This document shows, piece after piece, positions 1-64,000 of a stretch of 64,000 nt of DNA. The notes below the pieces were generated by a model that worked only from the letters and a program-made list of their open reading frames with translations, made no database searches and had not been told where the DNA came from. The DNA lies in contig CM069140.1 in the NCBI GenBank assembly GCA_035221665.1, forward strand, positions 9,920,001 to 9,984,000. The letters run 5' to 3'. The first letter of the stretch is position 1, and each line of letters opens with the position of its first letter. The stretch comes from Okamejei kenojei. Its lineage: Eukaryota. A program made the position numbers and the translations under genes.

Positions 1-1250
1 CTGCTTGGGTTTGAAACCCATGTTTTTAAACCATATTGGTCTTGCCAACTAGTTCCTATCCGGGCCTCAATACAAGATACCAAACACACAAAACTTCTGA
101 GGCAAGATCTTTACAACTTTGAAAAGTTCCACATCCTAAGAATATTAAGCTGAAGAACGAGTTAGAGATTGTTCAATAGTACATAATCCTCATAGATAAT
201 ATTGCAAGAGGGTGCAACCGTAGACACTAAAAGCTGGAGTAACTATGCGGGTCAGACGGCATCTCTGACCCGCATAGGAATGGGTGACATTGCGGGTCGA
301 GACCCTTCTTCACTGAAGTGCCTGATCACAGTTATCAGGGTGGGCACTTCACAGCAGTAGAGATTTAATTGCGGCTTCCTTGAGTTCATAATCAAGGGCC
401 AAGTGGGGAGGGCAATGTACTGGGACATTTGTAAGGGAGCATCATCAGCAAGGGCAATCAAGGGTTAAGATTATCTATGGAGTTCTGCTGCGTACAAAAG
501 CTGAAGTCAGCAAGGCTGCACAGCCAGCATGAGCAGTTCAACTCTGAGATAAGAGACAATGCGCCACTGTGCTATCTGCCTACTTGGTTCTCCATTAAGG
601 GCCAAGATTGCACCAGCAGTAATAACTTAGGCGGTTGGAGGGATTATCATGACACGTTATGGGTGTCATTGGAGATTAACAGAGACATCTCCAATGGCAC
701 CCCTAGGCAGATAGAGAATATGGCTATTGTCATGGTAACCAAGATTAGGCTAATTAGTGATTAGGCCTGGCCAACACAACCCAACAGATCCAGATGAAGG
801 AATAAGGTCACCCGCATAAATTCACGCCGAGGGATAGTCCTGGAAGAATCAGTCAATCACATACTATCCTGGATAAGATTTAGCGTTGAGTGGTAAGCAA
901 ACTTTAACAGGAGTGAATTGCCTCATCTTTGTCCCAAGCATGTATGTCATAAAATAACAATTTTATTTCTATACAAAGGAAAATGGGACTGCAGAAAAGG
1001 TTAAGAAGGCTGGGCCATTTCCTCCATGCATGCAATATTGATCACTCAGTAAAGACCTTTCATTGGTACAGTGACAATGTATATTCCTGTTTAAATCTCC
1101 CACAAGATGCATTTGATTTCCAGTCAATTGTTTACCATATGCATTAAAGGAAGTGTCACAAACAAGATACCATATCCAAAGATCCTAAGAAATGAAATAT
1201 ATTATTTTGCATGAAATATATCAATCCTAATAACAGCATTTTAATTCCAT

Positions 1251-1377
1251 TCTGAAGAAGGGTCTCGACCCGAAACGTCGCCTATCTCCTTCGCTCCTTA
1301 GATGCTGCTGCACCCGCTGAGTTTCTCCAGCTTTTTGTGTACCCTCGATTCTCCACATCTGCAGTTCCTTCTTTAAA
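1251..1377 (+). mobile_element. Solo hammerhead/pLTR cassette with 19-bp target-site duplication
   Basis: Starts tCTGAAGAAGGGTCTCGACCCGAAACGTC; flanked by aacagcattttaattccat at 1232-1250 and 1378-1396. Confidence 0.85.
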
Positions 1378-1408
1378 AACAGCATTTTAATTCCATATTT
1401 GTTCTCAC

Positions 1409-1497
1409 CTCATAACAGGCACTATTCCCAAGTGTCAATTGGTCCCGACAAACTGGTTCTACAAATTCTGTGACGTTGTCCGGCATTTGGGGAGCAA
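1409..1497 (-). other. Candidate exon (alternative or cassette) inside the SUCO-like gene
   Basis: caaatag|...TATGAG|gtgaga; one open frame (V)APQMPDNVTEFVEPVCRDQLTLGNSACYE; the exon also ends in ATG AG|gt (phase 2). Confidence 0.3.
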
Positions 1498-4133
1498 CTA
1501 TTTGGCAAATTATAACTCATTTGCTAAGAGTGCATCAACCAAACACTATTTATTTCCAAATATTTTATCATCTAACAAGAGTTCTGGGGTTAAGTCATAG
1601 GGGTTATGCAAGCAAATGATTTTCCAAAAATTCATTTGGAAAATCAAAAATCAATCCCCAAAAAAACATGGTGAAGAAAATAATCTTTGCTTCCCATGTT
1701 TTGTGAAAGCATTTCACTGTAATGCAATTAAATAGGATATTCTAGAAAAATTACATTTTAACGGCAGCCCCTGGGGCAACTGTCAAAGATAATATCCTGT
1801 CCAGATCCACAAGACTGTCACTGAACAGTACAGATGCCTTCTGGGCTTTTCACATGCATGGATTAATATAGAATGCACTCAACCAGTTTGCAAGCGTTCT
1901 TCTGTTCAGCAATAACGAAGAGTAGCGTTAAGAATAGGAATTAAGGGGGCCACTCTAATCTCCTTCATACATTTAATATTGTGGCTGCAATGAGTTTAAT
2001 ACAAAACTTGACACCTCATAATATGACACCATTCCTACCAGAAATACCGCCACCATCCTCAATAAGAGCAGCAATTCAGCAGTTCCAGGAGGAAAGAGAA
2101 GTTACCAGTAAAGCTAGGGCCCATAGAGGTAACATTAATTATGTGTACATAAATTCCCATGTAGCCTAGTCAAACTCAATTATTAATTTGTAATCATGTA
2201 ACCAACAGCAAATATCAAAATGTACTGAAAAATCTAATAAAGAACACAGCCAGCTTTCTTCTAACATAATACGTCACTTCAGCAGCCAGCACTAAGGAAG
2301 CATTCGCGGAGAAACACATGCTGGTGCCACGCTTTTGGCTGCAACGTGGACATTTAAAAATATTTAAAAAAAGCACTAATACTTATTTCTTCTGACTAGA
2401 AGTTTACAAGGACTGTCAATTTGCATACACAAGCAGTAAAACTTCAGAAAATGCCACTTAAAGTTACATCGAAAATCAAATGCAGAATATATTCCCAAAT
2501 GACACAGAATAGTGCTCCCTTTATAAAACAAACCACCTGACCAACTATCTGCAATGTCGCAGGAGATCAAGTCAAATAAATAATAAAAACCAGGCTGTCT
2601 CTGACATACACCTCTGTACCATTCATTTATTCCAATCTTTAGGCTTCTCAGAAGGAAGAAATTATTCCCAACAGGCAACAAACAGCTCGACTGTCCGAAG
2701 GGAGTGTATAAAAGGTGAGTTAGTCACTAGAGGGGTTATTTGCTGGGAACAACCCGGGGTTGTTCCCGGGTTGTAACTGCAAAATTAGACGTTCATTTTT
2801 TCTCCAAAAATGAACAGCCCGCAGTCCGAAAATACTAACTGCATGTGAGCTGAAGGGCCATGCCACAATATTCAATCCCTTTAGTTTGTCTTTACATTTC
2901 AATAGAACCAAACAATTTTGTTACTAATTCTTCCAATTATTATTGATTATTTGCATTGCATTTTAAATATATCAAGTGTTTTTTTTTAAAAACTAGGTAG
3001 ACACAAAATGCTGGAGTGACTCAGTGGGACCAGCGGAATCTCTGGAGAGAAGGAATGGGTGACCTTTCGGGTCGAGACTCTTCTTCACATCGGTAAACCA
3101 GTATTTTAAAAAAAAAAAAAAAAATCTGTGAATTCACATTTAAAATATCAACTGCAAGGAACAGGATTTGTTATTCAGCAAAATAATTGCACTTTGGTTT
3201 TTTGACGACATAATTCATGCCATTGTCTCTGGAACAAGGGCTAAACAAAGCAGTGTTGTAAAAATGAAAAGGCCCCCTCACCATCTCCACAGTGAAAAGA
3301 AATCTTTGCAGCCATACACTAAAGGATGTTTTCGCTGGATTAACAAATTCCAACTAACATGACAGAAATAAGTCACATCTTAAAGTCACTCATCACTATT
3401 CAGACAAACTTAATATTTAATATTGTTTCAGCAGTTTTACTGAAAGTATCTTGTTTACATGGAGAAGGCAAAAAAAAGGAATTGTGTACCGCATGTGCTC
3501 TACCCAGTGCCACAGTTTATAATTATTAAACCCAAGGTGTACAAGAGCTAATTCACAGTAGAAAACAACTAGCTATGCAAAAAATTAAAATTCAAAACAA
3601 GTTAAGGCAAATCAACCTATTTGGGTCCAGGCACATTCAGTACCCAGCCCTGGGGAGTCAAATCCTTACAAAATAGTGACAATGGTCCCAGAAACAGTAT
3701 GAAATTTGAAGGTTCAATTGCTTCCAAACTTAACTTTTACTTTGAATAAATTATAATTTACAAGATAGCAAAATGTCAGGAAAAACACAATGAGGCTCAG
3801 ACATCAATATTGGCAAAAAGGCCGGGCAGAGCATTTCCTCAATTTTATTCACCACCAAGACTAATTGTGCACACAACTCCAAGTACCACAATTTATAATT
3901 GTTAATACATGGGTGCACCACAGAAAATTACATCATCAAATGTTGATGAAGAAATAGACAGGGGCACCAAACAGAAGGCATGCATTACCCAACACTGGTA
4001 CATCTTGGGAATTAGCAACTACAGCTTACTTCCGAATTTGGTGACACCCCAGAATTCGGTGTTTAACTGTCCATGACATGGAGCTTGAATGCTTGCTGTT
4101 CATATTGATGATAATCTTACAATTAAAAAAATT

Positions 4134-4608
4134 GCGCAGGAAAGAACTGCAGATGCTGGTTTAAATCGAACGTAGACACAAACTGCTGGAGTAACAGGCA
4201 GCATCTCTGGAGAGAAGGAATGGGTGACGTTTCGGGTCGAGACCCTTCTTCAGAGGAGTGAGCGGGATAGAGATAGAATGTAGTCAGAGACAGTAAGACC
4301 GGTGGGAGAACTGGAAAGGGGGAGGGGATGGAGAGAGAAGGAAAGCAAGGACTATTTGAAGTTAGAGAAGTCAATGTTCATACCGCTGGGGTGTAAGCTA
4401 CCCCAAGCGAAATATGAGGTGCTGTTCCTCCAATTTGCACTGGGCCTCACTCCGACAATGGAGGCGGCCCAGGACAGAAAGGTCAGATTGGGAATGGGAG
4501 GGGGAGTTAAAGTGCTGGGCAACCAGGAGATCATGTAGGTTAAGGCGGACTGAGCTGCGGTGTTCAGCGAAACGATCGCCGAGCCTGCATCTGGTCTCGC
4601 CGATGTAC
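4134..4608 (-). mobile_element. Penelope-like 3' fragment (GIY-YIG end plus pLTR with intact hammerhead core at 4226-4253)
   Basis: Minus-strand ...SLHPSGMNIDFSNFK*; gacgtttcgggtcgagacccttcttcag. Confidence 0.85.
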
Positions 4609-6209
4609 AGGAAATAAAAAGTGCGCAGTGTTTACTGGCATCAGAACATTAATTATAAGAATGAATCCACATTGTGTACTGTTAAAAAGTAATTACTGGC
4701 AATCTGTCCTGACCCACTAGACACTTCATTACAGCTAAAAAACGCAGACTAACGGCTTAACCAATTTTCAGGCACGACAACTGTGAATCAAGATAGCACA
4801 ATGCTTTACTGTGTAGAACATGTGGAGTCTCTCTCCGCAGATCTAGGTAGTTTTAAGGCAAATGCAGGACGAGTTATTTTTCCTATTAATTAAAGGAGAA
4901 ACAATTGCAGAAACATAATTTAAGAATTATAACATAAATACCAAAAACAATTGAAAAATAATGGGGGCACATCAAATTAATATAGACATGAATTTGCTGC
5001 ATTTCAGTGAATCGTGAAGTAATTTAAGTTTTCCAACAATGATGGATTTGATAAAGCAAGGCAAAAGCAAATAAGGATACAAAGCTGCACAGTTTACACA
5101 AACTAAGCTGCATTCAGTATTTGAACTTGGAACATCGAGCATTCAACACAGGAACAAGGCCGTAGGCCCACAATGTCCACGACGAACATGATGCCAAGTT
5201 AAAGCCATCTCCTCTGCCTACACGTGATCCATATGCCTCCATACCCTGCATATGCAAGGGCCAATCTAGAATCCTCTTACATGCCATTATCCAATCTGCC
5301 TCCTGCACCATCCCTACATCGTATTCCAGGAACCCACCAAAAAGTTCCGACTGTCTGTTCTATCTATGCCTTAGATATTTTTTTACATTCTATCACGTCT
5401 CAACCACCAACGCTCAAGATTCAAAAGAGTTTATTCTCAGGTGTTCCAGATAAGACAATGAAATTCAAGCTTTGCTTCAGCACAACAGAATATAGTAGGC
5501 ATGAATACAGAACAGATCAGTGTTTCCAAGTTTGTCTAAACTCTCCTTGTAGCTAAAACCCTCTAATCCAGGCAGCATTCAGGTAAACCTCTCATGCACA
5601 CTCTCCAAAGCCTCATTCTTCCTGCAAAGGGGTGACCAACACTGCACACAATAACCCAAATGCTGCCTAACCAATGTTTGCACAACATAATAAAACTCGG
5701 GCCACAATACATGGATGTGTAAAGAAACACACCAGAGGCCTTAAAATGTTCAAATCCCTCTGAACATAATCATCTCAAATCCCAGGAGATGGCAGTTTCT
5801 ACAACTGGTAAACAAGTACTGCAATTGGAGCACCATTGTATATTTATAAAACTTACTTCACATTTCTCAAATGATGTTCAAGCAAGTGGGAAATATTGAA
5901 ATAATCCATACTTGGGAATTTTTTCATGTTTACAGTTGCCAAGTGCACAATAACCATAAGAAAATGTTAATACATGCACATTTGTCTTTAAATTTAAAAC
6001 CGTATGGCGTATCACAAACTTCAGGGATGGGATTTCCAGATTTTATATTAAATGCACAAATTTTCAATGAACGGGAATTTTATCTTCCGCACTAAAAATA
6101 TTTCCATTCATGTCCACTAAGGAAGCTGCAAATCAATTTAAATGTAAAATGTATGCCCTACATCTGCTTGCATCTTAGGAATCTGCAGATGCATTCTGCC
6201 TCCAGCTAT

Positions 6210-6416
6210 GTGTAGGAAAGAACTGCAGATGCTGGTTTAAACCGAAGATAGACACAAAAAGCTGGAGTAACTCTGCGGGACAGGCAGCAGACCCTTCTTC
6301 AGACTGCAGACATTGGGGAGGCTGAAGAAGGGTCTCGACCCAAAGCGTCACCCATTCATTTTCTCCAGAGATGCTGCCTGTCCCGCTGAGTTACTCCAGC
6401 TTTTTGTGTCTATCTT
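6210..6416. mobile_element. Inverted pair of pLTR/hammerhead cassettes
   Basis: aagatagacacaaaaagctggagtaactc...gagttactccagctttttgtgtctatctt fold-back; cores on both strands. Confidence 0.8.
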
Positions 6417-7409
6417 AGAAATGCACATCAAACTGCTTTAGATCAAATCATAAAACAAATCAAATTGAAGAGCAAGTAGCAATGGAGAAGCTACATACTA
6501 GCAGGAAAAAGCAGAATAGGTTAAATGAAGTAGAGTGGGCTGCAGTTAATAAAGATCAGTGTGCTGTCAAATTTGATTTAATTGAAGAGACACTTTAAAT
6601 AACCTTGTTCATTTATTATCCATTGTTGTAAAAAAAAATAAACACAATGACCCAGAAATGGACAGATGGAATCTCATGCTTCCTGCATGGAGCAGACACA
6701 CATCAGTAAATCAATACAACTTGCAAAAGGATCTGTAACAGTGTCAACAACTTCACTAAAACATGATCTCACTATCGACATCTTCACCATTTCAATTAAT
6801 AACAGAATAGACAACATTAATATAAACTAAACTCCTCCCTTGGTTCTATTCTGTTAATTCGAGGATATCTTTAAGTGACAAAACACATGCACCTGCAACA
6901 TCACTCAGTCTCATGGGTCCATGATGGGAAGTATTAAAACTAGAGCCTCACCTGCAAATAGCAAATTGCTCCAAGGAGACCAATTCTTTCTCCATCCCCC
7001 AACCCTTAGTTTTTTCCTGTGTGTCCATTTTCTATCCATCTCTAATTTAGATTTAATTAACTATTCCCACCATAATCATTAGCAGATCCTACTCACTATT
7101 TAAACCACACTAGTTGAGATACATGTACCATTGATCCTGTATTTCACCAAAGGTTCCAGAGGTCCACAAAATTAAATTGAGACCAAAAAAATAATAATTT
7201 ACACTGCAAATCTCTTTAAGCCAAAAGAGAAGATTAAACAAATCCAATTCTGAGCTTGTACCAGCAAAATGTGGTCCATTATCATAAATGTAATCATCAT
7301 ATTGATAGATTTCTACTGCTTTCATTTTGTTTCCGTCAGCAGGAATCAGTACAGAACTAAATGCTCACAGTATGTGGACGGGAGAAGGTACAGTTAATAA
7401 TCGGGAAAC

Positions 7410-8160
7410 AAAAGAGACTGCAGATGCTGGAATCTGGAGTTAAAAAGCAGATACTGGAAGAATTCAGCAGGTTAAGCAATTGTAGGAGGTGGGGATGGGG
7501 TGGGGGGGGGGGGAAAAGGAGGAGAAATTGGTGACTTTTTGAGTCTAGACTCTGCATTAGGACAGAGTGGAGAAGAAATAGAGCATTAAAAAAGGAGCGG
7601 GATAAAGAGTCGAGGGACAAGCCGGTAGACAATACGTGGACAGAGGGGCAGGTGATCATGGGCAGAAGGAACAAAGTGGGGGAGCATGAGGGTTGGAGTG
7701 GAGAGGCCTGAAGGTGATAGGTGGAAGCAGACAATAAAAAAAGGCAAATGTGGAGAAGGGTGAAGATGGAGACAGGGGCTCAAGGGTGATAAGCAGAGAC
7801 ATAATGGCAGTAAGTACTGGAATTTGCAAGGAAGGTGACAATGGGAACAATAAAGACAGAGGTGAAAGGCAGCTGCAACCACATAGAGAGTGGATCCAAT
7901 GGGTGAGGTGCATATATAGTCGGTAAATGAAACCAAGAGGGAGACAAACATGCGATGAGGCTGGAGGAAGGGCATTAGAAAGGGAACAGAGTTGAATCAG
8001 CAGGACAGAGACAGGGGAAAACACAAGAGATAATGGTTACCTGAAATTAGAAAAATCCAAGTTCATACCATTGGGTTGCAGACTACCCAGGTGGCTTTTG
8101 AGGCGTGTGATTGCATTGGCTTCACTCTGGTAGTGGAGAAAGCACTGGTTTGTTTTGTTT
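7410..8160 (-). mobile_element. Older Penelope-like 3' fragment
   Basis: LGSLQPNGMNLDFSNFR* at 8037-8090, pyrimidine-rich tail, degenerate pLTR. Confidence 0.65.
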
Positions 8161-10977
8161 AGCCAAGGATAGTTTGATGTGAAAATGGGATGGGAAATCA
8201 AAAAGGATCCCTTGCCAAGTGGCCTTTGTACCCAGAGTGCAGGTGCGTGGCACAGTGGCAACTCGTCTACACAAGCCCGTCTGACTCTGTAAAATTATAA
8301 TGACACACTTGGAGTATTGCACACAATCACAAGGAGGATTACAGGAAGGATGCAGTGGCTTTGGTGAAGAGGCAGAAAAGGCTCACCAGGATGTTACCTG
8401 GTTTAGAGGGAACTAGCGCCAAAGAGAGTTTAGATTGTTTTCTCTGGAGCATCATAGATAGAGGAGCAACCAGATGGAAGTTAATTAAATAGGTAGGTAG
8501 ACAGCGTATTTTTCCCAGCACGGAAATGTAAAATACAAGAGGGTATTGGTAGAAGCAGATACAACAGCAATGTTTAAGAAGCATTTAAACAGGCACATGA
8601 TCAAGCAGGGATGGAAGACTATTGACCACAGATGGTATTATTAGGCAGATAGGATTAATTCAATTGGCATCGTAGTCAGCATTAACCTTGTACAAAGGCC
8701 AAATGGCCAGTTCCAGTGCTGTAATTTTCCATATTAAGATTTAACAAGCTACAAAGTGAGTACCTTAGATTGTTCTTCAACATACACAGGTATCTAAACC
8801 TTAGTGCTGGCATGTTTGAGCATTTAAAATGTTCCCATTAGTTTAATCTATACCTGGCACATTCTTTAAAAGTGTGTTTAGTTCTTCTATGCCTTAATTG
8901 CCACAGAAATTGAGTGATTATTCCTTACTTTTCCTACAATAAAACTGGCAAAATCCCCAATAAGTGTAGTTGACTTAAAAACCTAGATATTTTATTCATT
9001 TTGGACCATTTATCAAGTGCTGCCTGTCCCGCTGGGTTTGGAGTAACAGGCAGCACTTGATAAATGTTGGTGTCTATCTTATTTACAACCTTTATTGTTT
9101 GTTTTGAAAGTATCTGATATTTAAATGTTTAAATATGTTTAAAAGTAGGTGATATTTAAACAGTTTTAATGTTATTGGATAAAATAACGGGCTATAGTAG
9201 CAGCAAATTGCACAAGATAATTTAAAATTGCTCTCTATTCATAGAACGACAACTGCTATGGTTTGGAATCCTCAAGGAGATGATCAAGCGACCACATACC
9301 TACAACAGGGAGAGACATGGTGGACAATCAGCCTCCTTCTAAGCCACAAACCTCTAGAATTGAGTGTCATTGAGCTTTGCAGGCAGTTCCAACCAAAACT
9401 TCTGGAAATCAACCATTTTAAATACTTGGTCTGAAAAGTGCTTGCAAACTTAGAAAACTTCACTAACCTAATGAATGGCAGTTAGTGATTTTGACAGTCT
9501 TACTGAGGTTCTACCAATATTATACCAAGAGGCGGCGAGGTGGACCAACAGTTCTGCATCGTGCACCATCAGACATTAATTCTGACGCATGGATTCTGAG
9601 GCAAAGGAGTCAGTCGCAAAGTTTTGTTTAGATTTGCCTCAGATCAATGCCTTGAACTACATGCTTTACAACGGTTTGCCTTAATAATACTTTGTAAACA
9701 ATTATTTATAGACTTCACAGCTGGCAATGCTGCACCCCTGACTTTGCTGGCTGTGAAATCCTGTCAGGGCATTTGTCTTGCACAATCCAATCTTTACTCG
9801 TACCGTTCTGCGAGACTTTAAATGCAGAAGGCACATTAGGCAGGTTAGATGGCAGATGGTGAACGACTGCAAGCCACAGTCCTGGTTCAACACATTTCAT
9901 CCCTGATATCTTATCTTGCATTAATGAACTATAAACTTTCATTATCATCTCTAGAGCAATCAAGCATTCAACTTAAAAAAGTAATCATCATTGAGCTACA
10001 CCCTGGCCATATTTATCACTACTCTAACACAAATCTGGTCTTTTATTGGAAGCCAATACTTTACAAGGGTCTGAGTGAAGAGAGTGGAGGGGAATTGACT
10101 GGATAGCTCTACCAGGAAGGGCTACTGCGATCACAAATGATCAAATGGTTCTCTTGTTTACTGTTTCTATTCAACTCAAAAAAAAGTTTGGAGAAAGTTT
10201 TGGGGCGGCAGGGTGGCAGAGTTACTGCATCACAGCACCAGAGACTCTGGTTCAACCCAGACTATGGGTGCTGTCTGCACGGAGTTTTACGTTCATCCCG
10301 TGACCATGTGGGTTATCCTCGGTTGCTCTAGTTTCCTTCCACACTCCAAAAGGTGTAAACAATGGTAGGTTCATTGGCTTTGGAAATGATTGTAAATTGT
10401 CCCTAGTGTGGAGGATTGTGTTAGTGTACTAGGTGGCTGATACACCTTTTGCTGTTCTCAGGGTCTGGAGACCGACTCAGGGATACATTCATATCAACCA
10501 GTAAACCCCAGTTTAAAAAAAAAAGACTTCAATTCAAAAGGTAAAGAAGCCAAGAAACATTTGGGTACGAATCCAGTGAAGCGCAGAAAAATTATAACCA
10601 AATTATAACTCATGAACAGTTAAGATCACCCGATTATACGCACTGGATTTAATGTCTTGCTGCCAACAGTTGTTGCCACAGTCTTAACAGTTACAAACAC
10701 ATTTTGGCAGTTGGGGGAAGGAGAAGTTTCATGAAGAGTGGTGGTTTATCAATTGACCACTGGCCTGACGCTTAGCTCCACCAGTTATACAACTCCAGCA
10801 AATAAGGGGCTATCCTGTAGCATGCTATTCTTTTTCTATACAAGATGACGCCAAACGTGTATACTGCCTCAGTGTAATCTACTATACTCTATTAGATTGT
10901 GCCTAATGTATAGCAATATCATTGCGGAACTATATGCAAAATAAATTTGCTATACCTCAGTACGTGATAATAAAGCA

Positions 10978-11428
10978 CAGGTCCAACTGATTGTCCGGCA
11001 CACTTGGTTCCAGAGCCTTTCTGCATTACCCATTTTGCTGCACCAAGCAGAGGCCACAGCCTCCGAGAGGGGTCCAGCAGTACTGGAACTAGGCCGCCCT
11101 AGTTCCAGAGAGACCGACCGGCCTGCAAAGTTGGCTATAGGAGCAGATCAGCCAGTTCCAGCCAGGCCAGAGTTCCAGAGCCCCAGCCACAGGAAACAAA
11201 TGCAACCAGTCAATCAGCCGTAGAAGTAGGCTATGGGAATACATCTGCCAGCTCTGGCCAGGCCGGAATACCAGAGCCCCAGCCGAAGGGCCAAATGAAG
11301 CCCCGATTAGATTGAGATTAGTCGCCTCACCTGGCCTAGGGGGGAAATTTCAAGTGCGCTCTGATAATTTTGTGGGGATTAAAGGAGGTGCCAGACCACC
11401 AGTTGCCAGAAAATCAGTGATGGACCTG
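10978..11428. mobile_element. Tigger/pogo-like MITE
   Basis: Imperfect ~24-bp TIRs caggtcca..ctgatt.tc.ggca, right flank TA; internal tandem repeat units. Confidence 0.6.
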
Positions 11429-14400
11429 TACCACTGAACCACTATCTAGAAGTCAGGAGAGAGTTGGAATGTTCCGTCCACTTCCATGAACAATTACATT
11501 TTCAACCTTGGATTGTCATCTTATCTACTGCCCCAAAATTGACACTCTCCGAAACCACAACATTATTACTGTTTCTTTACAAGCCGCACAAGCAGGCAGC
11601 ACTGTGGCACAGTGGTAGAGTTGCTGCCTCACAGAGCCAGCCAGCCACCCTGGTTCAATCCTGACTATGTCTGTATGGATTTGTGCTTTCTCCGAGCGAT
11701 TGCGTGGGCGTTCTCCAGGAGCTCTGGTTTTCTTCCCACACTCCAAGACATACAGTTCTGTACGCTAATTGGCTGGGTAAAATTGTCCCTAGTGTGCAGG
11801 ATCATATTAGTGCACGGGGATCGTTGGTCAGCACAGACTCGGTGGGCCACACAGCATCTCTAAAGCAAACTCACCAATACATCATCAATAGCATCTGCCA
11901 AAGCCACCTGCCACCGAGAAAATCAAACAAAAACAGGCTAGTGGAAATCTTACAATCTCCAAGTGCCCCAAGGTACAGAACATCTCGATAATCTTTTTTA
12001 AACTATTTATTACCACTATGGTCTTGAATATCATTAACCACATGCATTCAAAATGCCTCACTATCAAATTAAGTGCAGTTATAAAGGCCACAGAATGCTG
12101 GCTCCTTCAGCAATTAAAATCTTACAAATTATTAATCAGCAAGGGACTCGAGTGTCACATAGATCATGGAAGATGGCAGAGTTCAGTCCAAATGTACACC
12201 AATTATAAAGCATGAAAATCTTGCACTATTTATAACAAACTAAAATAACAAGGTGTTATGACATATTGTAATGGCTTACCTGTAAGAAATCAGAAGATAC
12301 AATGCAATTTTAAATATCAAAACAAAAAAAACTAACATTCTCAATTTATTCCAGTTTAAATCTCTGCCAACCTTTATAATAGCAAGTGAAGATTGTAAAT
12401 TTAGTTTTGGATATGACTTTTTTTTACTGGGCCATTTAGAATCTCCACTGAGAAGTCTTAAAAACAACTGTGATTACTCATATCACAGGTAGACATAAAT
12501 TGCTGGAGTAACTCAGCAGGTCAGGCAACATTTCTGGAGAAAATGGAAGGGTGACATTTCAGGTCTAAATCTGAAAATCAATCTAAATCATCATGTATCC
12601 ATGTTCTCCAGAGACGCTGCATGATTGGCAGAGTTACTCCAGCATTTTGTGCCCATCTTTGATATAAACCAGCATCTGCCGTTTCTTTTTTATTACTCGT
12701 GCCACAGTTGGGCATTGGACACCGTGTTGCGGTTCTTTCCTTTCCGAGGAAAGTTTACATCATTTATACTTCTCTCTGCTTACCCTCACTAACATCTTTT
12801 GCTTTATTACTAGTTCTGTAAAGTATTATAAAAATGTCCAATCAGTCACAGAGAGAACACACAAACTCCACACAGGTAGCACAAGAGGTTAGCATTGAAT
12901 CAGGATCACTGGAAGCATGCGGCTGCAACTCAATTAGCTGCACCAAATGTCATGATGATGTGTGCAAATTTAAATAGACGGTTCAGTTCAAATCAGATAC
13001 AGAAAGATTTTAAAAAGGGGAAGAAAATTGAGGGAGAAAAATACACGTTAAAAACTTGGGACATAGAAACAATTATAATGGTGGATTTGCAGGATCCGAG
13101 TAATATATGCATCGTAGTACATAATCATGAGAAGGTTAAATTAAAATAACGTTGCAACTTCAGCAATTCAATGCGTTTCAAGATGGTCAGTGAGTTGAAA
13201 TATTCAGAAAACAAATGTGGAATGCTTCAATTATTCCAACAAACTCTGGAAGTTGCATTTATCCACACATTGCTCCCTTGTTTGTAGTTGTTCTCCCATT
13301 TGTACTTAATTGCATGGATCATTTGCCTCACTACCAATTCGGTAATTTAAAAAAATTGCTAAAATTTTAATTAGCTAAAATGTCAAATCACTCAATGACA
13401 AATACTCATATTGTATTAATAACATTCATCTCAAAGTCTTTCCGCTGACTGGTTAGCACGCAACAAAACCTCAATAAACTAAACTCAAACTACCTTACTA
13501 ACTTCTTTGCACCATAACCTTTGCATGCTAATTAACATTTATACATTTTCTTGAGAAATTTCCATGGCACTTTCTGAATTGCTGAAATACTAATTCACAT
13601 CTCAAATCAAAACTGCCATTGAGAATGGAGGCCTTCGTATTAAAATAGGACAATTAAAAATACCCTGTTGAGGTGTAAAAAGAATGAGGGTTGAAGAGTT
13701 GCAAACCTAACCACCTTCCAGATATTTAATCAAAAGATTAGTTTATGCACAGTTCTCTTGCTCTCTAATAGGAAATTCAAAACTATACAAACAATATTTT
13801 ACAACCGGTTCGATTCGACCAGCAATTTAAAGCTAACAGTGTGTAACACTTCTGCTAATGCAGGCCCAAAGGGCAATGCTTAAATAATGCAAGGCTCACT
13901 GTGCTTTGGAAAATTCAACAGCACTGGGCTGGGAAATTAAGCAGCTATTCAAGAGGAAAAAAGATATGAAGCCGATGGCCTTGCTCAACAATCGGTCACT
14001 TGTTTGATCTGGGCCACAAATGAGCTGACACTGCAGATGATACATGTCAGCCTGGAAAGAGTCAGAGGCAAGAAAGTTAAAGCTAGGTGACCTTGAACGC
14101 AATTGGCAATGTTGACACGACATTGATCAAGGATCCAAATGTTTTCTTTCTCAAGGAAAGTATGCAATCTACTTGCCTCATTCACCTCTCTTGGCTTCCA
14201 CATGATATAACAGCAGGAACGGACACTATTTTTAAGAGGCATACAATTCTCACAGCATATCTTTTTACCCACTTATCACACACTGGCATGCTATCACACA
14301 AGACACTATTTAAAAGTCATATTTGCAGTATATTCCACAGGAATTCGCTTTTGATAACCATATCAAGATTGCAGAAGGTTTCGACCCAAAACGTCACCCA

Positions 14401-15821
14401 TTCCTTCCCTTCAGAGATGCTGCCTGTCCCGCTGAGTTACTCCAGCATTTTGTGTCTATTTGCAGAAGGTTTGATTCAGAGTAAAAAGAGAAGAAGTTGG
14501 CATTGTATTTCATCAGAGGCCGGAAAACATGCACTGGACTTGAATGCCAGTAGCACCGATACATTTTAAAGACAGCAATAAGCTAGGATATCAGAATGGG
14601 AGAGGGAAAAATAATGAAGAATGACAGACTACAAGCTGTCAGGAGAAAAATTAAAAGAGTTGTCAGATGGAAAGAGAACCTCCAGAACAAGAAGTGAAAG
14701 CCACAGCACAGAAACTGAAGATGCCAACTATAATTTTACACTGTGAACCAAACCTATTCTTAACCTGGAAACAGATGTCAATAACTCCTTGGGAAGCCAC
14801 TGTAAATATAAAACAATTCTTTCAAACAGTGACTTACAAGTTAATACTCCAGTGTGAAATACGTAAAGAAGGTAGATTGTGAGTGTTGTACACCTTTGAA
14901 AACAACGCCTGGACCCAATCAGAATATTTAACCAAGGATTGAATTATTAAATACTAAGAGTGCATAGCATTGAGGGACAAAGTTTAAAGGAGAAGGGCAG
15001 TACTGTTATCTTTATGCAGAGGGTAGTGTGCCTGGATCACACTGCCAGAGAGAGGGCAGTGGCAGATACAATAGTGGTCTTTAAGAGGGCTTTTGAAAGG
15101 CACATGAATTATGCAGGGAATGTATCATGTGCAAGCAGATAAGTCTGGTTTGACATCATGTTCAGCATAGACATCGTGGGGCAAAGGCCCTGTTCCTCTG
15201 CTGTTCTGCGTAGGAAGGAAACGCAGATGCTGGTTTACACCAGCGATAAACACAAAATGCTGGAGAAGTCAGCTGGCCGCGCAGCATCTCTGGAGAAGAG
15301 TAATCGGTGACACTTCATGTCAGAGCCCTTCTTCAGTCACCCGATGCTGCCCCACTGAGTTCCTCCAGTCTACCTTGAGTACTGTTCTATGTTCTAATTA
15401 CCCGCTATTATTCCATAATAATGGAAACTGTACACAGAGGAGACAGCGTTAAAGAGATGTTTAAGAAAATATCTTAATCACTACTGAATCAGAATGGGGG
15501 GGTGAGATAGTGAAGAATAAGATACCACAGGGGCTGTCAGAATGACATAAACCTATGAAATAAAAGGAGTGAAAGCCACTGAAGAGGTTAGATTTATAGC
15601 CTAGGTTAGATTGATATTTGTGTGGGAAGGAACTGCTGAATTATGCTCTTTCTCTTCCCCCAACAGAAAGCCCCCAGTCACGCCATGAAACTTCCACCAT
15701 GTGGGGGCTTGTCCTGTGTTTTTTTTTTAAAAGAGGTGGAGAGCAAGTGGGGAGGAAAGAGCGTCCCGGGGGCCTCGCCGAGATGGGGATGGAGGGGAGG
15801 GGGTTGATCGAGGGCACTCAC

Positions 15822-15874
15822 CAGTATAACACGGAGATAATCAGACATACAAACAAGAAGCGGCGCTGGTTCAT
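15822..15874 (-). CDS. SUCO: First coding exon of divergent gene, probably SUCO (SUN-domain ossification factor); signal peptide
   Basis: gagaagATG MNQRRFLFVCLIISVLY-TG|gtgagt; basic-then-hydrophobic N-terminus ending in a split Trp codon (phase 2), as recalled for vertebrate SUCO (human MKKHRRALALVSCLFLCSLVW). No SUN domain or clear exon 2 found in the window. Confidence 0.65.
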
Positions 15875-16619
15875 CTTCTCACAGCAATTGACATTCTCTT
15901 GGCCTTGGTGGCTCGGTGCGCCGCGCTCGCCGGGTTCAGTCGCCGTGGGTGCGATCAGCGGCCTCCATGAAGGCGGGGGCCTGGGCCTAGGCCGAGGCCG
16001 GGGCTGGGGCCTGGGCTGAGGCCGGCAGCCAGGGAGGCCGGGCCGCACATGGAGGGAGCGGGAGCGGGAGCCGGAGCCGCGTCCGCCGCCGCCGCCGCCG
16101 CCGAATCTTCGCGCTGTCGAGTTAGAACCTCATTAGTATTCAAACCCGCGGCCACGCCCCCTCCCCAGGCCACGCCCACCACCTCCCTCACCTCCATCCA
16201 GCCCCGCCTCCTCCTCCGCCGCCGCCAGCATCGTGGACGTCTCCGCATTGATGTCGGAGGCGAATAAAAGGAGCAGCGGGGGGAAGGGGGTGGGGGCGAA
16301 TTCAAGTAGCCCGCCCCCCTCCTTAACTCCCGGCGTCATCCGATAAGCAGCCACTCAGCAACCTCCCCCACTGTTGCGTCAGCTCCCCACTCTATCCTGC
16401 CGCAATGCAGTCTGGGGGTTGTAGTTCCACAGCGGCCACGTGGGGGGGAGAGGGCGAGGCCTGAGCACACCATTGACACGTCTGCGGTAAATTGTCAATG
16501 TGGTTTTTAATGCATTTTTGGTTTTGATCGATGTGACGGATCATGTCTTCTGTTTCGTTTGTTTTTGTTAAATGACAGACAGTCGCGGGACAAGGTTGGA
16601 AGTTGCGGACAAGGGGGTG

Positions 16620-16688
16620 TGACGTGTTGACGTGTTGACGTGTTGACGGCCTGGGCCAGCTGACGGACGCAGTGACGTGGTGACGCGC
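16620..16688 (+). promoter_or_regulatory. Cluster of TGACG CRE/UPRE-like sites
   Basis: (TGACGTGT)x3 at 16620-16643, TGACG at 16644, 16661 and 16681, exact UPRE TGACGTGG at 16673-16680. Confidence 0.6.
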
Positions 16689-16766
16689 GGTGTCCGCTGA
16701 GCGCGCCTGAGCCTCGCGGGCCGGCGTCCGTCCGCCCGCCAACCGTCCGCCAACGGTCCCGCCGAC

Positions 16767-16952
16767 ATGTTGCGGCTGCGGCTGCCCCCCCTCCTCCTCC
16801 TGTGCTGCTGCTGCTGCTGCGGCTGGGCCCCGCTCTGCTTCGGCTTCTCGCAGTCCGTTGACAGCGACTTCACCTTCACTCTGCCGGCGGGGCAGAAGGA
16901 GTGTTTCTACCAAACTATGAAGAAAGATGCCACCCTGGAGATCGAGTATCAG
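16767..16952 (+). CDS. TMED5: TMED5 (p24 gamma-2) coding exon 1: signal peptide and start of GOLD domain
   Basis: gccgacATG start; [62 protein letters not shown] matches TMED5 [18 protein letters not shown]; donor CAG|gttggc, phase 0, 186 nt. Confidence 0.96.
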
Positions 16953-17029
16953 GTTGGCCACTGGGTTGTTTCCCACTGGGTTGTTGCTCAAAGTTATGTT
17001 GTTGATCCATCTATCCCACGTGTGTGCGA

Positions 17030-17382
17030 ACCACACATGTGCGCATGCACATGCATTCACAAGCATACGTAATCACACATGCACACGCACGCATGTGTGT
17101 GTATGTATGTGTGTGACATGTTTGTGTACACGTCACGCACACATGTTACACACACCTCACACACACACACACACACATCCCACACACATCTCTTACACAC
17201 ATCCCACACACATCTCTTACACACATCCCACACACACACATCTCTCACACACACACATCTCTCACACACATCCCACACACATCTCCCACACACATCCCAC
17301 ACACACACATCTCTCACACACACATCGCACACATATGTCACACACACACATCTCACACCCACACATCTCACACACACACACA
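17030..17382 (+). repeat. CA-rich minisatellite at start of TMED5 intron 1
   Basis: Repeating cacacacatccc / cacacacatctct units. Confidence 0.9.
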
Positions 17383-17708
17383 CCCCTGGGGGGCTCTAAA
17401 GAAGAGCCTCGACCTCACCTATCCATGTTTTCCAGAGATGACACCTGACCTGCTGAGTTCCTCCAGCACTTTGTATCCTTTTGGTCTAGACTCAGTGCTG
17501 GGTACATGGAACAAGCTGCCACAGGACGTTTTTGAGGCAGGTAGCATAAGAGCATTTAAAGGACATTTGGACAGGTACACGGATATGAAAGGTTTAGAAG
17601 GATATGGGCCAAAAGCAGCAAATGGGACTTGCTCAGATGTGGCATCTTCGTCGTCCTGGGTGAGTTGGACCAAAGAGCCTGTTTCCATGCTGTATGACTC
17701 TTACTTTT

Positions 17709-17958
17709 AAAGAAGGAACTGCAGATGCTGGAAAATTGAGGGTACACAAAAGGCTGGAGAAACTCAGCGGGTGCAACAGCATCTAAGGAGTGAAGGAGAT
17801 GGGCAACGTTTCGGGCCGAAAACCTTCTTCAGACTCTCGTTTCGGGCCAAAACCCTTCTTCAGACGAAGAAGGGTTTCGGCCCGAAACATTGCCTATCTC
17901 CTTCGCTCCTTAGATGCTGCTGCACCCGCTGAGTTTCTCCAGCTTTTTGTGTACCCTT
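17709..17958. mobile_element. Inverted pLTR cassette with three hammerhead-like cores
   Basis: Two tandem minus-strand cores (17805-17832, 17838-17863) and one degenerate plus-strand core (17865-17890). Confidence 0.8.
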
Positions 17959-18407
17959 CTGGGAGCACTACTTCGTTCAAGCTGTCACTTTCTAGATGGA
18001 ATGTTATAACTCCTCATGGTGTTATTCCAACATAAGGTTTAGGAGCTTGAGTTGAACATCCAGCCATTGTGTCTGTTCTGCAAGGTCTCATGGTCTTGAG
18101 CTCAACAGAACACCCAGATTCTGTCAGCCTTTACAATTAGACTTTACCTAAGCTAGGTTATTCAATTTACTAACTTTGTGTTTGCAACTGTGGCTGAGGC
18201 ATGTCAGGGTCTTATAAAATGAATGTAAAATAAGCATAGAAACACATCTTTAAAAAACTGTAAGTGCCTCTTTTTAGAGGACCACAGCCAATAAACAGGC
18301 AAATGACAAACAAGTTTGAAAAGACCAATGTTTACATGTCTATTAAACATTAGTGTTCATTCAATATTCTTTACAGAAGGTCTCCCAAACAAGCAATTCC
18401 CTCTCAT

Positions 18408-19075
18408 AGTCCTTCCAGGTCCGACGGAGGTTCACCTGCACCTCCTCCAACCTCATCTTCTGCATCCGCTGCTCCAGATGCCAGCTGATCTATATCAGTG
18501 AGACCAAGCGGAGGCTTGCCGATCGCTTCGCCGAACACCTCCGCTCGGTCCGCAATAACCAAGCCGACCTCCTGGTGGCTCAGCACTTCAACTCCCCCTC
18601 CCGTTCCGTATCCGACCTCTCGGTCCTGGGCCTCCTCCACGGCCAGAGTGAACAACACCGCAAGTTGGAGGAACAGCACCTCATATTCCGCTTGGGGAGT
18701 CTGCGTCCTCCGGGATTGAACATTGAATTTTCTCAATTCTGTTAACCCTTGCTGTCTCCTCCCCTTCCCACCTCTCCCTCAGCCCTCGGGCCCTGGCATT
18801 CCCTCTCTCTCTCTATCTCTCCCCCACCCAAGTCGCACTAGCTTCTCATTTTCACACTACAAACAGCTTACAATGGCCTGTTTCCTTTATCATCGATACA
18901 TTTTTGCATATCTTTCATTCATTGTTCTTTATCTCTCCACATCACCGTCTATATTTCTCGTTTCCCTGATCCCTAACCAGTCTGAAGAAGGGTCCCGACC
19001 CGAAACGTCGCCTATCTCCTTCGCTCCTTAGATGCTGCTGCACCCGCTGAGTTTCTCCAGCCGTTTGTGTACCCT
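18408..19075 (+). mobile_element. Penelope-like retroelement 3' fragment: GIY-YIG endonuclease plus pLTR with hammerhead motif
   Basis: Frame from 18413: FQVRRRFTCTSSNLIFCIRCSRCQLIYISETKRRLADRFAEH...HFN...LEEQHLIFRLGSLRPPGLNIEFSQFC*, a PLE GIY-YIG with CxxC; followed by CTGAAGAAGGGTCCCGACCCGAAACGTC. Confidence 0.9.
18982..19009 (+). ncRNA. Minimal type I hammerhead ribozyme motif in Penelope pLTR
   Basis: CUGAAGA + extra A + GGGU(CCCG)ACCC stem II + GAAA + CGUC (palindromic ACGU helix III, GUC cleavage triplet); helix I is short. Confidence 0.7.
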
Positions 19076-19274
19076 CAATTCTCTTAGACTGCCACAAAGC
19101 CATAGAAGAGAGGCGGCACCTCTCAAAACCTCACCTAATCCATGTCCTCCAGAGATGCTATCTGACCTGAGATACTCCAACACTTTGTTTCCCTTCATGT
19201 ATTAATCAGTATCTACTGTTCCTTGTTTCTATGTGAAAAAAAAAATGATTGCATCCAGTCTGAAATTGTGAATG

Positions 19275-19655
19275 TGTAGGAAGGAACTGGAAGATGCTGG
19301 TTTACATCAAAATGCTGGAGTAACTCAGCGGGATAGGCAGCATCTCTGGAGAGAAGGAATGGGTGGCATTTTGGGTTGAGACCCTTCTTCAGACTGAGTC
19401 AGGGGTGAGGTAAACTAGAGATGTGGATGGGCAAGTTGTGAGAACGACAGATCAAAGTAGACAATGATCAAGCAAATGTAGAATTATTCGTTGTTGGCTA
19501 TGGGAAAGATGACAACATGACATACAAACAGTAAAATTAATCAGGAGGACAGTGAAACTAATTGGAGAATTAAGGTGGCGGAGGGATGGAGAGGGCAAGG
19601 GTTACTTGAAGTTAGAGGAATCAATAAGCTGCCCAAGTGAACTATGAGGTGCTGA
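19275..19655 (-). mobile_element. Penelope-like 3' fragment with pLTR
   Basis: Same pLTR and 3' end as 4134-4608. Confidence 0.75.
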
Positions 19656-21423
19656 ACTTTAAATTGAATTTGTCATTATGACCTAACCACAAATTGTAAG
19701 TTAATTTGGATGGGCCAATAGGTCAAGGGTGTTCCAGTTTTGAACTTTGATATTTAGCTTGTAATGAGCCACAAAATTTAGCAACCTATATCTTTGGCTG
19801 GTGAGGTTTAAACATGTCATGTCAAAGTTCTGTTTGTCTGCAAACAATGACTTGAAGCTCATCAAAGATTTTAAAAAGTAGTTTCATCATTTTAAATTGA
19901 CATATATCTGCTCTCCCAAACAATTGAAACATGGTAACAGTGATATTACCAGTTACCTATTTCTCGTTCTTTCTTGCAATATTCTGTAGCAATTCTGTGA
20001 AAAGGCAGAACGGGCTTCGAACTTGTGATTTGCAAAATTATTTCTTAATCCAATCTTTTTTGCCATGTGCTTTTACCTTGCGTCAGCAAGTTTACATGCC
20101 ATTACATTGCAAATATCACTTGCCCTGTAATCAAAACAGATGTTCTTTTTGTCATTGTTTATTAAAACAATTGAGTGTAATCCTTTAAGAGTAATGATCA
20201 ATATTTCCACTAATGTTTGACTGGAAAATTAATCATAGTTCTGGTGTTTGATATCCAAATCTGATGATTGTGCCAGGATTGGGAAATGGGAACAGGAGTT
20301 GACACCTCGCCCCTCCAACCTGCCCTGCTCTTCACTACCATCATGGCTGATCTGATCCGGGCTTCAACCCCCCCTTCTGTGCCAACTCTCCGTGGCCCTC
20401 AATTCCCAAATATTTCAAAAATGTATCAACCTCTTAAAGTGCACTAGCTTTCACAATCTTCCAAGAAAAGGATTCCAAAGATTCACGGTCCTCTAGGAGA
20501 ATAGTTTTCTACATGTCGCTATTATAAATGGCTGTCTTCATATCTTGTAATCATCTATACTTTTTTGAGACTCCCACAAGTGGAAACATGCTGGTTTAAA
20601 TCGAAGAAAGACACAAAATGCTGGAGTAACTCAACGGGACAGGCAGCATCTCTGGAGAGAAGGAATGGGTGATGTTTTGGGTCAAGATTCTTCTTCAGAC
20701 TGATGTCAGGGGATTGGGCAGTACAAGGAAAAGGAGATATATAGATAAGGAAGTGTAAGGTGTGAAAACAGGACAAAGGGAATCGGAGTGTGGGAGGAAA
20801 CCGAAGATCCCGGAGAAAACCCACGCAGGTCACGGGGAAAACATACAAACTCCATAGAGACAGCACCCGTAGTCAGGATTGAGCCCATGTCTCTGGCTCT
20901 TTAAGGCAGCAACTCTGCTGCCCGCTACTCTACTCCATTTCCCTTGCAATAAAGCCCAACATGGCATTTTCCAACTACTTGCTGCACCTAAATGCTAACC
21001 CTTTGTTATTGTGACCACAACACTTACTCTATACTTCATTCATGTGCCTTCTCTCGCTATTTAGATAATAGCCTCTATTTTGATTTACATAAGTGAATGA
21101 CTTTGTACGTTAAATATTATTTTCCATATTTTAGCCACTCAAATGATCTATAATCAGCTACAGAGTACATGTATCTTCATCACAGCCTGCCTGTCAATCT
21201 ATATTCACATTGCTGGCAAACATGGATACTGCACATTTGAAGACTATACCTCTCTTCCAAGTCATTGATGTAGATAATGAGTACCTGGGCCTTCGGGCAC
21301 ACGGGAGTTGCATCCGTCTAGCATGAAAAATACCTATTTATTCTGACTTCTGTGTGGTTAACAAGTGGTTGCCTTCTGTGTGGTTACCAATTTTCAAACA
21401 ACTTTAAAACCCTCTCTTACATG

Positions 21424-21690
21424 GAAACATAGAAACATAGAAATTAGGTGCAGGAGTAGGCCATTCAGCCCTTCGAGCCTGCACCGCCATTCAATATGAT
21501 CATGGCTGATCATCCAACTCAGTATCCCGTACCTGCCTTCTCTCCATACCCTCTGATCCCCTTAGCCACAAGGGCCACATCCAACTCACTCTTAAATATA
21601 GCCAATGAACTGGCCTCAACTACCCTCTGTGGCAGAGAGTTCCAGAGACTCACCACTCTCTGTGTGAAAAAAGTATTTCTCATTGTGAAA
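21424..21690 (-). mobile_element. CR1/HER1 LINE 3' end
   Basis: (ATGTTTCT)n tail, FFTQRVVSLWNSLP. Confidence 0.85.
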
Positions 21691-21989
21691 AAAGTCTTTC
21701 TCATTCCCCCAGCAATACTGTGAAATCTTATCTTGTGCATTTGCCTTTAATCAATTTTTCAACGTTTGTTTTCCGACTGGATTTTGAAGAAAATTTAGAT
21801 AACATTGGATCGTTAATTGGGCAAACTACCACACGGGAGAAAAGTATTTAGTTTAGTTTATTGTCACGTGTACCGAGGTGCTTACCTGTCAGCTGAAAGA
21901 CAATATATAATTACAATCGAATCATTAGCCTCTAGATTCATACTCAAACTTTGCTCATTGCAGTATCCTTTGAAGCTGTTTCTCTTAAC

Positions 21990-23703
21990 AATAGACAATA
22001 GGTGCAGGAGTAGGCCAATTCAGCCCTTTGAGCCAGCAGTGCCATTCAAAGTGATCTTGGCTGATCACCCACAATCATTACCCCGTTCCTGCCTCCCCAT
22101 ATCCGCTGACTCCGCTGTTTTTAAGAGCTCTATCTAACTCTTGAAAGCATCCAGAGAATTGACCTCCACAGCCTTCTGAGGCACAGAATTACACAGATTC
22201 ATAACCCTTGTGTGAAAAAGTTTTTCCTCATCTCTGTTCTAAATGGCTTACCCCTTATTCTTAATCTGTGGCCCCTGGTTCTGGACTCCCCCAACATCGG
22301 GAACATGTTTCCTGCCTCTAGCGTGACCAAACCCTTAATAATCTAAAGGGCCTGTCCTACCAGCATCCGACTGCATGCGGTGAGCGCGATCAAACCGGCA
22401 GCGGGGGCCGCGCGGAGGTCGGGTGATCCCTGTACAGGGCCGTTCCCAACAGCATGCGCCTGCATGCGAAGAGCGCGACCAAACCGGCATTGGGGGCCGC
22501 GCGAAGGTCGGGTGAGTGGCGCAACGCGGTGCAAAGTGAGGCGAACTTGGAGCAAAGTTCACCAGGACAGGGAGGGACACACAGAGAGGGGCACAGAGGC
22601 ACGCACAGAGAGGGTCACGGAGGCACCTATAGAGAGGGTCATGGAGGCACGACGTCGAGGCGGTGTGTAATGCGTCGAGGCGATTGGGAGCCGACAAGCT
22701 GTTGCCGCACGGAATTTTTGAACATGGTCAGTTTTTCGGAGCGCCGCGCGATGTCGGGACGAACTCCGCACAATTCCAGACGGTGCAAGCGACCACGTTA
22801 GGTCACGCTCATCGCATGGAGTAGCATGCTGCTGGGACAGGCCCTTTATGTTTCAATAAGATCCCCTCTCTTCCTTCTGAATACCAGAGTATACAAGCCT
22901 AGCCACTCCATTCTATCAACATATGACAGTCCCGCCATCCCGGGAATTAACTTCATGAACCTACGTTGCACTCCCTCAATAGCAAGAATGTCCCTCCCTA
23001 AATTTGGAGACCAAAACTGCACACAATACTCCAGGTGTGGTCTCACTAGGGCCCTGTACAACTGTAGAAGGACCTCTTTGCTCCTATACTCAACTCTTCT
23101 TGTTATGAAGGCCAACCAACATGCCATTTGCTTTCTTCACTATCTGCTGTACCTGCATGCTTACTTTAATTGACTGATGAACAAGGACCCCAGATCTCGT
23201 TGTACTTCCCCTTTTCCCAACTTGATACCTTTCAGATAATAATCTGCCTACCTGTTTTTGCCACCAAAGTGGATAACCTCACATTTATCCACATTAAACT
23301 GCATCTGCCATGCATCTGCCCACTCACCCAACCTGTCCAAGTTGCCTTCCATCCTCATAGCATCCTCCTCACAGTTCACACGGCCACCCAGATTTGTGTC
23401 ATCTGCAAATTTGCTAATGTTACTTTTAATCCCTTCATCTACATCATTAATGTATATTGTAAATAGCTGCGGTCCCAGCACCAAGCCTTGCGGTACCCCA
23501 CTAATCACCTAATTCTGAAAGGGACCCGTTAATGCCTACTCTTTGTTTCCTGTCTGCCAACCAGTTTTCTATCCATGTCAGCACTCTACCCCCAATACCA
23601 TGTGCCCTAATTTTGCCCACTAGTCTCCTATGTGTGACCTTATCAAATGCTTTCTGAAAGTCCAGGTACACTACATCCACTGGCTCTCCCTTGTCCATTT
23701 TCT
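21990..23703 (-). mobile_element. CR1/HER1-like LINE RT and 3' end, interrupted by a MITE
   Basis: VDVVYLDFQKAFDKV, SGVPQGLVLGPQLFTIYIND, KFADDT, LVRPHLEYCVQFWSP. Confidence 0.92.
22347..22845. mobile_element. PIF/Harbinger-like MITE inserted in CR1
   Basis: TIRs agggcctgtcctaccagcat / atgctgctgggacaggccct, flanked by TAA/TTA; internal duplicated segment (22382, 22471). Confidence 0.75.
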
Positions 23704-26700
23704 GATTTACCAAGCAACAAATTTAACATATCGACATGGAATAAATGTTTGTAATATTTAATTATGAGTGAGCCCTTTATAATTTCTGTTTCAGTTGATG
23801 GAACCCAAACAGAATTTTTTTATTAGAGTTTAGAGATACAGCGTTGAAACAGGCTTTGGCCCATCAGGCCCATGCCAACCACAATCGCCCGTTCACACTA
23901 ATTCTATGTCATTCCACTTTTCGCGTCACACACACTAGGGGCAATTTACAGGAGCCAATTAACATACAAACCTGCAGGACTTTGGAATGTGGGAAGAATC
24001 CGGAGCACCCAGAGAAAACCCACGCAGTCACAGCAAGAACGTACAAACTGCACAGACAGCACCGGTAGTCAAGATCGAACCTGTTTCTTTGCCGCTATTA
24101 GGCAGCAACTCAACTGTTTTAAAATAAATCAATTCTCCATATTAAAGGGAACTAAGAGCATTCAGAAGACCTTATTATAATCTTCTAATGTTTCCTCATT
24201 TAGCTTTTGCTTTAAGTTGGGAAATAGTGGATGTCAGTCCACTATTTATGGAAGGTGAAAGAGGGAAGCTATTATGACCTAATTAGGGTTAGAGATTGTT
24301 GAGAGATTGCTAAGCCTATAATTAAAGACAGAGTGACCGTAGGTTTTTAGTTGATAGGTATAGTTTGTATACCTGATAAAACAAGATTCTGTGCAAAGGT
24401 GACAAAAATGATGAACAGGGCAATGTTAATGGATACTAGTTATCAGAGTCCATTAGTAGAAGGTTATTGACACGACTGGGAAATTATGGTAGAAGGCAGC
24501 AATAATATGCAAGTAGTTAGAGAATTGTGTGGGAAGGAACTGAAGATGCTGGTTTAAACCGAAGATAGACTCAGAAAGCTGGAATGACTCAGCATCTCTG
24601 CGAAAAAAAGGAATGGGTAACGTTTCGGGTCGAGATCCTTCTTCAGACCTGAAACGTTACTTATTCCTTTTTTCCAGAGATGCTGTCTAACCCACTGAGT
24701 AACTCTAAATTTTTTGTGTCTTAAGTTGGAAAATTGTGGCAGGTGGAATTGAAACTGTTCGATGTATTTATAAATAACCTGGATAATAGGATAAAAATCT
24801 ACCTATGCACCATTGCCAATGAGACAAAGATGTGCAGCATTGTAAGCAGTGTGGATAGCAACATTAAATTGTAAAGACATTAAGTTGAGAGAATGGGCAG
24901 GATTTGGGCAAAATAGATTTTAATGTGAGCAAAATGTGAATGTAAGCTTGGACCTGATCAGAACTGGATAGGGTACATGAAGTGGGTAAGGTTTGTGAAA
25001 GTTTGGAGAGGTATCTGTGTAGATCATTAAAGGCCAACAATTTATTTATCTTCTGAATATAGAAAATAATCCAAATGGGGGGCTTTTTTATAATGTTCTG
25101 CAGATGTACAGCATAAGCCCAACTTAGATTTCACTTGGGAAAAAAAATACAAAGTGCTGGAGTAACTCAGCAGATCAGGCAACATCTCTGGAAAACATGG
25201 ACAGACGATGTTTCGGGTCAGGACCCTTCTTCAGACTTCAGAGAATTCACTTGGATATTTCAAGCAGTTTAGGCATCACAGCATGAGAAGGATATATTGG
25301 CTTTGGAAATGCAGCAGAGATTTGCTCGAATTACATATTTTCTTGAAGTTTCAAGAAGAGATTAGAGATTATTATGTTGAAATTTAGACAGTCAAGATTG
25401 CTTTTCAAGACCTTAAGGGGAACTGACAGGGAAGATAAGGAGAAATTACTTCTGTTGATTGTGAAATCTAGAACAGGTAGACCTATTCAAACTAAGAGTA
25501 AAGTTGGGAAAGATTGGAAGAAATATGGAAAACATTCATAAATAACTTTATACTTTAAATGAATATATTTTAGTTAATTATTAGTGTATGGGCCTGTATA
25601 CATTATTCAGACGGTGCATAGATGACGCATGCTGGAGGAGGAAGTGGTAGAAGTACGAACAATTACAGCAGTTGAAAGATACTGGGACAGGTACATGTGT
25701 AGGGAAGTGTGGAGGGATATGGGCAGGCATAGGCAAGTGGGACTTTGTCAGACAACTGGGTTGGCATAGATGAATTGCGCCAAAAGGCCAGTTTTCATGC
25801 TGCAAAGCTCTATAACAATGGAAAGATGAATTTGCAGACCTAGTTAAATATAGAGACGGGCTTTTAGGAGGTTGGATGATATTCTGTTTGTTTGCTCTTT
25901 ACACATGATATAAAGATACTGTGTTACAGCTGCGGCTCGCCTGCGGTCTCTCTGTCTCTTTTTTTTCTTTGTCTTATTGTTAATGTTAGATGTATGTATG
26001 GGCTATCTTTAGTTGTGTGTGGGGGGGGAGACTTTTATCTCTTTCTTCAACAGAGATGCGACCTTTTTCCGTGCCGTATCTCCGTTCGCGCTGTGGCCTA
26101 GCCACGAGGGGCTGGCGGCCTTCAACTGGAATCAACCTTGAGGGCTCCGGTCGCAGAGCCTGTGGACTTACCATCGCGGAGCTGGCTGTCTTCGGAGGCT
26201 GTGGTGGCGCTGCAGCTGCGACACGATTTCGGAGGCTTCGGCCTCGGCCTCTGGACTGCGACATCTTCCATCGGCCGGCGGGGGCTTCAACATCAGGAGC
26301 CTCGATCGCCTCGACGCAGCAATTTGACTGCCTAACCACGGGAGAAGAAGCAAGGAAGAGATAAGACTTTTTTAACCTTCCATCACAGCGAGGTGCCTGG
26401 AGGAGAGTCACTGTGATGGATATTTGTGTTTAATTGTGTGTTTTGTTGCCTTCTTACTGTTATCACTGCATGCCAAGGAAATGTCACTTGTTTGTGAATG
26501 ACAAATAAAGAAATTCAATTCAATTCAAATGTGTCAAATGCTGTTTGAGACCTTTCTTCACTCCAATAAATTTGCAAATGCATATTAAACAAATTATTGT
26601 GCCAGATAAATATCACAAGATGTGCTGAAGGACAAAGTGCTGGAGTGACTCAGCAGGTCAGGCAACATCTATGGAGAACATGGATAGGTGACGGTTCGGC

Positions 26701-27149
26701 TCGAGACCCTTCTGTGCTGTGCTGTTTTCACTGTACATTATCCAATTACTTATAGGACAGACTGACAGAGTACCCTCTGGTGCTTTACTATTTCCTGTGC
26801 TATGCCTTTGGATCCTTGATACAGTTGTAAGTTCTTGGTGCAGAGGTCTGTTGGTGAACAGGTTGCAACCCAAATTTACCAGATTCAGTTTGACCTTGCA
26901 TAAGGGAATAAACTGCATTGCTAGATATGGAAATGCCCTTCTTTGTTTAGATTTCAAATTGGCTGTGACGCGGAGCATTCAGTGGAAAGAACAACCTTGC
27001 ATTTGTATGTTAGAGGAATAATTTTTTTTAATGTACTGCAATCTCCAGATGTGTACAGTATTCCTCATTTTAACAGATGTAATGTTCTTATTGTAACACA
27101 GATAGAGCCACTCGGCCTCTCTGGTCTATGTAGTCAGGGGAGCAAAATT

Positions 27150-27442
27150 GAGTGTAGTTGCTATTTCTGAGGATACGATGCTTGGGAAGCTGAAAGGACT
27201 GAAGGTGGATAAGTCACCTGGATCAGATGGGCTTTTCCCCAGGGGTCAAAAAGAGGTAGCTGTTGAGATTGTGGAGGCATTAGCAGTGATCTATCAAGAA
27301 TCACTGGAGTCAGGAATTGTTCCAGAGGACTGGAAAATGGCAGTTTTGTGTCTATCTTCACTGTTTTAGAAGTGAGCAAAGCAAAAGAAAGAAAATTATA
27401 AGCTAGTTAGTCTGACTTCTGTGGTTGGTAAACATTTTAGAA
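27150..27442 (+). mobile_element. CR1/HER1-like LINE fragment
   Basis: LKVDKSPGSDG...VPEDWK, CR1 ORF2 region upstream of the RT domain. Confidence 0.8.
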
Positions 27443-28235
27443 TCTATACATAACTAAAACTGATCTTGTTATCTTCCGGTTTGGCGGTCATTCTATTTGC
27501 GCAAAAACGGTTTGCAATAGCGCTACGATTTTTCGCCAGTCCACTCACCGTTCATCCTATGCTCCGAGTCCACCAAGTTTTGTTCCGATCAGTAGAATGT
27601 CGTCAAAGTTAGTGAGGTTTAAAAATCTTAAAAACCGCGCGTGCGCAGATCGATCTCTTCTGCCTTCCAGCGCCGCGCGGATTAGTCTCTTCCCCTGTCA
27701 CTCCCCGGGACGGTCTGCCCCTTCCTGCCCCATCGCTGAGGAAAGCCGGCGGAGGTTTCCAACCGGACTTTCTGAGGGACCCGAAGCAGCCCCGCCCCAA
27801 GCAGCAACGAGGCAATGTCACCAAACGGAAAGCGGCGAGTCTGATCCCGACGGTGGAAAGCATCCAGCCCCAACTGTTAGTCCCAAACGCAACGCCCCGC
27901 AGCTCCAACCCCTTTCCCCTCTGGTCGCCCTCGTTGGCTCCTACCCCCTCACCGTGATACCCCCCTCTCCCCCATGGCTCTTCTCCCATCTTTTTTCTGA
28001 TCTCTCTTCCCACGCCCCCCACCTCCCAAGAAGAGGGAGGAGCGGCAACCTTGAGATTCTAGGGAGGAGAGGGGATAAAGGGAGAGGAGGGGAGAAGGGA
28101 GGGGAGAGGAGTTATGGAGGGAGGGAGTGACTGAGGTAGGGGAGAGGAGAGGGTGGGAGAGGTGAGGGATGGATTTGGGGAGGGGAGGAGGAGAGGGAAA
28201 AGAAGAGGGAGGTGAGGAGGGAGAATGGGGAGAGG
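27443..28235 (+). mobile_element. Possible non-autonomous Helitron 5' portion (truncated)
   Basis: Begins a|TCTATACATAACTAAAAC where the CR1 breaks; GC-rich body, purine/pyrimidine tracts; no 3' hairpin-CTRR end seen. Confidence 0.35.
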
Positions 28236-28239
28236 ATTC

Positions 28240-30890
28240 ACAAATCAAGTCAAGTCACATTTATTTATATAGCACATTTAAAAAACAACTCTCGTTGACC
28301 AAAGTGCTTTACATTTGTTATAAGAGTAGTATACACAAGCAGGCTACATACATATATACAAATAGCCCTCACTCAGAGGACGTCAGGAAAGGCTTGGGAG
28401 AACAGATACATTTTTAGACTAGACTTAAAGGAGTCAATGGAGGGGGCAGTTCTAATGGGGAGGGGGATGCTGTTCCACAGTCTAGGAGCTGCGACCGCAA
28501 AGGCGCGGTCGCCCCTGAGCTTATGCCTAGACTGCGGGACATTCAGCAACCCCAAGTCGGCCGATCTGAGGGAGCTGGAGGTGGTGTAGTGGTGAGAAGA
28601 CTTTTAATGTAGGTGGGTGCAAGCCCATTGAGGGCTTTGTAGACAAAGAGGAGGGTCTTGAAATTTATTCGGAACCACACAGGGAGCCAGTGGAGAGAGG
28701 CCAGGATCGGGGTGATGTGGTCCCTTTTTCGGGTGCCCGTCAGGAGTCTCGCTGCGGCGTTTTGGACCAATTGCAGGCGGGACAGGGAAGATTGGCTGAT
28801 GCCAGTGTAAAGGGAGTTGCAGTAATCTAGGCGGGAGGAGATAAATGTATGGATGATCTTTTCGAGGTCATCAAACTGGAGGAATTGTTTTATTTTAGCT
28901 ATCATCCGAAGCTGGAAGAAGCTAGCTTTTACCATGGCATTGACTTGTTTGTCAAATTTCAGTGCTGAGTCAAATATCTCGCCAAGATTTTTGACGTGAG
29001 GTTTGAGTAGTGGGGTAAGGCTTCCAAGGCTGCCTGCTATCATTTTGATTGAGTCCGAGGGGCCGAGAAGGATGACCTCAGACTTACTCTCGTTTAGTTC
29101 GAGGAAATTCTGGGCCATCCAGCACTTTATATCCTCGAGGCAGCGGGTAAGGTTAAGCAGATTTGATTGGTTTTTGGGATTCAGGGGGAGGTACAATGAC
29201 TTGGCCTAAGGGGAGCATATATAGGGAGAAGAGAATGGGCCAAGGATGGAACCTTGTGGAACCCCACAGCAGAGGCTAGCTGGGGAGGAAAAAGAGTTGC
29301 CTATGTTAGTAGAGAAACTCCTACCTTTGAGGTAGGAGATGAACCAGCTCAGGGCAGTGCCATCAATACCAACCCCGTACCTGAGACGGTCAATTAGGAT
29401 GGTGTGGTCGACTGTATCAAATGCTGCGCTGAGGTCAAGAAGGAGCTGGATTGCACAGTCGCCGGTGAGCAGTAAGTCATTATGTACCTTGAACAAGGCA
29501 GACTCTGTGCTGTGGTGAGCCCTGAAACATGATTGAAATGTTTCCAAGATAGTATTTTGGTGAATGTAGGGCATAAGTTGACTTACCTTTTACCATTTCT
29601 TACCTTTTCAAGGGCTTTTGAGAGGAAAGGCAGTTTAGAAATGGGTCTGTAGTTGCTTGGCAAGGTGGGGTCGAGGTTAGGTTTTTTCAGGAGTGGCTGG
29701 ACTACCACATGCTTGAAGCAGGTAGGTACAGTGCCAGTGACCAGAGAACTGTTGAAGATGGCGAGGATACTGGGACCGGCTGTTATGATGACGTCCTTTA
29801 GGAGGGCAGAGGGGAAGTGTCAAGGGGGCAGGTCATAGGTTTCATGGTTGTGATCAGTTTTACAAGGGAGGATAGACTAACAGGTTGGAAACAATCTAAT
29901 TTTGAAGAACAGACCAGTGAGACAGCCAGGTCACGGGTAGGAGGGGAGATATTCGTTCGTATGTTCTTTACCTTGGTGGTGCAAAATGTAGTAAATTCCT
30001 CGCACTTAGTCGGGGACCCGGTTAAGCTGGTGCTGGGGGCAGGACAAATGATGGAGGTGATGGTGCTAAAAAGGACCTTGGAATTATGAGCGTTTTTGGA
30101 GATAAAGGTGGAAAAGTATTTTGTTCTTGCGGATTTTACCGCTTCCTGGTACTTGTGAAGGTTGTTTTTCAGGAGTTCGAAGGAAATTTGAAGCTTATCA
30201 GATTTATACTTCCGTTCTGATTTTCTGCATTCTCTTCTTAGGGCTCTGGTGGTGTCATTGAGCCACGGCCAGCCTTTAGGCTTAGGCTTTTTCATTTTAT
30301 GAGGAGCAACAGAATCCAGGATGGAAGAGCAAGTAGTATTGAATAGAGAAATTAGTTAGTCGGTGCTGAGATGGGGGGTAGACGCCTCAATCGTGCAGAT
30401 GTCGGGGACAGCTATGAGAACCTCAGAGAACTTACTGGCCGTCATGGAGTTAACGTAGTGGGAGTAGCGAGCAGGGAGAGAAAGGCAGAGATATATCGAA
30501 TATAGTAGCACTGTGATCAGACAGACAGGCATCAATACTTGTCTCCCAACTTGTGTTACAAGTTGGGAGACCAGATGAAAGCACTAGGTCTAGTGTATGG
30601 CCAAGCTTGTGCGTGGGTCCAGTGGTGAGTAGAGACAGATTGAAGGACTCAACCAGGTTCATAAATTCACTCACTAGAGGCTTCGTGGGACAGCGGACAT
30701 GAATGTTAAAGTCACCAAGAATCAGGACCTGGTCAAATTTGGGCAACAAGCTAGCGATAAGATCACCAAATTGTGAGATAAAGTCCTTATTTGTTTTTGG
30801 GGGGCGATACACCAGAACAATTAAAAACGGACAGAATAGACCAACTATGATAAGTTGATATTCAAAACTGGAGACGTGATCAGAGGTATA
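28240..30890 (-). mobile_element. L2-clade LINE, 5'-truncated and frameshifted ORF2 (APE plus RT)
   Basis: YRPP...ILGDFNIHV (APE); [23 protein letters not shown] (RT); SRLDYCNSL, QNAAARLLT, LHWLPV; 3' tail (ACTTG)n. Confidence 0.92.
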
Positions 30891-30894
30891 AAGG

Positions 30895-31517
30895 GAGTGC
30901 CAGTGCTTGATTGCCGAAAGGTTAATTTGTGGGTTGAGTTAGTAGTAAAGAAGGCAATGCTGACTAGAATATAAAAGCAAGGATGTAATGCTGAGGCTTC
31001 ATGAGAGGTTGGTGAGGCTACATTTGGAATATTGTGAGCAGTTTTGGTTGGATGTGCTGGCTTTGGAGAGGGTACAGAGGAGGAGGAGGAATGATCCCAG
31101 AGATGATTGGGTTAACGTACAAGGAGCGTTTGAGGCCTGTACTGGACCTGTACTCACTGGAGTTTAGAAGGATGAGGGGGTTCTCATTGAAACTTACTGA
31201 ATAATTAAAGGTCCAGATAGAATGGATGTGGAAAGGATGTTTCCAGTAATGGGAGTCTAGGACCAGAGGGCACAGCCTCAGACTAGAAGGATATACTTTC
31301 AGAATGGAGATAAGGAGGAATTTATTTACCCAGAGGGTAGTGAATCACATTCGACTTTGGGTATTTTTAAAGCAGATATTGATAGGTTCTTGAGTAGGAA
31401 GGGCGTCAAAGGTTCTGGGGAGAAGGCATAGAATGGAGTTGCGAGGGGAAAATGGATCAATAACAGTAAGCCCGATGGGCTGAATTGCCTAATTCTGCTG
31501 TGTCATATGGTCTTATG
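30895..31517 (+). mobile_element. CR1/HER1-like LINE 3' fragment
   Basis: LVRLHLEYCEQFW..., LYSLEFRRMRG, CR1 3'UTR. Confidence 0.8.
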
Positions 31518-32527
31518 CCTGATTTCCATCACCCCCCCCCCCAAAGAAACCAGTCCTCTTTCCCCTCTGCTTATTTCCCTGTAGCCTTGCTCAACAACTC
31601 CCTTCTGACTCTTTTGCTTCACAACTATACTGAGGGTTAATTTTACAGAAGCCAATTGACCTACCAGCATAAATGTTTAATTTGGGGTGAAACCAGAGCA
31701 CCCGGTAAAATCCATGAAGCTATGAGAAGCTCCGCACTCTGAGATTAGCATCAACTCTGGGCCTTTGAAGCAATGAGACAGTAGCACAGAATTCTGTGCC
31801 AATGTTTTACCTGCAACAGAAAATGTTAAAACCCTCCAGTTGCAATTGTTGTAAGAAGTTTTGCCTTGTAGATTTTCTACTGATATAATCCATAATATTT
31901 GCTGACGTTAACGGCAATTTAATGAAATTGAAAAGGATACAAAGTGCTGGAGTAACTCAGCGGGCCAGGTAGCATCTCTGGAGTTAACATGGACAGGTGA
32001 CGTTTCAAGTTAGGACCCTTCTCCAGAACTTTGTGTCCTTTTCTGTAAACCAGCATCTGCAGTTTTTTGTATTTAAATACTAATTAAATATTTAAAAACT
32101 ATTATTGTTTTCAGCTGGATTTAATTATGTTTAGTTTATTGTCACATATACTGAGGTACAGTGAAAGCTTTTGTTGCGTGCTAATCAGTCAGCGGAAAGA
32201 CAATACATGATTGCAATCGAGCCATCTATAGTGTACAGATACATGATAAGGGGAATAAAGTGTATAACATTTAGTGCAAGATAAAGTCCAGTAAAGTCCG
32301 ATCAAAGATAGTCCGAGGTAGATAGTAGCTCTAGTTGGTGATAGGATGGCTTAGTTGCCTGATAACAGCTGTGAAGAAAATGTTCCTGAATCTGGAGGTG
32401 TGCATTTATTTAAATTTCTTTATTACTTTAATTACTTTAAATTATTATGAAAAGATCAATTTAACAATGACCAAGTGAATCCATTGTACGATTTTGGACA
32501 AAGCTAATATTCTCCCCTGCCCTCTAG

Positions 32528-32625
32528 GTGATCGATGGGGCGGGATTAGATGTGGATTTCTACATTTCATCCCCAAATGGAAAAGTTCTCTATTTTGATC
32601 AGAGAAAGTCTGATGGAGTGCACAG
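32528..32625 (+). CDS. TMED5: TMED5 coding exon 2
   Basis: Acceptor tctcccctgccctctag|; [32 protein letters not shown](S); donor AG|gtgagt; 98 nt; absent from ORF track, translated by hand. Confidence 0.96.
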
Positions 32626-33049
32626 GTGAGTGACGGACTTTGTAACGTTCATTATTCGTCATGGGAGTTACTCTTGTTGAAAAACATCGAACATGCTTTG
32701 TCATTGGATTCCATTTGAACTTTAAACTGACTAGCTCATTTGTTTTGTGGCAGAATAGTGGTGCGAGGTGAGGCATACGAAGGTTGGACCTTTTGTCCAA
32801 CGTCCGCCACCATCGCCAACACTCTCCACCATCTCCCTGGTTCCCAACTTCAGGGGCGGACAGGGGACAAACTCGGCGGCTACCCGCTCCCGGTTCTACA
32901 GCTGAGCCATCCACTATTTTCTGTTTTACTCCAGCTTATTGCTCTGAATCCATCAAATACTAAAATAAACATTGCAGTTGGGCGCACATTGAATAATTTG
33001 TGAACACATTTAATGTAATATGCACTCATGTACATGGTCCCTTTTTTAA

Positions 33050-33580
33050 AAATAATTTTATATGTTTTTGTAAGATCCTCCCTCATTCTTCTAAACACCA
33101 GTGAATACAAGCCTAGTCTTTTCAATCCTACCTCATATGACAGTCCCGCCATCCCAGGGATCAATTTCGTGAACCTAGGCTTCACTGCCTCAACCACAAG
33201 GACGTCCTTCCTCAAATTAGGAGACCATAACTGTACACAATACTCCAGCTGTGGTCTCAGCAGAGCCCTATACAACTGCAGAAGAACCTCTTTACTCCTG
33301 TACTGAAATCCTCTTGTTATGAAGGCCAAGAGGATTTCTTCACTGCTTGCTGTACCTGCACACCAACTTTCAGTGACCGGTGTACAAGGACACCTAGGTC
33401 TCGCTGTACCTCCCCCTTACCTAACCAACCCCATTGAGATAATAATCTGCCCCCTTGTTTTTGCCGCCAAAGTGGATAACCTCACATTTATCTATATTAT
33501 ACTGCATCTGTCACGCATATGCCCACTCACTCAACCTGTCCAGGTCCCCCTGCAACCTCCTAACATCCTCTTCACAGTTC
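33050..33580 (-). mobile_element. CR1/HER1 LINE fragment
   Basis: EVLLQLYRALLRPQLEYCVQLWSP. Confidence 0.85.
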
Positions 33581-33640
33581 CTAGTAATATGTGCTATCAA
33601 ATGGTGTTATGCTATACGGAATGATAACATAAAATCTGGA

Positions 33641-33814
33641 GATAGACAGAAATGCTGGAGAAACTCAGCAGGTGAGGCAGCATCTATGGAGCGAAGGAAA
33701 TAGACAATGTTTCGGGTCGAGACCCTTCTTCAGACCTTCACTCCATAGATGCCGCTGAGTTTCTCAGGCATTTTTGTTTACCTTCGATTTTCCAGCATCT
33801 GCAGTTCCTTATTA
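33641..33814. mobile_element. Inverted pLTR cassette with 15-bp TSD
   Basis: aacataaaatctgga at 33626-33640 and 33815-33829. Confidence 0.8.
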
Positions 33815-36169
33815 AACATAAAATCTGGAACCTAGTTTACGGATAGCTCGTTCCCACAATTATCTGAATCAAAGAGAGTGTAAACAGAGGCTCCAGCAGC
33901 TTCAAATATTTTGCATTCTACTGGCAATTAATTATTTTTCGCTGTTTGCTATTGTGTAATGCAGGAAACATGGCTGTAAAATTGTGCAGCACCATGTTCC
34001 ACAGATGCCAAAGAAATGAGTGCATATCAGCAGAAAAACTGCTGTGACCTAAATTACAGACAGCAGTGAACAGAATCTGAATCAACAGAACAACCATAAT
34101 AACATATTATTTCCACATGTCTGTTTGCCTTGCAGCAGGTAACATCGTCAAGTTTATTAATACATTCATGGAATGACACAGAGTGCTGGCGTAATTCAGC
34201 AGATCAGGCAGCATCTTTAGACTGTTGAGATACTGCGCGGAAACGTGCCCTTTGGCCCTCCGAGTTTGCGCCAACCAGTGATCACCCCATACACTAGTAC
34301 TGTCCTGCACACTGGGGACAATTTACAATTTTACCAAAGCCAATTAACCTACAAACCTGGACGTCTGTGGAGTGTGGTAGGAAACCGGAGCACCCAGAAA
34401 AAGTCTACGTGGACACAGGATAGGTGACGTTTCAGGTCTGGACCTTTTGTGTCCTTTAGTGCAAAGCAACATCAGTAGTTCCTTCTTTCTATATTTATCG
34501 GTTTGTTAGTGTTATGTGTTTTGGCAGGCATTTGTCAATGTATTTGCAGGTGAAAATTTGTTTGCCAGAAGGCAAATAAATTTCACAACACCCCACAAAC
34601 CAATCCCCACCTCTTCCCAACCCGCACTAACCCTGCCCAGCAGATTTCTGTTCGGGACTGGCCAAGAGGCTGCCAAAGATCTATCACAGGTAGCAATTGT
34701 ATTAATTAAATTAAATGACAGATTCCTTCACTAATATGGGCGTGTGTTTTTAAAAGCAGCTCATGGAGGCTTAAACTATTGAATTGCAAAAGTGAATTAT
34801 AAATAAGCAGGTGTTTACTGACACTGCTGCAATGCATTCATTTGAATTGCATGTGATTTGTGATATATCTGGTGTTTGTTTTTGAACATTTTGAGAGACT
34901 GCTCTTATAATGACAACAATGTGTTTAAACAATTTTAAATACATTTTAAATGATGAGCAAGAACCAAGGTTGAATTATGTAAATAATAATCGTGGGTTTA
35001 GTTTAGCGATACAGCATGGAAATCAGCCCTTCATCCGACCAAGCCGATTATCGATCACCCATTCACACTAGTTCTATGTTATCCTATTTTCACATCCACT
35101 CCCTACACACAAGTGACAATTTTATTGAGAGGTCAATTAACCTACAAACCCACACGTCTTTGGGTTGTGGGAGGAAACCGGAGCACCCGGAGGCAATCTG
35201 TGCATGGGGAGAACGTGCAATTGTGTCAAGAAGCAGTCTACGGTTTTGGTAAAAATTGAAAACTGTCGCAAGTGTGTAGGATAGTGCTAGAGGACAGGGG
35301 TCGCTGGTCGACGTAGACCAGGAGGACCAATGGGCCTGTTTCCACAGTGTATCTCTAAACTAAAATAGTGTCCAAGTAATAAATTCTATGCCACAGGGTC
35401 TGGACGGCAATTGTCTTAGACTCCTTTAACACTATCCTTATGAGTCCATTATGCTATGGCTGCCCCATGTTAAAAGAAAGCATGCTCAAGCAAGTTTCAC
35501 TCCACTTTATGAGGTTCAGGACCTGGAATACCAGGATCTGCCTGGACAAATACAGCACTGACGGGAGACACAAGATGCTGCAGATGCTGGAATCTTGAGC
35601 AAAGCACAAAAAGCTGGTCAGGCAACATCTGTGGAGGGAATGGACAGATAAGGTTTCTGATTAGGGCCCTTCTTCAGAGTTGTTCCGAAGTGTCTGAAGA
35701 AAGGTCCCAACCCGAAACAGTGACAGACCTGAATGCCCCTCTGCTATCACAACCTCTAGACACCGACTCTTTGACATCAGCGAGGCACAGGTGGTGGCCA
35801 GTTTACAGGACAAGATGCAGAGTGCAATGTGTGGAAGGGCAAACATAAAGAAGTGAACCACCTCACAAGACTGCCCAGCTGCCATAAGGCATCTCCTACC
35901 CGATCCGTGGAAGGGTCTGTAATTCCTGTGTTGTCCTTGTTAGCCACCTCGGAATCCACAAAACTAGAGTGGAGACCAAAAAAAGGCACAGTGCTGGAGT
36001 AATTCAACAGGTCAAACAGCATCCCTGGAGAAGATGGATAGGTAACCGTTCGTGTCTGAACCGTTCTGTACACTGAAGAAACTTCACCTATCAATGTTCC
36101 CCTCTGAGTTACTCAGGCATTTTGTGTCCTTTTCTTGTAAACTAGCATCTGCAGTTCCTTGTTTCCCAT

Positions 36170-36183
36170 ATAGATAGATAGAT

Positions 36184-36222
<39 letters not shown>
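36170..36222 (+). repeat. (GATA)n/(GA)n microsatellite
   Basis: Directly visible. Confidence 0.95.
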
Positions 36223-36230
<8 letters not shown>

Positions 36231-36320
36231 ATAAGAAAGAAAAGGGATGCTGGATGAATTTGGGGAGAGCCATAGAGGATGTAAGATTAGATCTCCAAAA
36301 CAGAACAGTGAACTTTCAGG

Positions 36321-36630
36321 GGGCAGCACGGTGGCGCAGTGGTAGAGTTGCTGCCTTTCAGTGCTTGCAGTGCCGGAGACCCAGGTTCCATCCCCTCTAC
36401 GGGTGCTGTCTGTACGGAGTTTGTAACTTCTTCCCTGACCTGCGTGGGTTTTCTCCAAGATCTTCAGTTTCCACCCACACTCCAAAGACGTACAGGTTTG
36501 TAGGTTAATTGTCTTGTATGTATAAATTGTCCCTAATGTGTGTAGGATAGTGTTAATGCGCGGGGATTACTGGTCGGCGCAGACTCAGTCGGCCAAAGGG
36601 CCTGTTTCCGCGCTGTACCTAACTAAACTA
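36321..36630 (+). mobile_element. HE1-like tRNA-derived SINE (representative full copy)
   Basis: Pol III A box (tggcgcagtgg) and B-box-like ggttccatccc; CR1-like tail. About 20 copies in the window, e.g. 10203, 11596, 23825, 40306, 44480, 48567, 51609, 53545, 57240, 60925. Confidence 0.85.
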
Positions 36631-36852
36631 AAGAGAGGGTAGATAAAAAAGCTGGAGAAACTCAGCGGGTGCAGCAGAATCTATGAAGCGAAGGAATTAG
36701 GCAATGTTTTGAACCAAAACCCTTCTATAGTAAAGTCTCATTAAAAAAATACTCTGATGTTCTCTAATGAGGTGGATAGGAGGCCAGGACCGCTCTCTAG
36801 TTGGTGATAGGATGGTTCAATTGCCTGTGCCCCCTTTTCCCCTTAATACATA

Positions 36853-37880
36853 CGGTGCCATCCATAATGTTTGGGACAAAGACCCATCATTTATATATTT
36901 GCCTCTGTACTCGACAATTTGTGATTTGTAATAGAATAAAAATCACATCACACAGATCAGAAACACTCATCAGGAGTCAGGTGTGGATTTGTCAATGACC
37001 ACTGTCTGCAGAAGACTTCATGAACAGAAATACAGAGGCTACAGTGCAAGATGCAAACCACTGATTAGCCGCAGAAATAGGATGGCCAGGTTACAATTTG
37101 CCAAGAAGTACTTAAAAGAGCAACCACATTTCTGGAAAAAAGATCTTGTGGACCGATGAGACGAAGATTGACTTATATCAGAGTGATGGTAAGAGCAAAG
37201 TATGGAGGAGAGAAGGAACTGCCCAAGATCCAAAACATACCACCTCATCTGTGAAACACGGTGATGGGGGTGTTATGGCTTGGCATGTATGGCTGCTGAA
37301 GGTACTGGCTCACTTATCTTCATTGATTATACAACTGCTGATGGTAGTAGCATCATGAATTCTGATAGACACATCCTATCTGCTCAAGTTAAACAAATGC
37401 CTCAAAACTCATTGACCGATCTGAACCCAATTGAGCATGCCTTTTATATGCTGTAGAGAAAACTGAAGGGGACTAGCCCCCAAAACAAGCATAAGCTAAA
37501 GGTGGCTGCAATACAGGCCTGGCAGAGCATCACCAGAGAAGACACCCAGCAACTGGTGATGTCCATGAATCACAGACTTCAAGCAGTCATTGCATGCAAA
37601 GGATATGCAACAAAATACTAAACATGACTACTTTCATTTACTTGACATTGCTGTGTCCCAAACATTATGGTGCCCTGAAATGGGGGGACAATGTATAAAC
37701 ACTGCCGTAATTTCTACATGGTAAAACCAAAATGTATAAAAATCGCCTTTATTAAAATCTGACAATGTGCACTTTAACCACATGTGATTTTTTTTTCTCT
37801 ATTATAAATCTCAAATTGTGGAGTACAGAGGCAAATAAATAAATGATGGGTCTTTGTCCCAAACGTTATGGAGGACACTG
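36853..37880 (+). mobile_element. Internally deleted Tc1/mariner transposon (IR/DR type)
   Basis: TA TSDs (36851-52, 37881-82); long TIRs (c-g/a-gtg-cc-tccataa-gtttgggacaaagacccatcattt...); transposase remnants WTDETKIDLYQSDGK, VKHGDGGVMAW, DLNPIEH; inner direct repeat near 37653-37677. Confidence 0.92.
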
Positions 37881-38041
37881 TATATGGTTGACTTGCAAAG
37901 CAGTGACATTTGTAGCCTATTTAATAAATAGTTAAAAATGTATTAAATAGTTCAATTTAGCTGCTACCTCCTTCACTATCTCCATTCATTTCTATTTTAA
38001 CATTCAATGAACAAATTGACTCGTTTCTCTATCATTTTTAG

Positions 38042-38222
38042 CATCGAAACTGAGAATGGGGACTACATGTTTTGTTTCGACAACTCATTTAGTTCCATAT
38101 CAGAGAAGATAGTGTTCTTTGAGCTTATTCTGGACAACATGGAACCTGAGGGTGACTCAACCAAGTGGAATGATATTCTACCAGGAGGAGAGCTGCTTGA
38201 TATGAAACTGGAAGATATTCTG
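38042..38222 (+). CDS. TMED5: TMED5 coding exon 3
   Basis: Acceptor tcatttttag|; IETENGDYMFCFDNSFSSISEKIVFFELILDNM...DMKLEDIL; donor CTG|gtaggt; 181 nt, phase-compatible with exon 2. Confidence 0.96.
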
Positions 38223-38825
38223 GTAGGTGTCAACTTGCATGTGTCTTTTTTCTAGTCCAAATCACTAGTGTGATACAAAATTAGTAATGGGCTGAGAAAA
38301 TCAGAGGCAGGTGGGAGAGAGGGGGTACAACAGAAATCAATTAGCTGTTTAACAGCCAGTAACATTCCTGATATGCATCTTGTTAGCCTATTAACTTATA
38401 GCATGCATTGATAAACCAATGCAGTACAGTCCTACATTTTATAATCCATGTCACTTCAGCTTTTGGCTTTCCCTGCTTTCAATACTGCTCAACCTTGAGC
38501 TACATCTCACTTGCGTATTAGCCTCACACCCTTTGTCACTGTTGTCTCTGATCAATAATAAGGCAATATGCATAGAGTCATACAGTGTGGAAACAGGCCT
38601 TTTGGCCCACCTTGCCCACACCTACCAACATGTGCCATCTACATTAGTCCCACCTGACTGCATTTGGCCCACAACCTGTCCTATCCATGTACCTGCCTAA
38701 ATGTTTCTTTAATGTTGCGATAGTCCCTGTCTCAACTACCATGTTGAGTAAATTCACCATGACTATTTCAGTTGTGGTGATGTCCACGATTACAGGTAGT
38801 ATTCAGCCCACCAGAAAGGAGAGGT

Positions 38826-39030
38826 GCACAAAGTGCTGGAATAACTCCACGGGTCAGGAAACATCTCTGGAGAACATGCATCGGTGACTTTTCCAGTCGG
38901 GACCCTTCTTCTGACTAAGATGGGCCCCGACCTGAAACGTCACCTATTCTTGTTCTCCACAGATGCTGCCTGACCTGCTGGGTTATTCCAGCACTTTGTG
39001 TCTTTCTTTTGTAAACCAGCATCTGCGGTT
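38826..39030. mobile_element. Inverted pLTR/hammerhead cassette in TMED5 intron 3
   Basis: cacaaagtgctggaataac...gttattccagcactttgtg fold-back, degenerate cores. Confidence 0.7.
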
Positions 39031-39298
39031 CTACAGTAAGGAGAATTGGATCGACTGATTTCTTGGGGAGAAACTGTATGTCTATACAATGAAGTTTACT
39101 TTGAAAGTATTATAGATCATTCAGCATTTCATCTTAAAGCAGAATATTCAACGTTCAAAAACTCAGTTGCCATTAAAGTCTGCTGCTCTTGAATGCCCAC
39201 CCACTACCACTGTTTTAACTTGTTGCACAGCTTTTCAGTTGATTTGGATGTCTTTGTTGTGAAATGTGATTTTATTTTCTTTTGGGACGGTTTTTCAG

Positions 39299-39517
39299 GA
39301 TACGATAAACAGCGTGAAAGGGAGACTTAGTAAAAGCAACCAGATACAGGGGCTGCTCCGAGCCTTTGAGGCACGTGATCGGAACCTCCAAGAAGGCAAT
39401 TATGACCGGGTGAATTTCTGGTCGATGGTGAACCTTGCTGTGATGCTCACAGTGTCGTGTCTGCAGGTATACATGCTGAAACATTTATTCAACGACAAGA
39501 AAAGAAGCCGAACGTAG
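39299..39517 (+). CDS. TMED5: TMED5 coding exon 4: coiled coil, TM helix, cytosolic tail
   Basis: Acceptor tttttcag|; DTINSVKGRLSKS...LLRAFEARDRNLQEGNYDRVNFWSMVNL...LFNDKKRSRT*; total spliced CDS 227 aa. Confidence 0.96.
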   Translation, partial: DTINSVKGRLSKSNQIQGLLRAFEARDRNLQEGNYDRVNFWSMVNLAVMLTVSCLQVYMLKHLFNDKKRSRT

Positions 39518-42500
39518 TGCCTGGAAAGTTGTTGGTTCACAAGCCTAGGTGGCATCTGCAAGAGCACTGCATTTATTAAAAATCATGTATGCAGGGATTT
39601 CCTTTACCAGATACTTTTATATTAAAAAAATAATATTCTATAGGGCTGCAGCTAAGCAACATGGTAAAAAAAAAAATTGATTGGGTACATCTGAACTTTA
39701 ATACTGTTGGTGACACAACCTAAGAACATAATGCCTTAAACTCACTGCCGAACAAGCTGTTGATTATGCAGAAATAAATGAAATAATGCTGGACCCTAGC
39801 CAGTCACCCTTTGCTATGTCCTGAAAGTCACTTTGGACAGGTGATTTGTCTCGCTACTTTTCAAGCTGTGGTGTAATGCCACAAGGTTTGTTTCTGTCAG
39901 CAACGTATTGGACTTGTATATCTGAGCTTTTTAAGACGTGTGATAGATTACTAAAGTACAAAGGCCGGTGCATTGTTACGTGTGAGCAATAGTGTACTGA
40001 GTTGTACATGAAAGTTTCATAGTCCACACTGACAATATGTGGTGACGTGGTCCAAAGAACAAATCATCTTTCTAATCACTGGGTCCGCCTTTTTGTTTTT
40101 GAAGTGTTTGGCAAGCTACGTTTACACAATGTAGAAATCATGTGATGTGTTTTATCTAGCTTTCATGCAGAGCAAACAGGATACTGAATTCATAATGATC
40201 TGTGATGGTAGAATTTGTAAATGAATTTGTAAATCCAGTGATTCGCAGCAATTTAATGATTCAATTAATTTCAATTCCTGACTGTCCATTCTGTCACATA
40301 AAAAAAGGGCGGCACACTGACACGGGCCGAGTTTTCATGTTTACCCTGTGACCGCGTGGGTTTTCTCCGGGTGCTCCGGTTTCTCCCACACTCCAAAGAC
40401 GTGCTATATTGTTGGTTAATTGGCTTTGGTAAAATTGTCCCAAGTGCGTAGGATGGTGTTAGTATACAGGCTGATCGCTGGTCGGCACGGAATTGGTGGG
40501 CCGAAGGGCCTGTTTCCGTGCTGTATCTCTAAAGTAAAGTAATAAAAACACTTGAAGACAAAATATAAGGAGACTAACATAGAGTGGATTTGTAAAGAGT
40601 GAACAAGACAGCAGGTGTATTCTATTCTACCATCCATCATCCAGATGCCCACAATAATCTGAACCTATTTGTTATGGGCAGACTTGTTATGGGCTGCCTT
40701 ACTTATCAGAAATGCTTTAGAGTGTTTCAGTCCCGTAAATTGTGGCTTCAGAGCAGTATTGTAGTTTCATAGACAATCGTCTTACGTATATGTGCATATT
40801 TGTAGAAGCAGGATTCTTTACAAATATCTTTGTTCTTGTTCCCATGAAAAAAAGTTAAAACATTTTACTTGCGCACTTCAAAGCATCGCTATAATAATTT
40901 TAGATTAGATTTTATTACTTGTCATTCGGACCTCAGAGAGGCTCAAATGAAATTCCGTTTCTACAAGCCATACGAACAGAACAATTCATAAAAAAACACA
41001 CAAACAATTCAATTCACACAAACATCCATCACAGTGAATCTCCTCCTCACTGTGATGGAAGGCAAAGTTCTTCTCTCTCCCCCGCACCATTTCTCTCCCG
41101 ATGTCGAAGCCCCAGGCGGGCGATGTTAAGTCCCACAGCCATTGAGGCTGCGCCGGGCGATGTACGGCCCCGCTCTAGGCCCAAAAGTCACAATTTGGAG
41201 CCCCTGGCAGGCGCTGGAATGTCCCGCGGCCATTAAAGTCGCGCCGTGCGATGTATGCCCCACTCCGGGTCGTTCCAACCCCACGACACGGGCAGGAGAA
41301 GTTGTGTTGCGGGAGCTCCGGAAAGCGGTCTCTCACCCCGACCCGCGAGCTCCCGATATCCCGACAGTCCACCAGTAGTAATCTGCAGCTGGAGCTGGAG
41401 CTCCGGAGTCGGGCCGCAGCAGCGAGCCACCACTGCTCCCCATGCTCAGAGGCCGGCCAGCCCCATGATGGTGAGTAGTCCGCAGCTCCGCAGGCTCCGT
41501 GACTGCAGCCCCCAGGTCATCCCAGTCGGGTGCCGCTCCACGGTGCTAGGCCCCAACTATGTGATTGAACCCCCCCCCCCACCTCATTAATGATCTAGCA
41601 ACCAATTTGAACAATGGAACTAGATTGTAGAGCTATTAAAGATACTGGTTTAAACATCTTTGGGGCACTTTTCATTGGTGTCATCTCTCCTCCTCACCAA
41701 GGAAAGCAAGCCACAAATAACAAATTGACAGTCTACTAGTGCATAATTTTGTTTAATTGAACGTTTACAGCTGCACAATCCACTACTCAAAAACAAATGG
41801 TTTGTATCAGACTAACTAATGACACCGTATGAAAAGAAACTCTTGTCCATACATAATGTCCATGTACCAGCACTACTTATGAGGACAGTTAGGGCTATAA
41901 AAGGACACAGTTGTGCTATGTACAGGTTAAAAAAAAAATCTGAGCCCAGTTTTTGGAGAATGTCATGGTAGCAGTATACAAATCAAGTGATGTGACGGGC
42001 CTACAACGGTTTAGGTTGGAACCCTAACATTTATATTGGGTAGCACTGAAGGCCTCACGATGGCGGTGGAGGGAATGGTGGGGCGGTTGACTAAACCTGT
42101 TCAGAAGTCCGTGAAGGCTCTTGGTGAAGTTGGGGAGGAGAGGAGGGGTACATACCAAACCTAGGGGATGTGGCTGGGGTTTTGTGCTACACTGTGAGGG
42201 TGCGATCAAGAGTCAGACGGGCAACCTGGGGGTGTGGGGACGAGGGATAGGTGGTTGCATCCATCCCTCGTGGGGTCTGGTCCGGTCGGGTCTGGATCAA
42301 AGTGTATGGACCTACCGCGGTCCTATCCCACGCGGCATGAATGCAACGTGGTTAGTTCCTGGGACAATGTGACCCCAATTTCCCAAAAATAACCTATAAT
42401 ATCATTTTACACCGATCATTGATTGGTGTGAAGTGTAACGGGATGGAAAATACATCGTCAAATCTACAATTCTGCTGCCATTTTGCCACCTACAGATCCA

Positions 42501-43699
42501 CAATGAACAAAACTGTCTGATGGGATCTGATAGCCAGCAGCATCTTCATAAAACACAATTGCAGCTAACATTTCAAAGTTCCATGTGATCGTAGTTTCAG
42601 CACTTTTTTTCGCAATGTGCCAACTTTTCTAATTGCCCTGTCTGAATGCGTAAAAGCTCCCTCTGTCCAACGACATCATTGGACCAGTAGCCTACAGTGA
42701 AAAGCTGCCCGCACCTTAACTAAACTTCTGAGATTGTGATGTTTTATTATCTGAGCTAACTTTTTAAAATGATCCTGTTGATGCTTTGGAACTAGATCGA
42801 GTCCTCCATTCATTAGGTGCAACTGAATGTATGGAAGTCCACAGTAGACTTTGCACATGTTTATAGATATTGTAGATTTATTCCAGAGATCCATTTTGAT
42901 AACAAATGCCGTCTTTTGTGCAACATGTCCGCTAAATAATTGGCAAGCATAGAGTTGGTATCATGGAACATATCTGACATCTACATATAACTCAACCGAA
43001 TCATGTTAAATGTATTGAAACCAGAGGGGTGAAAATTCCTCATTCATTGAATCATTAAATGGAATCATGTTAAATGTAGTCAAACAGAGGGATAGAAATA
43101 CATTTAGAGTGGAATGATCATCGAATGAATGAATTGGTTACCTGGAATGAATTGGTTCAAAATATTTAAAAGGTATATCAGGCAATAATCTCCCCAAATC
43201 GATATGTGATTGACCAAGTACTGTGACATGTAATTATAAATTTGCTAGTAACCCCTGCAAGTGCTATTTGCCAGTTTCCATTAATCACACTTGACTGATC
43301 AAGTGATTCTTGCATCTCGTGTGTGTTTTGCACCATTAACTTATAGAAACCTGAACATAGCCTGGCATTTTTTTTTTCTCTCTCCATTTAAAACCGTTAA
43401 TTGTGTCACATGTTATGTACATTTGAAGGTGTAATTACAGCTTTGAATTTGTGAAGCCCATCTCCACAAGTTCAACATGTTTGTTTCAGAACATTTGTGA
43501 TGTTTGTCCATAAATGCAAGTTCATAAATTGCAGACGGTGCCATGAAGCATTGTTAATTAGACAGAGCCATTAACACCAACAAAGTTGTTCACTGCCACG
43601 TACAAATCTTTCAACCATGTGTTAGTGGTAAATGAAAAAAATGCACTGTTTGTAAGAGTTCAAGCATTTGAAATAAAGTGACTTAATCCTGTTTGACCT

Positions 43700-43765
43700 T
43701 TGTGTACAATTTTAATAAAAAGAAATTCAGAGCTAGAAACTGGTTTATTGTACATTGGGTTTCTT
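43700..43765 (+). terminator. Candidate distal polyadenylation signal of TMED5 (about 4.2 kb 3'UTR)
   Basis: TGTA upstream, AATAAA at 43714-43719, GT/T-rich downstream element (tggtttattgtacattgggtttcttg); repeat density rises right after; proximal hexamers also exist near 39575 and 39773. Confidence 0.5.
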
Positions 43766-46700
43766 GATTACATGTCAAGAATGTTTTATTGTCATATGCC
43801 CTGAAATGGAACAATGACATTCTTACTGGAGTGACTCAGCAGGTCAGGAACATTTCTGGAGAAAAGGAATAGGTGACGTTTCGCGTTGAGACCCTTCTTC
43901 TCAACATGAAACGATACCTATTCCTGACCCACTGGGTTACTCCAGCAGTTTATGTCTATCTTCTGTGTAAACCAGCAGCTCCAGTTCCTTCCTACATGAT
44001 GAAATTCTTACTTACAGCAGCACAACTAATATTTAAACATGGCACTCTGTAAAAACTCACAATAAACAACAAACATTTGTTTTTAATAAGTAAAAAGAAA
44101 TGCTCCAAAGTCTATAGTTTGGAGCCTAGTTGGAGATTGCAGTGTTTAATAGCCTAATGGGTGCAGGGAAGAAGCTGTTCCTCAACGTGGAAGTTACAGC
44201 CTTTCTGTCTCCTATACCTTCGTAGCATTCTTCATTGCTATGGACAGCCCCAGCAGAATCATTTCAATCATTTATTTCATATACAAACAGCTCAGCCAAG
44301 TTCTATGGCACAAGCGACTGCAGATGCTGAAATCTTGAGTGAAGAAACCGCTGGGGAAACCCAGCGAGTCAGGCAGCATCCGGGGAGAGAGATGGACAGA
44401 TGAAGTTTTGGGTCGGGTGCTTCAATTTATTTCTCTGGAGAAGTGGCCACTTAGTGATGCGTGTTGATTCCTTTTAGTAATTTAGACTCTAGAGACACTG
44501 CGTGGAAACGATTACCCCGTACACTAGCACTATCCTACACACTAGGGTCAATTTACAATTTTTGCGGAAGCCAATTAATCTGCAAACTTGTACGTCTTTC
44601 GAGTGTGGGCTGGAACCAGAGCACCCGGAGAAAACCCACGTGGTCACTGGGAGAACGTACAAACTCCGAACAGTCATCACCCGCAGTTGGGATTGAATCC
44701 GGGTCTCTGACACTGTAAGGCAGCAACTCTACCGCTGCGCCACCGTGCAGTATGAAACAGGAGTCAACAGAGTTTAATTGTAATTCAATGGTCGAACAAA
44801 ACAACAGCATTGTTACTTGAACCAACCTACACTGTAACACACCCATTGGCACTAATTGTGGTCTGCAACTGTAACAGCAGTGTTCCTGACGTTACTGGTA
44901 CTTGAGTGGTCTTGCAAATAACAGTGCCCTGGTTAGTTTGCCCACTGTCACAATAGTTTAGTGGATTTCTCTGCCACTGAAGGCAGTGAAGGCCAATTCA
45001 CTGGATGTTTTCAAGAGAGTTAGATATAGCTCTCAGGGCTAACGGAATCGAGGGAGAAAGCAGGAACGGGGTACTGATTTAGGGTGATCATAATCAAATT
45101 GAATGGCGGGTGCTGGCTCGAAGGGTCGAAAGGCCTGCTATATTTTTCTATGTTTCTAGTTTTAGTTCATATCACTGAACATCAATGTAAATTCTCCTCT
45201 TCGTCACTGCTGGCATTATTAAGAGAGGTTCACATTCTTCATCATTGCAGCACTGAGAGACCCATGATAGTGGAGGAGTCATAGAATCATGCAGCATGAC
45301 AACAGCCCTTCAGCCCAACTTGCCTGCGCCGGCCAACATGCCCCATCTATCTAGTCCCACCTGCCTTTGTTTGGCCCATATCCCTTTAAACCTGTCCTAT
45401 CCACTGGGATACCTGTCTAAATGTTTCTTAAACATTTGTGATAGTACCTGCCACAGTTCCTCCTCTGGCAGCTTATTCCGTGCACCTACCCCCCTTAGTA
45501 TTAAAACAAAAATTGTCGCTCGGGTTCCTATTAAATCTTCCCACCCCCTTCACTTTAAACCTATGTCCTCTGGTTCTTGATTCCCCAACTCTGAGTAAAC
45601 AAATGTGTGCATTTGCCCTGTCTGTCCCTCATGATCCTGTACACCTCATCCTCCTGCACTCCAGGGTATCGAGTCCCATACTGCTCAACCACTCCCCATA
45701 ACTCAGACCCTCGAGTCCTGGCAACATCCTCATAAATCTTCTCTGCACTCTGTCCATCTTAACAACATCGTTCTTGTAATAAGGTGACCAAAACTGAACA
45801 CAACGTTCAAAATGAGAGTGGGCTGGTGCATCAAAGTTGCAGGTTGGGTCACTCCTGTTGACTGAACACGGGCAAAGTGATCACCCAAAAGGTTTGGTTT
45901 CTCTAGACAGCATTTGGAAATGGGCTCACCCTGTTGCAAGAATAAGACAAGTTCACTTCAATTCAAACGTGTTTTGAAATCTGAGCTAACCACCTCTTAA
46001 TAACTTTCAATCTCCATTGGTTCAGACTTGAGAGAGTTTTCAACTAGCTTTTAAATCTGTAATTTAATGTTAATGGCACTAGGTGGCAGCGCAATCCATG
46101 TTTTCCCAAATGTTAGTATTTCTGAAGCCGCCAAATAGCGTTCATAGAACGTAGAACAGTACAGCACAGTAACAGGCCCTTCAGCCCACAATGTCTGTGC
46201 TGAACACGATGCCTAATTGTCTAATTTCCTCTTCCAGCATGTGATCTATATCCCTTCAAGACAAGAGACATTTATTGTCACACGTACCAATTGGTACAGT
46301 GAAATATGTGGTCACCATACAGCCATATGAATAAAATAAAGAGCACAGAACACGATAGTCTTTAACATAGACATCCCCACACAGCGAAATCAAAGTTTCC
46401 CAATGTGAGGGAAGGCACCAAAGTTCAGTCCTCCTCCTCTATGTTGTCTTCTGTTGTTCACCCGTGGTCGGGGGGCTCCCGAACCGCTCGCTGTTGCCGC
46501 TCAGGCCCGCTCGCCGGGATGGTGGAACTCCGACGTCGGAACGGGAGAACAACCTCAGCGGCTTCCTTCCCTGCATAAAAGCCTCTTAAACACCACTATC
46601 ATGTCTGCTTCCAGTTACAGCTCAGTTTATTGCCCAGTGTACCGAGGTACACCTTTGTTGCGTGCTATCTAGTCAGCGGAAAGACAAGACATGATTACAA

Positions 46701-49700
46701 TCGAGCCATTTACAGTGTATAGACACATGACAAGGGAATAACGATTAGTGCAAGGTAAAGCAAACAAAGTCCGATCAAGGATAGTCCGAGGGTCACCAAT
46801 GAGGTGGATAGTAGTTCAACACTGCTCTCCAGTTACCACCACCACTACCTCTGACAGCACATTCCAGACACTCACCAATCTCTGGAAAAAAACATGCCCC
46901 GCTCATCTCTTTTAAACTTAGCCCCTCTCACCTTAAAGCTATGCTCCCTAATCTTTGATGTTTCCACATGGGAAAAAGGTTCCGTCTGTCTTACTTATTC
47001 CTCTCCTAGTTTTATATACTTCTATCATGTCTCACCTCAACATCCAATGCTCCACAGAAAACATTCTAAATTTGCTCATCCTCTCCTTGTAGCCAATACC
47101 CTCTAATCTAGGAACTTGGAACATTTCTACTGACTACCAGATTATATTTCAACAATTTATTTTTCTTGTGCATATCCCACAATTCTTGCTGATGGTTGAC
47201 AATGGGCCACTTGGCTATGGAACCTGCACAGAGTGGTGAACACAGGCCACTCCTTTGTGGGCTTCTCACATCTTCCCATCCAGTCTATCTTCACAATGCA
47301 TGAGTTTTGGATGGCTAGAAGTATCATTGAGGATAGCTGCCAACCTCACAAAGTGCTGGAATAACTGAGCAGGTCAGGCAACATCTCTGGAGAATAAGGA
47401 TGGGTGACCTTTTGGGCCAGGACCTTTCTTCAGACCCACATGGACCCCAGCAAGGCAATTGATAAGATTCTGCAAGGTAGGCTGGTCTGGGAGGATTCTC
47501 TATCCAGCCCATGGAGAAGACTGGATAGAGGATTGGCTTCATGGGTGGAAGCAGAGGGCAATGGTGGAAGATTGTTTTTTGGACTGGGGGCCTGTGACAT
47601 GGTGTGCCTCAGGGATCAGTGCTGGGCCCATTGCTATTTGCGGTTTATATGAACAATTTAGGTGAGAATGTATGAGGCATGATTAGTATGTAGATGAGTT
47701 AAAATGCATGGTATCATAGTGATGATGGTTATCAAAAATCACAGCAGGATTTTGATCAGTTGGGCAAGCGGGTGGAGGAATGGTTAATAGTGTTTAAACA
47801 GATAAGTGAGAGGTGTTGCATTTTGGGAAATCAAAGCAGGGCAGGGCCTTCACATGCATAGCAGGGCCCAGGGGGTGTTGTAGAGCAGAGGGAGCTTGGA
47901 GTGCAGGGACATACAAATACTCCAGAGAAAGCAATCCAAATGTGTTCATCCTCTCCTTATAGCTAATACCCTGCAAACGTATTGACTTGCAAATTATATT
48001 TTTCTTGTGCAAATTCAACAGTTCTTGCTGAGGGTGCCATTGGGCCACTTGACTATTGATCCCGCAGAGAGTGGTGAACACAGGCCACCCCAGTAAAGTC
48101 AGCAAAGTCAGCAATGTCCAATGAACGATAGTCCGAGGGTCACCAATGGTGTAGATAGTAGTTCAGGACTGCTCTCTAGTTGTGGTAGGATGGTTCAGTT
48201 GCCTGGTAACAGCTGGGAAGAAACTGTCCCTGAATCTGGAGGTGTGGAAAAGTAGAAGGCATGGGTTTGTGAGAGAGGAGAGTTTTACAAAGAATTGAAG
48301 GTCAACTTCTTCACACAGAGGGTAATGGATAGATGGAACGAGTTGACAGATGAAGTGGTTGAGAGGTAAAATTACCTTGTATATAATACGATGCTGTCTG
48401 TCCTGCTGGGTTACTGTAGAATTTAGTGCCTATCTTTCATATAAAATATACTTGGACAGGGAAGGTTTGCAGGGATATGGGCCAAATGTAGGCAAATGGG
48501 GCTAGTTTAGATGGGGCCTCTTAGACGGCATGGACAAGTTTGGCCGAAGGGCCTGTTTCTGTGCTTTAGTCTGGTTTAGTTTAGAGATACAGTGTCTAAA
48601 TGGGCCCTTTAGCATACTGAATCCACACCGACCAGCGATCAGCCGTACACTATTTCCATTCGACACATTAAGGACAATTCTTACAGAAGCCAATTAACCT
48701 ACAAACCTCCACGTCTTCGGAATTTGGGAAGAAACCGGAGCATCCCGAAAAAATACACGTGGTCACAGGGAGAACGTACAAACTCCATACAAACAGCTGA
48801 CTCCATAGTCAGGATCGAACCCGGGTCTTTGGCCCTGTAAGGCAGCAACTCTACCGTTGCACCACCCCCTACTGCCCCCCCACTGTGCTATACATCTGTA
48901 TGTTTGTGTGACCATGACTCTAAATACAGGGTATCCTTCCATGCCAACTGGATCGAAAGAGTAATCTTTAGCAGTCGTCCTTTACACCGTATCTCAAACA
49001 GGAAGCATTCTATCGATTCATTATCATGGTTTGTTGGTTGTGTCATTTGACTCACACCGGTGCTGTGTGCAAATGGGTGATGTCAGGTGATGCAGCGGAA
49101 ACATCTAATCCTTCAGCAGATCCGGCAGTAGATTCAACGCGCTGACTAAATCTGTGGAGTATCACGGCTCAAATTCCAGTGGCATTCCGGAAAGACTTGG
49201 CAGGGGATAGAAAGCATCCTGTGAGCAAACTTACAGGATACGCTCTGCACAAATACCAGATAAATGACGGAGGATACTTGAACCGGGCATTTATTTTTAG
49301 TGTGATAATGATACAAAAAATCTGAAGGAAATTTATAACCTGAAATTAATGCCTTCATAGGAATCGTGCCAAATGGACCTTGACTTGTTATATTCCAAAC
49401 CAGTGGCTCTATATATGTATATTATATATCTGTGTGTGTGTGTGTGTATTATACTGTATTATACTGTAATAATACAGTATAATTATTATATATATAAGGC
49501 CCCAAGCCCTCACTGGGGGAGTCCAGAACCAGGGGTCACAGTTTAAGAATAAGGGGCAGGCTATTTAGGACTGAGTTCAGGAAAAGCGTTTTCACCCAGA
49601 GAGTTGTGAATCTGTAGAAATCTCTGCCACAGAAGGCAGTGGAGGCCAATTTACTGGATGTTTTCAAGAGGGAGTTAGATTTAACTCTTAGGGCTAAAGG

Positions 49701-50329
49701 AATTAAGGGATATGGGGGAAAAGCAGGAACGGGCAGGTACTGATTCTTGGATGATCAGCCACGATCACATTGAATGGCGGTACTGGCGCGAAGGGCCGAA
49801 TGGCCTACTCCTGCACCTAGTTTTCTATGTGTCTGTGTTACAGGCACGAACTAAAATCAACGGGTGACCGCAGATCGAAATAGACGTCACACTGGGAAAG
49901 GGAATGAGTAGATTGATGAGGGTCACTGTTTCTATATTTGTGTTATGTCCGGTCTGTGTCGCTCAGTTTCACTCAGCGATCTACCAAATGGGGTCAGCAT
50001 AGTTTCAGTTCGAATTACTGCTAAAACACAAATGAACTTGTGCTGTAACACCAGGATAAGTGCTCAACCAACTCAACAAAGCCCAAAGCCAAAGTAGTAT
50101 CTAAACTACCTGTATGAATATGAAGTCAGTTATTGTCCTCTAACATAACTACCTATACATACGTGTGCAAGAGGACAATAACTAACTTAATATTCAGTAA
50201 TAAGCCATCTACATGTTAACAAACACACAAGCTAAATGTTTAAATGTCTAACCAAGATAAATAATCCCAATGTCACATGAGAATCTAAGGTGCCTTGACA
50301 CAGTTAAATAAATGGGACAAGAAAAACTC

Positions 50330-50384
50330 AATGAATGAAGGAATGAATGAATGAATGAATGAATGAATGAATGAATGAATGAAT
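50330..50384 (+). repeat. (GAAT)n microsatellite, probably a retroelement tail
   Basis: Directly visible; abuts the tttattgccacctgtacc repeat end. Confidence 0.9.
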
Positions 50385-50719
50385 GCTACTTTATTGCCAC
50401 CTGTACCTAGGTTCAGTGAAATTCTGTTTTGCATACAATGCGCGAGTATGCAGGGTCGCCACTGCTGACAAAGTATTCACTGTAGTCCTGATGGTCCCTC
50501 TTTGTCCAGTGCCCTCCCCCCACGCCGGGCCCATCTGTGTTCTCTTGGCACCTCTCCCTCCCTCCCAGTTCCCTCTTTGTCCTTGGTACCATCCTCGGCC
50601 GACTTCCGGCACACGCAGCCCATCCTGGACCGGCCGACCCACCTCACCCACTCATGCTGCCCGTCCTCGACCCACCGACCTTCAACACCGACTCAGCCTA
50701 CCCACGACTAACCGACCTC

Positions 50720-51223
50720 TAGGGTTGCCAACTGTCCCGTATTAGCCGGGACATCCCGTATATTGGGCTACATTTGTTTGGCCCATAGGTGACCGCCCTG
50801 GTCCTGTATTTGACTGCTACTACTCGGATCGAGGGGACTGTCGGGTTGGAGCGCCGTGTCCGGCTCCGCCTCACCCGTCCCGAGGTAGTGCAGCCTATGG
50901 AGTGCAGCAGCAGCACCTCGCCCGTGGCCTCGTCTGTCGGCAGCCCGGCCAGCCGTCCGACCTTCGGACCTTTGCCTACCGCCGACACCACCACCCCTCC
51001 TTCTCATGGCCGATCATCGGTTCATGAGTTGGACGGGGCGCCGGACTTTGCCCGCACGGCCCAACACTCCTCAGCTGGCCCGCCGGCTGGGCTTTGTGCA
51101 GCCCCAGGCCAACCCATCATTCACCAGCTATGGACGAGTCGGCCAATGAATTGCCGTCGGGGATTTCGTCCCGTATCTTGAGCTTTTGTCCCTGATTTGG
51201 GAGTGAGGAAGTTGGCAACCCTA
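50720..51223 (+). mobile_element. hAT-type MITE
   Basis: TIRs TAGGGTTGCCAAC / GTTGGCAACCCTA; same family as 52318-52897. Confidence 0.8.
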
Positions 51224-52317
51224 AGTGGGCACCTCCCTTCACTGGTGTTGCATTGAGTTTGGCCCACGACACTTCGGGAAGACTCAACAGTGAGTTCTGG
51301 CATCCCAGAACCAACCCCCTCAATACCTAAAGATCGGAGCGATTTGTGCAACCAAGTTTATCCCAGGTATAAGTATTTATTTCTCAAGTATTATAAACAA
51401 ACGACATTAATTTAATCCTTGCTTACAAGTTTTATGCATGTTTTAAAGCAAGGTCAAAAAATGGATTAGTTGGAGTTAATAGATCAAAATCTTTGCTCAA
51501 GATTCAGGGTTCATTAACAACTATTATGATGGCAGGAACATATTTTGCAAAACATATTATCTCCATTAAAGTGGCATTGCGTTGTTGCGTGCAATTGAAA
51601 GAAACATCTTAGTTTAGTTTTAGATTTAGAAATGCGGCGTGGAAACAGGCCCTTTGCCCACCGAGTCCACACCGACCAGCGATCCCCGTACACTAACATC
51701 ATCCTACACACTACGGTCTTTACCGAAGCCAATTAACCTACAAACCTGTACATCTTTGAAATGTGGGAGGAAACTGGAGCACCTGGAGAAAACCCACGCG
51801 GCCACAGGGAGAAGGTACAGACTCCGCACAGATCCACAGAGTCAGGATCGAACCCTGGTCTCTGGCGCCGTGAGGCAGCAGCTCTACCGCTGCGCCTCTG
51901 TGGGAATTTGGACACTAAACATTCTCTCCTTGTACGTTGCTGTCCATTCACAATATGACGTGATGGACTGGGCTCCTCTCTGCAATGCCCTGCGGTCACT
52001 GGAGGAGCAGAGCAGCGGCACTACCTGCTGAGCCACGTCACCACCTTAATGTTGCACAGCTTGTGTTATCTCAGTGTGAATGCTGCCAGATCCCGCATCC
52101 CCTACACCATACGTACTCTTCCAGTCCACCACTGCCTTTGATCGGACTTTATCTTGCACTAAACGCTATTCCCTTTATCATGTATCCACTCTTGCCTGCC
52201 TTCCATCACATACCTGTAGACTCTGGATCATACAAAACTATCAAGTCCATCTCTTAACCTGAACCAATTCCCTATCCTTGTTTATCCCTAACCCATAGAC
52301 TGAATGTGGCTCCAGGT

Positions 52318-52897
52318 TAGGCTTACCAACTGTCCCGTATTAGCCGGGACATCCCGTATATTGGGCTAAATTTGTTTGTCCCATATGGGACCGCCCTTGT
52401 CCCGTATTTGACTGCTACTACTTCGGGTCGAGGGGACTGTCGGGTCGGAGCGCCGCGTCCGGCCCCGCCTCACCCGTCCCGACGTAGTGCAGCCCATGGA
52501 GTGCAGCAGCAGCAGCGCCTCGCCCGTGGCCCCATCGGTCGGCAGCCCGGCCAGCTGTCTGACCTTCGGACCTTCGCTTACCGCCGACACCACCACCCCT
52601 CCTTCTCATGGCCGATCATCGGTTCATGAGTTGGACGGGGTGTCGGACTTTGCGAGCGAGGCCCCCCGGGCCACAACTCCTCAGCTGGCCCGCCGGCTGG
52701 GCTCTGTGTGCAGTCCAGCACCCGGGCCACAACTCCTCAGCTGGCCCGCCGGCTGGGCTTTGTGTGCAGTCCAGCACCCGGGCTAACTCATCATTCACCC
52801 GGCCACGGCCGAGTCGGTCAACGGATTGCCGTCAGGAATTTATCCTGTATTTTGACCTTTTGTCCCTTATTTGGGAGTGAGAAAGTTGGCAACCCTA
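52318..52897 (+). mobile_element. hAT-type MITE with 8-bp TSD
   Basis: TIRs; flanks ctccaggt / gtccaggt (7/8); internal tandem duplication near 52665-52780. Confidence 0.85.
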
Positions 52898-54130
52898 GTC
52901 CAGGTGTAAGTATCATTCTGATTCGATGCCTGCGTCCAGCAGAGTGCCACAGAGCTCGGTGCTGGGTCCACTGATCTATACATCCTAGCTTTCCTGTTGA
53001 ACTTCAACCTTCAGATGCCAAGAGACTTGTTTCTTTTCCTTGTTAAAGAAGGAACTGCAGATGCTGGAGAATCGAGGGTTACACAAAAAGCTGGAGAAAC
53101 TCAGCGGGTGCAGCAGCATCTAAGGATCGAAGGAGATAGGCGACGTTTCTTTTCCTTGTTAGTTATTGAGTTAGTTCAGTTTATTGTCACGTGTACGGAG
53201 GTGCAGTGAAAAGCTTTTGTTGCGTGCTAACCAGTCAGCAGAAAGACCACACATGATTACAATCGAGCCCTTCACAGAGTACAGATACATGTTGAAGGGA
53301 ATAACGTTTCCCTTCAACATGCAAGATAAAGTCTGTACAATGGTAGTCCAAAGGTCTCCAATGGGGTAGATGGTAGCTCAGGACCGCTCTCTAGTTGTTG
53401 GTAGGATGGGTCAGTTTCCTGATAAGGTCCCTGAATATGGAGGCTTGCGTTTTCACATTTTGATTCCTTTTGCCCGATGGGAAAGGGGAGAAGAGGGAGT
53501 GCTTCTAAACCCAAAACATTTGTGGTTAATGATCTCCTTGCTCTAGTTGCAGCCTTACAGGGCCAGAAACCCGGGTTCGAATCCTATCTGTATGGAGTTG
53601 GTATGTTCTCCTCGTGACCCCAGTTTTCTGCTGGTGCTCCGGTTTCCTCCCACACTCCAAAGACATAGTGTATTGGTTTGTAGGGCAGTTAGCCAGTTAA
53701 GATTGTAAATTGTCCCTAGTGTGTAGGGTAGTGCTAGAGTACAGGCTGATCGCTCGGTGGGCCGTAGGACCCGTTTCTGCGCTGTATCTCTAAACTGAAC
53801 ATAAACTAAGCTAATAATAATAATTAATTAATAAACGAATCTAAATGAAACTATTCACGGTGAAGTTTTCTGGTAGGGAAACCAAGAATCCCACAGTCTG
53901 TGAAACCAGGGTCTCTGCACCTCAGTATTAAGTGGGCACCATGCTACAAGCATTGGGGTTGAGGGGCCATCAGAGATACTGAGAGAGGAGTACTTGAGAT
54001 CGTCAGTGTTGATTTCCTTGCACTAATCTCGTTGCCTCCATTGACATTCTAGGGCCAGGATGCTGGAAATACAATAGTATATGGTTAACTCCTCAGACAC
54101 ACCTTGCCTTGGTGCTTCACTTGCGAGCGC

Positions 54131-54810
54131 GCTAGAGGCAGGAAACATGTTCCCAATGTTGGGGGAGTCCAGAACCAGGGGCCACAGTTTAAGAATAAGG
54201 GGTAAGCCATTTAGAACGGAGACGAGGAAAAACCTTTTCACACAGAGAGTTGGGAGTCTGGAATTCTCTGCCTCAGAGGGCGGTGGAGGCCGGTCCTCTG
54301 GATGCTTTCAGCAAGAGAGAGTTTGTTGAGCTCTTAAAGATAGCGGAGTCAAGGGATATGGGGAGAAGGCAGGAACGGGTACTGATTGGGGACGATCAGC
54401 CATGATCGCATTGAATGGCGGTGCTGGCTCGAAGGGCCGAATGGCCTCCTCCTGCACCTATTTTCTACGTTTCTATGCCTCTTAGAATAAAGGGGAGGTC
54501 ATTTAAGACTGAGGTGAGAAAAAACTTTTTCACCCAGAGAGTTGTGAATTTATGGAATTCCCGGCCACAGAGGGCAATGGAGGTCAAATCACTGGATGGA
54601 TTTAAGAGTTAGATAGAGCTCTAGGAGCTAGTGGAGTCAAGGGATATGGGGAGAAGGCAAACACGGGTTATTGATAGGGGACGATCAGCCATGATCACAA
54701 TGAATGGCGGTGCTGGCTCGAAGGGCCGAATGGCCTCCTCCTGTACCTATTTTCTATGTTTCTATGAAGGGCTGAATGGCCTCCTCCTGCACATATTGTC
54801 TATTGTCAAT
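54131..54810 (+). mobile_element. Two tandem CR1/HER1 LINE 3' ends
   Basis: ESRTRGHSLRIRG, FFTQRVVNLWNS and two tails. Confidence 0.85.
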
Positions 54811-55100
54811 GCACCAAGGCAATTTCTTTGTATGTATACATACTTGGCCAATAACATTTATTCAATTCAATAATTTCATATGTTCTAAGAGTAGGATTTG
54901 GCCATTCGGCCCATCGAGTCTACTCTGCCATTCATACATGGCTGATCTATCTTTCCCTCTCAACCGCATTTTCCTCCATTCTTCCCGTAACCCGTGACAC
55001 CCATACAAATCAAGAATATATCAATCTCTGCCTTAAAAAAGGCGCACACTCGCAGACATTCACTCTCTCACATGCACACACTCGCACACATACACACATG

Positions 55101-55135
<35 letters not shown>

Positions 55136-55167
55136 TCACACACACATTCACACACACACTCTCGTAC

Positions 55168-55569
55168 NNNNNNNNNNNNNNNNNNNNNNNNNNNNNNNNN
55201 NNNNNNNNNNNNNNNNNNNNNNNNNNNNNNNNNNNNNNNNNNNNNNNNNNNNNNNNNNNNNNNNNNNNNNNNNNNNNNNNNNNNNNNNNNNNNNNNNNNN
55301 NNNNNNNNNNNNNNNNNNNNNNNNNNNNNNNNNNNNNNNNNNNNNNNNNNNNNNNNNNNNNNNNNNNNNNNNNNNNNNNNNNNNNNNNNNNNNNNNNNNN
55401 NNNNNNNNNNNNNNNNNNNNNNNNNNNNNNNNNNNNNNNNNNNNNNNNNNNNNNNNNNNNNNNNNNNNNNNNNNNNNNNNNNNNNNNNNNNNNNNNNNNN
55501 NNNNNNNNNNNNNNNNNNNNNNNNNNNNNNNNNNNNNNNNNNNNNNNNNNNNNNNNNNNNNNNNNNNNN
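55168..55569. other. Assembly gap (N run) next to a CA repeat
   Basis: 402 N. Confidence 0.99.
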
Positions 55570-55851
55570 ATTTCCAGAGATCAATGAACCTGCCAACCTG
55601 CATGCCTTTGGGATGTGGGATGCAACTCAGGGGAAACCCATGCGGTCACAGGGTGAACATGCAAACTCCTCGCAGACAGCATTTGAGATCGGGACTGAAC
55701 GCAACCTGCCAGAGTTGTGTATAATAATCATGTAAAGTCACGCGACAAAAAAAATAGAAAAGAGAGAAAAAATAAAAGAAAAAAAGGCTTTCCACCTCAC
55801 ATCGGCTCACGTGACAATAAACTAAACTGAACCAAACCACGTGGAACCAAC

Positions 55852-55919
55852 CTGGTAAAATGCCCCTGCACTGATCGATACTCGGTCCATCAGCAGTTGT
55901 TGGGCAAAGTGGCTTCAGC
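55852..55919 (-). CDS. Next coding exon of the same unidentified minus-strand gene
   Basis: Acceptor catcttctcctgaatattcttgttcatcag|, donor CAG|gttggt; 68 nt; phase-2 entry continues the previous exon: (R)LKPLCPTTADGPSIDQCRGILP. Confidence 0.6.
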
Positions 55920-56732
55920 CTGATGAACAAGAATATTCAGGAGAAGATGGTTAGGCAATACTGGACCAGCTAACGTCTAATCCAAGTACCCCCCCCCCCG
56001 TCCCACATTGAATCTTCTCATTGCTGCGCCCATTTTATTAGCACCACCCACGTGCTAGGAGCAGATTTAGGCCATTCGGCCCATCAAGTCTACTCCGCCA
56101 TTCAATCATGGCTGATCTGTCTCTCCCTCTTAACCCCATTCTCCTGCCTTCTCCCCATAACCCCTGACACCCGTACTAATCAAGAATCTATCTATCTCTG
56201 CCTTAAACATATCCACTTACTTGGCCTACAGCCTTCGGAGGCAAAGAATTCCATAGATTCACCACCCTCTGATTAAACTAACTAAACTCTCACGTCACTA
56301 AGAAATGAACACACATTGGGCAGGTGCATGGGCAGGAGGGATATGGGTCACACACGGGCAGGCGGGACTATTGTAGATGTCACAGCTTGGTCGACAAGGG
56401 CAAGTCAGGCCGAAGGGGCTGTTTCCGTGCTGTGTGACTCGATGACTTTTACTTTTAGACTTTCCTTTGGAGATACAGTGTGGAAACAGGCCCTTCGGCC
56501 CACTGAGTCCGTGCCGACCAGCGATCGCCCACCATACCAGCACTGTCCTACACACGGTACATTTTTCAATTTACTGAGGACAATTAACCTACAAGCCTGC
56601 ACGTCATTCGAGCGTGGGAAGAGAAAACTGGAGCGCCCGGAGAAATTTCCCCGCGGTCACAGGAAAGAACGTACAAACTCCGTACAGACAGCACCTGTAG
56701 TTAGGATTTAACCCGGGTCTCTGATGCTGTAA

Positions 56733-56892
56733 GGGGCCTGTCCCACTTAGGCGATTTTTTCACAGTCGTAGCGTGATGGCTTCTCTGGACCCCCCCCCCC
56801 CCCCACGACAATGTCTGTCACCCAGTCGACATCAAGTTACGACAAGCTACGTCGACCGGCGACACAACTCCTCGCGACTTGGCACCGGCCCT
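56733..56892. mobile_element. Short Harbinger-like MITE inserted in a SINE
   Basis: ggggcctgtcccac...ggcaccggccct splits SINE 'gctg-TAA-ggcagc' with TAA duplicated. Confidence 0.7.
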
Positions 56893-57639
56893 TAAGGCAG
56901 CAATTCTAGTGTTGCCCCCCCCCCCCCCCCCCCCATGCTGCCGTATGTCTCTTTGACTGTCCTTTTGATTAGAGGTAACTAACAGCCATTTTGACAACTG
57001 ATAGACACAAAGCATGGAGATGCAAGGAACTGTAAAAGCTGGAACCTTGCATAGAATACTAAGTGCTGGGGTAAGTCAGTAAGTCAGGCAGTATCTTTGA
57101 ACAAGGGCCCCGACCCCAAATGTAGCCTGTCCATGTCCTCCAGAGATGCTGCCTGTCACATTGAGATACCCCAGCATTTTTGTGTTCTTGGGGAAAACAT
57201 TCCTTTGCCAAAATATATCACTCCCATTCACATTGCTAAAGTGGTACAGCTGGTAGAGCCTCTCTCACAGCGCCAGAGACCCGGGTTCGATCCTGACCTC
57301 GGGTGCTGCATGCGTGGAGTTTGCATGTTCACCCGGCGATCGAGTGGGTTGCCTCCCACTTCCCAAAAACATGAGAGACCTATGATTTGATTGGTCTCTG
57401 TGAAAGTGTTTCTAGTGTGTCGGGAGTGGATGAGAAAGCGATAAAGCAGAACTGGTGTGAACGGGTGATGGGTGGCCGGGGTGGGTCCAATGGGCCGAAG
57501 GGCCTGTTTCCGTGCTGTATCTTTCAATCAATGAATGACGTCCCAGAACCAGAATTCACACAGCACACCTCACAATCTCTGGTCATTCCATAGTACTGAG
57601 CAACCAAGGGAATATCTGTCGAGGTCACAAATGCAGTAA

Positions 57640-58575
57640 TCTATCCTTCACACGGGAAGCCGTACACATACCCCAGTTTGCATTGAAGGTGCCAAAGTAG
57701 AGATGGAAATCTTCAAATTCCCAGGAGTCAATATCATGTAACAATTACAGCACGGAAACACTTCCAGTCCGTGCTGACCAAGTCCCATCTAGCACTCAGA
57801 ATATCACCAACAACTTCTCCTGGACCGCCCATATTGAAGCAGCGACCAAGCACACCAACGCCTCTGCTTCCTTAGATGGCTTAGGATGTTTGGCATGTCC
57901 CCGACAACTCTCACCAACTTCCACAGGTGCGCCGCAGAACGCATTTTATCAGGATGCATCACAGCTTGGTTTGCGAACAGCTCCACCCAAGACCGCAAGA
58001 AATTGCAGCAAATTGTGGTCGCAGCCCTGACCATCACACAAGTCTGAAGAAGGGTCTCGACCCGGAAACATCTCCCATTCCTTCTCTCCAGAGTTGCTGC
58101 CTGTCCCAATAGACAATAGGTGCAGGAGTAGGCTATTCGGCCCTTCGAGCCAGCACTGCCATTTAATGTGATCATGGCTGATCATCCCCAATCAGTACCC
58201 CGTTCCTGCCTTCTCCCCATATCCCCCGACTCTGCTATTTTTAAGAGCCCTATCTAGCTCTCTCTCGAAAGCATCCAGAGAACCGGCCTCCACCGCCCGC
58301 TGAGTTACTCCAGCTTTTTGAGCATAACTTTGGTTTAAACCAGCATCTGCAGTTCCTTCTTACACACAAACCAACCTCCCTTCCATTGACTCCATTTACA
58401 CCTCACGCTGCCTCGGCAAGGCCAGCAGCATAATCGAGGACCAGTCGCACCCTGGCCGCTCCCTCTTCTCCCCTCTCCCATCAGGTAAAAGGTATCGAAG
58501 CGTGAAAACGCACACCTCCAAATTCAGGAGCAGTTTCTTCCCAGCTGTTATCAGGCAACTGAATCATCCTACCAC
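57640..58575 (+). mobile_element. Rex1/Babar-like LINE 3' fragment with nested insertions
   Basis: QRLCFLRWLRMFG...ILSGCITAWF, SHPGRSLFSPLPSGKRYRS...SFFPAVIRQLN; interrupted by pLTR cassette 58042-58362, itself interrupted by CR1 3' end 58108-58297. Confidence 0.8.
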
Positions 58576-58943
58576 AACTAAAGAGCAGCGCTGAACTACT
58601 ATCTACACCATTGTCTTTCAACTGACTGGTTAGCACGCAACAAAAGCTTTTCACTGTACCTCAGTACACATGACAATAAACTAAACGGAACTAAACTGAA
58701 CAATCCGTTCTTCGGTCTTGCTAACATTGACAGCAAGACTGTTGCCCCGGCACCAGTCAATCACATTAACAATATCCCTGCCTATTATTCGTGCAACAAT
58801 AGTGGTATCGATAGATAGTTACTGCTTTACACTCTGCCTCGTTACACATGACAATAAACTAAAAGTGAAACAAGATCCCATGAGAGTGGGGGGTGGGGTG
58901 GGGGGTGGGGGGGGGGGGGGGAGGGGGTCTTGCCGCGACATAC

Positions 58944-59077
58944 CTGGCTTTGAGCAGCTGACCAGCCACACGACGCCTCTCACAGACAGGCCTCTGCCCA
59001 CTTAGTAGACTCCTCATTCGTTCTATCTCGTCAAGGACTTCAGACTTCAGTTCGTCTCCTGGGGTAAAACACTGCCT
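58944..59077 (-). CDS. Coding exon of an unidentified minus-strand gene
   Basis: Strong acceptor ccccttgttcttcttttag|, donor CAG|gtatgt; 134 nt open in phase 0: RQCFTPGDELKSEVLDEIERMRSLLSGQRPVCERRRVAGQLLKA(R). Confidence 0.65.
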
Positions 59078-60510
59078 CTAAAAGAAGAACAAGGGGGTTG
59101 ATACATGCGATCTTAAGACTAGATAGACTGTGTGGAGTTTGCACGTTCTCCCCTTGACAGCGTGGGTTTCCCCCGGGTGCTCCGGTTTCCTCCCGCATCC
59201 CAAAGACGTGCTGGTCTGTAGGCTAATTGCACTCTGAAAGTGCCCCATAGTGTGTAGGGAGTGGATGAGAAAGTGGGAAAGCAGAACTGGTGTGTGCGGG
59301 TCTTCAGACTGCCAGGGACAGAGCTGAATAATGCAAATGAGGATCAAGTTGATCAAGAGGCGATTCAGCCACTGGACCAATGCCTGCTCTATTAGTCGCT
59401 TGGATCATATATGCAGCGCAGCATTGTGGTGGCATAGGACAGACACAAAATGTTGGCGTAACTCAGCGGGACAGGCAGCATCTCTGGAGAGACGGAATGG
59501 GTCGAGACCCTTCTTCAGACTGAGGTGGCATGTTGGGTTTCAAGTCTTTATACATGAAACATTGTCTCTTCAATGTATTTATGTTGTGATTCTATGCACG
59601 ACAAACTTGTGTTGCGCGCGCCAGGAGATTTGAAGACTTAACATGCAATTAGTGTTGTCGGGCTCCTTTGACACTGATCTACAATTAGGTAGAGTCATAG
59701 AGTCATACAGCACGGAAACAGGCCCTTCGGTCCAACCCATCCATGCTGGCCAACACGCACCATCACAGCTAGTCTCACTTCCCCACATTGTAGGCACAGG
59801 AACAGCAGGCGCTGGAATCTTGTCCAGAACACAGTGCTGGAGAAACACTTGGGCAGCATCTCTAGAGACTGCAGATGCTGAAGAAGGGTCCTGATCTGAA
59901 GCGTCGCCTATCCATGACCTCCAGAGATGCTGCCTGACCCGCTGAGTTATCCCAGCACTTTGTGTTATACCCATTTAGCACACATTTGGCCCTATCCCTC
60001 TAAACCTTTCCTATCCATGTTCCTGTCCAAATGACTTCAATGTTGTGGTAGTGTCTGCCTCAACTACCTCCTCTGGCAGCTTGGTCCATATACCCAGTAC
60101 CCTCCGTGTGAAAAAGTTGTCCCTAACCCATTCCCCTCTTACCCATGCCCTCTAGTTCCTGATTCCCCTGCCCTGGGAAAAAAGACATTCCCCTCATGAT
60201 TTTGCCCATCTCCATAAGATCACCCCTCAGCCTCCTGCGCTCCAAGGAATAAAGTCCTAGATTGTCTGACTGCCTCAGACATATTTTGGAACAGATCGGG
60301 GAGGTGACCTCCTGTCCACAAGGTGGCACACTTCTTCTCTACTTTGGAAAATTGAAACCTTTGGAAAATTGCAAAGTTGCTGCATTTGCACCCAGCATCA
60401 TTAGCATAGTATCAATGAGATTTCAACCTGATTGATAAAGTGAATATGTGATCCTTAGGCAACCTACACTTACACACTCTCTCATTCTAGACAGCAGTCT
60501 ATGGGGTGAG

Positions 60511-60861
60511 TAAGGTCGTCAACGTTCTCTCTCCCAAATAAGGAACAAAAGGTCAAAATATGGGCCGACGGCAATTCCCGACGGCAATTCGCTGACCGAC
60601 TCGGCCGTGGCTGGGTGAATGATGAGTTGGCCCGGGTGCTGGACTGCACACAAAGCCCAGCCGGCGGGGCCAGCTGAGGAGTTGTAGCCCGCGTGACGTC
60701 GCTCGCAAAGCCCGACACCCCGTCCAACTCATGAACCAATCATCGGAGCGCCCTCTTCTGTCTTCTTAGGACCCCTTCGGTCATGGCTGACCATGGGTGT
60801 CTCCAGGGTGCTATTCTCTATATGGAGGATAACAGCTAATACGGGACAGTTGGCAACCCTA
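60511..60861 (-). mobile_element. hAT-type MITE, deleted/chimeric copy
   Basis: Reverse-orientation copy of the same family; 60750-60830 replaced by a piece of the 63108-63410 repeat. Confidence 0.7.
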
Positions 60862-61612
60862 GTGCTGTGACACACTCTATTCTCCCATCTCTATTCTCTA
60901 TTCCACATTCGATTAGACTCTAGACTTCACTTTAGGCATACAGTGTGGAAACAGGCCCTTCAGCCCATCCATGTCCTTCACGTGACATGCTGACCACCAA
61001 CCAACCATACACTGGCACTATCCTACACACTAGGGATAATTTACATTTTTTTAACAAAGCCAATTAACCTAATAACGTGCACGACTTTGGAGTGTGGGAG
61101 GAAACCAGAGCGCCCGGAGAAAACCCACGCAGTCACAGAAATAACGTACAAACTCTGTACAGTAAACACCCTTAGTCAGGATCGAACCCAGGTCTCTGCC
61201 GCTCTAAGGCAGCAACTCTACCGCTGCGCCACTTTGCTGCCCCTGAGTATCTGGAAGATTTTTCCATCTTTTTAAGCCACTCAGCTCGAAAGAGTGCAGA
61301 AGAAGATCTACGAGGATGATGCCAGGACTCGGGGGCCTGTGCTACAGGGAGAGGACAGGCAGACTAAGACTTTTTTCCTTGGAGCTCAGGAAGCCGAGGA
61401 GTGATCTGACAGTAGAGTTGGGGAAATCAAGAACAGAGCACATAGGTTTAAGTTGAGAGAGTTTTAATAGGAACCTGAGGGGCAACATTTTCCCACAGTG
61501 GGTGATAGGTGTATGGAACGAGCTGCCACAGGAGATAGTGGAGACAGTACTATAACAACATTTAAAGGATATTTGGACAGGTACGTGGATAGGAAAGGTT
61601 TAAAGGGCCAAA

Positions 61613-62030
61613 GGTAGACACAAACTGCTGGAGTAACACAGCGGGTCAGGCAGCATCACTGGAGAGAAGGAATGGGCAACGTTTCGGGTCGAGACCCTTC
61701 TTCAGACTGATGTCAGGGTAGTGGGCGGGACAAAGATAGAATGTAGTCAGAGACAGTAAGACTAGTGGAAGAACTGGGAAGGGGAAGGGGATGGAGAGAG
61801 AGGGAAAGCAAGGGCTATTTGAAGTTAGAGGAGTCAATGTTCATACCGCTGGGGTGTAAGCTACCCAAGCGAAATATGAGGTGCTGTTCCTCCAATTTGC
61901 ACTGGGCCTCACTCTGGCCATGGAGGAGGTCCAGGAGAGAAAGGTCAGATTGGGAATGGGAGGGGGAGTTGGAGTGCTGAGCCACCGGGAGATCAGGTAG
62001 GTTAAGACGGACTCAGCGGAGTTGTTCAGA
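61613..62030 (-). mobile_element. Penelope-like 3' fragment (GIY-YIG end plus pLTR/hammerhead)
   Basis: Closely similar to 4134-4608; core at 61678-61705. Confidence 0.85.
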
Positions 62031-62259
62031 TCAGGAAGGTTAAGACGAACTGAGCGATGGTGTTAGAGGGCCAAATGCAGGCTAGTGGGACAGGCGTAGT
62101 TGGGGCATTTTGATCTAAGTGGACAAGTTGGGCCAAGAGACTTGTTTCTGTGCTCCATGACTCCATGAATACCTCCAGGCTATTCAATCTTGTTACTCCA
62201 GATTCAGCCATCAATTAATAATCCTGAGAAGAATGTGAATCCCAGATTCTATGGAATAA

Positions 62260-62566
62260 GTTTAGTTTAGTTTAGAGATATAGTGCAGAAACAGGCCCTT
62301 CGGCCCACCGAGTCTGTGCTGACCAGCGATCCCCATACACTGACAATATTCTACACGCACTAGGGACAATTTACAATTTAACCAAGCTTGTTAACCTTCA
62401 AACCTCTACGTCGTTGGAGTGTGGGAGGAAACCGGAGGTCCCGGAGAAAACCCACGCAGGTCACGGGGGGAACGTACAAACTCCGTGCAGACAGCGCCCG
62501 TAGTCGGGATGGATCCCGGGTCCCTGGCGCTGTGAGGCAGCAACTCCACCGCTGCGCCACCGTGCC
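62260..62566 (-). mobile_element. HE1-like tRNA-derived SINE
   Basis: Reverse copy beginning ggcacggtggcgcagcggtggagttgctgcc; (CTAAA)n tail. Confidence 0.85.
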
Positions 62567-63107
62567 GTGGATGAACCAATTGTAGAAACGTCCATCAAAT
62601 ATACTCTTAATGGTCATCCACTATAATCACATTTGCAATAACGTTGGAATTGGTATTGGTTTAATATTGCCGCAAGTACTGAGATATTGTAAAGGGCTTT
62701 ATTTGCGTGCTGTATGGTCACATCACACCATACATGAGAACAATGTAGCCATGCACAAATACATCGGGTCGTGCAAAGAGAAAAATACCAGAACGCAGAA
62801 TATACTGCGTGAGAGTTAGAGTGTTACAGTCATATATCTCCAATGAAGAATATCTTGCTTAATACTCCACTCATTTTATTGATTTTTTATCTCGTTTTTA
62901 TTTCTTTTTCTTTCTATTACTTATTTTTATTTCCTACTGTTATAAAATAATAAAAAAATATAGAAGTATAAATAAGATTGACTGTAAATTTTAAAAATAT
63001 TAAGAATGTATGTGACGAACAATATTTTCTTTTTTTCGATTTTATATTATTTCTTCTTAATATGTATTTCTAATGAAAATATTCTACAAAAAAAAAAAGA
63101 GTGTTAC

Positions 63108-63410
63108 AGTCACAGAGAAAGGTCGAGGGGGAGGTCTCTGACAACGAGCAATCCAACCAACGGTGGAACAGGCGGAGGACGATGGCTGATCTCAGTGGAG
63201 CCTCACAACGGCTGGGAAGGCGGATGAAGGCTGCAGCAGAAAAGGGTCTCCGGTCGTCCCGGACTCCGTGCCACTGGATGCTGACCCAGATCTGTCAAGG
63301 ACCGTGTGGTGGCTGTCTGTGCACCAGTCTCCCCACGTTAAACAAAGTCACGCACAGGCACCCTGGAGACACCCATGGTCACCCATGACAGAAGGGGGCC
63401 TAAGAAGAAG
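63108..63410 (+). mobile_element. Short interspersed element with (AAG)n tail, possibly RTE-derived
   Basis: 3' part repeated in reverse at 60750-60830; ends aagaagaag; family assignment tentative. Confidence 0.4.
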
Positions 63411-63784
63411 GAGAAAGTGCAGGTTTTTTTCAAAAGCGTCAGGTCTGCAATTGAGTAGGTTGGGAGACCGATACAACATCCTTCAGGGGCGGCACAGTTC
63501 CTGCCGTACAGTGCCAGGCCGTCCGGTGGGCTGAGAACAGGTTGGGAGAAGCTGTACCGGAAGCTGTTGGACATACTGCAGTCAACACTGTGATATCCTG
63601 CAAGATACTTCACAGGACTACCGCCAGACAAAACTAGACACTGAACAGTGTAAAGAGAGTTTACGGTGGCCACAGAATCATGGTCAAATTACACATTGTC
63701 TCAAAATGGAGGGGAGAGTTTGCCAGGGTGTTCCCAAGCTCAGCTTAAATATCACCAGTGGTGAAGAAAAGTAAGTTTACCGAG

Positions 63785-64000
63785 TAATGAAAGGCCTGGA
63801 TAGAGTGGATGTGGCGAGAGCGTTTCCACTAGTGGGAGAGTCTAGGACCAGAGGGCACAGCCTCAGAATAAAAGGACGTACCTTGAGAAAGGAGATGAGG
63901 AGGAATTTCTTTCATCAGAGGGTGGTGAATCTGCGGAATTCATTGCCACAGATGGCTGTGGAGGCCAAGTCATTGGAGTTAGATTTAGCTCTTAGGGCTA
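63785..64000 (+). mobile_element. CR1/HER1 LINE 3' fragment (runs off the window)
   Basis: GESRTRGHSLRIKG...FFHQRVVNL. Confidence 0.8.

Follow-up and report, generated by a model that had tools for sequence, protein, structure and literature searches.

What are the short repeats with a hammerhead ribozyme core that crowd this part of the Okamejei kenojei genome, and is the ribozyme of use to anything? We analysed a window of 64,000 nucleotides of contig CM069140.1, for which an initial annotation had proposed a high-copy, ribozyme-bearing retroposon family that could cut host pre-mRNA or yield retrozyme-like RNAs.

Repeat units in and around TMED5

A profile made from 22 window copies detected 47 arms at E<=0.01, with none in five shuffles. 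These arms make up 35 sites, including 10 with a head-to-head inverted arrangement. The unit was present, offset by a few bases at most, at each of the ten places named initially, with minus-strand copies at 4226, 17805, 24618, 25209, 33708 and 61678. The initial count of roughly 25 therefore identified the repeat family correctly and put its number too low. As had been reported, three fragments encode a GIY-YIG C-terminus: 18410-18742 on the plus strand, 91% identical to a long copy, and 4613-4358 and 62027-61821 on the minus strand, at 67-73% and 75%, respectively. The main features are as follows.

1233..1250, plus: 18-bp target-site duplication, left copy, repeated on the right at 1379-1396
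1251..1378, plus: short cassette of the young family B with a 35-nt tail, starting 1 nt before the core
1252..1279, plus: intact minimal hammerhead core (CUGAAGA, A, 4-bp stem II, GAAAC-GUC), predicted cut after 1279
4134..4613, minus: 5'-truncated element with GIY-YIG C-terminus (4613-4358), pyrimidine-rich 3' UTR, intact core (4253-4226) and tail
6209..6426, unstranded: head-to-head inverted pair, one arm only with a tail, both cores broken
12463..12676, unstranded: old inverted pair, cores lost
16770..39514, plus: TMED5, coding exons about 16770-16955, 32528-32623, 38034-38234 and 39299-39514
17704..17959, unstranded: inverted unit in TMED5 intron 1 with a duplicated core (two minus arms, one plus) and a stem II variant with a U-G pair
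18408..19075, plus: 5'-truncated family B element with GIY-YIG C-terminus (18410-18742), 239-nt 3' UTR, initiator-like CCAGT (18977-18981) and intact core (18982-19009)
19297..19395, minus: core-broken copy running on into the 3' UTR
20569..20701, minus: copy with tail, core broken
24534..24706, unstranded: inverted pair, core kept in the minus arm but with a stem II mismatch and GUU
25138..25237, minus: older family C short cassette starting 3 nt before the core, with a 13-bp target duplication and broken ACGU
33625..33814, unstranded: inverted pair with broken ACGU
35584..35779, unstranded: old inverted pair, cleavage sites broken in both arms
38792..39012, unstranded: old inverted pair, broken cores
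43805..43987, unstranded: old inverted pair, broken cores
58041..58162, plus: copy with CUGANGA and GAAA, without ACGU
61613..62027, minus: 5'-truncated element with GIY-YIG C-terminus (62027-61821), 3' UTR and core (61705-61678) with triplet GUU

All 35 sites are solo or head-to-head, without the head-to-tail tandem units that characterise retrozymes. The short core duplication at 17805-17863 is the sole exception to this non-tandem layout in the window. Of the 47 arms, 24 lie in TMED5 introns (minus strand, 15; plus strand, 9), in line with the expectation of intronic copies on both strands; the only intact sense arm among them belongs to the 18408..19075 element. Variation had been thought to fall mainly in the stem II loop or to consist of G-U wobble. 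Instead, the core is broken or missing in 35 of the 47 arms, six retain CUGANGA and GAAA only, and six retain the core together with ACGU and an NUH triplet. Within this last group, a perfect stem II plus GUC is found only at 1252, 4253 and 18982.

The units are termini of a Penelope-like element, probably of Neptune type

The suspected Penelope origin holds. What recurs in the window is the terminal repeat (pLTR) of Penelope-like retrotransposons, probably of Neptune type, and complete pLTR-ORF-pLTR copies exist elsewhere in the genome. In full elements, the motif lies in both pLTRs at a spacing of about 3,960 nt, flanking a frame with reverse transcriptase (RT) and GIY-YIG domains; in four such copies (L101-L104) the motif stands at each end and the ATG lies 162 nt downstream of the core. 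The long copy L051 has a single ORF of 1032 aa (P0001) with an RT followed by a C-terminal GIY-YIG domain, as in EN+ Penelope-like elements (RVT_1, E=6e-4; GIY-YIG, E=0.004; both under Pfam's cut-offs), and in the Atlas this frame clusters (0.97) with RVT_1/GIY-YIG/HTH_animal. Ahead of its GIY-YIG domain is a C-X4-C-xx-C linker, a form of the CX2-5CxxC linker common to Neptune and Nematis and absent from Poseidon (PMC8557442). The copies also display the partial-tandem pLTRs, inverted 5'-truncated arm and 30-40 nt tail at one end by which Penelope-like elements are defined (PMC8557442). The copy number is very high, as had been supposed: a count over the 2.76 Gb of the genome, allowing any loop of 4 nt, gave 60,097 exact cores and none for the reversed control, and extrapolation from 204 matches per 560 kb suggests about one million arms genome-wide.

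Copies end just upstream of the catalytic core

We then examined where copies end, counting positions from the first core base. Among young copies, about half have their 5' end at -9..0, just 5' of the catalytic core, and 3' ends fall at about +94 or about +130. When copies were recruited via downstream sequence only, 97 of 232 ended at -8..+3 (16 of 248 were not alignable), and upstream flanks were unique in 96 of 152 copies. For family B, the ends of 39 of the 83 exact-core copies from C1:1-3.78 Mb were analysed: 19 had 5' ends at -9..0, 2 at -300..-10 and 18 further upstream, while 3' ends lay at +85-101 in 24 and at +120-135 in 14. Genome-wide, 4,749 copies begin at 0, 4,028 at -1, 7,458 at -2, 6,152 at -3 and 10,079 at -4 or longer, this last class being mixed with long copies. 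The ends thus form a zone rather than a point, with a peak at -2 and some ends at -4 to -9.

Short copies carry target duplications of their own, of about 15 bp: among 62 solo copies with a start at -3, a set selected by pattern, 25 have such duplications (11-25 bp). In this set, the base preceding the start is G in 30 of 62 copies against a background of 0.28 (p=4.5e-4); the excess over long truncated copies (13/42) is not significant (p=0.10). An excess of G before the start is expected where the cap is copied. Among 36 inverted pairs, the tail is present on exactly one arm in 30 and on both in none, and nearly always one +94 arm is joined to one +130 arm.

A putative transcription start at the pile-up

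The pile-up zone lies on an initiator-like YCAGT, on which all six upstream 3' UTR clusters converge. With its A as +1, YCAGTCT fits YYANWYY, +18..22 reads CGACC, as in the Bridge motif CGANC, and +29..33 agrees with the DPE range set, using the core-promoter consensus table of PMC4581360. Both downstream matches (Bridge and DPE set) occur together at only 3 of 13,230 initiator-like sites elsewhere, although the match was noticed post hoc and includes a GTC that the hammerhead requires as well; CGANC is moreover broken in some families. Related motifs in metagenome contigs mostly stand without YCAGT and have a helix I of 3-6 bp, so the link between YCAGT and the hammerhead is not general. The RNA data comprised eight runs, all as contigs, of which the four larger may be DNA. 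Contigs of three RNA libraries contain repeat ends, carrying no strand, end or level information, and none of them covers the ORF start.

From the position of the pile-up on this sequence, we infer that the A of YCAGT, 3 nt ahead of the core, or a base close to it, is where the element transcript begins. As a whole, the data are best explained, with a probability of roughly 0.68, by pLTRs of Neptune-type Penelope-like elements that carry a minimal hammerhead motif, the cassettes being likely run-off cDNAs primed inside the 5' pLTR and stopping at the RNA 5' end.

We also considered a splice-gated ribozyme, in which an upstream exon supplies helix I as in D. virilis. This candidate looks improbable: upstream sequence is not shared among the first 100 copies that begin at -1, and a search of a full element from -600 to +4100, at <=1 mismatch, found nothing complementary to the 3' strand of helix I.

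An alternative with the same origin, which we regard as unlikely, is that the RT, while copying long RNAs started further upstream, stops or switches template at the short palindrome TCAG-T-CTGA, or at a branch point or 3' splice site in the pyrimidine tract. Many inverted junctions are indeed centred on this palindrome, and rotifer elements have palindromes at inverted pLTR junctions (PMC3846280); however, the majority of short copies stand alone without an inverted partner (52 of the 97 ending at -8..+3), and in family B the sequence CCAG weakens the palindrome, yet the same pile-up is seen. Also in favour of this alternative, a pyrimidine-rich tract ending in CAG is present in all families, the ends are scattered from 0 to -9, and the D. 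virilis intron terminates at helix I according to the available text of PMC4209133. Against a splice-site stop, no upstream exon is common to the first 100 copies starting at -1, AG is kept at most ends, and there is no GT..AG joint among those listed from the RNA-library contigs.

Returning to run-off cDNAs, the short cassettes are more plausibly direct by-products of autonomous elements than members of a separate retroposon family. It is improbable that short master copies gave rise to them as a non-autonomous family propagating itself in the manner of SINEs or retrozymes. Such a family would be consistent with the presence of a putative core promoter and both priming sites within the cassette, with the derivation of vertebrate retrozymes from pLTRs described in the accessible part of bioRxiv 10.64898/2026.07.22.740005, and with family C (the CCATG variant), which is short in 15 of 15 unbiased copies and has GIY-YIG upstream in none of 6 further copies. 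In families A, B, D and E, by contrast, short and long copies alike carry identical diagnostic bases; flanks are unique and starts differ from copy to copy; and the units are dispersed or inverted rather than arranged in head-to-tail arrays bounded by cleavage sites. Nor does family B contain an excess of copies starting at the cleavage site: the 155 copies that start there after a purine do not exceed the level at a control position 4 nt further, which gave 2,844 matches (judged by eye, about 10 of the first 100 are true starts), so there is no peak that would mark a cleavage footprint, and retrozyme-like behaviour is unsupported.

The hammerhead motif and its decay

The description of the motif as a minimal type I hammerhead core with a palindromic ACGU helix III holds. 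The CUGANGA ... GAAA core and NUH triplet that define minimal hammerheads (min-HHRs) are intact in 6 of the 47 window arms; positions 15.2-16.2 are palindromic without loop 3 (GAAACGTC in the core), so that helix III would form in the dimer only; and helix II closes with G10.1-C11.1, with an extra base after A9. Across 63 long copies, the four pairs of helix II are formed in 58, 63, 60 and 61. In helix I, pair 1 is formed in all 63, pair 2 in 60 and pair 3 in none, the third position being A-C throughout. Helix I is thus about 2 bp long, as anticipated, against the 4-5 bp of min-HHRs, and we file the motif as a short-helix min-HHR variant because the 2-bp helix I of D. virilis offers a precedent. 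In metagenome contigs with the same core, helix I is at least 4 bp in 62 of 100; in a chance control on viral contigs, it is at least 3 bp in 9 of 116, among the matches listed. The comparison with Rfam proposed initially returned no curated hammerhead covariance model among its 13 matches at E<=1.

Copies decay along CpG sites, catalytic positions included, at CpG rates, and no compensatory two-sided change in stem II was seen in 10 aligned copies; the excess conservation that would point to selection on the copies therefore finds no support. Energy folding of monomers and homodimers never formed the hammerhead (z -1.7 to +0.6). Most copies are decayed and likely inert. With intact cores in 6 of 47 arms, decay of the CpG type, no compensatory change, no cleavage-site pile-up and one intact sense arm in TMED5, neither cleavage of host pre-mRNA nor retrozyme formation is supported. 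That the dispersed copies are active ribozymes cutting host pre-mRNA or releasing circular RNAs is very improbable, even though tens of thousands of copies retain core, stem II and ACGU, a 2-bp helix I is on record in D. virilis (PMC4209133, available text) and an anole hammerhead cuts in the presence of protein, since single minimal hammerheads went uncut and dimers were cut little (same text), 8 of 9 Xenopus dimers were uncut, helix I is 2 bp here in a motif absent from predicted folds, catalytic positions decay at CpG rates, and the TMED5 copies lie on both strands.

A possible mechanism and its meaning

Transcription from about the A of YCAGT would leave the RNA with just 2-3 nt of the helix I 5' strand, and a start 3 nt before the core would thus explain the 2-bp helix I. 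The enzyme may then prime both target strands at two internal sites (+94 and +130), as shown in vitro for the anole element (PMC11167929). Priming in the 3' pLTR would give long truncated copies and priming in the 5' pLTR short cassettes, the cDNA halting at the RNA's own 5' end, while head-to-head joining of two cDNAs would produce the inverted pairs. Hammerhead cutting would be rare, in the dimer only and probably protein-assisted, removing a 31-nt capped leader, and inserted copies would decay neutrally and remain inert.

Tentatively, and with less confidence than in the reading above, one 35-nt stretch may be both core promoter (initiator, Bridge/DPE spacing) and hammerhead. A ribozyme at the capped mRNA tip could then act as a self-decapping switch, the hundreds of thousands of cassettes would be fossil 'strong-stop' cDNAs, and a cDNA jump from the RNA 5' end to the 3' repeat could regenerate the pseudo-LTR much as in LTR elements. 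No obvious mechanism for this regeneration is known according to the accessible text of PMC2377424.

The family itself is ordinary, in that minimal hammerheads in Penelope-like ends have already been described, and its copies look inert. Its value lies in a very large fossil record of Penelope-like insertion, which makes testable both the hammerhead's use to the element and the way in which pseudo-LTRs regenerate. The 5' pile-up, the one-tail rule and the absence of cleavage-site starts agree with what the anole element does in vitro, and they allow a precise transcription start to be predicted.

Comparison with known systems

Our literature search found no shark Neptune Penelope hammerhead, although supplements may hold chondrichthyan examples, no Penelope-like hammerhead tied to a transcription start or initiator, and nothing on cap copying. 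A close likeness is to the metazoan Penelope-like min-HHRs of Cervera and De la Pena 2014 (PMC4209133), known, in the available text of that study, from fish Xena, Poseidon and Neptune elements. By that text they share with our motif the type I layout, the lack of loop 3, palindromic 15.2-16.2, the extra base between 9 and 10.1 and G10.1-C11.1, as well as a place in each of the two pLTRs, abundant solo copies and pairs on opposite strands. On the same basis, our motif differs in its helix II of 4 bp, in its 2-bp helix I with an invariant A-C mismatch (4-5 bp there) and in its copy number, the 60,097 exact cores greatly exceeding the 4,000 of coelacanth and 9,000 of Xenopus; the available text does not name cartilaginous fish as hosts.

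The green anole Poseidon element PAc (Frangieh et al. 2024, PMC11167929) shares two internal priming sites bracketing the tail and the extension of both target strands. Its hammerhead is dispensable for insertion, and no reads end at the cleavage site. PAc belongs to a different clade, its ORF starts inside the hammerhead rather than 162 nt downstream, and its main text describes no 5' pile-up at the hammerhead edge.

The Penelope element of D. virilis, as far as the accessible parts of PMC2377424 and PMC4209133 go, likewise has a pLTR-internal promoter with Inr and DPE and a 2-bp helix I. There, however, an intron that runs up to helix I begins 46 nt downstream of the transcription start, which counts against a start at the core; here we found no such intron, and the putative start abuts the core. 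Finally, non-LTR retrozymes (PMC7229834; bioRxiv 10.64898/2026.07.22.740005; both as available in part) share type I hammerheads, pLTR ancestry and occurrence in vertebrates, including one chondrichthyan, but are head-to-tail tandem repeats processed into circles, whereas the units described here are dispersed or head-to-head, carry target duplications and are not bounded by cleavage sites.

Distribution of the hammerhead-bearing units

We located the hammerhead-bearing unit at every place named in the initial annotation, whose observation as a whole was confirmed and whose interpretation was supported in part. A profile built from 22 window copies detected 47 arms in the window (copies of the terminal repeat, or pLTR, of a Penelope-like element, PLE) and none in five shuffles; these arms merge into 35 sites, ten of them head-to-head. 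Across the genome, exact matches to the 28-nt core, its loop left unconstrained, number 60,097 and divide evenly between the strands, against none for the control; random loci contain 204 arms in 560 kb, which extrapolates to about one million genome-wide; arm density in the window is twice that of the random loci. The introns of TMED5, whose protein has a named skate protein as its nearest match, contain 24 of the 47 window arms, including one intact sense arm. A second abundant short repeat family in the window is SINE-like (families D6-D17), and a GC-rich stretch at about 15900-16900 resembles a bidirectional promoter region and may include a gene start on the minus strand.

Other features of the window
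16770-39514, plus strand: TMED5 gene, four coding exons
28543-30938 and 32880-33416, minus strand: disrupted LINE-type frames for reverse transcriptase and endonuclease
23920-24125, 34218-34442, 44536-44748, 48479-48865: SINE-like family
51694-51898, 56345-56734, 60926-61237, 62068-62565: SINE-like family

Assignment to Penelope-like elements

The reading frame at window 18410-18742 is a GIY-YIG C-terminus, to which at least 150 genomic matches, among 129,550 candidates, are at least 90% identical. One of these sits within a 1032-aa frame comprising a reverse transcriptase, a C-X4-C-xx-C linker and GIY-YIG, and linkers of this type mark Neptune and Nematis, not Poseidon. Of 29 copies whose 5' part is long, four also carry the motif 710 nt upstream, at an identical place. 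These (L101-L104) have a pLTR-ORF-pLTR structure and carry the motif twice, once at each end; in three of them the two motifs lie 3,956-3,964 nt apart. An ATG follows the core by 162 nt, and the reading frames are broken. At least six 3' UTR types run into one identical core, and the GIY-YIG of multi-copy clusters is 68-96% identical to that of family B, the young family (window 1251-1378 and 18408-19075). The core is therefore kept constant across master lineages, though the copies were recruited by having a recognisable core.

In L101-L104, between +50 and about +220 relative to the core, an upstream ATG 50 nt past the core starts a frame of 57 codons that runs across the main ORF start in a different register, and the main ATG context, AAG/GTATGC, resembles a splice donor, with no joint seen there. 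L101, itself full-length, has about 1.45 kb duplicated internally, towards the 5' end of its ORF (two 5' matches 1,454 nt apart).

The hammerhead core and its decay

The units match the descriptor that Cervera and De la Pena gave for minimal hammerheads (CUGAAGA, one extra A, a 4-bp stem II, GAAAC-GUC) and lack loop 3, making them candidate ribozymes by motif; Rfam gave no match for their hammerhead. Helix I, put at about 2 bp in the initial annotation, comprises 2 bp, with pair 1 formed in 63/63 and pair 2 in 60/63 long copies, and position 3 is A-C in all 63. Metagenome contigs with an identical core pair at helix I positions 1-4 in 56, 54, 45 and 37 of 60, covarying through several pair types, and helix I reaches at least 3 bp in 78/100 metagenome matches versus 9/116 chance matches. 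This comparison marks the scaffold as a true hammerhead motif, with a helix I that is unusually short in the skate lineage. Two contigs from other organisms (L331, L376) carry head-to-head minimal hammerheads about 25 nt apart with a 4-bp helix I, resembling the inverted pairs of the window. In all families, a 5' GUCU (-2 to +1, counted from the first core base) can pair with a conserved AGAU at about +47 to +51, and the purine-rich core with a pyrimidine run beyond the cleavage site; predicted folds prefer this core-sequestering shape over the hammerhead.

In about 125-130 copies, recruited by sequence downstream of the core, non-CpG core positions are 92-98% intact and CpG positions fall to 70-83%, decay reaching G12 (78%) and both bases at the helix III palindrome centre (70%). 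Inserted copies are thus in neutral decay, and 6 of the 47 window arms retain the full core. The initial annotation was right that G-U wobbles occur and that PLE pLTRs here carry a minimal hammerhead; the wobbles mostly reflect mutation at CpG sites, while in one family a U-G is fixed, and no pair among the aligned copies was altered on both sides. Nor do copy starts pile up at the predicted cleavage site, after GUC, so that cut RNA is not a favoured template.

Ends of the insertions and a possible transcription start

The 5' ends of 97 of 232 copies fall at -8 to +3, with unique flanks in 96 of 152 copies examined (most of those ending near the core). For family B the sequence upstream of the core is known, and there 19 of 39 5' ends lie within -9 to 0, two across the next 290 nt and 18 further out; 3' ends lie at about +94 (24/39) or +130 (14/39). 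Of 36 inverted pairs, 30 have the 3' tail of about 35 nt on one arm but not on the other. Since target duplications of 11-25 bp flank 25 of 62 short solo copies starting at -3 (the cassette at window 1251-1378 likewise has one), the short solo copies are genuine insertions.

One short cassette (L076) has inserted into the 5' coding part of a second member of its family, where a 14-bp target duplication flanks it. The older CCATG variant, family C (including window 25138-25237 and 59876-59990), is short in 21/21 copies examined, has no GIY-YIG upstream, and may be non-autonomous or simply older. Among the copies listed, 13 of 100 (L199, L219 and 11 more) have one common upstream junction and, in the two loci read, common flanks; one inverted cassette seems to have multiplied within another repeat.

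The most economical explanation of the clustered 5' ends is that the template RNA stops there. In the long families this zone matches a YCAGTCT initiator, with Bridge (+18 to +22 from the initiator A) and DPE range set (+29 to +33) matches, a combination found at 3 of 13,230 other initiator-like sites; the match was found post hoc and is partly forced by the GUC of the hammerhead. Copying of a cap would give a G before the start, and G precedes the -3 start in 30/62 copies (p=4.5e-4 versus background; p=0.10, not significant, versus long copies) and is the single extra base in 4/5. If the RNA starts at -3, three bases would precede the core, enough to account for both the 2-bp helix I and the invariant unpaired A. 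Run-off at the RNA end after priming at +94 or +130 within the 5' pLTR would yield 97-135-nt cassettes, and priming in the 3' pLTR would yield long truncated copies. Several findings weigh against this reading: the ends are scattered over positions 0 to -9 and are most numerous at -2, the G excess is not significant against long copies, and the promoter match is post hoc and GUC-constrained. The main rival explanation is arrest at the local palindrome, or a stop linked to splicing.

Comparison with known systems

The significance of the family rests on this pattern of insertion ends, not on ribozyme activity. Cervera and De la Pena reported that single minimal motifs did not cut and dimers cut weakly, and such motifs were already known in PLE pLTRs, including solo and opposite-strand copies; the skate family is a fresh instance of this type. 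Non-LTR retrozymes are tandem units, and by that criterion the skate family is not one of them. No publication was found, in a search of main article texts, that ties the hammerhead to a transcription start or reports a 5' pile-up. The motif of the anole element cut only when protein was present and was dispensable for insertion; that element primes at two internal sites and extends both strands, a behaviour that the skate 3' ends and one-tailed inverted pairs match.
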